Shown here: positions 1 through 64,000 of the stretch, in pieces
Layout: every line of letters begins with the position of its first letter
How positions within the stretch are numbered: position 1 is the stretch's first letter
NCBI RefSeq assembly: GCF_004010195.1
Contig: NC_057718.1
Location: forward strand, 10,716,460-10,780,459
Source of the DNA: Chiloscyllium plagiosum
Taxonomy: Eukaryota
DNA length: 64,000 nt
Direction of reading: 5' to 3'
Position numbers and translations under genes: made by a program
The notes under the pieces: generated by a model
Told to the model about the DNA's origin: nothing
Databases searched by the model: none
The model's input: the letters and a program-made list of their open reading frames with translations, nothing else

Positions 1-76
1 GCTCGCGCTCTCGCGCTCTCGCGCGCGCTCTCGCTCTCGCTCTCTCTCGCGCGCGCTCGCGCTCTCGCTCTCTCTC
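1..76. repeat. (GC)n/(CT)n compound microsatellite
   Basis: gctcgcgctctcgcgctctc... low-complexity tract at the window start, inside the PLE-like tail that continues to about 573. Confidence 0.9.
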
Positions 77-573
77 CCCCCAACCCAGACAGACAAAGAC
101 CCACATGCACACATATATTTTGTGGGGTGAATTTGTACTTGCAGGGTTACATTGTACTGCATGCATTCATGTAGAACTCCGTTATCTCACTTTTTTAGAT
201 TAGAATCAATCTAAACATCATGGCATAGACAGAGAACACAGGAGGCCAACACCTTCAACATATTGTCTAGCTATCACCATTGTTAACAGCTAACCCGAGA
301 ATGCAACTGCTTTTTTTAAAAAGGTTTTGTGATTTTCACATGAAAGAAGTGAAACTATCACGGTATTCTAACAGATGAAAGGCTTAACAGACAATCAATT
401 TTTCAATGTATAATTTCAGTTGCGTCACACCATGAAATTTTGGTTCTAAATTCTGTATGTTATGATTGAGCCCTCCACTACCACCTGATGAAGGAGCGAC
501 GCTCCGAAAGCTAGTGTGCTTCCAATTAAACCTGTTGGACTATAACCTGGTGTGTGATTTTTAACTTTGTACA
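77..573 (+). mobile_element. 3' non-coding end / pseudo-LTR of a Penelope-like element (family B) with a hammerhead motif at 482-516
   Basis: Ends in cacCTGATGAaggagcgacgctccGAAAGCTAgtg...cctgttggactataacctggtgtgtgatttttaactttgt. Related sequence occurs on the minus strand at 25026-25745 and as short copies at 1503-1630 and 39340-39527. No coding part seen, so the PLE assignment is by analogy. Confidence 0.65.
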
Positions 574-659
574 CTTAGATGAAATCCTGCAGTGCTCATT
601 GGAACATACTTGAACCAACACCAGTCCCAGCTGCTTAATAGCCTACCTGTGGTTCACTG

Positions 660-1470
660 CAAAAATCAGGTTCAACTCCACCTCCGGGCGATTGTCTGTG
701 TGGAGTTTGCACATTCGCCCAGTGTCTGCATGGGTTTCCTCCCACAATCCAAATATGGGCAGGTTAGGTGAATTGGCCGTGCTAAATTGCCCACAGTGTT
801 CAGGGATGCGTAGGCTAGGTGCATTTAGTCAGGGCTAAATATAGGGTAGAGGAATAGGTCTGGTTGGGCTACTGTTTGGTGGGTCGTTTTTCCCCCCCCC
901 CCCCCCTCAGTCGAAGCAAAATGCTCAGAGATAAAGTGTAGTTTTACCCCCTTCATCTTTGTTCCGGGCTCTGGAGAGAGCGAGACAACGATTGCCCATG
1001 TGCAGACATGAGTTCACGGCCTTCTCTGAAAGAGCAGTTACTCAATGAACTATATAGTCACTCTACAGGGAGGAGCATCGGGATATGGGAACATACATAT
1101 TACTTGGGTGACTATTACAATCAACTAGTATCAATAGTAAAGATTAAGCCGTCTGCTGTTACACAATGATTAACTGACTTCACATAATGAATACTTTTCA
1201 CCTTGTTAACTGACATTACATACTGAATGCTACCTCATCTTGTAAAATGGCTCTATATAATGAATGTTTTTCAACCCATTACCCTTGTCTCCAGCACTCC
1301 ATTGTTCACTGGAAGTTCTTATCTGATCTGAATCATGCTCAGCTGAGCGTCGTGTTTCACAAAATTCAGAACTTAACTCCTTCCCTACCTACTTAAACCC
1401 CATACACATTCTCAGGGTCAGCGTGGACTTGTTGGGCCGAAGGGCCTATATCCACACAAGGGATTCTAAT
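660..1470 (+). mobile_element. HE1-type V-SINE split in two (about 660-885 and 1415-1470) by a 529-bp insertion
   Basis: V-SINE core tgtgtggagtttgcacattc...gggtttcctcccaca near 695-750. The tail gtggacttgttgggccgaagggcct resumes only after 1415. Confidence 0.8.
886..1414. mobile_element. Unclassified 529-bp insertion with gggtc direct repeats, possible solo LTR
   Basis: gggtc at 881-885 and 1415-1419 flank sequence that interrupts the SINE; right end is ...ttctCA. Confidence 0.5.
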
Positions 1471-1502
1471 TCGAGCTAAAGTTGCTGAATGATTTGTTGA
1501 CA

Positions 1503-1630
1503 TGATTTGGAGATGCCTGTGTTGGACTGGGGAGTACAAAGTCTAAAAATCACAGGTTATAGTCCAACAAGTTTAGTTGGAAGTACACAAGCTTTCGGAG
1601 CGCCGCTTCTTCATCGGGTGGGTGTGGACT
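1503..1630 (-). mobile_element. Short PLE pseudo-LTR fragment (family B), hammerhead core mutated
   Basis: Reverse complement reads cacccgatgaagaagcggcgctccgaaagcttgtg..., homologous to 482-573. Confidence 0.7.
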
Positions 1631-2254
1631 CACAATCACCCGATTTGATGGCCTCCCAATCAAACTATGCCTCCTTCAATCATGCAATGTTTTTGAAAAA
1701 GAGGCTGACTAAATTCAGAGATAATGCTTGTTGCTGTTGAAAATCAAATCTTGCATTTTAAAAAGTTCACCATTTTAATTTCTAGGAGGCTTGATATTTC
1801 ATCATTAGTCCCATGTGTACTTCACTCACTGTGAAACTTTCATTAGAAGTGACAATTTCAGTGCCTTTCATTCTCTATATTTATAACAGTGGTGACACTT
1901 CACCTCACAAGTAGAATAAGCCATTAAATTAGCTCTTGAACTAGTTGTCCGGTTCAAGTAGAATGCATTATTTGTTCATTTAGAGGCTACTGTCTGACAG
2001 GTAATCTGAGCATGATAAGCACATTAACTGGTGTGCATTGTCCATTTATTGTTGTCAATCCAATAATTCATACCTTTGTTTGAATGAATTTTGCTGGTAT
2101 GTGTTTTACAATTTCTGATTGTGCATCAGGAGGACCTTGCAACCAATACAGCACCAAATATACAAATGTCTGGGTTATTTTCATTGAAGGATGCCCAGCA
2201 CATTATTACATCAGAGTTGTGAGGTGAAATCATGAGTTTGTCTTTTGAAGTATT

Positions 2255-2480
2255 AATTATGATAGCACTCATTGTGCTCTCGCGTGTGAATCAGAAGGTT
2301 GAGAGTTCAGTTCCACTTCTTCAGATCAACACCTCTTGTGTAGCGCTGAGGGAATGTTTGAAGTCATCAGCTTTAAAATCATACATTAAACTGAGATCAT
2401 ATCTGCCTACTCAAATGGTTGCTGTGGGAAAACAATACAATACAAGAATATACTACAACAATGACTGCACTTCATAAATA
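2255..2480 (+). mobile_element. Old tRNA-derived SINE remnant (DeuSINE/SacSINE1-like)
   Basis: gaatcagaaggttgagagttcagttccact head followed by ...attaaactgagatcatatctgcctactca; loosely similar to 40370-40565 and 43050-43350. Confidence 0.45.
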
Positions 2481-2879
2481 ATTCTTCATTACAAAGAAGG
2501 GAGGATGGGTAAATTGAAAGTTCTTCCCTTCTGTCCATAATCATGTGATTTAGTTTTGAAAATGTAGATTGTGTAAGCTTTGGCAATAACAGAAGTGAAA
2601 CTTCACAAAGGAGTGCTGTTTGTGTCCAATCAAGGAAACCCCCACTTGTTATGACTTGACTTTGGAATTTTCTAGAAGCTTGATCATGAGTGCTGAATTA
2701 GAGAAGTTCATCTGATATACATTTCAACTCCTGTCACCACCAACTAAGCAATCATTTTGACAGTTTGTGTTTTTCAAAAAAATAATAAACACTCTAGCTT
2801 GACAATGAAATGCTTTGGGATTTGTTTTCATCACTTGTACAGTGTTTGTTGTCCATATCTAAATGCCTGGTGACCAGCT

Positions 2880-3470
2880 AAAAGTCAACTACTGTACTTT
2901 GCTGTGGGTCTACAGATACATATAAACCTGACCAGATAAGAATGGCAGATTTCCTTCCCTAAAGGACATTAAGTTTAACCAAATAATAGGTTGTTACAAC
3001 AATCAAGTGGCCAGGTTAGTCTTCCCATCCAGACTTTTATTAAATTTGTGGGCGGCACGGTGGCACAGTGGTTAGCACTGCTGCCTCACAGCGCCAGGGA
3101 TCCGGATTCAATTCCCGCCTCAGGCGACTGACTGTGTGGAGTTTGCACATTCTCCCCGTGTCTGCGTGGGTTTTCTCCGGGTGCTCCGGTTTCCTCCCAC
3201 ACTCCAAAAATGTGCAGATTAGGTGAATTGGCCACGCTAAATTGCCTGTAGTGTTAGGTGCAGGGGTAAATGTAGGGGAATGGGTCTGGGTGGGTGCGCT
3301 TCGGCGGGTCGGTGTGGACTTGTTGGGCCGAAGGGCCTGTTTCCACACTGTAAAGTAATCTAATCTAATCTAATTATCTACCATGATGGAATTTGAATCC
3401 ATGTCCCCACAACATTCACTTAGTGCTTTGGATTGCTAGTCCAGTGACATTGCCACTATGCCAGCTCCTC
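2880..3470 (-). mobile_element. Old SINE (family also at 29260-30510 and 53090-53520), interrupted by the HE1 at 3050-3373
   Basis: Reverse complement of 3375-3465 gives tggcatagtggcaatgtcactggactagcaatcca...ggacatggattcaaattcc. 2925-2970 matches the ctttagggaaggaaatctgcc segment of the other copies. Confidence 0.6.
3050..3373 (+). mobile_element. HE1-type V-SINE, full length
   Basis: tRNA-like head with A box (tggcacagtgg) and B-box-like ggattcaattccc, V core, LINE-derived tail, (aatct)n end. Confidence 0.92.
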
Positions 3471-3789
3471 CCCAATTTCATGAAAGCTGCCACAAAAATT
3501 GATTTTTCAAGGGCAAATGCAGCCTTGACCGAATCCTAGACCAAGGACGTATTTTTTTTCCAGCCAACCATATTTCTGTCATTTTTGCATTTGTACCTAA
3601 CTCAGTAATCCAGCTCAATTTTTGCAATCAGCAATTAAGTGATGCTGCTTATCACTGACCACAGAAGATTTGATGATCTGAGGTACGGATTTTCCTCTTT
3701 CTTGATAGCAGTTTGAACAAATTTGTGGACAGATTATGGAAAAATTTAAAAATGGGGTTGTTGTGGTTTTTTTTTAAACACCTCCTATA

Positions 3790-4715
3790 TTGACTGGAAC
3801 TCTTCCAGGGGCTTGGATTGGAGGGAATTTGTTAGAGATGTCCAAGAGGGGTGTTTTTTGAAGCCAGGTGTAAATGGCCCAACAAAGGAAGGGGCCTACT
3901 AGACCCATTGTTGGGAAATGATTGAAGTTTCATTGGAGGAGCATTTTGGCAACACCAAAAATGCTGTAAGTTTTAAATTACTTATGGATAAGGATAAGAG
4001 TAGTCCTTGGGAGAAAGTACTAAATTGGGGGAACAACAATATTGGGCAGGAACTGGGGATGTAGATTGGGGGCAGCTATTGGAGGGAAATCCACATAATC
4101 TGGGAATCTTTTAAAGGCCAGCTGATTAAAGTTCAGGACTAACATTTTCATGTGAAAATGAAAGATAAGGATGGCAAGATTTGGGAACCTTCGATAAGAG
4201 AAATTGTGAACTTAATCAAAATTAAAAAGGGGACAAGGGGTTTAGGAAACTGAAGGCTGACAGCTCTCAGAGAGCAGGAATTACCTTAAGGAAGGAGTTG
4301 GGGCTTATAGGAGCCTTGGCGAACAGGATTAAGAAAAATCCCAAGGCATTCAATGCATATAAAAGGAGCAAGAGGGTAGCTAGGAAAAAGGATAAGTCCA
4401 CTCCAGGCTAAAGGAGGGAATTTTTGGATGGAGCCAGAGAAATAGGACGAAGTCCTTAGTGAATACTTTGCATTGGTATTCACAAAGGAGTAGGATATGG
4501 GGGATGGTGAGTCTAGAGAAGGAAATGTGGATGTTCTGAGGCATGTAAATATAAAAGAGGGAGGTGGTGTTGAAAAGCATTAAGATAGATAAGTCGCCAG
4601 GACCTGATGGGATCTATCTCCAAATACTGAGGGAGGCAATGGAAGAAAGTGCTGGTGCCTTGTGCAAAGTCTTTATATGGTCTTTGAGAGAGATCCCAGA
4701 GGACTGGAGAATGGC
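3790..4715 (+). mobile_element. CR1-clade LINE ORF2 fragment, decayed
   Basis: Translates to IKIDKSPGPDGIY...PEDWRMA; homologous to 46500-47490. Confidence 0.85.
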
Positions 4716-4717
4716 CA

Positions 4718-5212
4718 TAGACATAGTGTCATACAGCTTGCAAACAGACCCTTTGGTCCAACCAGTTCATGCCAACCATGTTTCCAAATGAAACTAGTCC
4801 CACCTGCCTGCCCTTGGCCCATATCCCTCTGAACCTTTCCTATTCATGAACTTATACAAATGTTTGTTAAGCATTGCAACTGTACCTGTATTCCACACAT
4901 GAACTACCCTGTATGTTTTTTTTTAAAACTTTGCCCCTCATGTCCTTTTGAAATCTCTCTCCTCTCACCTTGAAAATATGCCCCCTAGTTTTGAACTGTA
5001 GGGAAAAGACTTGTCATTCACATTACCTATGCACCTCAATTTTATAAACATCAATACGAACACCCCTCAATCTCCTCCGCTCCAATGAAAAAGTCCCAGC
5101 CTTTCCAGACTATTTTTATGTCAAACCCTCCATCCCTGGCAACATCCTGGTAAGTTTTTTCTGAACTCTCTTCAGCTTAATATCCTTTCTATAATAGGGC
5201 AATCAGAACTGC
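4718..5212 (-). mobile_element. CR1/HER1-type LINE 3' end
   Basis: Reverse complement of the CR1 3' end seen at 48350-48880; runs into the gap. Confidence 0.85.
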
Positions 5213-5712
5213 NNNNNNNNNNNNNNNNNNNNNNNNNNNNNNNNNNNNNNNNNNNNNNNNNNNNNNNNNNNNNNNNNNNNNNNNNNNNNNNNNNNNNNNN
5301 NNNNNNNNNNNNNNNNNNNNNNNNNNNNNNNNNNNNNNNNNNNNNNNNNNNNNNNNNNNNNNNNNNNNNNNNNNNNNNNNNNNNNNNNNNNNNNNNNNNN
5401 NNNNNNNNNNNNNNNNNNNNNNNNNNNNNNNNNNNNNNNNNNNNNNNNNNNNNNNNNNNNNNNNNNNNNNNNNNNNNNNNNNNNNNNNNNNNNNNNNNNN
5501 NNNNNNNNNNNNNNNNNNNNNNNNNNNNNNNNNNNNNNNNNNNNNNNNNNNNNNNNNNNNNNNNNNNNNNNNNNNNNNNNNNNNNNNNNNNNNNNNNNNN
5601 NNNNNNNNNNNNNNNNNNNNNNNNNNNNNNNNNNNNNNNNNNNNNNNNNNNNNNNNNNNNNNNNNNNNNNNNNNNNNNNNNNNNNNNNNNNNNNNNNNNN
5701 NNNNNNNNNNNN
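5213..5712. other. Assembly gap (500 N)
   Basis: Run of N. Confidence 1.
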
Positions 5713-6289
5713 TTCATCCACTTTCTGCAGCGGTATGGTCTTTTCTCAATCCCAGGAGTCATGAATTGACCTAACAGGGACCTTGTCTTAATTTTTCAAA
5801 AATCTTTTCGTGACTATGTCTTCTGTTATTAATATTGACAGTGTGGTATGATGACTTGAATACTTTTTACAAAAAGTAATGTGGCTTTTCCCTAGTATTT
5901 AGAAATACGGAAGATGATTTGATTGAAGTTTAGGATCTTGAATGATCTTAAGTTGAACGTAGAAAGGACATTTATTCTTGTGATTCCAGAATCGGGCACA
6001 GTGTTTTAATGTAACAGACTTTTACTCTATTCTATCCTTTGCATAATAAACTATTATGTGGCATCTTGTCAAACGTTTTTGATATTTCAATTGCTCCTTT
6101 GATTAATTAAACCCAACTGCTGTTCTGATGGAATCTTTGTTAAAATCTAGCTCGAGGGTGTGCATTTAGCATTGAACCGAAATCTACAGTTTGATTTGGA
6201 CTGTACAAAATTTGGACTTAAACAAAAAGGTTAGGACTTTGTTACCCACCACCTGCCAGTATTCAGTCTCAAACCTGCAGAACTAAAGT

Positions 6290-6375
6290 AAGAAGGGCTA
6301 ATGCCCGAAACGTCGATTCTCCTGTTCCCTAGATGCTGCCTGACCTGCTGCGCTTCTCCAGCAACACATTTCCAT
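6290..6375 (+). mobile_element. Truncated PLE pseudo-LTR (family A)
   Basis: agaagggctaatgcccgaaacgtcgattctcctgttccct...; 5' part of the hammerhead core missing. Confidence 0.8.
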
Positions 6376-6443
6376 CTAAGTACTCTATGGCCTAGTGATG
6401 AATATGGAATTTGTGCTGCTTGTAAGTTTGCTTCCTACCAGAA

Positions 6444-6755
6444 TTAGATGACTTAGTGTGGAAACAGGCCCTTCGGCCCAACAAGTCCACACTGACCCGC
6501 CGAAGCGTAATCCACCCAGACCCATTCCCCTACGTTTACCCCTTCATCTAACACTAGGGGCAGTTTAGCATGGCCAATTCACCTAACCTGCACATCTTTG
6601 GATTGTGGGAGGAAACCGGAGCACCCGGAGGAAACCCACGCAGACACGGGGAGAATGTGCAAACTCCACACAGTCAGTCGCCTGAGGCAGGAATTAAACC
6701 CGGGTCTCTGGCGCTGTGAGGCAGCAGTGCTAACCACTGTGCCACCGTGCCGCCC
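6444..6755 (-). mobile_element. HE1-type V-SINE, full length
   Basis: Reverse complement of the 3050-3373 consensus. Confidence 0.92.
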
Positions 6756-6860
6756 AGTAAATGATTCACACTGCAAGTAGCTGATGGGGTTGTGGCATGG
6801 TGTAGTGGTCTCTGCTTTCTGTTTTTTTTAATCATTGACTTTCCAATTTTATTTCTGCAG

Positions 6861-7061
6861 CACTGGGGATTAATGTCAATCTCTCTACTAAATATTTTGA
6901 TATCGTTGGCCTGCTCAGTTGGACTGATGCTTGCCATTGTGCTGACAGTATCACTTGGTGGCAGGAACCTCATTTCTGGCTGCAACTCCACAATGGTGCC
7001 AGCTATCTCGAACAGGGCAGCGATAATGAATGAGTGCCCATTTGACACCACACGTATTTAT
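6861..7061 (+). CDS. KRTCAP3: KRTCAP3-like (BCLP/TMEM54 family) internal coding exon, 201 nt, phase 0/0
   Basis: ttttatttctgcag acceptor and gtaagt donor. Encodes HWGLMSISLLNILISLACSVGLMLAIVLTVSLGGRNLISGCNSTMVPAISNRAAIMNECPFDTTRIY, matching the recalled HW...CS.GL.LA..LTV..GGR.LI..C...CPFD.TRIY pattern of KRTCAP3. Confidence 0.9.
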
Positions 7062-8589
7062 GTAAGTATTCAGGCATTTCGGCATCTTTTGAAGGTAGGA
7101 GGATAGGAAATGCTATCCTGTCCACCTGACTGGCTCTAATTCCGAGCTTCATCCATGTGGATTTTAAGTTGCAACAGAAAGATGTGAGGGCTTTTGACAA
7201 ATTGAAGAGACTGGACCTGTGTTCTCAGTTTAGAATAATGAGAGGTAATCTCATTGAAGTATACAAAATTCTTACATTTGATAGCTGATGCAGGAATTAT
7301 GGCTCCCTTGGTGGAGGATCTGGGGGGAGGTGGCATCTAGAGCTGGGGGTTTGGCGGGGGGGGGGGGGGGGGAGCACAGTCTCAAAATAAGGGCAGGCCA
7401 TTTCTGACTGAGCTGAGAAGGAAATTTTTTTCACTTGGAATGGTGAGTCTTTGGAGTCCTCCACTACAGAGGATTGGAGGCCATTGACAGTCATTTAAGT
7501 CGATAAACCTTCTACTTGATACAGTCATTCCCATGTGTTTCTCTTTCTGGTGAGTTTAAATTAGAGCTCTTCAGTTAGCACCATACACAGGGTCATTTAT
7601 TTGATTCCACATGATGTATTATTTTCATTGTTCACTGTGGCGAGAATGGTCTGTTAGTCAGAAATAACGCAAAAGTTGTTGGTCAAATAAATGCCCAACA
7701 TAGTGACTATACCAATTAGTGAGAGTTCATTTCTCCTTTAATTAAAATCTCTTCCCTTGATTCAGATCTGTTTGCTTCATGCCAGAGTAGAGTGGACACA
7801 AATGTATGATAAAACATGTTTACTTCAGTCCTATAGCAGTTAAATCAAGTAAGAGTTTATTACCTGACAAAGGATAGTTGAGGGTCGAATTTCAAACTGT
7901 GTGTGGAAGGCAGAATTCTGTTGCCTTGTAATTTGTGCAACAAACAGACGCCTTTAGTATTTTTTCCCCACCATATGATCAGCAGGAGCACATGGCGAGT
8001 CCTGAAATAAATAAAATTGGTACTTGCCTCCTCACTGTATGTTAAATGTGTGACAGTCAGGGGGTTGGCATTGGGCTGACTACAGCATTCGTTAAAGCTG
8101 GTTTTTATATTTTTCCCAACTCCCTTTCTTTTTGCTAACCTTAGTAAATTTGGAAATATTACTTGACTGTTGCTGCAAGCTGTATGAAATTTGAATGATC
8201 AGGACTGACTGCTCTCACATGGCATTTAAGTAATAGGAGAGTAGCTTAAGAGTGACATTACAGGTGCCTTCAATTTTAAAGCAATGATAATGTCAGCCTT
8301 GTCAACATAAATTGATCATAAAAATGGCATTGTGAGTGTTTGCAATGTAAAATCAGCGTATGAGTTGGTGCTCCTAGTATACAAACGTGATCTGAAGTCA
8401 TAAGTGAATCTGATAAACAAACCATTACCTTGAACAGATCAAAAGGAATATTTGTGCACCTGGGAAATCCCAAAAAAGGGAGCAAATAAAGACCAAATCT
8501 ATTTTGCAAGCACACTTCCCACTACAACAGATCCTGTTTGTATTCGAGACTGGGGTTTTCTGTCAAACATCTGTCAACAGTCTGGAACT

Positions 8590-9530
8590 GAAACCATAGA
8601 AACACACAAGATAGGAGTAGGAGGAGACTATTTGGCCCTTTTGAGCATGTTCTGCCATTCATCACAAACATGGCTGACTGTCCAATTCAGGAGCCTAATC
8701 CTTAGAGGATGCTTTCACTCCATAACCATGTGAGTGGGCAGCACGGTGGCACAGTGGTTAGCACTGCTGCCTCACAGCGCCAGAGACCCGGGTTCAATTC
8801 CCGACTCAGGCGACTGACTGTGTGGAGTTTGCACATTCTCCCCGTGTCTGCGTGGGTTTCCTCCGGGTGCTCCGGTTTCCTCCCACAGTCACAAAGATGT
8901 GCGGGTTAGGTGAATTGGCCATGCTAAATTGCCCATAGTGTTAGGTTAAAGGGGGTAAATGTAGGGGTATGGGTGGGTTGCGCTTCGGCGGGTCGGTGTG
9001 GACTTGTTGGGCCGAAGGGCCTGTTTCCGCACTGTAAGTAATCTAATCTAATCTAATAACCTTTGATTCCATTCGCCCTGAGTGTTATTATCTAGCTGCC
9101 TCTTGAATACATTGTGTTTTGGCATCAAGTACATCCTGAGGTAATAAATTCCACAGATTCACCACTCTTCAGATGAAGAAATGTCTCCTCATTTCTGTCC
9201 GAAATGGTCTACCCCAAATCCTCAGACTGTTCCCTGGTTTTGGACACACCCACCATCAGGAACATCCTCCCTGCATCTACCCTGTTGAGGCCTGTTGGAA
9301 TTTTATAAGTCTCTGTGATTTCCCTCCTCACTCGTCTGAACTCCAACAAAAACAATCCTAACCTAGTCAATCTCTCCTCATACATCAGTCCCGCCATTCC
9401 TGGAATCAGCCTGGTTAATCTTCGCTGCACTCCCTTGAGCAAAACCATCCTTACTTAGAAAAGTAAATCAAAACTGCAAACAATATTCTAGGTGTGCACT
9501 CCCCAAGACCCTGTATAACTGCAACTGCAC
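8590..9530 (-). mobile_element. CR1-clade LINE 3' fragment interrupted by HE1
   Basis: Minus-strand ORF GVQRRLTRLIPGMAGLMYEERLTRLGLFLLEFRR is the CR1 ORF2 C-terminus. Confidence 0.8.
8736..9056 (+). mobile_element. HE1-type V-SINE, full length
   Basis: Same consensus; B box ggttcaattccc; (aatct)n tail. Confidence 0.92.
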
Positions 9531-10159
9531 ATCCCTAGAATCCCACAGTTCAAAAGGAACACATTCAGCCCATCATTTCCATGCCATCTTTTTGAAAGAT
9601 CTCTCCAGTTACTTTCTCTACACCCATCTCTTACCTCAAACTCCTCAAATTTTATCCCTCGAACTATTCATCCAATCTCCTTTTGCAGTTCGTTACTGCA
9701 TTCACTAAAGCCACCTTTTTTGTCAAAACCCACTATGTAAATGAAATTCTCTCCATCTTACACTGACCTCTGTTTATTTTCCCTTTGCAGAGTAAGTGTG
9801 CAAACAGCAATTCTAATGTCACTATTGTTATCTACCTGAGATTGACAAATTCAAAACTTATCTGAGCCACCTTGGGCTATCTGACTGCTGCATTTGGAGA
9901 TAACCCTGTTACCCTTGTATTATTCTACAAATTATTTTCATGTTATTTTCTGAATGAAGTGAAATGTAGTGCAGTGGCAGTTTCATCTGCACCTGCGATT
10001 CTTATTGTCATCCCTTACTCCTGTTTGTTTTCATTCCAGAGACCAATCTGTTTGAAGAGCTGTAAGTTAGCACATTTGGAATTTGGTCACGTGATTCCAA
10101 ACTAAAATTGACAGAATATTTTGCTCGTGTGATGATCCTTTTTTTTTCTCTGTTTCCAG

Positions 10160-10294
10160 GATACTACACTGGCTTTATGGATTCCATCAATGATGATGTC
10201 TGCAATTGAAGCAATACTATCTATCCGCTGTCTTATAGTATCGATGATTCTTCGAGGGATAGGGCCTTGTGGACAGAATGATGTGATAGATCGG
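10160..10294 (+). CDS. KRTCAP3: KRTCAP3-like coding exon, 135 nt, phase 0/0
   Basis: Long polypyrimidine tract plus ccag acceptor, gtcagt donor. Encodes DTTLALWIPSMMMSAIEAILSIRCLIVSMILRGIGPCGQNDVIDR, continuing TRIY|DT.LALWIPS and LRG.GPC of KRTCAP3. Confidence 0.9.
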
Positions 10295-11064
10295 GTCAGT
10301 ATGTCCTTGCACCCTAGAGCATGTGAATGTGTCTACATGAGGCAAATATGTATGTTAGAATTATGTAGTTGGTCATTTGCATGTGACTAGCTGCATAGTA
10401 TGTGAGTGTTTTTAAAAGTATGACATACGTATATGCGTGACTGTGTGTGAAGTCATTGTTTTATTCTATTGATAATGCACAGACTGTCTAACGATAGATT
10501 GCATCTCTGGTTTGCTTAAGTATTGTTCTTCAGTGCATGTGAAACTGACATTCCTGACTGTAATGAAGACCCTGAATTGATATATTTGACCCCACCGAAA
10601 CTGTTCATTTTTCCTTTTCTCATCTGCCGTCTGTTAAACACAGAGTACAGGCACAGTGGTCTGAATGTTCTTCTGTTATGCATGATACCACAGCATGTGT
10701 GTAGGAGTATAGCACACCCTTAGTTATTTCACTTCAGTGTTCTTGGCCTGACTTTCACACTGTACAATGCTCCTGATCATATTTTAAGTATTTGATGATG
10801 CATACTCCAACATTAGTGTGACTGTGTAGAGGAGTTCAATGTGGTGTTAAAAAAAATTCATTTCATTTTAAAGTTGCATTTCCATGAAAACAAGTTGGCA
10901 ACATCCTTTCTCAATTAGTTGCACAGAACCTGTTAACTTGAGAAGGTGACAGCATTGGTTCAGGTTTGATCATTATTCAGGTTCTTTCTCCCCAAAAAAG
11001 TACCCATGATTTTAAAAGTGCATAATTTGTCAGAAATTCAATGCTGTGAACAAATGTTTGTTAG

Positions 11065-11154
11065 ATCGCGGAGGAAAACCCAGCGAAAGGAAAGAAAAGC
11101 CAGGAATTGGAAACTCATAAACTCATCAGGAAGAGTAGAGACATCCAGGTGTAG
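11065..11154 (+). CDS. KRTCAP3: KRTCAP3-like last coding exon (exon continues to 11162)
   Basis: tgtttgttag acceptor; in phase 0 reads IAEENPAKGKKSQELETHKLIRKSRDIQV*, a hydrophilic tail of the expected length; strong cag|gtgagt donor at 11163. Confidence 0.72.
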   Translation: MAEENPAKGKKSQELETHKLIRKSRDIQV

Positions 11155-11560
11155 TGAAGCAGGTGAGTGTGTGGGATTTCCCACTGGCCTGAGGTCTAAT
11201 AAAGTTACTGTAAGATCTAGTTTGTATGGTATTAGAAATTTTGATTTTGTTTTCTGCTCACTCTGGGGCATTGGGGAAGATGGGGTTAAGGAAGGTGCGG
11301 TAGAAGATCAACAATAATCGTATTGAATGTTTGAGTAGGTTCAAGGAGCTATATGATCACTCTTGCTCCTGTTCCTTAGGTTCATCCTAACCTTGGAGTA
11401 ACAGTACTCCTGTATGTTACTGAAGGAGTGCTGCATCATTGGCAATTTCTTCTTTCAGCGGAAAAAATCTGAGGCTTTGAATCTCCTATTAAAAGTGGTT
11501 CCTCTGGTTGACAGTCCAGAGTGTAGTGTCTTGAGCCTTTCAATCATAGTGAGATGGTAT

Positions 11561-13580
11561 CATAGAACATTACAGCGCAGTACAGGCCCTTTGGTTCTCG
11601 ATGTTGCGCTGCCCTGTCATACTAATCTGAAGCCCATCCCACCTACACTATTCCATGTACGTCCATATGCCTGTCCAATGACGACTTAAATGCACTTAAA
11701 GTTGGCGAATCTACTACCGTTGCAGGCAAAGCATTCCATACCCTTACTACTCTGAGTAAAGAAACTACCTCTGACATCTGTCTTATACCTATCTCCTCTC
11801 ACTTTAAAGTTGTCCCCTCGTGCTTGCCGTCCCCATACTTGGAAAAAGGCTCTTCCTGTCCACCCTATCTAACCCTATCTTGTATGTCTCTATTAAGTCA
11901 CCTCTCAACCTTCTACTCTCTAATGAGAACAGCCTCAAGGCTCTCAGCTTTTCCTCATAAGACATTCCTTCCATACCAGGCAACATCCTAGTAAATCTCC
12001 TCTGCACTCTTTCCGAAGCTTCCACATCCTTCTTATAATGCGGTGACCAGAACTGTACACAATACTCCAAGTGTGGCCGTACCAGAGCTTTGTACAGCTG
12101 CAGCATAACCTCCTGCTTCTGGAACTCATCCCTCTATTAATAAGGCCAAAACACTCTATGCCTTCTTAACAACCCTGTCAATCTGGATGGCAACTTTCAG
12201 GGATCTGTGTACATGGACACCGAGATCTCTCTCCTCATCTGCACTCCCAAGAATCCTACCATTAGCCCAGTAATTTGCATTCTGATTACTCTGTCCAAAG
12301 TGTATCACTTCACACTTGTCCACATTAAACTCCACCTCTCAGCCCAGCTCTGCATCCTATCTATGTCTCTCTGCAACCTACTAAATCCTTCGTCGCTATC
12401 CACAACTCCACCAACCTTAGTGTTGTCCGCAAATTTACTCACCCACCCTTCTAAGCCCTCATCCAGGTCATTTATAAAAATGACGAACAGCAGTGGACCC
12501 AACACCGACCCTTGCGGTACGCCGCTAGTAACTGGACACCAAGATGAACATGTTCCATCAACTACAACCCTCTGTTTTCTTTCAGCAAGTCAATTAATGA
12601 TCCAAACTGCTATGTCTCCCACAATCCCATTTCTCTGCATTTTGTATAATACTGTGGGGAACCTTATTGAACGCCTTGCTGAAATCCATATACACCACAT
12701 CAACCAGTTCACTCTCATCGACCTGTTTGGTCACTTTGTCAAAAAAGTCAAGATACGTTAGGCACGACCTACCCTTCATAAAACCGTGCTGACTGTCCCT
12801 GATCGGATTATTCTTTTCTAGATGGTTATTAATCCTATCTCTTATAACTTTTTCCAACACTTTACCAACAACTGAAGTGAGACTCACTGGTTTGTAATTA
12901 CCAGGGTTGTCTCTACTACCCTTTTTGAACAAGGGAACCACATTTGCTATCCTCCAGTCCTCAGGCACTATTCCTGTAGACAATGATGATTTGAAGATCA
13001 ATGCCAAAGGCTCGGCAATCTCTTCCCTTGCTTCCCAGAGGATCCTAGGATAGATCCCATCTGGCCCAGGGGACTTGTCTATTTTCACACTCTGCAGTAT
13101 TTCTAATACCTCTTTCTTGTGAACCTTAATCTCTTCTAGTCTAGATGCAAGTATCTCTGTATCTTCCTCGCCAACATTTTCATTTTCTATAGTGAACACT
13201 GTCAAAATATTTATTTAGTGCTTCCCCTATCTCCTCTGACTCCAGACCCAACTTCCCACTATTATCCTTGATTGGCCCTAATTTAACTCTTGTCATTCTT
13301 TTATTCCTGACATACCTATGGGAAGCTTTAGGGTTAACCCTGATCCTATCCACCAACAACTTCTCATGTCTCTTTCTGGCTCTTCTGAGCTCTCTCTTTT
13401 TAGGTCTTTCCTGACTTCCTTGTAACCCTCAAGCGCCCTGAGTTTTCACATTTTGTCCTAACATAAGCCGCCGCCGCCTTCTTGACCATGGATTGCACTT
13501 CCTTAGTAAACCATAGCTCACACGTACTATATCTTCCTCCCTGCCTGATAGGTACATACTTATCTATGACACACAGGAGC
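11561..13580 (-). mobile_element. CR1-clade LINE, 5'-truncated, RT region with frameshifts
   Basis: Minus-strand ORFs: [79 protein letters not shown]. Confidence 0.93.
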
Positions 13581-14194
13581 TCCTCCCGGCTCCCATCTCT
13601 CGCTGCTCCGAAGTGACTTTGATCCTTTTTGATACATGGGCACATTCTGAGGACTTCCTCAATGGCGCTGAATCTTTGGTAATTAAAATGAATTAATCAA
13701 TCTATAGTTTGAGGCCTCCTGTTTCTCCAACCCACTTTAAAGCTAACCTTTTATCAGTGGAAGTTAGTTAATGTAACAGAGCAGAGAGTGAACACTCCTT
13801 ATCTGTATATCTTTGAATGAAACAAGCCTTCAAAGCAATCAGGAATATTTGTTCAAAGGAAGAACAAATTCATCCCTGTTGTATTTGCTGTTGTAGACTG
13901 ATGGAAGGTCATTTGGCCTATTGTGTCCCCCTTGGCTAACAAGTAGCCATCCAACCTAATCCTATTTTCCTTTGTCCACAACTTTTTCAGGCAGTGTTCC
14001 AGATTCCCACCATCCTCCAGACGAGACCATTACCTTTCAGTTCCCTCTTAAACCCCCATCTCTTATCTTAAATTCATGCCCTCATGGGCCCGAACCAAAC
14101 TCCTCCTTACCTAGACCACTCAATTTTATACATTTACTTTTGGGTCTCCTTTCATTCTCCTCTATTCCAAACAAGCCAACCCCAAGCCCTTCAG

Positions 14195-14281
14195 TAAGAA
14201 GGGCTTATGCCCGAAACGTCGATTCTCCTGTTCCCTGGATGCTGCCTGACCTGCTGCGCTTTTCCAGCAACACATTTTCAG
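14195..14281 (+). mobile_element. Truncated PLE pseudo-LTR (family A)
   Basis: aagaagggcttatgcccgaaacgtcgattctcctgttccctggatgctgcc... Confidence 0.8.
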
Positions 14282-14518
14282 TTATGATGAATCAAGGCAG
14301 TCTTAATCTCTACGACCAAAATACCAATCTTCGTGTGTTTCCGTTAAAGATTTTAATGTTCTCTTGTGTTAGTTGAGGAAGTGCTACACTGATTGATATT
14401 TCACTGCAGAATTCCTCAAACAAATTCCTTTGCAGTTCATCATTTATTATATGAAACATGAGTCCTGGTCAGTAGAATTGCTACAAGTAATAAATTTCAT
14501 ATTGTTTTTCTTTTTCAG

Positions 14519-16150
14519 GTGAATGTTTCCTTTACCAACTCGATGCAATGCCACTTCTATTAGAATTCACATACAGCAGCTGAGCATGATGGATTGTTTT
14601 TGAGGAATGGGCATATAATTTTTGACAAATGAGGATGCTGCACTGATCATTTAATATCATTTTTAACTTGTAATTTAGAACTCCAAGTTGGATGTATATA
14701 AGAGTAACTGCGGTCCCTCTTCTATTGGGTGAAATGCTATTCTGATCAAGATTATGACAAAACAAAACTACACCCAATTGATTTGTATTTAAGGCAGAGA
14801 GCCAGAGAAGCCAATACACTCCTGTGCAGTTTCCAATTAGTGCTGATTTTGTATTAAATCAAGAGAGTCATATCTGCTGAATGGTTAATGTTATTATCTA
14901 GAAAGGAATCAGCCGAGTTTCCTGCTTCTAGTTGCTGTCTAGTTTGAAAATGAGCATCAGCTGAAGAAAGGTGCAGGCTTGATGTGATTCTGTTAATGAG
15001 AGAAAAAACAGCCCCATTCATTGCCTGTGGGAGTATATTCATCCCTTTCTGTTTAGATCCCTGCTTATGATGCACAGTAAATCCAGAGAGCTTGGAAGGG
15101 AGGTGTGGTTTGTCTTTCCAGTTTCTTCTGAGAGAATATAGGAGCTGCCTCATGTTTTGCTCACAGTGCCTTTTCCCCGGTGAACTGACTAAGCTTGGAA
15201 AATTACCACTTTGCAACTATGGAGGCTTTATGACTGCTGTATTCTGTAATTCCATCTGTATTGCCAGGCAATATCTGGATATGGTCAGCAATCCTTGGAT
15301 TTGGTACCAGGATTTGGTCAGCATTCCTTGGACTTGGTACCTGGACTTGACAAAACCTCCAAAATTGGTGTTGTATTGCATTCCGTTTTTTTGATAGCTC
15401 ATGGTCATGTGGCCCTGAAGTTGGCCAAGAGAACATGGTTCCAATTCCTGTTTTTGGCTTAGCTGAGGGCACTGATTAGCCGAGTAACACAATTCAGTCT
15501 GGTGACTGAGCCAGTGGGGGGGGGGGGGGGTGGGGGGTGGGATGGTCTACTCTCTCTAAGTCCAGCAGCTTGTTTTATTGGTAATCAACTTTGGAAAGCA
15601 TTGGTTGTGACATCCACCCAAAGGTCAGCAGGCTTTGCGAGTTCCATCAAGACTTGGATCTGAAGAATGACAGGTTGGAAGAAATACCCAAAGTTGACCA
15701 TTGAACTTGAACTTTGGTGCAGAATTGACAGCTTCAGGGGAGTAGATGGAAGCAGAAAACATTTTAGAGTTCTAATGAATTGCGACATTGTGACAGTGCT
15801 GATTTCCAAGGACTTGTTGTGTTTATTTTCCTTATTCCCACCAAATGACATTTCCTGCAGGTCGGTTGTTGATACAAATTATGGAGAAATAGCAAATGTT
15901 AAAATTTTAACATGGAGTTAAGACGATTAATTATGAATATCCTTTTAAAAATCGTAATTTTTTTTAAGTATCTTTTTGAGAAAGCTAATAGTCATTTGGT
16001 AGTACAGAACTTGAATTAAGTGACATTTTTGTGAAAGCTTTTTCTTGTATTAATGAAAATGTTTGTTTGTAAAAATATGATTGGGAACATTTTATACTGT
16101 AACTTGTACAATATCATGGTTTAGAAATATTGAATGGACAAAACATTGCA
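14519..16150 (+). other. Candidate non-coding terminal exon / 3' UTR of the KRTCAP3-like gene (3' end uncertain)
   Basis: Strong acceptor ttgtttttctttttcag at 14502-14518 downstream of the unused donor at 11163. Followed by about 1.6 kb of TE-poor sequence with ATTAAA at 14853 and an AU-rich stretch at 15900-16150. Confidence 0.45.
15282..15347. repeat. 33-bp tandem duplication (2 copies)
   Basis: tggtcagcaatccttggatttggtaccaggatt / tggtcagcattccttggacttggtacctggact. Confidence 0.85.
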
Positions 16151-16572
16151 AGTACAAAATTAGTGAAATAATCCTACATTTTCTCTTACTGCTGTCTTTT
16201 TGTCCTTTATCCAACTTTTATTCCATCCTTTATCTTTTTCTACTGAGTCTGTATTTCAGCACTGTGCCTACTTAGCTGGGAAAATTGCGATTAGATTGAA
16301 AGAGCTGATGAAAGGTCTCTGATTCACTCCCAGTACTGAATGGAGTTGAGGTGGTCAAAGTATTATCCCGGTTAGCCCAAGAAATTCTTGGTTAGGGCTA
16401 GGACAGAAATGAGTCAATGTCACTATCTGTGGAAACACTGCAGAAATTGCAGTTCGCCCTCCCATTTGAACAGCTGTGGCTCACAAATTAGAAATGGCTG
16501 TTACTCCAGATTGAAGTGGAATTCTGTCATCTGTCTCCAGCCTGTTTTTTAAAAGAACAGTGAAGAACAATA

Positions 16573-16848
16573 GGTGGCACGGTGGCTCAGTGGTTAGCAC
16601 TGCTGCCTCATAGCGCCAGGGACCTGGGTTCAATTCCCACCTCGGCCAACTGTCTGTACGGAGTTTGCACATTCTCCCCCGTGTCTGCGTGGGTTTCCTC
16701 CGGGTGCTCTGGTTTCCTCCCACAGTCCAAAGATGTGCAGGTCAGGTGAATTGCCCGTAGTGTTAGGTGGGTCTGGGTGGGTTGCCCTTCAGAGGGTCAG
16801 TGTGGACTTGTTGGGCTGAAGGGCCTGTTTCTACACTGTAGGGAATCT
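16573..16848 (+). mobile_element. HE1-type V-SINE with internal deletions
   Basis: Head, V core and tail present. Confidence 0.9.
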
Positions 16849-17334
16849 TGAAGAAAAAATAGTAAACCCCGGAAGGCTTTGTGTGTAGTTTTAGGATTCA
16901 GTTATAGATTGAAGAATACTTGCCACAAAATATGTGGCTTCTTCATGTGAAGAATGACATTTTCACCTTTTGCAAATTGTTGGCATCTGACAAATTTTGA
17001 ATCTGATTTGGTACTAACTAAAGCTTTTTTAAAAAAATTTGCCTGTCCAATCCACATGTTTTAACTTTCCATTCCAGAATTCTGATTGTAACAGTTCACT
17101 TTTCAGAGTAGCTCTTTCAGTGACCATGTTGATAGGGTTTACAAATTATTTGTGATAAATTTGTATCAATTTGGCATCATTATAACGTATCAATACAAAA
17201 GCCCAACTGCAGAACACTAACAGATGATAAAGACAATCTGTGCTGTAATTGAGTATAGGCTCAGTGTTGAAACTCTGATGGTCTACTCATTGTCACTTAA
17301 AAAGAAATGCCTGGAGCGTTAGATTTACTGAATG

Positions 17335-17431
17335 AATCTGGATCAGTGGTGCTGGAAGAGCACAGCAGTTCAGGCAGCATCCAAGGAGCAGCGAAATCGA
17401 CGTTTCGGACAAAAGCCCTTCATCAGGAATC
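17335..17431 (-). mobile_element. PLE pseudo-LTR fragment (family A variant) with hammerhead core
   Basis: Reverse complement attcCTGATGAagggcttttgtccGAAACGTCgattt. Confidence 0.8.
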
Positions 17432-17895
17432 ATGGTGACCCATCAGCTACCTGGCTTTGAATTTTGGTTCTCTGCCGAATTGATCACTCACTCCAAGGGC
17501 AGATGTCTAAGGAAGGATGTGCTATGACAATTGGCCCTTGCTTCATTGGTCTTTTTTGAAAGAGGTAATGGAGGCTTTTCTACAACTACCCTTCTTGGTA
17601 GACCTCCTGTTTGCAGGAGGAAAGCAAATTAATTCAAATGTGCCAGATGTTTGAATCATGAATTTAACTTGGTACAACTGAATTCCAAAATAGCTGATGG
17701 TATAGCTGTGAGGTATTTGAATTGGTATTTTAAATTATTTTTTTCAAAAAAAATAACGTGTATTTTGGGCGTCAGTTCTATTAAAATCAGGAGGATTTCA
17801 CTTAGATGGAGAATCTTCAATGTTCACCATGTATCTCAAATTTCCATGGTTTCCATTCTTGGCTCTAAGCCAGGTGTTAGTCATTTATTGCAAAT

Positions 17896-18111
17896 TTTAT
17901 TGCTGGAACAGCACAGCAGGTCAGGCAGCATCCAGGGAACAGGAGATTCGACGTTTCGGGCACAGGCCCTTCTTCAGGAATCATTCCTGAAGAAGGGCCT
18001 GTGCCCGAAACGTCGAATCTCCTGTTCCCTGGATGCTGCCTGACCTGCTGTGCTGTTCCAGCAATAAAGTTTCAACTTTGATCTCCAGCATCTGCAGACC
18101 TCACTTTCTCC
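17896..18111. mobile_element. Palindromic mini-PLE (family A): two head-to-head pseudo-LTR copies, 15-bp TSD
   Basis: 17896-17981 is the exact reverse complement of 17983-18068; tcatttattgcaaat is duplicated at 17881-17895 and 18112-18126. Confidence 0.92.
17983..18018 (+). ncRNA. Predicted minimal type I hammerhead ribozyme (family A exemplar)
   Basis: attc-CTGAAGA-a-gggc(ctgt)gccc-GAAA-CGTC-gaat: core CUGANGA/GAAA, helix II gggc/gccc, helix I attc/gaat, palindromic ACGT in place of helix III, GUC triplet. Confidence 0.75.
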
Positions 18112-18904
18112 TCATTTATTGCAAATGGCAAGAAATGGGAATTATAAGCTTTGATCATGTTTAAGACATTGAGTAGCTACATATGGATGGACTAAGGTAA
18201 ATTCCAAAGTTGATGCCCAGTCTATGGTGATCCATTTTTCCAGTCCTAGTGTTGGACTGGAAGCTCAGGCACAGGCTTATATGATATCTGCAGCACAAAC
18301 AGGCCACTTGGTCCACAAGTCCATGTGCCATACGAGTCCCAATCTTCACTTTTGTTATATTTAACTGCATTAACACAGCTTATTTATTTTTCCATTGTAA
18401 GTTTATCCAGCTTCCTCCTAGCATAGATCTATCTACTTGCTTCCTTGCATTTTAAAACATTTCACTTTCTGGATCAGAGTTTCTCATGAATTTCTGCCTT
18501 TTCTTACTCCCCTACCCCATCGACCAATTTTAGCTGGACTAAGAAATTCATCAGTGGTTTGACACTCCTGTGATGGCATGTGTGTGTGTGCATCGTGGAT
18601 GATTGAGAGTCTTCTGACTTTGCCCAATTTTAAGTCCACTAGTGATTGGGAGTGTTCCCTTCCTCGAGTCCTCGACCTTGCTACAAGGTGAAACATTCTC
18701 TCAACATCCATTCTGTCAAACCTCTCAAAAGAAAGATCGCTTCTCATTCTTTAGTTAAATGAGAAAAGAGTACTTAGTATACCTCAAGCTAAGTAAACTA
18801 AGGCTGCAACTTCATCGATGTTATTGGTCTAATTTAATGCAACATAATGTAATTTAACAGATAAACATCACATTCATAGGACTTTAAATCTTTCCCTGTT
18901 ACCC

Positions 18905-19153
18905 TAAACCTAAGGGGTAACTTCTTCATGCAGAACATGGTGCATGTATGGAAGAACTGCTAGAGGAAGTGATGGAGACTGGAACAATCAGAACATTTAA
19001 AAAGGCATCCAACTGTGTGTATGAATATGAAGGGTTTAGAGCCATTATGGGCCAAATACTGACATGTGGGACTAGATTAATTTAGGATATCTGGTTGGCA
19101 TGAATGGGTTGGACGGAAGGGTCTGTCTCAATGCTGCACAGCTCTATGACTCT
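18905..19153 (+). mobile_element. CR1/HER1-type LINE 3' end
   Basis: Homologous to 48630-48880, ending ctctatgactct. Confidence 0.85.
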
Positions 19154-19934
19154 GATGTAAGAAGATTGAAAACCTTTCAAAACCGATAAGAAATGGGATT
19201 AAATAATTTTAAATGGTTTTAACCAATTTAACCACTATTTTATGGGAAGGTTTATTAAGACTGCAATTTTAATTGAAAATTGTGGAACAGTTTTATACCG
19301 TGCTTTAGCCCATGAAAGGTGCATAAGTAAGTGATCATCTTCACGTGGAAAAAAGGGCACTTTCATCTTGCTGCAGAAAGTGAGAAATCGCCATCTTCAT
19401 CATAGAAGGACAGAAGATCCCCTATTGGCATTGCTGTTTTGCAGAATTTAAAGCTTTACAAGAAAAATACTATATTGCTTTATTGCAGAGTTTAAAAGTT
19501 TGTGATAAAGAAAATAATTGCTATTTATGGAAATCTTTCAAAGAGAAAGCCTATAACTTCATTGACTTAGTTAAGGGTTAAAAGATTTAATTCCAAAAAT
19601 ACTGAAGTATTTAGATATTGTAGAATGTAATAACTTTTAAACGAAGAATAAATAATCACTTTAGGAAGACATGCAGGGTGGAATTGGACATCTTGGAGAA
19701 AGCAGTTTTTAGGATACAGCATGCTTCAAACTTAAATCATAAACTGTACAAGTAAATGCATTATTCAACTGAACCAACAGTGGATATTAGGCAATTAATA
19801 CAAGCGAAGACAAATATATTTTTGGATAAATTCTAAAAGCTATTATCAGGTTAATCCTTTGTAGAATTTATGACTATAAAGTTTTTAATTAATAAGAGAC
19901 AATCTTGATTTGGAATTAGAGCCCCAGAGAGAGA

Positions 19935-21010
19935 CAGCCTGGCAACAGATGCTTTGGTCCATCTTATCCATGCTAACCAGATATCCAGTCCCATTTGCCA
20001 GCATTTGGACCACATCACTCTAAATTGTTCCTATTCATAAGCCCTCATTCCTGATAAAGGACTTATATCTGCAATGTTGATTCTTCTGCTCTTCAGATGC
20101 TGCCTGACCAGCTGTGCTTTTGTTTTTAGCATCACGGTCTTCAACTCTTATCTCCAGCATCTGCAGTACTTACTTTCTCCCTATTCCTATCCAGATGCCT
20201 TTTAAATGTTGTAACTGTGCCAACCTCCACCACTTCCTCTGGCAGCTCATTCCATACACACACACGCCCTCTGCATGAAAACGTTGCCCCTTCGGTCTCT
20301 TTTATATCTTTCCCCTCTCACCCTCAACCTATGCCCTCTAGTTCTGGACTCTCCCCACCCCAGGGAAAAGACCTTGTCTATTTATCCTATCCATGTCCCT
20401 CATGATTTTATAAACCTCTGAGGTCACCCTCTGTCTCCAATGCTCCAAGGAAAATAGTTCCAGTCTAATCAACCTCTCCCTAGAGCTCAAACCCTCCAAC
20501 CCTGGCAACATCCTGGTAAGTCTTTTCTAAAGTCTTTTTTCAGCACTGTCCCCATGACTTGTCCGGACTTGTTCTACCTGCCTATGTCCTTTTCCACCTA
20601 TCCACTCCACCCTCTCCTCCCTGACCTATCACCTTCATCCCCTCCCCCACTCACCCATTGTACTCTATGCTACTTTCTCCCCACCCCCACCCTCTTCTAG
20701 CTTATCTCTCCACGCTTCAGGATCACTGCCTTTATTCCTGATGAAGGGCTTTTGCCCGAAACGTCGATTTTGAAGCTCCTTGGATGCTGCCTGAACTGCT
20801 GTGCTCTTCCAGCACCACTAATCCAGAATCTGGTTTCCAGCATCTGCAGTCATTGTTTTTACCTCTTTTCTAAACCCTTTCAAGTTTCACAACATCTTGT
20901 AGCAGGGAGACCAGAATTGCACGTGGTATTCCTATAGTGGCCTAGCCAATATCTTGTACAGTTGCAACATGACCTCCCAATTCCTATACTCAATACACTG
21001 ACCAATAAAG
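19935..21010 (-). mobile_element. CR1/HER1-type 3' fragment with two nested PLE pseudo-LTR inserts (about 20040-20180 and 20535-20863)
   Basis: CR1 sequence resumes after each insert; tcttttctaaa repeated at 20521 and 20864; hammerhead core CTGATGA at 20738 and GAAACGTC at 20758. Confidence 0.8.
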
Positions 21011-21676
21011 TTCTTGTCACATATACAAGCCAAAAGAAGATTTTACTTTGATAGTGCTCTTCAACTTGTGTTGCTGAAAACAGACACCAAGATGACAAAC
21101 TCCTGAGAGGAGGACAAACTTATTACAGTAGAGTAACAAAAGCTACCCCCATTATGATGCATAACACCTGTGACACGTGAGAAATCAATACTGAGGGGAG
21201 GTCAAACAATGGATACTGAGAACACTGGAACAAAGAAACCCTCACAGGCACAGACAGTGCCCTGTTGCAAAAAAAGAATGCTTCATCTGTAAAACAATAA
21301 ATCACTTCCAGAAAATGTGCTGAAAATGCAGGTTCAGAGTAGCAAAGAGTGAAATGCGTTCTCATACAAATGTGTTTATACAATAAACTATATAATACCT
21401 GAGACATTCCAAGGAGAAACTGGAGAAAGCCTCTATATTCTTATGGTAGTGTGACAACCAGAACTGTACACAATGTTGAAATGTGGCCTAACTGAAGTTA
21501 TATACAGCTACAACATGACTTGCTAACGTTTATACTCTATGCCCAACTGATGAAAGCAAGCATGCCATATACCTTCTTGATCACCTTATCCCGTGTTGTC
21601 ACTTTCAGGGAACTGTGGACCTGTACACCTCAATCCTTCCTGCATTAGACCTTCCGAAGTGCACTTCCTCACCTTT

Positions 21677-23470
21677 GGGAGAAAGTGAGGACTGCGGATG
21701 CTGGAGATCAGAATCAAGAGTGAGGTGCTGGAAAAGCACAGCTGGTTAGGCAGCATCCAAGGAGCAGGAGAATCAACGTTTTGGGCATAAGCCCTTCATC
21801 AGGAATGAGGCTTGTGGGCCAGGGCGCTGAGAGATAAATGGGAGGAGAGTGGGGCTGGCGGGAAGGTAGCTAGGAATGTGATAGGTAAATGAGGGGGGGA
21901 AAGGTGATAGGTCAGAGAGGAGGGTGGAGCAGATAGAAATCTTTTGGCATCATAGAATCCCAAAGTGTGGAAGCAGGCCTTTCAGACCAACAAGTCCACA
22001 CCGACCCTCTGAAGAGTAATCCACCCAGACCCATTCCCCAACCTATTACTCTACATTTACCCCTGACTAATGCACATAACCTACACATCCCTGAACGCTG
22101 TGGACAATTTAGCATAGCCAATTCACCTAACTTGCACATATTTGGATTGTGAGAGGAAACCATATTACCTGGAAGAAACCCATGCAGATGCGGAGAGAAT
22201 GTGCAAACTCCACACAGACTCCACACATTCCAGAGGCTGGAATCAAACCTGGGTCCCTGGCACTATGAGACAGCAGTGCTAACCACTGAACCACCGTGCC
22301 AGATAGGTGGGAAAGAAGATGGACAGATGAAAAAGGCGGTGCTGCGTTGGAGGCTTGGGACTGAGATAAAGTGGGGAGGAGGGGAAAATGAGGAAATTGG
22401 TGATATCCACATTGATCACGTGTGGTTGCAGGGTCCCAAAGCAGAACATGAGGCATTCTTCCTCCAGGTGTCAGATGGTTAGGGTTTGGTGATGGAGGAG
22501 GCCCAGGACCTGCATGTTCTTGGTGGAATGGGAGAAGGAGTTAAAATGTTCAGCCACAGTGCAGTGAGGTTGGTTGGTGCTGGTGTCCAAGAGATGTTCT
22601 CTGAAATGATCCGCAAGTTGGCATCATGCCTCCCTGATGCAGAGGAGACTACATTGGGTGGAACAGATACAGTAGACGATGTGTGTGGAAGTACAAGTAA
22701 ATTTCTGTTGGATGTGGAAGGATCTTCTTGGGTCTAGGACAGAGGTGAGAGAGGAGATGTGGCACAGGTTTTGCACTTCCTGCGGTGGCATAGGAAGGTG
22801 CTGGGAGTGGGGTGTGGGCTGGTTGGGGTCATGAATCTGACAAGAGAGTCGCGGAGGGAATGGTCTCTCCGAAACACAGGGTGGAGAGGGATATAAATCC
22901 CTAGTAGTGGGATCTGTTTGTAGGTGGCGGAAGTGGCAGAGGATGATGCAATGTATCTGGAGGTTGGTGGGATGGAAGGTGAGGATCAGGGGGTTCTGTT
23001 GTTGTTGTGATTGGAGGTGTGGGGTTCAAGGGTGGATCTGCGGGAAGTGGAGGTGATGCACTGGAGGGCATCATCGACCATGTGGGAGGGGAAATTGCAG
23101 TCTTTGAAGAAGGAGGCCATCTGGCATGTTCTATGGTGGAATTGGTCCTCCTGGGGCAGAGGAAATCAGAACAAGGGATGGCATTTTTACAGGAGGCAGG
23201 GTGGGAGGTGGTGTCATCTAGGTAGCTGTGGGAGTCAGTGGGTTTGTAGTAGATGTCTGTGGTTAGTTGGTAGCCGGAGATGGAGATGGAGAGGTCCAGG
23301 AAGGGGAGCGAGGTGTCAGAGATGGTTCAGGTGAATTTGAGGTTGGGGTGAAAGGTATTAGTGAATTTGATGAACTATTCACTCTCATTGTGGAAGCACA
23401 AGGAAGCGCCAATACAGTCATTGATGTAGCAGAGGAAAAGGTGGGGAATGGTGCTGGTGTAGCTGTGAAA
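21677..23470 (-). mobile_element. Penelope-like element (RT C-terminal half, GIY-YIG region, family A pseudo-LTR), decayed, with HE1 insert
   Basis: Minus-strand sequence is homologous to 33700-34081 and 41300-42300; pseudo-LTR with hammerhead-like core at about 21677-21810. Confidence 0.85.
21952..22300 (-). mobile_element. HE1-type V-SINE nested in the PLE
   Basis: Reverse complement of the HE1 consensus. Confidence 0.88.
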
Positions 23471-24009
23471 GATTTGACCTCACATTTGTTCAGACTAAAT
23501 GCCATCTACCATTTCTCCATCCAAGTCTTCTGTCTATCTATATCTTGCTGTATCCTCAAAAAATCCTCACTATCTACAGCTCCCCTAAGCTTTGTGTCAT
23601 CCACAAACTTATTACTCAGACTATCAACCTTCTCCTCTAAAACATTTATGTATATTACAAACATCAGGAGTCCCAGCACTGATCCCTACAGAACATCACG
23701 GTCACAGATCTCAAGTGAGAAAATCACTCTTCCATTGCTACTGTCTACCTTCTATGCCCAAGCCAGTTCTGTATCCATCTTACCAGCTCACCATGAATCC
23801 CATTTGACTTCACTCTCTTTGTCAGCCTGCCATGAGGAACCTTGTCAAAGACCTTGCAAAAGTCCATGTAGACCATATCCACTGCCCTGCCCTTCATCAA
23901 TTACCTTTGTCACTTACTCAAAAAACTCAAAGAAGATTATGAGACAAGATCTCTCTCACCCAAAGCCATGCTGCCTGTTGCTAACAAGTCCATATTTTCC
24001 AGTTTTTAA

Positions 24010-24400
24010 ATTTTGTGGGATGTGGTCATTGCTGGCAGGCCAGCATTTATTGCCCATCCCTAGTTGCCCTTGAGAAGGTGCTGGTGAGTCGTCTTCTTGA
24101 ACCGCTGCAGTCCACCTGCTGTGGGTTGACCCACAATGCCATTAGGGAGGGAGTTCCAGGATTTTGTCCCAGCGACAGTGAAGGAATAGTGACATACTTC
24201 CAAGTCAGGATAGTGATGACTTGGAAGGGAACTTGAAGGTTGTGATGTTCCCATATATCTGCTAGCCTTGCCCTTTTAGATGGTCATGGGTTTGGAAGGT
24301 GCTGTCTGAGGATCTTTGGTGAATTTCTGCAGTGCACCTTGTAGATAGTACACACTACTGCAACTGAGCATCAGTGGAGCAGGGAGTGAATGCTTGTCCA
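24010..24400 (-). mobile_element. 3' end of a second LINE family (CR1/L2 group)
   Basis: Minus-strand ORF SFTVAGTKSWNSLPNGIVG...LQRFKK; tail gggatgggcaataaatgctggcc; related copy at 44590-44840. Confidence 0.7.
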
Positions 24401-25025
24401 CACATCCACTATGTCCTTCTCTTTTGTGAATACTGATACAAAATATTCATTAAGGATCTCACCCACTTCCTCCATCTCCATGAATAATTCCCTCTTTTGT
24501 CCTTGTGTGGACCTACCCTTACCCTAGCTACCCTCTTGCTCCTTATATTCGTTTAAAAGCCCTTGGGATTTTCCTTAATTCTGTTTGCCAAGGACATTTC
24601 ACACATTCTTTTAACTCTCCTGACTTCCTGTTTAAGTTCTTTCTTTAAATGTGGGATCACTTAAATAACGACCAGAATCAGGGAATGGCAAAAATAGCCT
24701 CTTTTATTCAGCAGTCACAGCACAGTTAAATACAGCAACAGAATCCCGAAATACAGTTCTTACAAAAGCCTCTTTATACACAGTTCTTACATATATTAAA
24801 ATTCCATTACTAGTAACTTTTTTATCTATAGTAGACAAAGGTTTGAGGGGCTTCTGTTCAGGGAGACAGGCAATGGGTTAAATTATGTGCTAAATGATGG
24901 CTGATACTTCTTAAGAGTGTCTTTCTGGTTGCTTGCATAATTCAGAGGTGTTAGTCCTTTTGTCTTTTAAGTTAAGCAAATGTTAGTAAAACTACCGAGG
25001 CCTATATGCTCTAAATAAGTTACGA

Positions 25026-25745
25026 TGTGGAGGTGCTGGTGTTGGACTGGGGTGAACAAAGTTAAAAATCACTCAACACCAGATTTCATCCAACAGGTTA
25101 ACTTGGAATCACTAGCTTTCGAAGCGCCATTCCTTTAACAGGTGGTTGTGGATTATATGATCACAGAATTTATAGCCAAAGGAGTCCAGTGTCGTGGAGA
25201 TGTGATACATTAAACAATTTTAGATTAAATCTTTTAGAATGGGATATGCTTGTTTCTGTTCTTTGATATGTAAATCCCAGAACTTCTTTTAAATTACATT
25301 CTCAAGATAGCTCAGCTTTCTAACAATAGGTGTGAAGTCTGTCTGTGTACCAATGCTGAGTCAGACTGACAAGCCCTCTGCATTGTTTTACAGAGTTTTA
25401 TATGGGTTCATACAGTTTTTGAGCAAAATAAAAGATAATTCTGCAAAAACAAATTCACCCCATAAACATATGTGTGTGCATGTAGGAGCGGAAGAGTGAG
25501 TGTACATGTGAGTGTGCGCGTGTGGGTGTGACCGCTCGTGATAAAGTTTGTGTGCGTAAGCTTGGTTAAGTGTGTGAGTGTGATGGGGTATGTATGTGTC
25601 TATGAGAGGGTGTGTCTGTGCGTGTGGGTGAGAGTGGAGGGGGTGTATGTGTGTGCATATGAGAGACAGCTTGTGTATGAGAGAGGGTCTACATGGGTGT
25701 GTGAGTATGTACGAGTGTGTGTGTGAGACAGAGTGTATCGTGCAG
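25026..25745 (-). mobile_element. PLE-like 3' non-coding region (family B) including a degenerate (TG)n tract at 25470-25735
   Basis: Reverse-strand homolog of 77-573. Confidence 0.7.
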
Positions 25746-25749
25746 TGTC

Positions 25750-26200
25750 TGTCTTTAGTTTCCTCAACCTTACATGAACATTTATTTAAACTAAGCTCAA
25801 AATTGCTCATCATCCAAGATTCCAAAATCTTGCCACCGTTGTCCTTCACTTTCATATGAATATGCTGATCCTGAATTCTAATCAGCTGACCTTTAAAACT
25901 CACGATATAGATTTACCCTCAAGGAGTGACCTCCCCAATCTAAATTCCCCAGTTCCTGCCGAATATTATTGTCAGCCTTCACCCAATTTAGAACTTTCAC
26001 CTGAGGACTGCTCTTATGTTTATCCACAAGAACTTCCATCCCCTGGCCAGGCTCATTCTGCTATTACCAGGTCTAGAATGCCCCTTTTCCTGGTTAGATT
26101 TTTACATATTGCTTCAAGAATCCCTCTTGAATGCACCTAACAAATTCTGCGCTCAACATCCATGCCCCTAGCATGAAGGGAGTCCCCAGTCAATACAGAG
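25750..26200 (-). mobile_element. CR1 ORF2 fragment
   Basis: Reverse-strand homolog of 3800-4220. Confidence 0.7.
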
Positions 26201-26209
26201 AAATATATC

Positions 26210-26648
26210 AGATTCTGGATTAGTGGTGCTCTCCACCTTTCAGGCACTCTGCCTGTATTCCTGATGAAGGGCTTTTGCCCAAACGTCGATTTTACTGCTC
26301 CTCGGATGCTGCCTGAAATGCGATAGGTTTCTCCAGTTTCCTCATTTCCCCTCCCCCCACCTCAGTTCCAACCCTCGAACTCAGCACCGCCTTCCTAACC
26401 TGTAATCTTCTTCCTGACCTCTCCGCCCCCACCTCCACTCCGGCCTATCACCCTCACCTTAACCTCCTTCCACCTATCACATTTCCAACGCCCCTCCCCC
26501 AAGTCCTTCCTCCCTACCTTTTATCTTAGCCTGCTGGACACACTTTCCTCATTCCTGAAGAAGGGCTCAGGCCCGAAACGTCGATTCTCCTGTTCCTTGG
26601 ATGCTGACTGACCTGCTGCGCTTTTCCAGCAACACATTTTCAGCTCTG
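26210..26648 (+). mobile_element. Composite of two PLE pseudo-LTR fragments (family A) with hammerhead cores
   Basis: CTGATGA near 26261 and CTGAAGA at 26555 followed by gggc..gcccGAAACGTCgattc. Confidence 0.8.
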
Positions 26649-27539
26649 TTCTTCCTCTTAGCCTTACTGGCCTTAGTCTCTATCTTCCTCAGTCATTTCA
26701 CTTGTTGACTTACTGCTCAGGTTCCAAGCCCCTGCCAGACTAAAAACTCAGTGCTTTGGCTGAGAACACAGCAAAACATTTCAAAATCATAGACAACTGC
26801 TAGTAAATCACCACTGATTAGCAGTCTAGCTTCCACTTAGGAAGATGAAACAAACAAAAACAAAAATTGCTGGTGAAACTCAGCAGGTCCGGCATCATCT
26901 GTGAAGAGAAAACAGAGTTAATGCTTCCAAATTCAGTGACACTTCTTTAGCCCTCTTTCTGAATGTTAACTCTGATTTGTGATTACACATGGGGCTGCAA
27001 AACAGCCCTAATCATTACTGAAAGCAAAATGTAAGACAGAAAACAGCAAGCCTTGCCAGAAGAAACAAATACCAAGAACAAAAATGCGTAGTACAATCCA
27101 CTTGAGTTCATTGAGGAATCTTTAACTGAAGTTGTTCAGATGGCAAAACAATATGGTGAACAAACAAATATAGAAGATTTGATATTGATGTCATATAATG
27201 AAATGACACAGGTTTATGGAGCTACATTTCAATCCTTTATCTTCCAAACAAGAATTATTAATACCAGTGTCAGAGAAAATGGCAGGTTAACAGAAAACAT
27301 CCAGTAAAATGACTGAGGATGTGTAATTCGCCAGAAAGACATCCATAGAGAGTGACTGAAATTGTCCAACCTTGTCAACAAATTGAAATAAAATACAGAT
27401 GCATCAGATTGAGAATGAGGTTTTGCTTGCACAAAATAAAGAAGATCTGCAAACAACCTCATTGAAGTCAGATCAATGCCCACAGATTTAGGATACTAAA
27501 TTTTTTTTTAAATTGGCTCAGCAATCCTGGAGACTGCAA

Positions 27540-28625
27540 AACAGAATAGATCCACAGCAGATGCCATCTCCCTGGACCAACACACATCCCTTAAATATCT
27601 TGACAACAAGAATACCTACATCAGACTCTTACTTTATAGACTTTAGCTTCACCTTCAACAATATAATTCAAACAAATCTCATCTCCAAACTCTGAGACCT
27701 AAGATTTTGCTCCCCCTTTTGTACCTGGATCCTAGACTTCCTGACCCACAGACCACAATCAATAAGGATAGCCTACCACACCTCCTCCAAAATAATCTTC
27801 AACATTGGTATCCTACAAGGCTGCATACTCCACTCCTTGATGTACTCCTTATACACTCACGACTGTGTGGCTAAATTCAGTTCTAACTCCATGTACAAAC
27901 TTGATGATGACATCACCATAGTAGGTTAGATCTTAAGTAATGACAAGACAGAGTACAGAAAGGAGATAGCCAGTTTAGTGGCATGGTGTAAAGATCACAA
28001 TCACTCCCTCAGTGTCAGCAAAATGAAGGAGCTTGTCATTGACTTCAGGAAGCAGAGTGGAGGACACACACCTGTCTATATCAATGGTGTTGAGATGGAG
28101 ATGTTGAGAGTTCCAAGTTCCTAGGAGTAAATGCAACCAATGATCTATCCAGGTCCATCCATGTCAATGATACATGTTAAGAAAGCACACCAATGTCTCT
28201 ACTCCTCAGAAGGCTAAGAAAATTTAACCTGTCCACAATGACTCTTACCAATTTTTATGGATGCACCACAGAAAGCATCCTATCCAGATGGATCACAGCT
28301 TGGTATGGCAATTGCTTTGCCCAAGACCACAAGAAATTACAGCGAGTTGTGAATGCAGCCGAGTCCATCATGAAAACAAGCCTTCCTTCCATTGACTCCA
28401 GCTACACTTCCCACTGCCTTGGGAAAGCAACCAACATAATCAGAAACCGCTCCAACCCTGGCTATACTGTCTTCCATCGTCTTTCATCTTGTAAAAGATA
28501 CAAAAGTTTGAAAATACATACCAACAGATTTAAGAGCTGCTTCTTCCCCACTTATCAGACTTATGAACAGACCTCTCACATATTAGAGTTGATCTAATAG
28601 GTGTAACACTATATTATGCATTGTG
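27540..28625 (+). mobile_element. Rex1/Babar-type LINE, RT and 3' region, decayed
   Basis: YTHDCVAKF...DDDITIVG motif near 27850-27930; ORF LLRRLRKF...ESILSRWITAWYGNC...KKLQRVV. Confidence 0.85.
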
Positions 28626-29259
28626 TTCTAATTTCATTTTTCTAATTTATACCTAAGACTTTGTACCTAAGTATCCTTACCTAACATGGTGCTGGAAATG
28701 GTGACTTTGTACACTTTCGCTGTACTCATGTATACCTGTACTTGAGTACATGACAATAAACGTAATTCAAATTCTATTACCCTGATTTACCCTAAGTAAG
28801 ATGAGATTTGTCTGGTTAGCATGCAAAACAATACTTTTCACGATAAGTTGTTACATGTGACGATAATAAGTCTGATTAAATCAAATAAAAAGTACTCATT
28901 TCCATGGAGCTACCATCTTCCATGATGGGCATTCATGAGATCCCAGGTCCCCCAGCTGATGTTACAGGGCAGCAGCTTGAGTTAATTGGGAAGAATTCCT
29001 CTGTGAAGAAAATTCAGGAGATTAAGGATCCTTCAGATAAGGGAATGGACCAAATATCAGGTTTAGAAGGAATAAAAAGTTCCAGGTTGTCTGCGAGAGA
29101 GATATTTAACCCGGGTGAACTGTCTCTCGTGTGCTCATTTAGTATATGCTCCTAAATCCAACAAACAAATCTAACAAGCCATTAGCAGCCTAGTTAGAAA
29201 GGAGAAAGTGAAACTGATAATGGTTTTCAACACACTAAATCTACTCAAGTTTAGGAGAG

Positions 29260-30510
29260 GTGGTGAAACAGTTTTTCTGTGACTGGTTTAGTAATCCAGA
29301 GGTACAGGCTTATACTTTGGGGACATCGGTTCAAATCCCATTGCTGCAGCTGGAGGAATTTAAATTCAGTTAAAAGCTAGTTTCAATAATGGTGACCATG
29401 AAACCATTGTAGTTATCATTATAAAGAGCCGTCTAGTTCACAACATTCTTTAGGGAAGAAATTCTCCCAACTTTACTTAGTCTGGTCTGGCCTTTCATAT
29501 GATTCCAAACTCATGGAAATGTGGATGTAGGTTTGCTCGCTGAGCTGGAAGGTTCATGTGGCTGGTTGATGTTCATGTATCCTGGTGGCTAGTTTTCTGC
29601 CTGTTTGCCCAATGTAGTGTTTGTTACAGTCCTTGCACGATATTTTGTAAATAACATTAGTTTTGCTTGTGAACACAGCAACAACCCCAAACAAGCAGAT
29701 AAAACACGTCCAGAAACCCTAGCCACTCTCCCCTACACCAAAGACATCTCGGAAATGCCTGCCAGACTACTCAGACCCCTTGGCATCATGGTAGCCCACA
29801 AACCCACCAACACACTAAAAACAGCAGCTAATGAACTTGAAAGACCCTATACAGACAACAAGCAAAATTAATGTTATTTACAAAATACTGTGCAAGGACT
29901 GTAACAAACACTACATTAGACAAACAGGCAGAAAACTAGCCACCAGGATACATGAACATCAACTAACCACAAAAATGACATGACCCTCTCTCACTAGTAT
30001 CCTCACATACACCACTTTGACTGGGACAACACATCCATCGTAGGACAAGCCAAATGGAGACATGCACGAGAATTCCTAAAAGAATGACATTCCAACCGGA
30101 ACTCTATCAACAAACACATCAAGTTAGACCCCATCTACCACCCCCTGAGAAAAAGAACTGGAAATGATATCACCACAGGAAATTATGTCACCACAGGAAA
30201 TGTCATCATCAACCCAAAGAAACCCAAACATATCAACAGAAAGCAGGAATTATCAACAGTGCTTTGCCCAGAGGCCCACTGAAGATGTTACCTAGTACAG
30301 AGATGAAACATGTGTAAATGAATCTTCCAGCTCAGCGAGCAAACCTACATCCAGAACCTCAATCTGAGCTACAAATCTTCTGAAAACTCATTGAAATGTG
30401 GTTGACTCTTAATTGCCCTCAGTAGCCTCACAATCCACTCAATTCAATTCAGTTTGGGACGAGCTGCCCTTGCTGGTGCTGCCCACATCCAATTGAAGAA
30501 TAAAGGAAAG
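29260..30510 (+). mobile_element. Old tRNA-derived SINE (29260-29524 and 30393-30510) split by a PLE
   Basis: ggttcaaatccc B-box-like motif at about 29328; gaaatgtgg duplicated at 29516 and 30393. Confidence 0.7.
29525..30392 (+). mobile_element. Penelope-like element 3' part (GIY-YIG endonuclease and pseudo-LTR, family C-related) with 5' inverted segments
   Basis: TLPYTKDISE...AHKPTNTLK, then VIYKILCKDCNKHYIRQTGRKLATRIHEHQL (GIY-YIG-like). 29525-29670 is an inverted copy of downstream parts; degenerate CTGAAGA...GAAA at 30279-30308. Confidence 0.88.
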
Positions 30511-31619
30511 CTCAAGTAACTTTCTTTTACAAAATGTTGGAACAGAAGAAAATCATTCTGCCATTTAATTCAATTGCTGCTGATTTCATCTACTTCTCTT
30601 GGAATTATTTAACACCTCTAACTAGTAAAAATTTATCCATCTCAGTCTTGAGGTTCTGCAGCCTATGTTTACAGAATGGATTGCAATTTTTCATTACCCC
30701 TTATCGGAAGAAATGATCGATAATATTACTCTCCAAAGACTTAGCTCTAATTTTATGGTTGTGCCTTCTTGTTGTGGACTCTATCCCCTCTCACCTGGAG
30801 CTCCTGTATTCTTTATCAACCCTCATTGCTTCTTGTTGACGTCAGATCATCATCTGACATAAGGTTGTATAAATTTCTGAACTACCCCCTGTATCTATAT
30901 TTACCAAATTGCTGATTGCTCTTTTTTGTGCAGAGGCTGCAGAGAAAAAAACAACTGAACTGGAACCAATTTTGCTTTGATGTATCAGGCCACCCACACA
31001 AAGCAGCAGTGATTGTAACTATGGAGAAGACTGTGCCCTGGGTAATTGTTATCCCAGTTGCAGATGGAAGTGGAGCCTGGGTTATAAATAAACTGCAGAG
31101 CTTGTGTCAGAGACAAGTTAATATGTTTTGTAGTATGTAGATCTGTTTATAAACTTACGGGGGACATCTACTGGTTGTTTAAGATATTAATATCTAGTAA
31201 ATACCACCAATAATTCCCTATTTGAAGAAACAAAAGACTTGCTTTTATCAAGTTGACTACTATTCCAGTTGATACTGTCCACATCTTGGAAATATTCTGA
31301 TGTTCAAATGCATTAAATCTGGCATTTGCAGAGTGACTTTCACGATATTGTGACAATTCAAAGTATTTTACAACTGAAGTACTTTACAAGTATAGTTACT
31401 GTTGTCATAATAATAATCTTAGATATGGTACTAAAGGAAATACATAGTATTCATTTAATAAAGACTGTTCTATGAAAATAATGCAGTTTTAGCAATAACG
31501 CAGAATAGATATCACTAATAAAATGACTTACAATGTGTTAACATGTCCTAAATACAAGATTCATTTGTCAGCTGATTATCAGTAATGTTAGTCAAACATG
31601 GGCAAAGTAACCTCCTCCT

Positions 31620-33360
31620 GATAACCACATGCTGACCACCCATTCCACCCCCATGGATCATAACCTTTCCATGTTGAACATCAGTTAGAAGAAGCACTGA
31701 TAGTGGCAAGGTCACAGAACACACCCAGGTTAGGGACTTCACTGTCACTTCATCAAATGTGGTTTGATAGCACCACTATCTGCTGAGCTGGTTGAGTCCC
31801 AATAGGGTATTAATACAAGACTGGGTCTACAATAGGCCACGTGGTAAGTAACAAGAGGGAAAACCTACTTGACTTTGTCCTCATCAGTCTACTTGTTGCA
31901 GAGGGATACATCCATCACAGTTTTGGCAGAAGTGACCACCACAGAGTCCTTGTGAAGAAAATATGCTGTCCTCACATTAAAGATACGCTCCATGTTGTGT
32001 GGCATGACCATCATGCTACCAATGGATCAGATCAGATCTAAGCTTTGTAGTCCTGCACCACCCAGTCATCAATGATGATTGACAATGAAGCAATTAATGA
32101 CCTTACATAAATATCCCTTAAGGACAAGCATGCCCAGCATATTAATGCATAGAATAAAGCTGATGCATTTCCAACCATTTTTAACAAGAAGCTCTGAGTG
32201 ATCAATCTCAGATTTTTCTTTTATAATAAGAACCAAGGTTGAAGACCAAAATGCTGCAACTCCTAGGCAGCTGGAATGGCTGCTGATTATGAGCTAATTC
32301 ATAAAATAAAACCTATTGTCTGTCACCACATTAACTGAGAAGGATGGAGGATGGGAGATTAAAAGGTAGACAAGTAACCAGGGTAAAGAAGGGTGGCTGC
32401 TAGTCTTCAATCAATTTGACTTACTCCACTTAAGGAGAAAGTGAGGTCTGCAGATGCTGGAGATCAGAGCTGAAAATGTGTTGCTGGAAAAGCGCAGCAG
32501 GTCAGGCAGCATCCAGGGAACAGGAGAATCGACGTTTCGGGCATAAGCCCTTCTTCAGGAATGGGAAGGCTTATGCCCGAAACGTCGATTCTCCTGTTCC
32601 CTGGATGCTGCCTGACCTGCTGCGCTTTTCCAGCAACACATTTTCAGCTCTTACTCTACTTAAGATCAAGAATTAGCTGAAGACACTGGATTCTGCAAAG
32701 GACAAGGATCCTGCCAACATTGTAGAAATGACACTGAAGACTTGTACTCCAGTATTAGTTTCACCCCGTTCCAGCACAGCTACAATATTGGCATCTGGTC
32801 AATAACATGGTAAATTGCTCAGGTATTCCTTGTCTACAAAAAAGTAGGACAAATCCAACCTGGCCAATCACTGCTCCATCAATCTTCTTGATCATAAGCA
32901 AAGTAATAGGAGAGGTGTCGACAGTGCTATAAACCAGATTTTGCTCAGCAGTGACCTGCTCACTGACACTGAGTTTGAGTTCTGTCAGGGCTACTCAGTT
33001 CTTGACCTCACTATAGCCTTGATCCAAAAGGCAAGGTCAGAGGTACTACCCTCAAAATCAAGGCAGCATTTGACTGAGTGTGACATCAAGTCGTCCAAAA
33101 AAATTCAAGTCATTGCAAATCAAGGAGTAAATTCTCTGCTGCTTGGAGTCATAACTAGCACAAAGAAAGATGGTGATAGATGTTGGATGTCAGTCATCTC
33201 AGTTTCAAGATACCTCTGCAGGTGTTCCTCAGGGTAGCATCTGAAACCCTAACCATCCTCAGCTACTTCATCAGCAATCTTTCCTCTGTCATAAGTTCAG
33301 AAGTTGGGGATGTTTATGAATGTTCAATGTTGCACATTGTTCAGCACTTTTCAGATTTGA
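31620..33360 (+). mobile_element. Highly decayed LINE (CR1/L2 group) fragments
   Basis: NLLDFVL...SDHH endonuclease-like motif near 31860-31945; gacaaatccaacctggccaat and PQG-like RT remnants at 32850-33300. Confidence 0.55.
32434..32650. mobile_element. Palindromic mini-PLE (family A)
   Basis: 32467-32549 inverts to 32568-32650; ttactc(c/t)acttaag-like direct repeat on both sides. Confidence 0.88.
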
Positions 33361-33699
33361 AACAGTCCATATGCAAGTTTTTAACTTGTACCCTGTACCC
33401 CATGGTCGATTGCAATATTTTATCACATGCCTTCTAAAGTCCATGTACATCACATCAACAGCACTGCCCTGAACAACCCTCTATTATCTTTCAAAACACG
33501 CTAGTAAATTAGTTTAACTAACTGATTTATAGTTGCTTGGCTTATACTTACAACTTTTTCTGAACAAAAAGCATAACGTTCACTGGAACCCCTCTGACTA
33601 AAGATGACTGAAAATTATAATGACTGCCTTTATAATTTCCAAGCTCATTTTTCTCAGTTTGCTTGAATGGATCTCATCTGTTTCACAATCTTGTCATTT

Positions 33700-34763
33700 T
33701 ATCTACAAACCCACCGACTCCCACAGCTACCTGGATTACACCTCTTCCCACCCTACCTCTTGCAAAAATGCCATCCCGTATTCCCAATTACTCCGCCTCC
33801 GCCGTATCTGCTCCCAGGAGGACCAGTTCCGCCATAGAACACACCAGATGGCCTCCTTCTTTAGAGACCGCAATTTCCCTTCCCACGTGGTTAAAGATGC
33901 CCTCCAACGCATCTCACCCACATCCCGCACCTCCGCCCTCAGACCCAACCCCACCAACCGCAACAAGGACAGAACGCCCATGGTGCTCACCTTCCACCCT
34001 ACCAACCTTCGCATAAACCAAATCATCCGCCGACATTTCCGCCACCTCCAAACAGACCCCACCACCAGGGATATATTCCCCNNNNNNNNNNNNNNNNNNN
34101 NNNNNNNNNNNNNNNNNNNNNNNNNNNNNNNNNNNNNNNNNNNNNNNNNNNNNNNNNNNNNNNNNNNNNNNNNNNNNNNNNNNNNNNNNNNNNNNNNNNN
34201 NNNNNNNNNNNNNNNNNNNNNNNNNNNNNNNNNNNNNNNNNNNNNNNNNNNNNNNNNNNNNNNNNNNNNNNNNNNNNNNNNNNNNNNNNNNNNNNNNNNN
34301 NNNNNNNNNNNNNNNNNNNNNNNNNNNNNNNNNNNNNNNNNNNNNNNNNNNNNNNNNNNNNNNNNNNNNNNNNNNNNNNNNNNNNNNNNNNNNNNNNNNN
34401 NNNNNNNNNNNNNNNNNNNNNNNNNNNNNNNNNNNNNNNNNNNNNNNNNNNNNNNNNNNNNNNNNNNNNNCTCCTTTTCCACCTATCCACTCCACCCTCT
34501 CCTCCCTGACCTATCACCTTCATCTCCTCCCCCACTCACCTATTGTACTCTATGCTACTCTCTCCCCACCCCTACCCTCCTCTAGCTTATCTTTCCACGC
34601 TTCAGGCTCATTGCCTTTATTCCTGATGAAGGGCTTTTGCCCGAAACGCGATTTTGCCTGTCCTCGGATTTTGCCTGTCCTCGGATGCTGCCTGAACTGC
34701 TGTGCTCTTCCAGCACCACTGATCCAGAATCTGGTTTCCAGCATCTGCAGTCATTGTTTTTAC
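33700..34763 (+). mobile_element. Penelope-like element, RT C-terminal region to pseudo-LTR, spanning a gap
   Basis: Open frame YKPTDSHSYLDYTSSHPTSCKNAIPYSQLLRLRRICS...LTFHPTN; family A pseudo-LTR at 34471-34763. Confidence 0.9.
34082..34470. other. Assembly gap (389 N)
   Basis: Run of N. Confidence 1.
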
Positions 34764-35195
34764 CTAAGTGGCAGATAGAGTTCAACCTGGAGAAGTATGA
34801 AGGTCGCATGCGAATGCAATTAGGGTAGTTCTCTGTCACTCACACTTTACCAGATTCCAAGGAGCGATGAGCTTTTCTGTGTGTTTGGTTTAAGTTAGCG
34901 GAGGGGTTTACCCTGAATCACAATACCATTCTTACCCCTTTGATGTTGATGTCTTTCAATTAAATTACACTACGACTATCTCAGTTTATATTTGGATAAA
35001 AAAAGGTCCCCCGAGTAGCTACTCTCAGAAATTACATTTATCTATGCTCAGAAATTACAGAGAGTTCAATTATTGCCATTTACTTCCTCATTCTTTTAAC
35101 TGTTGGGTTGGTCGCACAGCACTTAAGTGACTTTAAGTTAAATCACATACAGTATAAGTTGTATGAAACCATAATAGGAATGATGACAAGCCAAA

Positions 35196-35502
35196 GGGCA
35201 GCACCGTGGCTCAGTGGTTAGCACTGCTGCCTCACAGCACCAGGGATCCGGGTTCGATTCCAGCCTTGGGCAACTGTCTGTGCGGAGTTTGCATATTCTC
35301 CCTGTGTCTGCATGGGTTTCCTGCCACAATCTGAAGATGTGCAAATTAGGTGACTTGGCCATGCTAAATTGCCCGTGGTGTTCAGGGATGTGTAGGTTAG
35401 GGGCAAATATAGGGTAGGGGTCTGGGTGGGTTACTCTTCAGAGGGTCGGTGTGGATTTGTTGGGCCAAAGGGCCTGTTTCCACACTGTAGGTATTGTATT
35501 CT
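35196..35502 (+). mobile_element. HE1-type V-SINE (diverged subfamily)
   Basis: A box tggctcagtgg, B box ggttcgattcc, V core, tail. Confidence 0.9.
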
Positions 35503-35605
35503 AACTATTGCTTTATTACCTGGAGCTCACGTGGAATTTATTGTCACATGTACCAAGGCACAGTGAAAAGCTTTGTCTTGTGAGTAATACAGGTTGTCCA
35601 CATAG

Positions 35606-35955
35606 TTAGAGTCATAGAGATGTAGAGCATGGAAACAGGCCCTTCGGTCCAACCTGTCCATGCCGACCAGACATCCCAATCCAATCTAGTCCCACCTGCC
35701 AGCACCCGGCCTATATCTCTCCAAACCCTTCCTATTCATATACCCATCCAAATGCCTCTTAAATGATGCAATTGTATCAGCCTCCACCACTTCCTCTGGC
35801 AGCTCATTCCATACACGTACCAACCTCCGTGTGAAAAAGTTGCCCCTTAGGTCTCTTTTATATCTTTCCCCTCTCACCCTAAACCTATGCCCTCTCGTTC
35901 TGGACTCCCTGACCCCAGGGAAAAGACTTTGCCTCTTTACTCTATTCATGCCCCT
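35606..35955 (-). mobile_element. CR1/HER1-type LINE 3' end
   Basis: ORF RTRGHRFRVRGERYKRDLRGNFFTRRLVRVWNELP. Confidence 0.92.
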
Positions 35956-36392
35956 CCGGGCTGGAGGGATTCGGCTGAGACAAGGTGGGGGGAGGGGGGA
36001 TGAAGAAACTGGTGAAGTCAGGGTATGAACTTGGACTTCACCAGTTTCTTCATCCCCCCTCCCCCCACCTTGTCTCAGCCGAATCCCTCCAGCCCGGCAC
36101 CGCCTTCCTGACCTGCAGTCTTCTTCTTGACCTCTCCGCCTCCATCCTACTCCGACCTATCACCCTCACCTTGACCTCTTTCCACCTATCACATTTCCAA
36201 TGCCCCTCCTCCAAGTCCCTCCTCCCTACCTTTTATCTTCTCCTGCTGAACACTCTCTGCTCATTCCTGAAGAAGGGCCTGTGCCCGAAACGTCGAATCT
36301 ACTGTTCCCTGGATGCTGCCTGACCTGCTGTGCTGTTCCAGCAATAAAGTTTCAACTTTGATCTCCAGCATCTGCAGACCTCACTTTTTCCT
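35956..36392 (+). mobile_element. PLE pseudo-LTR (family A) with a 5' inverted segment and intact hammerhead motif at 36263-36298
   Basis: 35956-36019 is inverted relative to 36035-36097; attcCTGAAGAagggcctgtgcccGAAACGTCgaat. Confidence 0.88.
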
Positions 36393-37665
36393 TGACAGTG
36401 GGCCTGCTAGATGGATTCTATAGATGGGAGGTTGGCCTTTGTGATTGTCCGGGCCAAGTTCACCACTCTCTGTAACCGCCTCCGATCTTGAATGGTACAG
36501 TTACCAATCCTGAAGAAGGGCTTATGCCCGAAACGTCGATTCTCCTGCTCCTCGGATGCTGCCTGGCCTGCTGTGTTTTTCCAGCAACACATTTTTCAAC
36601 TCTGGTCTCCAGCATCTGCAGTCCTTACTTTCTCCTGGTACAGTTATCATACCAGGTAGTGATACATCCAGACAGAATGCTCTTGATGGCACACCTATAA
36701 AAGTTGGCAGGGTATTTGCTGTCATGCCAAATTTCCTCAGCTGTCTGAGGGCCTTTGTAACCAGTGCATCCACATGAAGAGTCCAAGAAAGCTTGTTGTG
36801 GATGACCACTCACAGGAGCTTGACACTCTCCACTCATTCCACCTCTGTGCTGTTAATGTATAGGGAGGCATGAGTATCATCCAGCTGAAAGTCAATAATG
36901 AGTTCCTTGGTTTTGCCCGCATGGAGAGCTAGTGTTCTCAGTGCACCATTTTTCCAAGTCTTCCACCTCCTGCCTGTAGTCTGTTTTGTCGCCATCTGAG
37001 ATTTGACTGACTATGGTCGTGTCATCAGTGAATTTGTAAATGGCATTAATCTGGTATTTGGCAACGCAGTCATGGGTATACAGCGAGTACAGTAGGGGGC
37101 TGAGCACACACCCCTGGGGGGGGCTCCAGTTTTGAGTATTAGTGAGGATGAAATATTGTCCCCAATCTTCATTGATTGTGGCCTGTGGGTCAGGAAACTG
37201 AGGATCTCGTTGCAGAGAGTGGGGCTTAGTCCAAGATCACTAAGTTTAGTAATCAGTCTCGAGGTGATAATAGTGTTGAAGGTTGAGCTGTAGTCAATGA
37301 GTAGGATTCTTACGTAGCTGCTCTTGGTGTCAAGATGTTCTAGGGAAGAGTGAAGGGCATCTGACATGGATCACTTAGTCCGATGGGTAAATTGGAGTGG
37401 GTCAAGAGTAGTGGGGAGGCTGAAGTTGATTAATGCCATGACCAGCCTTTCAAAGCACTTCATGACCACCGAAGTTAGAGCCACTGGGCGGTAGTCATTG
37501 AGACATGCTGCATGAGCCTTCTTAGGTACAGGGATGATGTTGGCCATCTTGAACAGGCAGGGACAGGGGCCTGCTGCAGGGAGAGGTTGAGGATGTCTGA
37601 GAAGACCTCTGCCAGTTGATCTGCACATGCTCCGAGTGCATGGCCTAGTACTCCATTTGGTCCAA
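36393..37665 (-). mobile_element. Rex1/Babar-type LINE, interrupted by a family A pseudo-LTR at about 36506-36635
   Basis: [51 protein letters not shown]...KFTDDTTIV; tggtacagtta repeated either side of the insert. Confidence 0.92.
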
Positions 37666-37793
37666 TCGCTTTCCTTGGAAAGTGAATGTGAGGCCAAATG
37701 ACCTACTCCTGTTCCTATTTCTTATGATCTCATTGTCTCAAGTGCCTATCCAATTTCCTTTATAAAGTATTCATCATCTGTGCTTCCATCATT

Positions 37794-37851
37794 CTTATTC
37801 CTATTCACTATATAATAAAGTCCTTATTACTATTCACGATATAATAAAGTC
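37794..37851. repeat. 29-bp tandem duplication
   Basis: cttattcctattcactatataataaagtc / cttattactattcacgatataataaagtc. Confidence 0.85.
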
Positions 37852-38544
37852 CTTCTCCACACACACCCTGAATCTCTTGCTAAAATTTTAAAATCTGTGA
37901 CTGTAGTCCTTGTACCCTTATCTAAAGATTAACCTTTTCTTTGTCTCTCTTATCAGCTAAAAAGAAAGCCAGACTTTTCAATGGGTGATTGATTTTGCTT
38001 TTTAATATGTGGCACACAATATTGAACAGCTTGACATGACTATAGATTACAAAACTATCAGATTGTTTATACTGGATTGTAGCCTTCACATCATGGAAGG
38101 ATTGGAATGGACTGAGAAAGTCTGGGGGTGAAGAAGGGTGGCATCGAAGCCTCTCTAGGAATTAGAGAAGCCCTTTTCTGCTAACCAGCACATATGTATT
38201 TATAAGATACTTAAGATCTAACTATTAAGTAGTAGGAAATAGGCCATATCGTCATTATGGCTGATCTTCTGACTTAATTTCACATTCAGTTGTATCCCCA
38301 TATCCCTTAATAACCTTTGTACAAGGTATTGGAAAGTCTAACAATTTTAGTGTTGAATATACTAAATGCTGAAAATCATATGAAAAGGATTTCCCTGCTT
38401 CTGACAATATGCTAGTAGCTTCCTTAAATGCATTGACCATGTCAAGTGTTGAACAAGCAACATAGAAACCATACTGATCTTAACACATGCAGCAAGAACT
38501 TGCAATAACTTAAGGATGAAATGTTAAATGCCTTACAGGCATAT

Positions 38545-39890
38545 CAGATAAACAAGCAGGAGGCTGGAAGAACACAGTAGGCCAGGCAGCATCAGGAGGT
38601 GGAGAAGTCGACATTTCTAGTGTAACCCTCCTACAGGACAGGTCGACATTTCAGGTTGTCTCTTACAGGCATATTAAGGCAGATATCCCCCTGTAGTTGT
38701 TACAATCATTCCAAACAACCTTATTTTTCCCAAAGGATTAAGTTGGCGTCATTTGTGTCTCCTGCTGAATATTCTTCCCTCCGATATTGTTCAAATACAA
38801 TCTTGCTTCACTATTTAAACATTAATTCCACTTCATTCTGATAACAGGAAGGTAGTTGTCCTTTAAACCTCAGTTATAAAATGACTCAAAGCCAAACTCC
38901 TAAAAGATTCTGAAGCCAGGTTTTGGTTTCAATGCCGCATCAGAAAATGGAGCCTTGTGGGAATAAAAAATTGATCCTTTATATTCCAAAGGCAAAATAC
39001 TGCAGATGTTGGAAATTTGAAATATAAACAGATTTCATGTCAGTGTTCTTTCATCAGAACTGGAAAAGGTTTGGAGATACAAAATTGGATAGGAAGTTTG
39101 AACAAATAAAAAGGCAGGGAATGGTGGGAGGCAGGTGAAAGAAAAGAACAGAGAGGAAGATGTATGATAGTATGGATGGAAGCCAAATAAAAAGGAGGTT
39201 AAATAACAAAGTAATGGTGCAAGAATAAAAGGGCACAATCATTGGAGGAGAAATTCAAGCAGCCTTACTATTATTGCAACTGCTGATATAACCACGAGGT
39301 GGCAGAAAAATGAAGCATTAAAGATTCATCCAGATTTTTTTTTAAAATTGCACAACACCAGGTTATAGTCCAACAGGTTTATTTTAAAGGACTGGTTTTC
39401 AGTGTGCTGTTCCTTCAACTACCTGAAGGATGAGCAGCGCTCCGAAAGCTAGTCATTCCAAATAAAAGTGTTGGACTATAACCTGGTGTTGTGTGATTTT
39501 TAACTTCGTTCACCCCAGTCCAACATCTGAGATTCATCCAGGTCTCTGTCCAAGAAACTTTTGCTGCCTTCAAGATTTTGGCTACACAGTATGCAAGCAA
39601 GAACAATTCTTACCAATTCTTCAATACAATGTCCAATGTTCATAAAATTAAATATTTTAAGAATAATTTTAATTTGTATCAAATTTGGAAGACTTTAGAT
39701 TACAATCTGATCTGCAGTGCCACGACAGCATGGAGTGTAACATTACCCTGAATTCCTGCTCATTCCTGATAAAGGGCTTATGCCCAAAACATCGACTCTC
39801 CTGCTCCTCAGATGCTGCCTGACCAGCTGTGCTTTTCCAGCACCACACTCTCAACTCTGATCTCCAGCACCTGCAGTCCTCACTTTCCCC
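38545..39890. mobile_element. Cluster of short PLE pseudo-LTR relics (38545-38660, 38990-39070, palindromic 39340-39527, 39755-39890)
   Basis: Each has a recognisable or degenerate CTGA.GA...GAAA motif and family A- or B-like flanks. Confidence 0.7.
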
Positions 39891-40369
39891 TTACTGAATC
39901 TGATGTCATTTCCACCGTCACAATATATTATTGCACAACAGTCTGGAAAATTTAAAATCCAGTTAACAGAAAACATTGTCTGACAATTATGCTAATCTGC
40001 CTGCTGTGAGGTTTAAGCCATTGCTCCAGCTTTATTCATAACTCATGCCAATTCATATGGTTGCTTCCTGCTGTGTGCAAATCAGGTTAAATCAATGTCT
40101 TTATACACTCGAGGATAAACATAAGAAAGAGGCACTGAAATGTGCAACTCTATTCAGACATTCCAGTCCTTTGGTTTCAGAAGATTTTCGTTATGTACTT
40201 TTATTCCCAGTCAAGCCTCATGTTTTCCATAATTCATTTTCATTTCTTACTAAGCTCTCAACTTTGTTTTCTGCATTTTTTTTGTTTCTCATTCTACTGC
40301 CACCCATACCCCCACCTCATTTTGTTTCAGTTTTAAATTTTCTCTGATTCCACAACTCTGTTGTTTTGT

Positions 40370-40565
40370 GATGGCTCAATGGGTGGCGCTGTCACCTCTA
40401 GTGCAGGCAAATGTTGGTTCAAGTTCTGATTAAGATACTTGAGTGCAACAATTTGGACTGACAGTCCTATGCAGCACATTGTCAGAGGTACAGTCTTTTA
40501 AATCGCGGCCCTGCCTGCCTTCTCCTGCGTGAGGTGAAATATCGTAGAGCATAACTCGAAGAAAA
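40370..40565 (+). mobile_element. Old DeuSINE/SacSINE1-like remnant
   Basis: tggctcaatgg A-box-like and ggttcaagt B-box-like motifs; cattgtcagaggtacagtcttt...ggccctgcctgcc resembles the Deu domain as recalled. Confidence 0.5.
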
Positions 40566-40980
40566 ACAGACCTAATACGTTATAAGGTTCTCGATCAGAT
40601 GGGTACATGATAGCGTTCTAAAGCAGATTTAGAGTCCTGGACCACTTACAGTGGTTAAAAACCCATTCACCATATTTAACTTGCTTTATATCCTTATAAA
40701 AACAAGCATACAAATTAATATTTCCACATCAAAGAGTTGGCAAAAAGTCCGTACTGTCAATCAAACTGTGAACTGACAGGCACCCCAACTGTGATAATAA
40801 AAGATTGTGAAATCAGTCAAGCAGCACAAATTCTGTAAGATTAGCCTTCAGGTTTATGTCAACAACATGAGATAGTAAGTAATCAATTCTGTTTCAGTTC
40901 TTTTGGCCTTCTTTCCCCCTTCTGGTGCTAAAGTGACTCAGGATGTTTCAGACATTAAAGGCTTAATATATATGCATAGA

Positions 40981-42700
40981 GACAAAAAAACTGCAGATGC
41001 TGGAATCCAAGATAGACAAGCAGCAGGCGGGAAGAACACAGCAAGCCAGGCAGCTTCAGAAGGTGGAGAAGTCAACGTTTTGGGTGTAAATCTTCTTCAG
41101 GACTAGAGGCGGCTGTCAGGGGAGCTGCAGATATATGGGGAAGTGGGAGCGAGGTGGTGAAGATCAGAAAATCAGCCATAGGTGAAGACAGGTAGATGAT
41201 ATGACCTGGTTGGTCAATGGGAGGAATGAATCCGGTAGGTGGCTAGGAGGAGTGGAAGAAAAGGGGAAGGGCTGGGAAGGAAGGTTATTTGAAATTGGAG
41301 AACTCAATATTGGGTTCTCCGGGCTGTGGCTGCCCAGGTGGAAGTTGAGGTGTTATTCCTCCAATTTGCGTTATGGTTAATTGTGGAAATAGAGGATGCC
41401 TAAGATGGTCATGTCAGAGAGGAAGTGGGAAGGGGAATTAAAATGGGTGGTGACTGGGACCGTTTCCTAAGTTTATGTTTGGTCTCCCCGATGTAGAGAG
41501 GACCACATTGGGAACACCTGATGTAGTAAACTAGGTTGGAACAACTGTTTGGGGCCCTGGATGGAGGTGAGGGAGGTGGTGTTCCAGCAAGTTTTGCATC
41601 TTTTCTGGTTGCAGGGTAAGGTACCTGGGGGTTCGGGGGGTTGGTGATGTGGGTGGTGCAAACCAAGGACTGGCAGAGGAAACAGTCCTTGTGGAAGGCA
41701 GAGAGGGACGGGGAAGGGAAGATGTTCTTGGTGGTGAGGTCTAGTTGGACTTGGCGGAAATGTTTAAGGGTGCTGTGTTGGATGCAGGGACTGGTGGGGT
41801 GGTACGTTAGGCCAAAGGGGACTCTGTCTTTATTGCATCTGGAGTAGGAGGGATTGAGGACAGTGGAACGGGGAATGGCAGTGGTGCAGTAGAGAGCTGT
41901 CTGATGACAGGGGAGAATAAAAGCATGTTGTTTGAAGTAGGTGGACATCTGGGATGCTTGGGAGTAGAATGTCTCCTCGTCCGAGCGAGATGTGGCGGAG
42001 GCGGAGGAATTGGGAGAACGGGGTGGAGTTCTTGCAGGATACTGGGCATGAGGAGGTGTAGTCCAGATAGTTGTGAGAGTCTGTGGGTTTATAGTTAATG
42101 TCCGTCTGGAGACTGTCGCCAGAGCTGAAATTGGAGAGGTCAAGAAAGTGGAGGGAAGTGCCTGAGATGGAGCAAGTGAATTTGAGGGCAGGATGGAAGT
42201 TGTGGGCAAAGTTGATGAACTGCTCCAGTTCAGCCTGGATGCAGGACACTGCGCCGACGCAGTCATCGATGTAACAACGGAAGAGTTGGGACATAGTGCC
42301 TGTATAAGTACTGAAGAGGGACTGTTTGACATAGCTGACAAAGAGACAGGCACAGCTGGGACCCATGGCCACCTCCTGGACTTGGAGGAAATGGGAGGAG
42401 TTAAAGGAAAAGTTATTAAGGGTGATGACTAGTTTGCCAAGGTGTAGGAGAGTATAGGTGGAGGGGGACTGGATAGGTCTGTTGGAGAGGAAGAAGCTGA
42501 GGGCTTGGAGGCAATCTTTATGGGGTATGGACATGTACAAGAACTGCACGTCCATAGCGAAGATAAAACACTGATGGTGAAGGAACTAGAGATTACTGAA
42601 GAGATGGAGGACGTGGTTGGTGTCACAAATATTAGGTGGGGAACGGCTGGACCAAGGGGGAAGAGGATGGAGTTGATTTCGGACAAGATGTATAATTTGC
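40981..42700 (-). mobile_element. Penelope-like element with RT core and GIY-YIG endonuclease, frameshifted
   Basis: MDVQFLYMSIPH, AMGPSCACLF, YIDD catalytic motif, YKPTDSHNYLDYTSS, and NLVYYIRCSQCGPLYIGET; pseudo-LTR at about 40981-41110. Confidence 0.93.
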
Positions 42701-43049
42701 ATGTTACTTTTCAGTTGGAACCTTCTGACCTCTTCATTGTGGTATATTACCATGAGGACAGACCGTGTCACAGAGATTTGGTGGGGTCTTGGTCGACCTT
42801 CTGGGCCTGGTGCAACTAGCATTCAGAACTGAGCTGCTCAGGCAGTGATGCTTAATTGGAGGCAGAATTTAGTTAGGACAAACTTGTAAAATGTAACCTG
42901 TTGAAATTCCATGGCCTCTCCTTTGGGGTTGGTGCAGACTGTGAGTCCATTTGATCAACCTGCTGAATGAAAATGTCTACAAAACCTCTCAAAGCACTGA
43001 TGTTCTCCAATTTTTTTGTTGTCATAAACTTGAAACAAATAAATTATTA

Positions 43050-43350
43050 GCTCTAGCTCAATGGGTAATGATTTTGCCACTAAGCTAGAAAATTGTGAAT
43101 TTACGTTCCACTCCAGAGATGAGCAAATATACCTAAGTTGCTGAGGTGTAAAACTGAGGGCAATATCTGATGACTTCGGCGGACATCTGAGATCTCATAG
43201 CCACTATTTCAAAATCAAGAAGTCAGCTCTGATGTTTCATATTTGTCTCTCAAACAACATACTAAAAACTAGACTTTTTGATCAAAATCATACTGCTGTT
43301 TGTATGGATTTGATGTGCACAAATTGACTGCTGCATTACGTATTAATAGA
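43050..43350 (+). mobile_element. Old DeuSINE/SacSINE1-like remnant
   Basis: tagctcaatgg head, ccactccagaga, gccactatttcaa, tgctgtttgt...gtgcacaaattgactgctgcatt. Confidence 0.5.
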
Positions 43351-44110
43351 ATGGTTATAGGAGGGAAGGAGGCCATTCAGTCCCTCCCTTCCATACCAGC
43401 TATTAGTTAAGCTAGTCGCATTCCTTTGTCATTTCCTCGTAGCCCTTTCTTTCTCTTCAGATAATTATCTATCCTCTTTCGAAAGTCACATTTGATTGCT
43501 GTTTCCACTTTTCTCTCAGTAGTCCATAGCAGATTTGAAAAGTGTGGCACTACAAAAGCAGGGCAGGTCAGCAGCATCCAAGGAGCAGGAAAGTCAGGAA
43601 TGAAGGGCTTATGCCCGAAACATCGACTCTCCTGCTCCTTGAATGCTGCTTGACCTCCTGTGCTTTTGCAGCTCCATTGTTTTTGACTCTGGTCTCCAGC
43701 ATCTGCAGTCCTCATTTTCTCCTGGACCATAGCAGATCCCAACTAAATGATGTGTGATTTTTATTTTTGATTTTGCCTTTAGATTGTTTTGCCTTTCAAC
43801 TGTGCACTTTGATTCTTGACAGTGACCTACCTGACAATCAGCCATGGGATAAGTTTCTCCCTATTTACTCTGTCCAGATCCCTAATGATTCTGAATACAT
43901 TCATTAAATCTCCTCTCAAATCTCTCTTCTCAAAGGAGAACAGGCGCAACTTCTCTAATCCAGCCATATAACTGAAGTCCGTCATCCCTGGAAATATTCT
44001 TGTAGATCTTTTTTTCATACTCTATAATACTTCACATTCTGAGAAAGTGTGATACATAGAATTTGACAATACTCCGATCAGGCCTTATCAGGTTTTTCTT
44101 ATAAAGATCC
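43350..44110 (-). mobile_element. Decayed CR1 3' fragment with a palindromic family A mini-PLE at about 43535-43722
   Basis: ORF LEKLRLFSFEKRDLRGDL; ccatagcagat repeated at about 43524 and 43727 around the insert. Confidence 0.75.
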
Positions 44111-45010
44111 TCTATGCCACTTCTCAAAGCTCATTTATAGTTTTCAAGACTGTCTTGCCATCTTTAATGACCTGTGCAAGCGATGGGCAATCCTGTTTCC
44201 CAGAGATGCTGCTGGTTGAGAGTTTGGGCTTCAGCCCTGCTCCTCGTCAGTTGTTGCTTCAACCTCTACCTGAAGCAGTTGAGCCAAGTGAACATTCATG
44301 GAGTTTAATGATGGAGTTAATATTGATGCTGATTTTAGAACTGCTGAACTTCACAAGGAGATTAACAACTAAACTGAATTTGCTTCATGACCTGATGCCT
44401 TTTGTTGTCTCTCAGGATTTTTAGCAGATACCGAAATAATTGCAGATGCCATGACCTATCTGCTCAACTTTCACACCACTGAGCTTGATAACATCAACAC
44501 GTGCACACATCTGATAATTTGTTCAAAGAAACGTGTTACAAATATTGTGAAGCGTTTATGGCTGGGATCATCTTAACTGAGTGGGAGAAAAGATGTGGAC
44601 AGGTCTACAAAATGCAATGCAGCAAGGTACCAAGGTTCCGCCAAAAGAGCAAGTTCTCTTTCAAAGCACACACCATTCTCACCTGGAGCTGTATCACTGT
44701 TCTTTCATAGTTACTGGGATAAACTCTGGATTTCTTTTCCTAACAATACCGTGGGTCTACTCAGTGGTGTCCCGCCATCTCTTTCTCAGGGATAATTAGG
44801 AATGGGCAACAAATGCTCACTTGGAACCAGTGAAAGGCACATCATGTGACCGAATAAATAAAGCAAAAAAAAAGGTGGGATGATGGTCTGACAGTAACTT
44901 TTCCTTGATGGCTCTGGTAGTCTATACATCTATCGATATGTTGACCCCCAAACAAACCTGGAGTGATAAAGAATGAATATTTCGGTTTTACTGCAAATTC
45001 TCTTACACTT

Positions 45011-45600
45011 ATAGAGTCACAGAGATGTGCAGCATGGAAACGGGGCCTTCGGTCCAACTCATCCATGCCAACCGGATATCCTAGTTAGAGACCAGATATC
45101 TGGTCTCTAATAACCTAATCTAGGCTCATTTGCCAGCACTTGGCCAATATCTCTCTGAACCCTTCCAATTCACATAACCATCCAGATGCCTTTGAAAATG
45201 TTGTAATCATACCAGCCTCCACCATTTCCTCTGGCAGCTCATTCCATTCACGCACCACATTCAGCCTGAAAAGGTTGCCACTTAGGTCTCTTAAATATTT
45301 TCCCCTCTCACCCTAAACCTATGCTCTCTCATTCTGAACTCCCTAACCCAAGGAAAAAGACCTTGTCTATTTGCTTTATCCATGCCCCTCATGATTTTAT
45401 AACCCTCTATAAAGTCACCCCCTAAGCCTCCGATCCACCAGGGAAAACAGCTCCAGCCTATTCAGCCTTTCCCTATAGCTCAAACCCTCCAACCCTGGCA
45501 ACATCCTTGTAAATCTTTTCTGAATCCTTTCAAGTTTAACAACATCCTTCTGATAGGAGGTAGACTAAAATTGCACACAATATTCCAGAAGTCACCTAAT
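45011..45600 (-). mobile_element. CR1/HER1-type LINE 3' end
   Basis: Reverse complement of 48340-48880. Confidence 0.9.
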
Positions 45601-45960
45601 TATGGACAATTTGGGGGGGTGATTTATGCAGTAGCCATCATTGAGAAAGGAATTCTCTCTGAGCACTAGAGCATCATCAGCATAATTCTTTGCAAATGTT
45701 ATCCAACTGAGGAGTTAAATCTAATATTGGTTACTATATTTTGAGTTTTACAAGGATGGCTAATTGGGTATGGTTCATACCTTCTCTGTTGAGAATAGCT
45801 AAAGGAATATGTTGTTTGATACAACACTTGTGTCTTTGGGAATGAATAGCCTACATACCTACCATCACATCGGCACTGAAATTCACATATAACATTATTC
45901 ATTTGTGTGATAATGTGGAGGTGCCAGTGTTGGCCTGGAGTGGACAAAATTAAAAATCAC

Positions 45961-48881
45961 AAGAGTGAGGAAAGAGATCGATCTGAGACGGCTACAGTTG
46001 AGAACAGAAGCGAGTCAAACAGTCAGGGCAGGCAGGGACAAGGTAGGACTTATAAATTAAACTGCATTTATTTCAATGCAAGAGGCCTAACAGGGAAGGC
46101 AGATGAACTCAGGGCATGGTTAGGAACATGGGACTAGGATATCATAGCAATTACAGAAACACTGCTCAGGGATGGGCAGGACTAGCAGCTTAATGTTCCA
46201 GGATACAAATGCTACAAGAAGGATAGAAAGGGAGGCAAGAGACGTCGGGGAGTGGCAGTTTTGATAAGGGATCGCAATACAGCTGTGCTGAGGGAGGATA
46301 TCCTGGAAATACATCCAGGGAAGTTATTTGGGTGGAACTGAGAAATAAGAAAGGGATGATCACCTTATTGGGATTGTATTATAGACCCCCTAATAGTCAG
46401 AGGGAAATTGAGAAACAAACTTGTAAGGAGATCTCAGCTATCTGTAAGAATAATAGGGTGGTTATGGTAGGGAAAACATAGATTGGGACTGCCATAGTGT
46501 TAAAGGTTTACATGGAGTGGAATTTGTTAAGTGTGTACAAGATAATTTTCTGATTCAGTACGTAGATGTACCTACGAGAGAAGGTGCAAAACCTGACCTA
46601 CTCTTGGGAAATAAGGCAGGGCAGGTGACTGAGGTGTTAGTAGGGGAGCATTTTGGGGCCAGCGACCATAATTCTATTCGTTTTAAAATAGTGATGGAAA
46701 TGGATAGACCAGATCTAAAAGTTGCAGTTCTAAACTGGAAAAAAGCCAATTTTGACGGTACTAGGCAAGAACTTTCGAAAGATGGTTGGGGCAGGTGTTC
46801 ACAGGTAAAGGGACAGCTGGAAAATGGGAAGCCTTCAGAAATGAGATAACAAGAATCCAGAGAAATTATATTCCTGTTCGGGTGAAAGGAAAGGCTGGTA
46901 GGCATAGGGAATGCTGGATGACTAAAGAAATTGAGGGTTTGGTTAAGAAAAAGAAGGAAACATATGTCAGGTATAGACAGGATTGATCGAGTAAATCCTT
47001 AGAGTATAAAGGAAGTAGGAGTATACTTAAGAGGGATATCAGGAGGGCAAAACGGGGACATGAGATAGCCTTGGCAAATAGAATTAAGGAGAATCCAATG
47101 GGTTTTTACAAATATATTAAGGACAAAAGGGTAACTAGGGAGAGAATAGGGCCCCTCAAAGATCAGCATGGAGGCCTTTTTGTGGAGCCACAGAAAATGG
47201 GGGAGATACTAAATGAGTATTTTGCATCAGTATTTACCGTGGAAAAGGAAATGGAAGATATAGACTGTAGGGAAATAAATGGTGACATCTTGCAAAATGT
47301 CCAGATTACAGAGGAGGAAGTGCTGGATGTCTTGAAACAGGTAAAAGGGGGTAAATCCCCAGGATCTGATCAGATGGACCTGAGAACTCTGTGGGAAGCT
47401 AGAGAAGTGATTGCTGGGCCTCTTGCTGAGATATTTGTATCATCGATAGTCACAGGTGAGGTGCCGGAGGACTGGAGGTTGGCTAACTTGGTGCCACTAT
47501 TTAAAAAGGGTGGTAAGGAGAAGCCAGGGAACTATAGGCCAGTGAGCATGACCTCGGTGGTGGGCAAGTTGTTCGAGGGAATCCTGAGGGACAAGATGTA
47601 CATGTATTTGGAAAGGCAAGGACTGATTAGGGATAGTCAACATGGCTTTGTGCGTGGGAAATCATGTCTCACAAACTTGACTGAGTTTTTTGAAGAAGTA
47701 ACAAAGAGGATTGATGAGGGCAGAGTGTTAGATGAGATCTATGAGTCTCCCATGGGAGACTGATTAGCAAGGTTAGATCTCACAGAATACAGGGATAACT
47801 AGCCATTTGAATACAGAATTGGCACAAAGGTAGAAGACAGAGGATGATGGTGGAGGGTTGTTTTTCAGACTGGAGGCCTGTGACCAGTGGAGTGCCACAA
47901 GGATTGGTGCAGGGTCCTCTACTTGTTGTCATTTACATAAATGATTTGGATGCGAGCATAAGAGGTACAGTTAGTAAGTTTGCAGATGACACCAAAATTG
48001 GAGGTGTAGTGGATAACGAAGAGGGTTACCTCAGATTACAACAGGATCTTGACCAGATGGGCCAATGGGCTCAGAAGTGGCAGATGGAATTTAATTCAGA
48101 TAAATGCGAGATGCTGCATTTTGGGAAAGCAATCTTAGCAGGACCAATGCACTTAATGGTAAGGGAGTGTTGCTGAACAAAGAGACCTTGGAATGCAGGT
48201 TCATAGCTCCTTGAAAGTGGAGTCGCAGGTAGATAGGATAGTGAAGAAGGCGTTTGGTATGCTTTCTTTTATTGGTCAGAATATTGAGTACAGGAGTCAG
48301 GATGTCATGTTGCGGCTGTACAGGACATTAGTTAGGCCACTGTTGGAATATTGCATGCAATTTTGGTCTCCTTCCTATCGGAAAGATGTGAAACTTGAAA
48401 GGGTTCAGAAAGAATTTATAAGGATGTTGCCAAGATTGGAGGATTTGAGCTATAGGGAGAGGCTGAACAGGCTGGTGCTGTTTTCCCTGGAGCATCGGAG
48501 GCTGAGGGGTGACCTATAGATTTTCACAAAATTATGAGGGGCGTGGATAGGATAAATAGGCAAAGTCTTTTCCCTGGGGTCAGGGAGTCCAGAACTAGAG
48601 GGCATAGTTTTCGGGTGAGATATAAAAGAGACCTACGGGGCAACTTTTTCACACAGAGGGTGGAACATGTATGGAATGAGCTGCCACAGGAAGTGGTGGA
48701 GGCTGGTACAATTGCAACATTTAAGAGGCATTTGGATGGGTATATGAATAGGAAGGGTTTGGAGGGATATGGGCTGTGTGCTGGCAGGTGGGACTAGATT
48801 GGGTTGTGATATCTGGTCGGCATGGATGGGTTGGACTGAAGAGTCTGTTTCCATGTTGTACATCTTTATGACTCTATGACT
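45961..48881 (+). mobile_element. CR1/HER1-type LINE with nearly complete but inactivated ORF2 (AP endonuclease and RT) and 3' tail
   Basis: LNCIYFNARGL...IIAITET and SDHN (endonuclease), QHGFVRGKSCLTNL, SGVPQG, SKFADDTKIGG (RT); multiple stops and frameshifts; ends (gactctat)n. Confidence 0.95.
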
Positions 48882-49149
48882 ATAACCTGATGTTGAGTGA
48901 TTTTTAAAATTTGTGTAATAGACAGAATGTCTTTCTGCTTTAATGGTAGCATCCTTTCCTTAGTGTCTGTTGTTCTTTAGTTTTTAGCAGAAATGCAGTT
49001 GCAAACATTTGAGCATCACTACTCATTGTGCTAGTCTGTCTTTCTTTCCTTTTTGAATCAGCACTCTTGCAATAGAGATGCATTGTATTAATTCTAATTA
49101 TATCAATGTAGAACATGATTTTTTTTGTCCTGTTGATATGTCCTTAATA

Positions 49150-49473
49150 TTAGATTAGATACCCTACAGTAGGGAAACAGGCCCTTCAGCCCAACAAGTC
49201 CACACCAACCCTCCGAAGAGTAACCCACCCAGATCCATTCCCCTTATTCACCCGAGTATGAGCAACTTAGCATGATCAATTTACCTCATCTGCACATCTT
49301 AGGATTGTGGGAGGAAATCTGAGCACCCAGAGGAAACCCGAGCACCCGGAGGAAACCCATGCAGATGCAGAGAGAACATGCAAACTCCACACAGTCAGTC
49401 ACCCAAGGCAGGAAACGAATCTGGGTCCCTGGTGCTGTGAGGTAGCAGTACTAACCACTAAGCCACTGTGCTG
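49150..49473 (-). mobile_element. HE1-type V-SINE
   Basis: Reverse complement of the consensus, with a short internal duplication (gagcaccc.gaggaaaccc x2). Confidence 0.88.
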
Positions 49474-50039
49474 CACTGTGCTAAGACAAATAAGATGTAG
49501 GCCATTTGGCCTGTTGAGTCCAACGGCATTCATTGAGATCATGGCTGACTTGATAATCCTTAACCCCACCTTTCTGCTTTATCTCCATAAACCTTGACTA
49601 CCTCAGTCTCAAATATACTTAACAACCCAGCCTCTGTGGTAAGGAATTCCACAGATTCACTATTCTGAGAAAAAAAATCATTATGCTGCCTTGTTGTAGA
49701 CTCTTCCTCCAGGTGGGGCAATCTCTTTGCATCTATGAAGTCAAGCCCTCTAATAATCTTATGTTTTTTTCTTTTTTGTTAAATTTAACTTTTTTTCTAA
49801 TCAACTTTTTCAGAAATAGTGGTGGAAATTACACACTGTTGGAACTGGTGGGACTTGCATCCCAGTCCAAGGGCAGGGACACTACCATTGTGCTCAAAGA
49901 GGGCTTCTCTTATATGTTTCAATATAGTGTCCTCTTATTCTCCTAAACTCCAATGAGTACAAACCTGAACCCATAACTTTTTCTCTCCCCCTCCTTTGAG
50001 GGAAGTCGATTTTAAAACTGATCCAATGTTTCTCAAACT

Positions 50040-50227
50040 CAAAGTTTGTGAGAAGAATTGTAGCTTGGGTGCTCGTTGTTGTGGTTCTGTTCGCCGAGCT
50101 GGGAATTTGTGTTGTAGACATTTCGTCCCCTGTCTAGGTGACATCCTCAGTGCTTAGGAGGCTCCCAAGCACTGAGGATGTCACCTAGACAGGGGACAAA
50201 ACGTCTGCAACACAAATTCCCAGCTCG
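50040..50227. mobile_element. Palindromic mini-PLE (family C), 12-bp TSD
   Basis: 50094-50158 inverts to 50163-50227; gtttctcaaact at 50028-50039 and 50228-50239; CTGAGGA-helix II-GAAA/AAAA motif on each arm. Confidence 0.88.
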
Positions 50228-50670
50228 GTTTCTCAAACTGTTTTCCAATGTGACCTCGTTTATAACTGGGTGAGAATGTTAGTTGTATCAAACAAAGCAT
50301 GTGACCCAAAAGCTTAAGCCTGGGGACCTGATCATCTCTCCCACCCAACTCCCACTGAAGTCCTGAACAAATCCTTCCAACCTCCGTCTCCCTTCCAAAA
50401 ATATAACAAGTACGAAAATATTTGATCTATACAATTATCGTTGTATAGTTCATGTGATCATGATCATTTGTATGAATTATAGAAATTAAATTAATACTTC
50501 TTAGTAGTCTTCTGGCATCACCTCTCAATCCATATTTTAGTTAATTAAAAAAAACCAAACTGTTTCACGTGGTGTACTTTAGGATGTTGAGTCTCGGCGC
50601 TATATAAACGTAAGTCCGCCGCTCGTCCATTGCCGAAAATTGCCGATGCTTCGCGCGCTTAGCGGAAATA

Positions 50671-50760
50671 GCCGATCTTGGGATCCGCACTCCGGAAGTT
50701 GCCGATCTTGGGATCCGCACTCCGGAAGTTGCCGATCCTTGGCTCTGCTCTCCGGAACTT
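50671..50760 (+). repeat. 30-bp tandem repeat (2 identical copies plus 1 diverged) containing ETS motifs
   Basis: gccgatcttgggatccgcactccggaagtt x2, then gccgatccttggctctgctctccggaactt. Confidence 0.92.
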
Positions 50761-50946
50761 TCCGGCCCGTCGAACAGTCCCGGTCGTTCTCCGGAATTGT
50801 CCGAGCGGCCCCGCCCACTCACCGGCGCTCCTTCCGGAAAGTGCCGAAACATTCCGAAGTCTTCCCTCCCATCGCCCTTCCCTCCCCTCCCCTCCCGCCG
50901 GTCTCTGTGGTCGCCGACTGCCTGCCGGCTCGGGTTTACCGCTGTC

Positions 50947-50987
50947 ATGGCGAAGAATCACCGTTTCAAATTCAGGCAGGGGAACAG
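50947..50987 (+). CDS. Candidate upstream coding exon of the kinesin gene (MAKNHRFKFRQGN)
   Basis: gtcATGG Kozak context, cag|gtgaaa donor at 50988; splicing to the acceptor at 51247 stays in frame with the kinesin ATG. Confidence 0.35.
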
Positions 50988-51251
50988 GTGAAACACACGA
51001 AGGAGAGAAAGAGAGTGAGAGGAGAGGAGAGGGGAGGGGGGGAGAAAAATAAACTGATTTGATAAGAAGTTTTATTTTTAAATTTTGAGGAGCTGTGTGC
51101 CGCGCTGGAGAGTTGTCACCGGCTCTGTCGACGTTTTGTTTTTTTTTTGAAAAAAAAATCTGCCTGAACCACGTCCCCAGCTCTTTTTATAAAACTGAGG
51201 GAGGGAATAAAAAGTTCCTTTTTGATTTCCGAGCTTTCTCCTGTCAGCAAC

Positions 51252-51306
51252 ATGTCCGAGTCCAATGTGCAAGTGGCCGTGAGGATTCGTCCCCTCAACA
51301 GAAGAG
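51252..51306 (+). CDS. KIF13B: Kinesin-3 family motor, first canonical coding exon (55 nt), most likely KIF13B
   Basis: MSESNVQVAVRIRPLNRR(E) matches the kinesin V.VAVR.RP motif. The 18 codons plus 1 nt before a GT donor match the recalled KIF13A/B exon 1; AVRIRP favours KIF13B. KIF13A or STARD9 cannot be excluded from 18 aa, and exon 2 was not found in the window. Confidence 0.72.
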
Positions 51307-52737
51307 GTAAAATCCACCAAATATTACCATCGTTAAAATGTTCAGATATTAAATTATATTGTTAAACTGGCACTGATTTGAAAATATCGATGCTGGGTGG
51401 GATTTTAAACTTGTGATGTTAGAGCTTCCTTGCGCCCTCCCAAATTAAGGGTGTGTATAATTAAAGTATTACATCTCATTTTACTGTATTCTTCTTAGAT
51501 ATTTTATCTGTCTTTTGATGGTTTCAAATAAAAAAAAACAAGATGTGTTCGTGTTATACAACTGAATTTTGGCATTTTTTTTTGCACAATTTTTTTGCAT
51601 TTGAAAAAAGCATCAGCTAGAGTGGGTTTCCCCCTCTTATTCTGTCTGTCCCAAATAAACTTTGGTGCAGGTGGGGTCACTTGCACCAAAATCTTTCGAT
51701 CTTGCCCCCTGTCTTCCTCTTTCCCCGTCACTCCCCCGATTGGGAATAGGGTTTTCGTTTAAAAAATTAATTTTGGGCGGTGAAGAGGAAATCAAGGTCA
51801 AGCTGAGTCACTTCATGAATAAAACACAAGTAAGGTGTTCTTGACTAAGCGCTGAGGATCACCTGTCGGTGTGATTCAATTGCTTGAACAGCTCGGGTGC
51901 TTCTGTTTTGCAATTTGATTTTAATATATTAAGATCCTTTTTCCTACTCCAGTTCAAATTATGGAAGTTGAAACAACTGTACAATGCAGTTTCACTAATT
52001 TTGCTTTCAGGGCTTTTTTTTGTTGCAGAAGTTATTAGCGGTAGTCAGCTTTGATGTAGTTCCAGTTAAATGTTTGTTTTCTGTTTAATTTTTAACGTGA
52101 AGGATTTCTTCAGGATATTTAGCAACTTTTCTTTTCAGCGGGATAGACATGCTGTTCCTCTGCTGAACAGGGCTGCTTTGTGCTGTGATTAGAGATTTCC
52201 TGCAATGTTCTTTTTGAAACTTTTTTTGTCCATTTTAATTTAAATCTCAGAGACAATGGCGTTCTCACTCCCTTCAATCAGAGGCTAAGCTGATTTAAAA
52301 AAAAACAAATAATTTAAAAAAAGAAAAGTTAGAACTGAAATAATGCTGCTTGCCAAGGTGATTATGCAGCCACACCAACTTGAAATGCTAAAAGCTCCTG
52401 AAGAGGTGCGTTATCAAAAAAAAGATTGACATTGCACTCCAGCCCTTGTGATGCGTATTGTTTGCAAAACATTTCAAGCCTTATTGCATCCTTTGTCCAT
52501 TTCTCTTCCTCCTTCGGATGGTGTTAATTCATCCTCTGGCATTGTTTCATGGATTCCAAATGTACTTTGGAGACTCACTCAAGTGACTGTTCTCTGGCTG
52601 AGCATAACTGATAAATGCTATCACGATTCCAAATTTGGAAGCAAAACAGCCCTCAACCTTCATTATGAGTCTCTCTGAATATAATCTAGGAACCTTGACA
52701 TTTTTCTCCACCTTGCTGGGCAATAGCGTAAGAAATT

Positions 52738-53060
52738 GGGGCCGCACGGTGGCACAGTGGTTAGCAGCCAGAGACCCGGGTTCAATTCCCGCCTCAGGCA
52801 ACTGTCTGTGTGGAGTTTGCACATTCTCCCCATGTCTGCATGGGTTTCCTCCGGGCGCTCCGGTCTCCTCCCACAGTCCAAAGATGTGCAGGTTAGGTGA
52901 ATTGTCCATGCTAAATTGTCCGTAGTGTTAGGTGAAGGGGTAAACGAAGTGGAATAAGTCTGGGTGGGTTGTTCTTCGGAGGGTCGGTGTGGACTTGTTG
53001 GGCCGAATGGCCTGTTTCCACACTGTACGTAATCTAATCTAAGTAATCTAATCTAATCTA
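52738..53060 (+). mobile_element. HE1-type V-SINE
   Basis: Consensus with a small head deletion; (aatct)n tail. Confidence 0.92.
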
Positions 53061-53084
53061 AAAAAAGTATCAGAAGTGTAGTAG

Positions 53085-53520
53085 GTGATGGCCGAGTGAT
53101 ATTGTTGCTAACTATTAATCCAAAAACTGAGGTATGTTCTTCGGACCTGTGTTTGAATCCCACTGTGGCAGATTTTGGAATTTGAATTCAATAACAATCT
53201 GGAAATCAAAGTTTAATGATTGCCGATTGTTAGGAAAACCCCATCTGGTTCATTAACATCCTTTCAGAAAGAAAATCTGCCATCCCTACCTGGTCTGGCC
53301 TGCATATGATGCCCTGAAGAAGGGCTCATGCCCGAAATGTCGATTCTCCTGCTTCTTAGATGCTGCCTGACCTGCTGCCCTTTTCCAGCAACACATTTTC
53401 AGCTGCATGTGATGTCAGACCTATAGCAATGTGGTTAACTGTTAATTGCCTACTGGCAATTAGGGATGGGCAATAAATCACTGTTCCAGCCAATGATGCC
53501 CACATCATATGAATTAATTA
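53085..53520 (+). mobile_element. Old SINE with a nested family A pseudo-LTR (about 53313-53403)
   Basis: Homologous to 29260-29524 plus 30393-30510; ctgcat(a/g)tgatg repeated around the insert. Confidence 0.75.
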
Positions 53521-54142
53521 AAAAGCTAGATTTTAAAAATACAATGATGGTTACAGTTATGTATGATACAGAATGATGTGCATTTTAATTTGTTGCAATT
53601 GGTGTGGTATTTGTGGTGTCCCTCAGGAACTTAAATTCGTATCAGTGAAAATAATGGTATGTCCAAAGATATCACCTAAGATTTGACAACATCCATTACT
53701 TTTTTGGATGATTTTATGGGGAAACTTTGTGACAAAACACTTTTGTAAGGGCTTCACACTGTAATATGATTCCAAAGACTTTCTGCATCTGATGCAGAAA
53801 GAATTGGACAATTTGCAAACAAACTGGAAGTACCAATTCTGCATACTTTTACACTGTGATATTGGCCTATGACTCCTGTTTTTGAGTTCTCGAGTCCCTT
53901 TAGGAACAAACCACGTCTCGGTTTGAAAACTAAGTTCAAAGGTAAAATAAAAAGGGAGAATTTAAACCTATGCAGCAATTTTCACGACCTCAAGATAGCC
54001 CAAAATACTTCTCGGCCAGTTATGTACTTTTGAAGTGTTGCAGGGGAATTTGGCAGATGATTTGTACACAGCAGACTACTGGAGTTTGTGATTGACCAGT
54101 TAATCGGATGTAGAAGCGTGAGCTAAGTGTTAAATATAATAG

Positions 54143-57100
54143 ACCAGAAGTCAGGAGTGGAAGTAAAGCCATTCAGCCCATCGAATCCACTCTGCCATTT
54201 AATCATGACTGATGGGCATTTCAACTCCACTTACCCACACTCTCCCCGTAGCCCTTAATTCCTTTTGAGATAAAGAATTTATCAGTCTCTGCCTTGAAGA
54301 CATTGAAGTACTGGCTTCCATTGCGCTCCATGGCAATGAATTCCACAGGCCCACCACACATTGGCTGAAGAAATGTCTCCTCATTTTTGTTCTAAATTGA
54401 CCCCCTCTAATTCTACGGCTGTGCCCACGGTCCTAGTCTCCTTGCCTAACAGAAACAACTTCCCAAGGTCCACCCTTTCTAAGCCATGCATTATCTTGTA
54501 AGTTACTATTAGATCTCCTCATAACTTTCTAAACTCTCATGATTACAATCCCAGGATCCTCAGCCGTTCACCGGATGTTAGGCCTACCATTCCAGGGATC
54601 ATCTGTATGAATCTCCGCTGGACACACTTCAGTAGTAGTATGTCCTTCCTGAGGTGTGGGACCCAAAATTGGGCACAGTATTCTAAATGGGGGCTTAACT
54701 AGAGCTTTATAAAGTCTCAGAAGGACATCGCTGCTTTTATATTCTAACCCTCTTGAGATAAGTTACAACATTACATTTGCTTTTTTAATCATGGACGCAA
54801 TCTGCAAATTAACCTTTAGAGAATCCTGGACTAGCACCCCCAGATTCCTTTGTACCTTGGCTTTATGAATTTTCTCACCTTTTAGAAAATAGTCAATGCC
54901 TGTATTCTTTTTTCCAAAGTGCAGGAACTCACGTTTGCTCATGTTGAATTTCATCAGCTACTTCCTGGACCACTCTCCTAAACTGTCTACATCTTTCTGC
55001 ATGCTCCCCACCTCCTCAGTACTACCTGCCTATCCACCTAACTTTGTATCATTGGCAAACTTCACTAGAATGCCCCCAGTTCCTTCATTCAGATCATGAA
55101 TATATAAAGTGAATAGCTGCGGCCCCATCACTCAACCCTGCGGGACACCACCGGCTGCCATTCTGAAAAAGAACGTTTTATCCCAACTCTCTGCCTTCTG
55201 TCAGACAACCAATCCTCAATCCATGCCAGTAGCTCACCTCCAACCCTATGGGCCCTCACCTTACTCAGCAGCCTCTTGTGAGGCACCTTTTCAGAGACCT
55301 TTTGGAAATCTAGATAGATAACAACATCCACTGGGTTTCCCTGGTCTAACCTATTTGTTACCTCTTCAAAGAATTCTGGCAGGTTTGTCAGGCATGACCT
55401 CCCTTTACTAAAGCCATGCTGACTTGTTCTAATCTGACCCTGCACCTCCAAGAATTTAGAAATCTCATCCTTAACGATCTCATCCTTGACTCTAGAATTT
55501 TACCAACAGCTGAGGTTAGGCAAATCGGCCTATAATTTTCCATCTTTTGTCTTGATCCTTTCTTGAACAAGGGGGTTACATCTGGGACTTTCCCTGACTC
55601 CAGTGACTTTTGAAAGATCACAACTGACGCCTCTTCTATTTCCTCAGCCACCTCCCTCAGAACTTCAGGATGTAGCCCATCGGGGCCAGGGGATTTATCA
55701 ATTTTTTTGAACTTTTAGTTTTTCTAGCACTTCCTCTTTTGTAATGGCTACCATACTCAACTCTGCCCCGACCCTCCTTAATTGTTAGAATATTACTCCT
55801 GTCTTTCACTGTGAAGACTGAGACAAAGTACTTATTAAGTTTTTTCAGCTATTTCTTTATCTCCCAGCACTAGCCTTCCTGCATCAATTTGGAGCAGCCC
55901 AATGTCTACTTCTGCCTCTTGTTTGTTTCTTATGTGTTGAAAGAAACTTTTACTATCATTTCTGATACTACTGGCTAGCCTACCTTCATACTTGATCCTC
56001 TCCTCTCCCGATTTCTCTCTTTGTTGTTCTGTTTGTTTTTGTAGCCTTCTCAATCTTCTGATTTCCCAGTGCTCTTGGCATAACCTGTTTTGTTCTTTGG
56101 AATGAACCTCTGTACTGTGTCTTCAATTACACCCAGAAACACCTGCCATTGTTGCTCTACTGTCTTCCTGTTAGGCTCTGTTTCCAGTCGATTTTTGTCA
56201 GTTCCCCTCTCGTGCCCCTGTAATTACCTTTATTTAACTATAACGCCATTCCATCGATTTTGTCTTGTCTCTTTCAAACTGCAGACTGAACTCTACCATA
56301 TTATGATCGCTGCCTCTTAAGTGTTCCCTTACTTTAAAATCTTTTATAAACTCTAGCTCATTCCATAGCACTAAGTCCAGAATAGCCTGCTCCATTGTGG
56401 GCTCCATCACAAGCTGTTCCAAAAACGCCATCCTGTAAGTATTCCATGAATTCCTTTTCTTTGGATCCACAGGCAACATATTCACCCAGTCCACGTGCAT
56501 ATTGACGTTCCCCCTTGATCACTGTGACCTTGCTTTCTGACATGCCCTGTCTGTTTCCTGGTACATGAAGCGCCCCTGGTCCTGACCACTGTTAGGAGGT
56601 CTATACATAACTCCCATTATGGTTTTTCTTTTTGCCTTTGTGGTTCCTCAACTCCACCCACACAGACTCCACATCATCTGATCCTCTGTCATTCAGTGCC
56701 ATAGATTTAATTTCATTCTTAACCAATAAGGCAACCCCGCCCCCTCTGCCCATCTCCCTGAACCCCCTGCAACCATGTCTGTGATGCCTACCACATCATA
56801 ATCATTCACGATGACTTGTGCCGTTAATTCGTCTACTTTGTTACGAACACTGCGAGCATTCAGATAAATGCCTTAATGCTAACTTTCTTATCATTATTAG
56901 GGATATTGGAAATCATAAGATGTCCTAAGTTATCCTTTCTTTTTCCTTCATTCCTAGTCTGCCTTGAACTTAAACCCTGTGCACATACTAGCCTGCTGTT
57001 TATGTTTCTACCTGACTCCATACTATGTGTCGCTTTCCCTTTCCTCCCCACCCCACCCCCACCCCCCCGACTCACAAGTTTAAAGTCCTAGTGACCATCC

Positions 57101-57630
57101 TATTTATCCTTTTCACCAGAACACTGGTTCCAGATCAGTCCATCCCATCGGCACAGATTCACCCGGTTCCAAAACTGATGCCAATGTCCCATGAAATGGA
57201 ATCCCTCTTTCCCACACCAATCTCTTAGCTAGGTGTTTATTTCCCTAATTTTCTTATCTCTATGCCAATTAGCACGTGGTTTGGGTAGTAATCCAGAGAT
57301 TATGACTCTTGAGGAGCTGTTCTTCAACTTCCTAGTGCTTGATGCTCCTCCTTCCTAGCCTTGCCTATGTTGTTAGTTCCAACATGGACCACAACAACTG
57401 GATCTTCTCCCTCCCTCCAATATCCTTTCAAGCCGGTCGGAGATGTCCTGCACCCTGGCACCGGGTAGGCAACACACCATGTGGGACTCCTGATCCGGCT
57501 TACAAAGGATACTATCTGTTCCCCCTAATTATAGAATCCCCGATAACAACTACTTGTTTTTTTGCTCTCCCCTCTTGACTAGCCTTCTGCACCATGGTGC
57601 AGTGGTCAGCTGGCTCATCTTGTCCACAGC
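54143..57630 (-). mobile_element. CR1-clade LINE: decayed ORF2 plus the 3' part of an esterase-type ORF1
   Basis: QHGFSKGRSCLTNL, IYLDFQK, LFKKGSRQKMENYRPICLTS, GSDHNMV; VVVIGDSIIRG (GDS motif of CR1 ORF1 SGNH esterase) at about 57520-57555. Confidence 0.92.
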
Positions 57631-60600
57631 CCTTTTCCTCATTTTTAACATTAGGCGAATTAGGCTTCTCCTCTTTGAATACTAAAGTGGAATCTATTCC
57701 ATCCACCAGGAAGGGGAGGGTGAACCTCATTTTACATCTCATCTTAAAATTCTGGACTGCAACTCATTTTTCTGTGCTGCTCTGATGTGCTCACTGAGAT
57801 GAATATTAAGGTCTGAGTTCTCTATTCCCTCTGTCTCAGGATCTTAAATCAAGATCAGCGCAGATAGTGAGTTGAAATTTCTTTTTCCTCTTGATTGATT
57901 TGTAATCAATTCTGTGAAGAAAAGAAGCAAGATCACTTTGGAGCCTAGCTAGTGTTCATACCACTGACGTAGGTGGCCCAGGTTCACATCCCACCTGATC
58001 CAAATGTCTGTAATAAAATTTGAGGTTAATTGTAAAATATCTGGATTCTAGTGTTAGAGCTGTTTCTGTGTGATATACAGTATCTGTTGATTACTATGTT
58101 GACCAGTGGTGTTGTTCAGTTCATTCTCTTAATAACAGCATTTTCACTCAATTTCTGTTTGAAGTTGCTTAAAGCTAGACCATAGTTATAACTTTTGGCA
58201 TTTGTAGTACATGTTCCATGAGCTCGTGATAGCACACGGTGCTATTATTTGACAGGCTACAGTATAATCTCATTTCTTGCTTCAGGATTTGGATCTGTGC
58301 AAAGCAGTAAGATCAGTGGACTTGGTGATGAACTTGTATCATCTCAGGATGTTTTGTGTTGAACATCTAAAAGTACATGATTAAGCCATTGGTTGTCACA
58401 AGATTATGATTAGAATAATGATGTAAGCATCTTAAGGCTGAAACTGAGCATTCTGTATCAATCCAAACTCAGCAGAGGAATTTCATGTCAATCAAACTTT
58501 TCTCCCAGCCACTGTGGTCAGCTGGGTTGCTGGTTTTGAACTATCGTTTGCTGCACTAGAGTTGTTTGATAATGCAGAAAACTTTAGTTTGACTTCTGGT
58601 AAATGCTAGCTAGCACAATAAACTTTTAATGCAATTGTCTCCATTAGCATTTTACTGGATTTACTTTGTCTCACCTGCCACCAGGATTGCATCAACTTCT
58701 TTCTTTTGACCTGTGCTTGCACACCGTTGAACTTTGGGAGACATAGAAATCTAAGCTCACATTAATTTTTATGTATCTTCATTTGTTGATAGAGTTTTTA
58801 TTGTGTTCTTTCACCCACCATTGAGATTGTTCTGTTAAAGTCAACCTTTTCTGGATCTGCAGTCTCAGAAATTTTAAATCAACAGGAGAAATAAATGCAG
58901 AATGGGTTAAATAGCCTTGATTGCAAAGTAACTGTTGGCAGATCAAGGAGTCTGTGGCTTGGATTTAATTTGCATATATGATCTTGAGTGACGGTGCTCC
59001 AGTTTGAGTGAAAATCTCATGTTTTGTGTGATTTATGCACATGAGTTTGTGTTAACTGATGCAATGATTAGCAATTAAAAATTTCATTGTGTATGAAACA
59101 CTTAATTGCAGCAGTCTAATACTGGATATTAAAACGACAGTCTGTTAATATTCCAACTGTATTTCAGTTGCTTTTGTGCTTGATCTAATTTTTGAGATCA
59201 GATATTTTATCATTTCAGATCAGTAGAGTTGAAGATATTTTACAGGATGCAAGCAGTGAGAGTTTCATTGACTGGCAACTTGAAAGATTTAATTTAATAA
59301 GAAACAGCATGTTATTTACATGCATGGTTGGAAGTAGAATTTGAATATTTCTGATAGAGAAATATTCTCCTTGTTCAAAGTACTTGTTAGATTTGCTGTC
59401 AGATTTATGAATTATTCTTTTATTGGTTGTTGAAAGGTCAGTGATGCAGCTGGGGAGTTTAAGTGACATTTACTTTTATTCTCTGCCCCCTTTTCCAGTA
59501 AATTGAACATAAGAACAGGAATAGACCATCCAGTCCCTTTAACCTGTTACATCATGCAATGAGATCATAGCTGATCTGTGGTCTAACTCCACATACACCT
59601 GCCTTTAGCCCATATCGCTTAGTACCTATGCTTAAGGAAAAAAAAGCTCTCAGACGTTAAATTAATAACTGCTCATTTGTGCGAACATTACCATAAAACC
59701 CTCAATCTATTTTGTTCTCCTGTATATTCATTTTTCATTCCACACAAGCTACTGCTTAAAGAACTAATGGACAATCTGCTCTAAATCCTCTAATCTCATT
59801 ATGACATTCTTCCCCTTGATTTTTATACTTTGCACCAATGTGGTTGAAATTGGAAACTCTGCTATGTATGCATATGCTTGCCCACTACTTGATAATCCCT
59901 AGCACAGACCTGCAATGAAGTGCAACACCTTACTATTTGGAACCTGGTCTTTTTAGGTCTTTGCATTGGGCAGTGAGCCCTCTTGGGAACAGTAAACTTA
60001 ATTAAATTATTGTACCACCTCAAGTTTCTCTGCTGCTTCCTTGAAGATGTTAATTTATTTTTGAAGGTAAAATACCTTTTTGTTTTGCGTTGCACCTATC
60101 CAGTTTCTGTGACTAATTTGTTCATGATACACTAATTATAGATTGTTTTGCTAAGTGGTAAAGTTATTACATGCAACACGCTCTTATGCATATTGCATGT
60201 TATGATAGTGTCTTCTCGGCAGTTTTATAACATAAATTAAAGGTTTTGTGGGAAATGAACAGGGATGTTGTTTATTTTTTTTCCCCTTATGAGCAATTTT
60301 TTTCAGAATAGTGCCAGGCTCAATTTATGTGGTGTAGTTCAGTTTACCTGGAAAACTAATGGGTAAACCCACCCATGTTCTGGGAGCCATATAGCCTAGG
60401 AAAGTCTCATTTTTAATTTTTCAACTCTGCTGAGCACACACATCTTGGAGTGCCTGGGCAAAAGGGGAAAACCAATATGTTTTTTAAGTGTTGTCCAGTG
60501 ACTTTGCACTGGACTTTTAATAACATCTCTGAACAGGTTGATTAGAAAAATAGGTTAATTTAAAAAAAAGTTAAACACAACACAAACAAAACTGGCAGGG

Positions 60601-60916
60601 TGGAGTTTCGAATAATTGGCTTAAAAGGACTAAAGCTGTTGTGGATCTACTTGTTCTGAATGATCATGAAAATGTTCATGCAAAAAAATGCAAATAAGAT
60701 AACAAAAACATTATGGTAATGGTCCTCTCAAAATACCTGAACAGTCTGATAAAGTATTTGAAGACAATTCTTTAACTATATTCAGATGGCTATGTGAGTT
60801 CTCAAACTGAAACCCCTCTATATTCCTGCTGTCAGCCATGTTCAATGTGGGGGAGGGGAAGCAAAACATTCTCCAACCAGTCAGTCTATTTAAGTCTAAT
60901 TTTGGCACATTTTCAT

Positions 60917-61186
60917 TGGCATGGTGGCACAGTGGTTAGCACTGCTGCCTCACAGCGCCAGGGACCTGGGTTCAATTCCCGCCTCAGGCAACTGTCTGTG
61001 TGGAGTTTGCACATTCTCCCCGTGTCTGCGTGGGTTTCCTCCGGGTGCTCTGGTTTCCTCCCACAGTCCAAAAATGTGCAAGTTAGGTGAATTGGCCATG
61101 CTAAATTGCCCATAGTGTTAGGTAAAAGGGTAAATGTAGGGGTATGAGTCTGGGTGGATTGTTTCTACACTGTAAGTAATCTAATC
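60917..61186 (+). mobile_element. HE1-type V-SINE with a tail deletion
   Basis: Consensus head and core. Confidence 0.92.
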
Positions 61187-61385
61187 TCCAGCTTCCATAG
61201 TATTTTACTTTTGTTTTGTACACAAATTTTCTCTAATTACAATCTCGCAGCTTCCATAGTCACTTTTCTACTCCCAGATCTCACATCATCAGACTTGTTA
61301 AATACAGTTTGCTTCAAATCTTGACCTTTAGGTTGTTTTAAACTACTTGCTCACTATACCCCGCAGCAGAAAGATTCTTTAGCAA

Positions 61386-61672
61386 GATTTAGATTAGATT
61401 ACTTAGTGTGGAAACAGGCCCTTCGGCCCAACAAGTCCATACCGACCCTCTGAAGAGCAACCCACCCAGACCCATTACATTTACCCCTTCACCTAACACT
61501 ACAAGCAATTTAGCATGGCCAATTCGCCTAACCTGCACATTTTTGGACTGTGGGAGGAAACCCACTCCGACATGGGGGGAATGTGCAAACTCCACACAGA
61601 CTGTTGCCTGAGGCGGGAATTGAACCCGGGTCTCTGGCGCTGTGAGGCAGCAGTGCTAGCCACCGTGCCGCT
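61386..61672 (-). mobile_element. HE1-type V-SINE
   Basis: Reverse complement of the consensus with a core deletion. Confidence 0.92.
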
Positions 61673-62621
61673 ACCTGAAATAAAAACAGAAAGCTAATAT
61701 CATTCAGCAAAGAGGCATGTCACCTCTCCAGTCTCTGACCTCGATTTTCCACTTTTGCCTTAGGAAAGTTAGGGCTGAATAATAAGCATTTTATTTACAT
61801 AACCCATGTACCAGGAACATTTTTTAAAAAAAAGATCTTCCGGCATCTATAGCACTGTTATGCAACACCTAGAACAAAGTACTACAGGATCAATACTCTT
61901 AACATTTTCAGTACATCGTCACAAGCGAGTCAAGGAGAAAGTTTATATTTGTGAACAAGAGCTTTTTCACTATCACTGCTATTGTCTGGTGTGTCATGAC
62001 ATTATCTGTTCTGAGACTCAGCTCCACAAGGAATATCAGTTTGATATTCATCAAGGTTATCCATTTTAATCTGTGCACTTCAGCATGTGTGCACGTAAGT
62101 GGATGTTGTCATAAATAAACCCAGTTCAAAATCCACACTTGCCTTTTGTCCAGGCACACCAAGAAAAGTATGCTCAGCACAGTTGAAGAATTGAAGATGA
62201 GACTTTCCTGGGTTATATGGCTCCCAGAACATGGGTGGATTTACCCATTAGTTTGCCAAGTATGGTCTGAATTACACCATGTAAAGGCTACAAATTGAGC
62301 CTGGCACCATTCCTAAAATAAAACCACCAAAGATTGCTCATAAGAAGAAAAAAAGACAACATTCTTGTTCATTTCCACTAAACCTTTGTTTCTCCTCTAC
62401 AGTTTTATAACAAAAATTAATTATAGCTTCCATGATGCAGGTTGCATGTTATCAGCTTTTCATGCACCACCCAGTTAGCCATTTGATGTGGGTACTGGGT
62501 GAATGTAAAAATATTCTATTGTAGAGGTATCAAACTGAGCCTGTTTGTTACCAGATCCATGGATAGCAAAGTTTTCCAGTTGAGATTGTTGGACACCAAA
62601 AAGAAGGAAGCACATGTCATT

Positions 62622-62933
62622 GGGCAGCACGGTGGCACAGTGGTTAGCACTGCTGCCTCACAGCGCCAGGGACCCGGGTTCAATTCCCGCCTCAGTCGAC
62701 TGACTGTGTGGAGTTTGCACATTCTCCCCGTGTCTGCGTGGGTTTCCTCCGGGTGCTCCGGTTTCCTCCCACAGTCCAAAGATGTGCGGGTCAGGTGAAT
62801 TGGCCATTCTAAATTGCTCGTAGTGTTAGGTAAGGGGTAAATGTAGGGGTATGGGTGGTTTGCGCTTTGGCGGGGCGGTGTGGGCTTGTTGGGCCGAAGG
62901 ACCTGTTTCCACACTGTAAAGTAATCTAATCTA
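62622..62933 (+). mobile_element. HE1-type V-SINE, full length
   Basis: Consensus head, core and tail. Confidence 0.92.
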
Positions 62934-62946
62934 AACCATAAGTATT

Positions 62947-63295
62947 CAAAGTTTGTACGAAGATTTGTAGCTTGGGTGCTCGTTGTTGTGGTTCTGTTCG
63001 CCGAGCTGGAAGTTTTTGTTGCATTAGCCCTGATTCTATTGAATGGTGGAGCAAGCTCAACGAGTTGAACAGCCTATTTCTGTTTTTATTTCTTATGGTC
63101 TTATCGATTCCAACAATTTCCTAACATCACACGTTAATCTAACCGGAAGCGGCAGGGACAGACCACTATAAACATCGGAGGAAACATCAAAGAAGCGCTT
63201 CGCAGGAGGCTCCCAAGCACTGATGATGTCGCCTAGCCAGGGGACGAAACGTTTGCAACAAAAACTTCCAGCTCGGCGAACAGAACCACAACAAC
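62947..63295 (+). mobile_element. Family C PLE pseudo-LTR insertion with an inverted 5' segment and a hammerhead motif at 63217-63256
   Basis: aaccataagtatt at 62934-62946 and 63293-63305; 62982-63023 inverts to 63254-63295; gcaCTGATGAtgtcgcctagccaggggacGAAACGTTtgc. Confidence 0.85.
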
Positions 63296-64000
63296 CATAA
63301 GTATTATGCGGGGGATTATAAGAGAAAGCACAGTCCTGGATTGAATTTTGATCATTCCTGCCCGCTGGCCAATTTTGAAATCCCATTCTGAGTGCCATGT
63401 TGTTCAAATAAGGGCTGGTGCCAGTGAGGATCTTGGTCTGTAAAATGAGAAATAAGTAACAAAAATGGAGATTTTTGGATGCCCTAAAGTTTAGAGTTAA
63501 TGACTATTTAAAACATAATTTGTTAGTTCCTGCTAACGTTACGTGCAGAATATGAGGCTTTATCTGTTGCCTTTATGTTATTATTGGTGGCATACTCCAT
63601 AGAACCTGATTTTTTTTATATGCGAGGTAAAATAGAAGTCCATCCCAAAATATCATTCAACAGTCTACACTGCAATTCAGAGCATGGCATGATTTCAAAA
63701 GATTGCCATCGGCAGAATTCAATAGTTTGAAAACAAAACATATGTCTTGTTAAAGAGACCAAATCAGACTTTTTCACTGACAAAGCTTTAACTGTGATAT
63801 TACTCATGACTGTCATCAGTTGGGCCTTCAGTTACAAATTTCCTATTCCTTGTCTTAATCTCAGGAAAGAATAATTGTACACACTGCCCTTTGTGAGTGT
63901 GGAATCATAAATCGCTTTTGCCGGGTATTTGTTGTAAATTAGGGAAGAAAAGCAAGGTGCTGTAAATTGATCAATAGCCAAGCTGCTTTAGTGGTGTTGG

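Follow-up and report, generated by a model that had tools for sequence, protein, structure and literature searches.

Among the closest known systems are the minimal hammerhead ribozymes (min-HHRs) of Penelope-like element (PLE) pseudo-LTRs, which have been proposed to act as dimers and whose four features cited against a chance origin coincide with those found here (Cervera and De la Pena 2014, PMC4209133). Small hammerhead variants with a reduced stem III and dimer cleavage were reportedly described by Lunse, Weinberg and Breaker (RNA Biol 2017, as covered in the review PMC6765202); the motifs reported here follow the same idea in their reduced stem III, PLE association and proposed dimer action. 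The same review names the schistosome SINE-like elements Sm-alpha and Sj-alpha, which, like family A below, are short, abundant, non-coding retroposons with a type I hammerhead. For the PLE protein, an internal start of reverse transcription and extension on both strands have been reported by Frangieh et al. 2024 (PMC11167929).

In the 64-kb stretch of Chiloscyllium plagiosum DNA analysed in this study (the window), three dispersed repeat families (A, B and C) each bear a small hammerhead motif of the "dimer type", in many copies. These motifs are best explained, with a probability of about 0.78, as helix-III-less minimal type I hammerheads (min-HHRs) near the 3' end of PLEs, families B and C being 3' termini from two distinct autonomous PLE lineages and family A a very abundant short non-coding element with the same hammerhead-plus-tail module. 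Motifs of this kind have already been published, and their number in the C. plagiosum genome is unusually large: near-exact cores (at most one mismatch) were found genome-wide 151,586 times for family A, 40,450 times for family B and 11,046 times for family C.

A preliminary description of the window quoted motifs at 482-516 (family B), 17983-18018 (family A) and 63217-63256 (family C), and all three were verified letter for letter on the + strand; motifs of the architecture it described are present at every coordinate that it cited. In all three families one unpaired base follows CUGANGA, the G10.1-C11.1 pair is found, and a palindromic ACGU or AGCU replaces helix III. This shared layout was said to be that of the PLE minimal type I hammerhead, and it does match the min-HHR of PMC4209133 point by point. 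The predicted cuts, after 18014 (GUC), 513 (CUA) and 63253 (GUU), follow correctly from the motif. The structural descriptor, drafted with the motifs of the preliminary description already in view, specified in order helix I (3 bp or more), CUGANGA, 0-1 extra nucleotides, helix II (3 bp or more), GAAA, a palindromic A-N-N'-U, an H (not G) and helix I'. It matched the window at +482, +17983, +36263, +36506, +63217 and, on the - strand, 17945-17982. A looser form (0-2 extra nucleotides, a helix III palindrome of 2-8 nt and a U3/A8 core variant) returned the identical six matches from the whole window and no others. The single extra nucleotide, the 2-nt insert and G10.1-C11.1 are features that the descriptor does not require, and 103 of 104 descriptor matches in 345 kb (window plus loci) had both one extra nucleotide after CUGANGA and a 2-nt palindrome insert. 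A covariance-model type of search, which had been proposed as a check, came out negative: no Rfam hammerhead match reached the gathering score, and none appeared at E up to 10, either in the whole window or in short stretches around the A and B motifs.

By our own count about 29 copies in the window hold at least part of the motif, where roughly 20 intact or decayed copies had been estimated by eye. The core boxes, helix II and palindrome are all intact in 10 of them (8 A, 1 B, 1 C), including three family A motifs on the - strand that the preliminary description had missed (17395-17430, 17945-17982 and 32527-32562). Almost every copy in the window is an insertion product that was dead on arrival or has decayed, and not a working ribozyme, and the motifs at 36263 and 36506 are the only intact pair able to meet as a dimer on a single transcript.

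Family A elements are non-coding and short, at about 130-365 nt. The CTGT-subfamily unit at 17983-18112 (+) consists of the hammerhead 17983-18018 and a tail with the long 3' end, and is adjoined by the inverted arm of a head-to-head pair at 17892-17982 (-), which has an intact hammerhead at 17945-17982 and the short 3' end. Another head-to-head pair, at 32433-32649, has a minus arm (32433-32562) with an intact hammerhead (32527-32562) and a long tail, and a plus arm (32563-32649) that is 5'-truncated within the core. TTTT-subfamily hammerheads with intact cores lie at 17395-17430 (-; one G.U pair in helix II, helix I ATTC/GATT) and at 20734-20769 (+; element about 20634-20833), and an intact-core hammerhead with the loop TCAG lies at 26551-26586 (+), in a long copy that starts at about 26329. 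Of the five family A sites cited earlier, 17983, 36263 and 36506 pass the descriptor, whereas 20734 and 26551 have intact cores but fail the 3-bp rule because of a U.U mismatch in helix I (ATTC...GATT). The TTAT-subfamily hammerhead at 36506-36541 (+) has a 4-bp helix I (AATC/GATT) and is located 243 nt downstream of 36263 on the same strand. The intact hammerhead at 36263-36298 belongs to a long copy (about 36027-36392, +) within the feature 35956-36392; the 5' end of this copy abuts an inverted 5'-truncated arm, forming a palindrome at 35956-36097.

When the majority sequences of the CTGT, TTAT and TTTT subfamilies were compared, 8-20 of 64 tail positions differed, versus 0 of the 23 constrained hammerhead positions (core 12, helix II 8, helix III 2, extra nucleotide 1), and the changes within the hammerhead were confined to N7, loop II and a single base of helix I. 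This shows that the hammerhead was under sequence constraint in the lineages ancestral to the family A subfamilies, and the conservation of core and helices beyond that of the flanks, which had been named as a check, is thereby found in family A. The earlier suggestion of covariation between families holds only in part: because the families are unalignable outside the core, their differences reflect shared architecture and not strict covariation. In minimum-energy folding, the bare motifs of family A (17983 and 36506) and family B formed helix I and helix II; the motifs of 20734 (TTTT subfamily) and family C preferred a competing fold even when bare. With flanks included, helix I was absent from the minimum-energy fold of 5 of 5 motifs tested.

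The earlier picture of mostly short non-coding units applies to family A. PLE-type coding sequence adjoins family C and, in one long copy, family B. The stop codon of a PLE ORF homologous to reverse transcriptase and GIY-YIG endonuclease falls at the family C motif, each of the 6 intact frames inspected terminated within this motif, and PLE protein homology was found, on either strand, in 29 of 30 loci chosen by the family C pattern (L040-L069). This ORF has 75,736 first-look candidates in the genome and shares 56% identity over 285 aa with a 705-aa protein that itself has RVT_1 and a sub-threshold GIY-YIG match. The Pfam GIY-YIG scores of ORFs in this genome are below the cut-off (13.7-17.2 versus 22.6 bits). 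These data show the PLE link of family C. The link of family B is partly shown, by GIY-YIG-region homology about 590 nt upstream of the motif and on the same strand (E 3e-9 to 3e-5) in one long copy, L087. No ORF link was found for family A, which the insertion hallmarks described below suggest to be PLE-derived. No full-length element was seen among the copies examined, one candidate being N over 2,585 bases.

In the window, the intact family B hammerhead (CAC CUGAUGA A GGAGC-GAC-GCUCC GAAA GCUA GUG) is held by a copy at 439-574 (+) that homology to other B copies identifies as a 5'-truncated PLE 3' end. A further B copy at 1534-1628 (-) has a decayed core (CCGAUGA), and both cores are decayed in a head-to-head B pair at 39342-39513. 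The family C hammerhead is followed by a tail to 63295 (63217-63295, +), and the inverted tail-only arm of the insertion at 62982-63023 (-) is 100% identical to 63254-63295. A head-to-head C pair with the CUGAGGA variant at 50075-50228 is decayed in both arms (one has AUGU for ACGU, the second AAAA for GAAA). PLE GIY-YIG endonuclease coding remnants at 29560-30162, on both strands, lie beside a hammerhead that resembles family C and has decayed, at about 30276-30316 (+).

The insertion hallmarks of PLEs, namely 5' truncation, paired 3' ends and head-to-head inverted pairs, are found in each of the three families, in agreement with those given by Craig et al. 2021 and with the internal start of reverse transcription and dual-strand extension of Frangieh et al. 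2024. Among 30 copies each of B and C, the 5' ends were scattered from -2 to -609, and the motif position was fixed at 40-95 nt before the 3' end of the copy. The 3' ends fell into two groups about 40 nt apart in each family: +74 to +92 (16) and +113 to +118 (10) in 30 family C copies, +81 to +102 (17) and +120 to +133 (9) in 30 family B copies, and about +82 and +125 in family A. Our tally of neighbours within 2 kb, using the first 100 among the matches listed per family, gave 9, 9 and 19 head-to-head pairs for A, B and C, compared with 1, 2 and 1 convergent pairs and 1, 1 and 3 same-strand pairs. Judging by published work in other species, the PLE protein would start reverse transcription at an internal site of the RNA, shortly downstream of the hammerhead, and this internal start could yield the two alternative 3' ends, the "tail". 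Cutting and extension of both DNA strands by this protein would then leave head-to-head inverted pairs with 5' truncation. In active tandem source transcripts, two hammerheads may pair via the ACGU/AGCU palindrome to form helix III, and each hammerhead of the dimer would cut after its NUH triplet.

One caveat is that the pattern was composed after the motifs had been seen and its core has only about 11 fixed bases, so the matches could be chance occurrences of a short degenerate pattern. However, the structural descriptor search that had been proposed gave the six window matches against 0 in each of 300 dinucleotide-preserving shuffles, and reversed patterns gave 0 genome-wide for each of A, B and C, as opposed to 11,046 to 151,586 for the real ones. 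These controls refute the chance reading. It is also very improbable that family A is an ordinary LINE-mobilised SINE with a fortuitous hammerhead-like stretch. The very high copy number, the short units and the LINE-type reverse transcriptase fragments in the window would fit such an element, but no tRNA, 5S or 7SL match overlapped family A copies at E up to 10, the 3' end is without A-rich or simple-repeat sequence, paired 3' ends some 40 nt apart and the many head-to-head pairs are typical of PLEs, and the constraint pattern tracks the hammerhead. Family A could instead be retrozyme-like, spread as small RNA circles that hammerhead cutting and ligation would produce, and not a simple truncated PLE tail. 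It is short and non-coding, 64 of 74 copies begin exactly at the hammerhead 5' edge, and a 2026 preprint (Li et al.) derives animal retrozymes from PLE pseudo-LTRs. Retrozymes are tandem arrays, though, whereas family A had one same-strand neighbour pair versus nine head-to-head in the tally above, and its copies extend from the start of the hammerhead to 50-95 nt beyond the cut site and not cut-to-cut, which leaves this reading improbable.

The motif could also be kept as part of an RNA module recognised by the PLE protein, or as a passenger, since the idea that hammerheads simply parasitise PLEs was raised by Craig et al.; there would then be no useful in vivo self-cleavage, and the likeness would be an inherited relic. 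In the anole PLE, hammerhead mutants left in vitro insertion unchanged and RNA-seq reads ending at the cut site were absent (Frangieh et al. 2024, PMC11167929), the in vitro cleavage of published min-HHRs is poor (PMC4209133), and hammerhead-free PLE clades proliferate well (Craig et al. 2021). Raw poly(A) single-cell RNA reads (X19), from a library type poor for cut ends, covered the repeats about equally on both strands and showed no pile-up of molecule starts or ends at the predicted cut sites. No enrichment of family A 5' ends was seen at the cut site, with 4 of 103 copies starting within 4 nt, and helix I was weakened by the U.U mismatch in 79 of 100 exact-core family A copies (our tally of the first 100 among the matches listed). 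On the other side, the catalytic nucleotides, G10.1-C11.1 and the palindrome at 15.2/16.2 are kept exactly in three families with unrelated flanks and in two ORF lineages, and family A allows change only at the hammerhead-tolerant positions N7, loop II and helix I. The anole motif, moreover, cleaves in vitro, with partial restoration of activity in the C3G/G8C double mutant (PMC11167929). We consider a relic or passenger unlikely and favor the reading as PLE min-HHRs.

The hammerheads of the schistosome Sm-alpha and Sj-alpha elements are of the canonical kind, having both loop-loop contacts and a helix III hairpin, and these elements also include a promoter region. Family A is unlike them in its minimal motif and in being without a recognisable small-RNA head. 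Non-LTR retrozymes of animals were reportedly the subject of work by Cervera and De la Pena in 2020 (PMC7229834). Like family A, they are short non-coding hammerhead elements thought to depend on PLE protein (Li et al. 2026 preprint), but they are arranged in tandem, have canonical type I hammerheads and form circular RNAs, whereas family A, with its minimal motif, is dispersed as single or head-to-head copies.

The anole Poseidon element PAc (PMC11167929) likewise has its hammerhead a short way upstream of the 3' ends of genomic copies and two 3' ends, 30-40 nt apart, and its insertion on both strands fits the head-to-head pairs seen here. The AUG in the CUGAUGA box of family C opens a frame through the tail and is a putative counterpart of the PAc ORF start, which lies in the PAc hammerhead. 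In family C, by contrast, the preceding ORF also ends inside the motif, which leaves almost no pseudo-LTR. With the metazoan PLE min-HHRs of PMC4209133 the families described here share the type I layout without a helix III loop, the palindromic 15.2-16.2, one unpaired base between 9 and 10.1, G10.1-C11.1, a short helix I, several consensus families in each genome, mostly as single dispersed copies, and opposite-strand pairs 100-700 bp apart. The host and the sequence families differ, with no term for sharks or other cartilaginous fish in the main text or two of the three supplement files of that paper, as does the mismatched helix I of most family A copies. The copy number in C. plagiosum is far above the roughly 4,000 of coelacanth and 9,000 of Xenopus given in PMC4209133.

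The motifs quoted in the preliminary description for the three dispersed repeat families (A, B and C) were found in the window exactly where it had placed them, and its reading of them as minimal hammerheads of the type carried by Penelope-like elements (PLEs) is correct. The catalytic boxes, one extra base, the G10.1-C11.1 pair and the palindrome are all present; the kind is known and the sequence families are new. A structural descriptor was drafted by the author of this report (helix I, CUGANGA, 0-1 extra base, helix II, GAAA, a palindromic A-N-N'-U, an H that is not G, helix I') and then run on the window and on 300 dinucleotide-preserving shuffles of it. It matched six sites in the window, at 482, 17983, 36263, 36506 and 63217 on the forward strand and at 17945-17982 on the reverse strand, and none in the shuffles. 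A looser version, which also accepted a U3/A8 core variant and set the limits at 0-2 extra bases and 2-8 nt for the helix III palindrome, returned the identical six sites and no others. All six matches carry the CUGANGA and GAAA catalytic boxes and a cut triplet of the form NUH with H not G (GUC in family A, CUA in B and GUU in C). Helix I measures 3-5 bp among the strict matches, and G10.1-C11.1 closes helix II in all three families (GGGC/GCCC, GGAGC/GCUCC and GUC/GAC), though the descriptor did not require it.

The hammerhead search that had been proposed gave six descriptor matches against none in shuffles, and no match from the Rfam covariance models: cmscan of the whole window and of two short stretches reported no hammerhead family, whether the gathering score or a limit of E up to 10 was applied. 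Rfam hammerhead models expect a helix III hairpin, and the miss may be due to the lack of this hairpin in the motif. At two of the sites listed in the preliminary description, 20734 and 26551, the core is intact and helix I contains a U.U mismatch. Three copies with intact cores had been overlooked, all on the reverse strand (17395-17430, 17945-17982 and 32527-32562). About 29 copies in the window retain at least part of the motif, and by our own count the boxes, helix II and the palindrome are all intact in 10 of these. The only same-strand pair of intact motifs in the window near enough to meet in one transcript is 36263 and 36506, which are 243 nt apart.

These motifs are extremely abundant. 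When the 3.56-Gb genome from which the window comes (C9:10716460-10780459) was searched with core patterns allowing at most one mismatch, family A was found at 151,586 places, family B at 40,450 and family C at 11,046, and the reversed-pattern control gave 0 for each; a longer exact family A pattern occurs at 67,058 places. A single genome of this size with approximately 200,000 near-intact hammerhead cores is far above the few thousand that the founding paper gives for a vertebrate genome. A generic descriptor run on 345 kb (the window plus loci taken from the same genome) found families A, B and C only, in a sample that is not neutral since its loci were picked by the family patterns and its copies are the targeted loci plus bystander copies within them. 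One extra base follows CUGANGA in 103 of the 104 matches in this sample, where 0-2 were permitted, and the palindrome is 4 nt long in 104/104, where 2-8 nt were permitted.

Family C provides the clearest connection to a coding element. Its motif lies at the end of an ORF, and the stop codon falls within the hammerhead in all six intact frames examined: three end at the CUGAUGA box, with its UGA as the stop, and the other three at a loop II TAG or TAA. Using tblastn, PLE protein homology was detected on either strand in 29 of the 30 loci picked by the family C pattern, and was nearly absent from the family A and B loci. A 385-aa version of the ORF shares 56% identity over 285 aa with the C-terminal region of a protein of 705 aa, and at one locus (L075) the homology extends into the reverse transcriptase (RT) region. 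Proteins related to the 705-aa match contain RVT_1 and GIY-YIG domains by Pfam scan, with GIY-YIG above the cut-off in one of the four scanned. In the family C ORFs, Pfam GIY-YIG matched at the same place in four of six scanned, below the cut-off (13.7-17.2 vs 22.6 bits), and genome-wide there was one weak GIY-YIG match among the 150 candidates scored of 14,402. A first look at the genome gave 75,736 candidates for the family C ORF. One candidate with a 1,105-aa open frame consists of N over 2,585 bases (L086 774-3358), where the RT part would lie. Variants of the motif in this family (CUGAGGA, altered loop bases, GUC in place of GUU) differ at free positions only. At L070, L075, L078, L080, L083, L084 and window 63223-63297, the AUG in the CUGAUGA box opens a frame that continues through the tail, the stretch between the hammerhead and the 3' end of the copy; the short copies examined let this frame be followed no further than their own ends. 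It recalls the anole Poseidon element PAc, whose ORF starts in its own hammerhead.

For family B, one 2.9-kb stretch of upstream DNA was taken. In this long copy (L087), homology to the endonuclease region (E 3e-9 to 3e-5) is found on the strand of the motif, approximately 590 nt upstream of it. This homology in one long copy suggests that family B belongs to a second PLE lineage, a placement that is partly shown. None of the elements seen in any family was full-length.

The way the copies are inserted also fits PLEs. As given in the available text of Craig et al. 2021, these elements are strongly truncated on the 5' side, adjoin there an inverted copy that is itself 5'-truncated, carry a tail of 30-40 bp that is frequently confined to one end, and have a hammerhead close to the 3' end; all four hallmarks are matched by these families. 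In 30 family B and 30 family C copies the 5' ends are smoothly distributed between -2 and -609, in keeping with the 5' truncation and fixed 3' end of PLEs. The 3' ends form two groups approximately 35-40 nt apart in all three families: 17 copies at +81..102 and 9 at +120..133 in family B, 16 at +74..92 and 10 at +113..118 in family C, and likewise two groups in family A. Among the first 100 listed places per family, neighbours within 2 kb were mostly head-to-head, that is, inverted with their 5' ends facing (9 head-to-head, 1 convergent and 1 same-strand pair for family A; 9, 2 and 1 for B; 19, 1 and 3 for C). Head-to-head pairs in the window lie at 17892-18112, 32433-32649, 35956-36392, 39342-39513, 50075-50228 and 62982-63295; in 17892-18112 and 32433-32649 a 40-nt extension is confined to one arm, and self-inverted arms are present in the fetched loci too. 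In the available sections of Frangieh et al. 2024 (PMC11167929), reverse transcription by the anole element begins at two neighbouring positions inside the RNA, a short way downstream of the hammerhead, and the element cuts both strands of the DNA and extends them; the insertion hallmarks seen here fit that biochemistry.

Perfect or near-perfect hairpins at 35956-36097, 32499-32618, 43545-43666 and 50121-50201 score below gathering against many Rfam microRNA models. MicroRNA genes at these four places were rejected, since each hairpin is a junction where two family A or two family C copies meet head-to-head, and the hammerhead repeats account for the many microRNA-precursor-like hairpins of the window. 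The start of the inverted arm at 62982-63023 coincides exactly with the cut site predicted for family C; this was taken as coincidence because inverted arms of family C elsewhere start at scattered positions (e.g. -209, +15, -91, +41).

Family A has no ORF. Its non-coding copies of 130 to 365 nt begin at about -4, -103 or -240 and end at about +82 or +125, counted from the CUGA box. The 5' ends lie within 14 nt of the CUGA box in 64 of 74 motif-spanning copies, mostly at -3 or -4, so that the pile-up coincides exactly with the helix I 5' strand (e.g. 17983, 36263, L001, L004, L006). Families B and C, with 30 copies each, have no 5'-end pile-up comparable to this. Candidate explanations for it are a transcript start, source copies truncated at helix I, and the joining of two full-length cDNAs during head-to-head insertion. 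At the predicted cut site family A 5' ends are not enriched (4/103 within 4 nt), which counts against a strong cutting role in vivo. A SINE with a small-RNA head was rejected, as no tRNA-, 5S- or 7SL-like Rfam match at E up to 10 overlapped a copy.

Since dead copies decay neutrally, constraint on the hammerhead was assessed by comparing subfamilies rather than copies. From 56 unique family A copies sampled, majority sequences were derived for the subfamilies CTGT (8 copies), TTAT (13) and TTTT (17). In the tail they differ from one another at 8, 18 and 20 of 64 positions, and at 0 of the 23 constrained positions (12 in the core, 8 in helix II, 2 in helix III and the extra base), where approximately seven changes are expected at the tail rate of about 30%. 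Differences within the motif are confined to N7, loop II and one base of helix I. Conservation relative to flanking sequence, which the preliminary description had named as a test, thus favours the hammerhead, in a sample that is modest and partly chosen by the motif. Helix I is C-G, U-A, U.U, A-U in 79 of the first 100 listed exact-core copies; by our own tally the third pair in these 100 is U.U in 79, U-A in 16, A-U in 5 and A.A in none. The U-A copies all belong to the CTGT/ATGT-loop subfamily, and both derived states (U-A and A-U) restore pairing, within a small sample.

These data raise the tentative possibility, to which we give a probability of roughly 0.3, that family A is a minimal, SINE-like parasite of PLEs with several hundred thousand or more copies, most of which hold just a complete hammerhead and the region where reverse transcription starts, and that its hammerhead has a selected in vivo role in PLE-type retrotransposition. 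That all constrained positions are kept in source copies despite a tail drift of about 30%, together with a 5' start at helix I, would mean such a role. If this is true, the role could be RNA processing, definition of RNA ends or recognition by a protein, and the genome would be a natural mutational record for it.

Several results count against a strong cutting role in vivo. The activity of these minimal hammerheads in vitro is low (Cervera and De la Pena 2014, PMC4209133). In the available text of Frangieh et al. 2024 (PMC11167929), hammerhead mutants of the anole element insert normally in vitro, no RNA-seq ends are found at its cut site, and the insertion assay itself does not reveal a role of the hammerhead in retrotransposition. 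According to the accessible part of Craig et al. 2021, PLE clades without a hammerhead thrive. In one poly(A) single-cell RNA run, a library type that makes a poor test, reads from the window showed no excess of molecule starts or ends anywhere, and both strands of the repeats were about equally covered; a further run (X20) gave 0 reads on the window. Following Cervera and De la Pena 2014, two motifs in transcripts of active source copies would pair through ACGU or AGCU and so build helix III, after which each would cut after its own NUH triplet. We infer that copies may pair in this way through the palindrome; when two copies were folded jointly in ViennaRNA, swapped duplexes resulted, with little information on the dimer. 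The copies in the window are most likely nearly all products of insertion, for which cutting was never required. A highly successful non-coding element that retains a whole hammerhead and little besides, with a sharp 5' end at helix I, may be worth pursuing, as both features bear on what the hammerhead does for PLEs.

The surrounding sequence contains other repeats. At least two more abundant families without a hammerhead adjoin the family A copy at 36027-36392 (window 35300-35956) and recur across the window and the loci (e.g. 718-886, 3188-3368, 8874-9051, 48536-48883). RVT_1 fragments of other retroelements lie at 12594-13214 and 36892-37236 on the reverse strand and at 46987-48176 on the forward strand, and no link between them and the hammerhead families was seen. 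Runs of N, either gaps or withheld sequence, occupy window 5213-5712 and 34082-34470 and L082 1-602. Contigs from a public sequencing run (X1), labelled as an organism different from the source (organism A), cover the repeat copies of window 17400-33900 at 93% likeness or better, which suggests that the hammerhead families are probably common to a related species.

Compared with known systems, the motifs agree with the definition of the minimal hammerhead of PLEs, which comprises a G10.1-C11.1 pair, no helix III hairpin and a palindromic 15.1-16.1 (ACGU, AGCU) (Cervera and De la Pena 2014, PMC4209133). That definition also gives helix I a length of about 4-5 bp; the strict matches have 3-5 bp, and 79 of the first 100 listed exact-core family A copies have the U.U mismatch. 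Non-LTR retrozymes, which are tandem repeats with one hammerhead per unit, were rejected as an identity since the copies are dispersed or head-to-head and same-strand pairs are rare. PLEs can also form partial tandems that make up pseudo-LTRs; here same-strand neighbours within 2 kb are few (1, 1 and 3 among the first 100 listed places of families A, B and C). No mention of cartilaginous fish was found in the main text of Cervera and De la Pena 2014 or in two of its three supplement files, and literature searches on hammerhead, Penelope and SINE elements in sharks and elasmobranchs found no description of families A, B and C; in the available part of a 2026 preprint, one chondrichthyan genome is sampled for tandem retrozymes. 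Cervera and De la Pena 2014 (PMC4209133) already describe this architecture and its link to PLEs, propose that it acts as a dimer, and report both single dispersed copies and pairs on opposite strands. As the kind is already established, the main value of this study is correct annotation. What is new here are the sequence families, and what stands out against the known examples is their scale and the existence of a highly successful minimal non-coding derivative.
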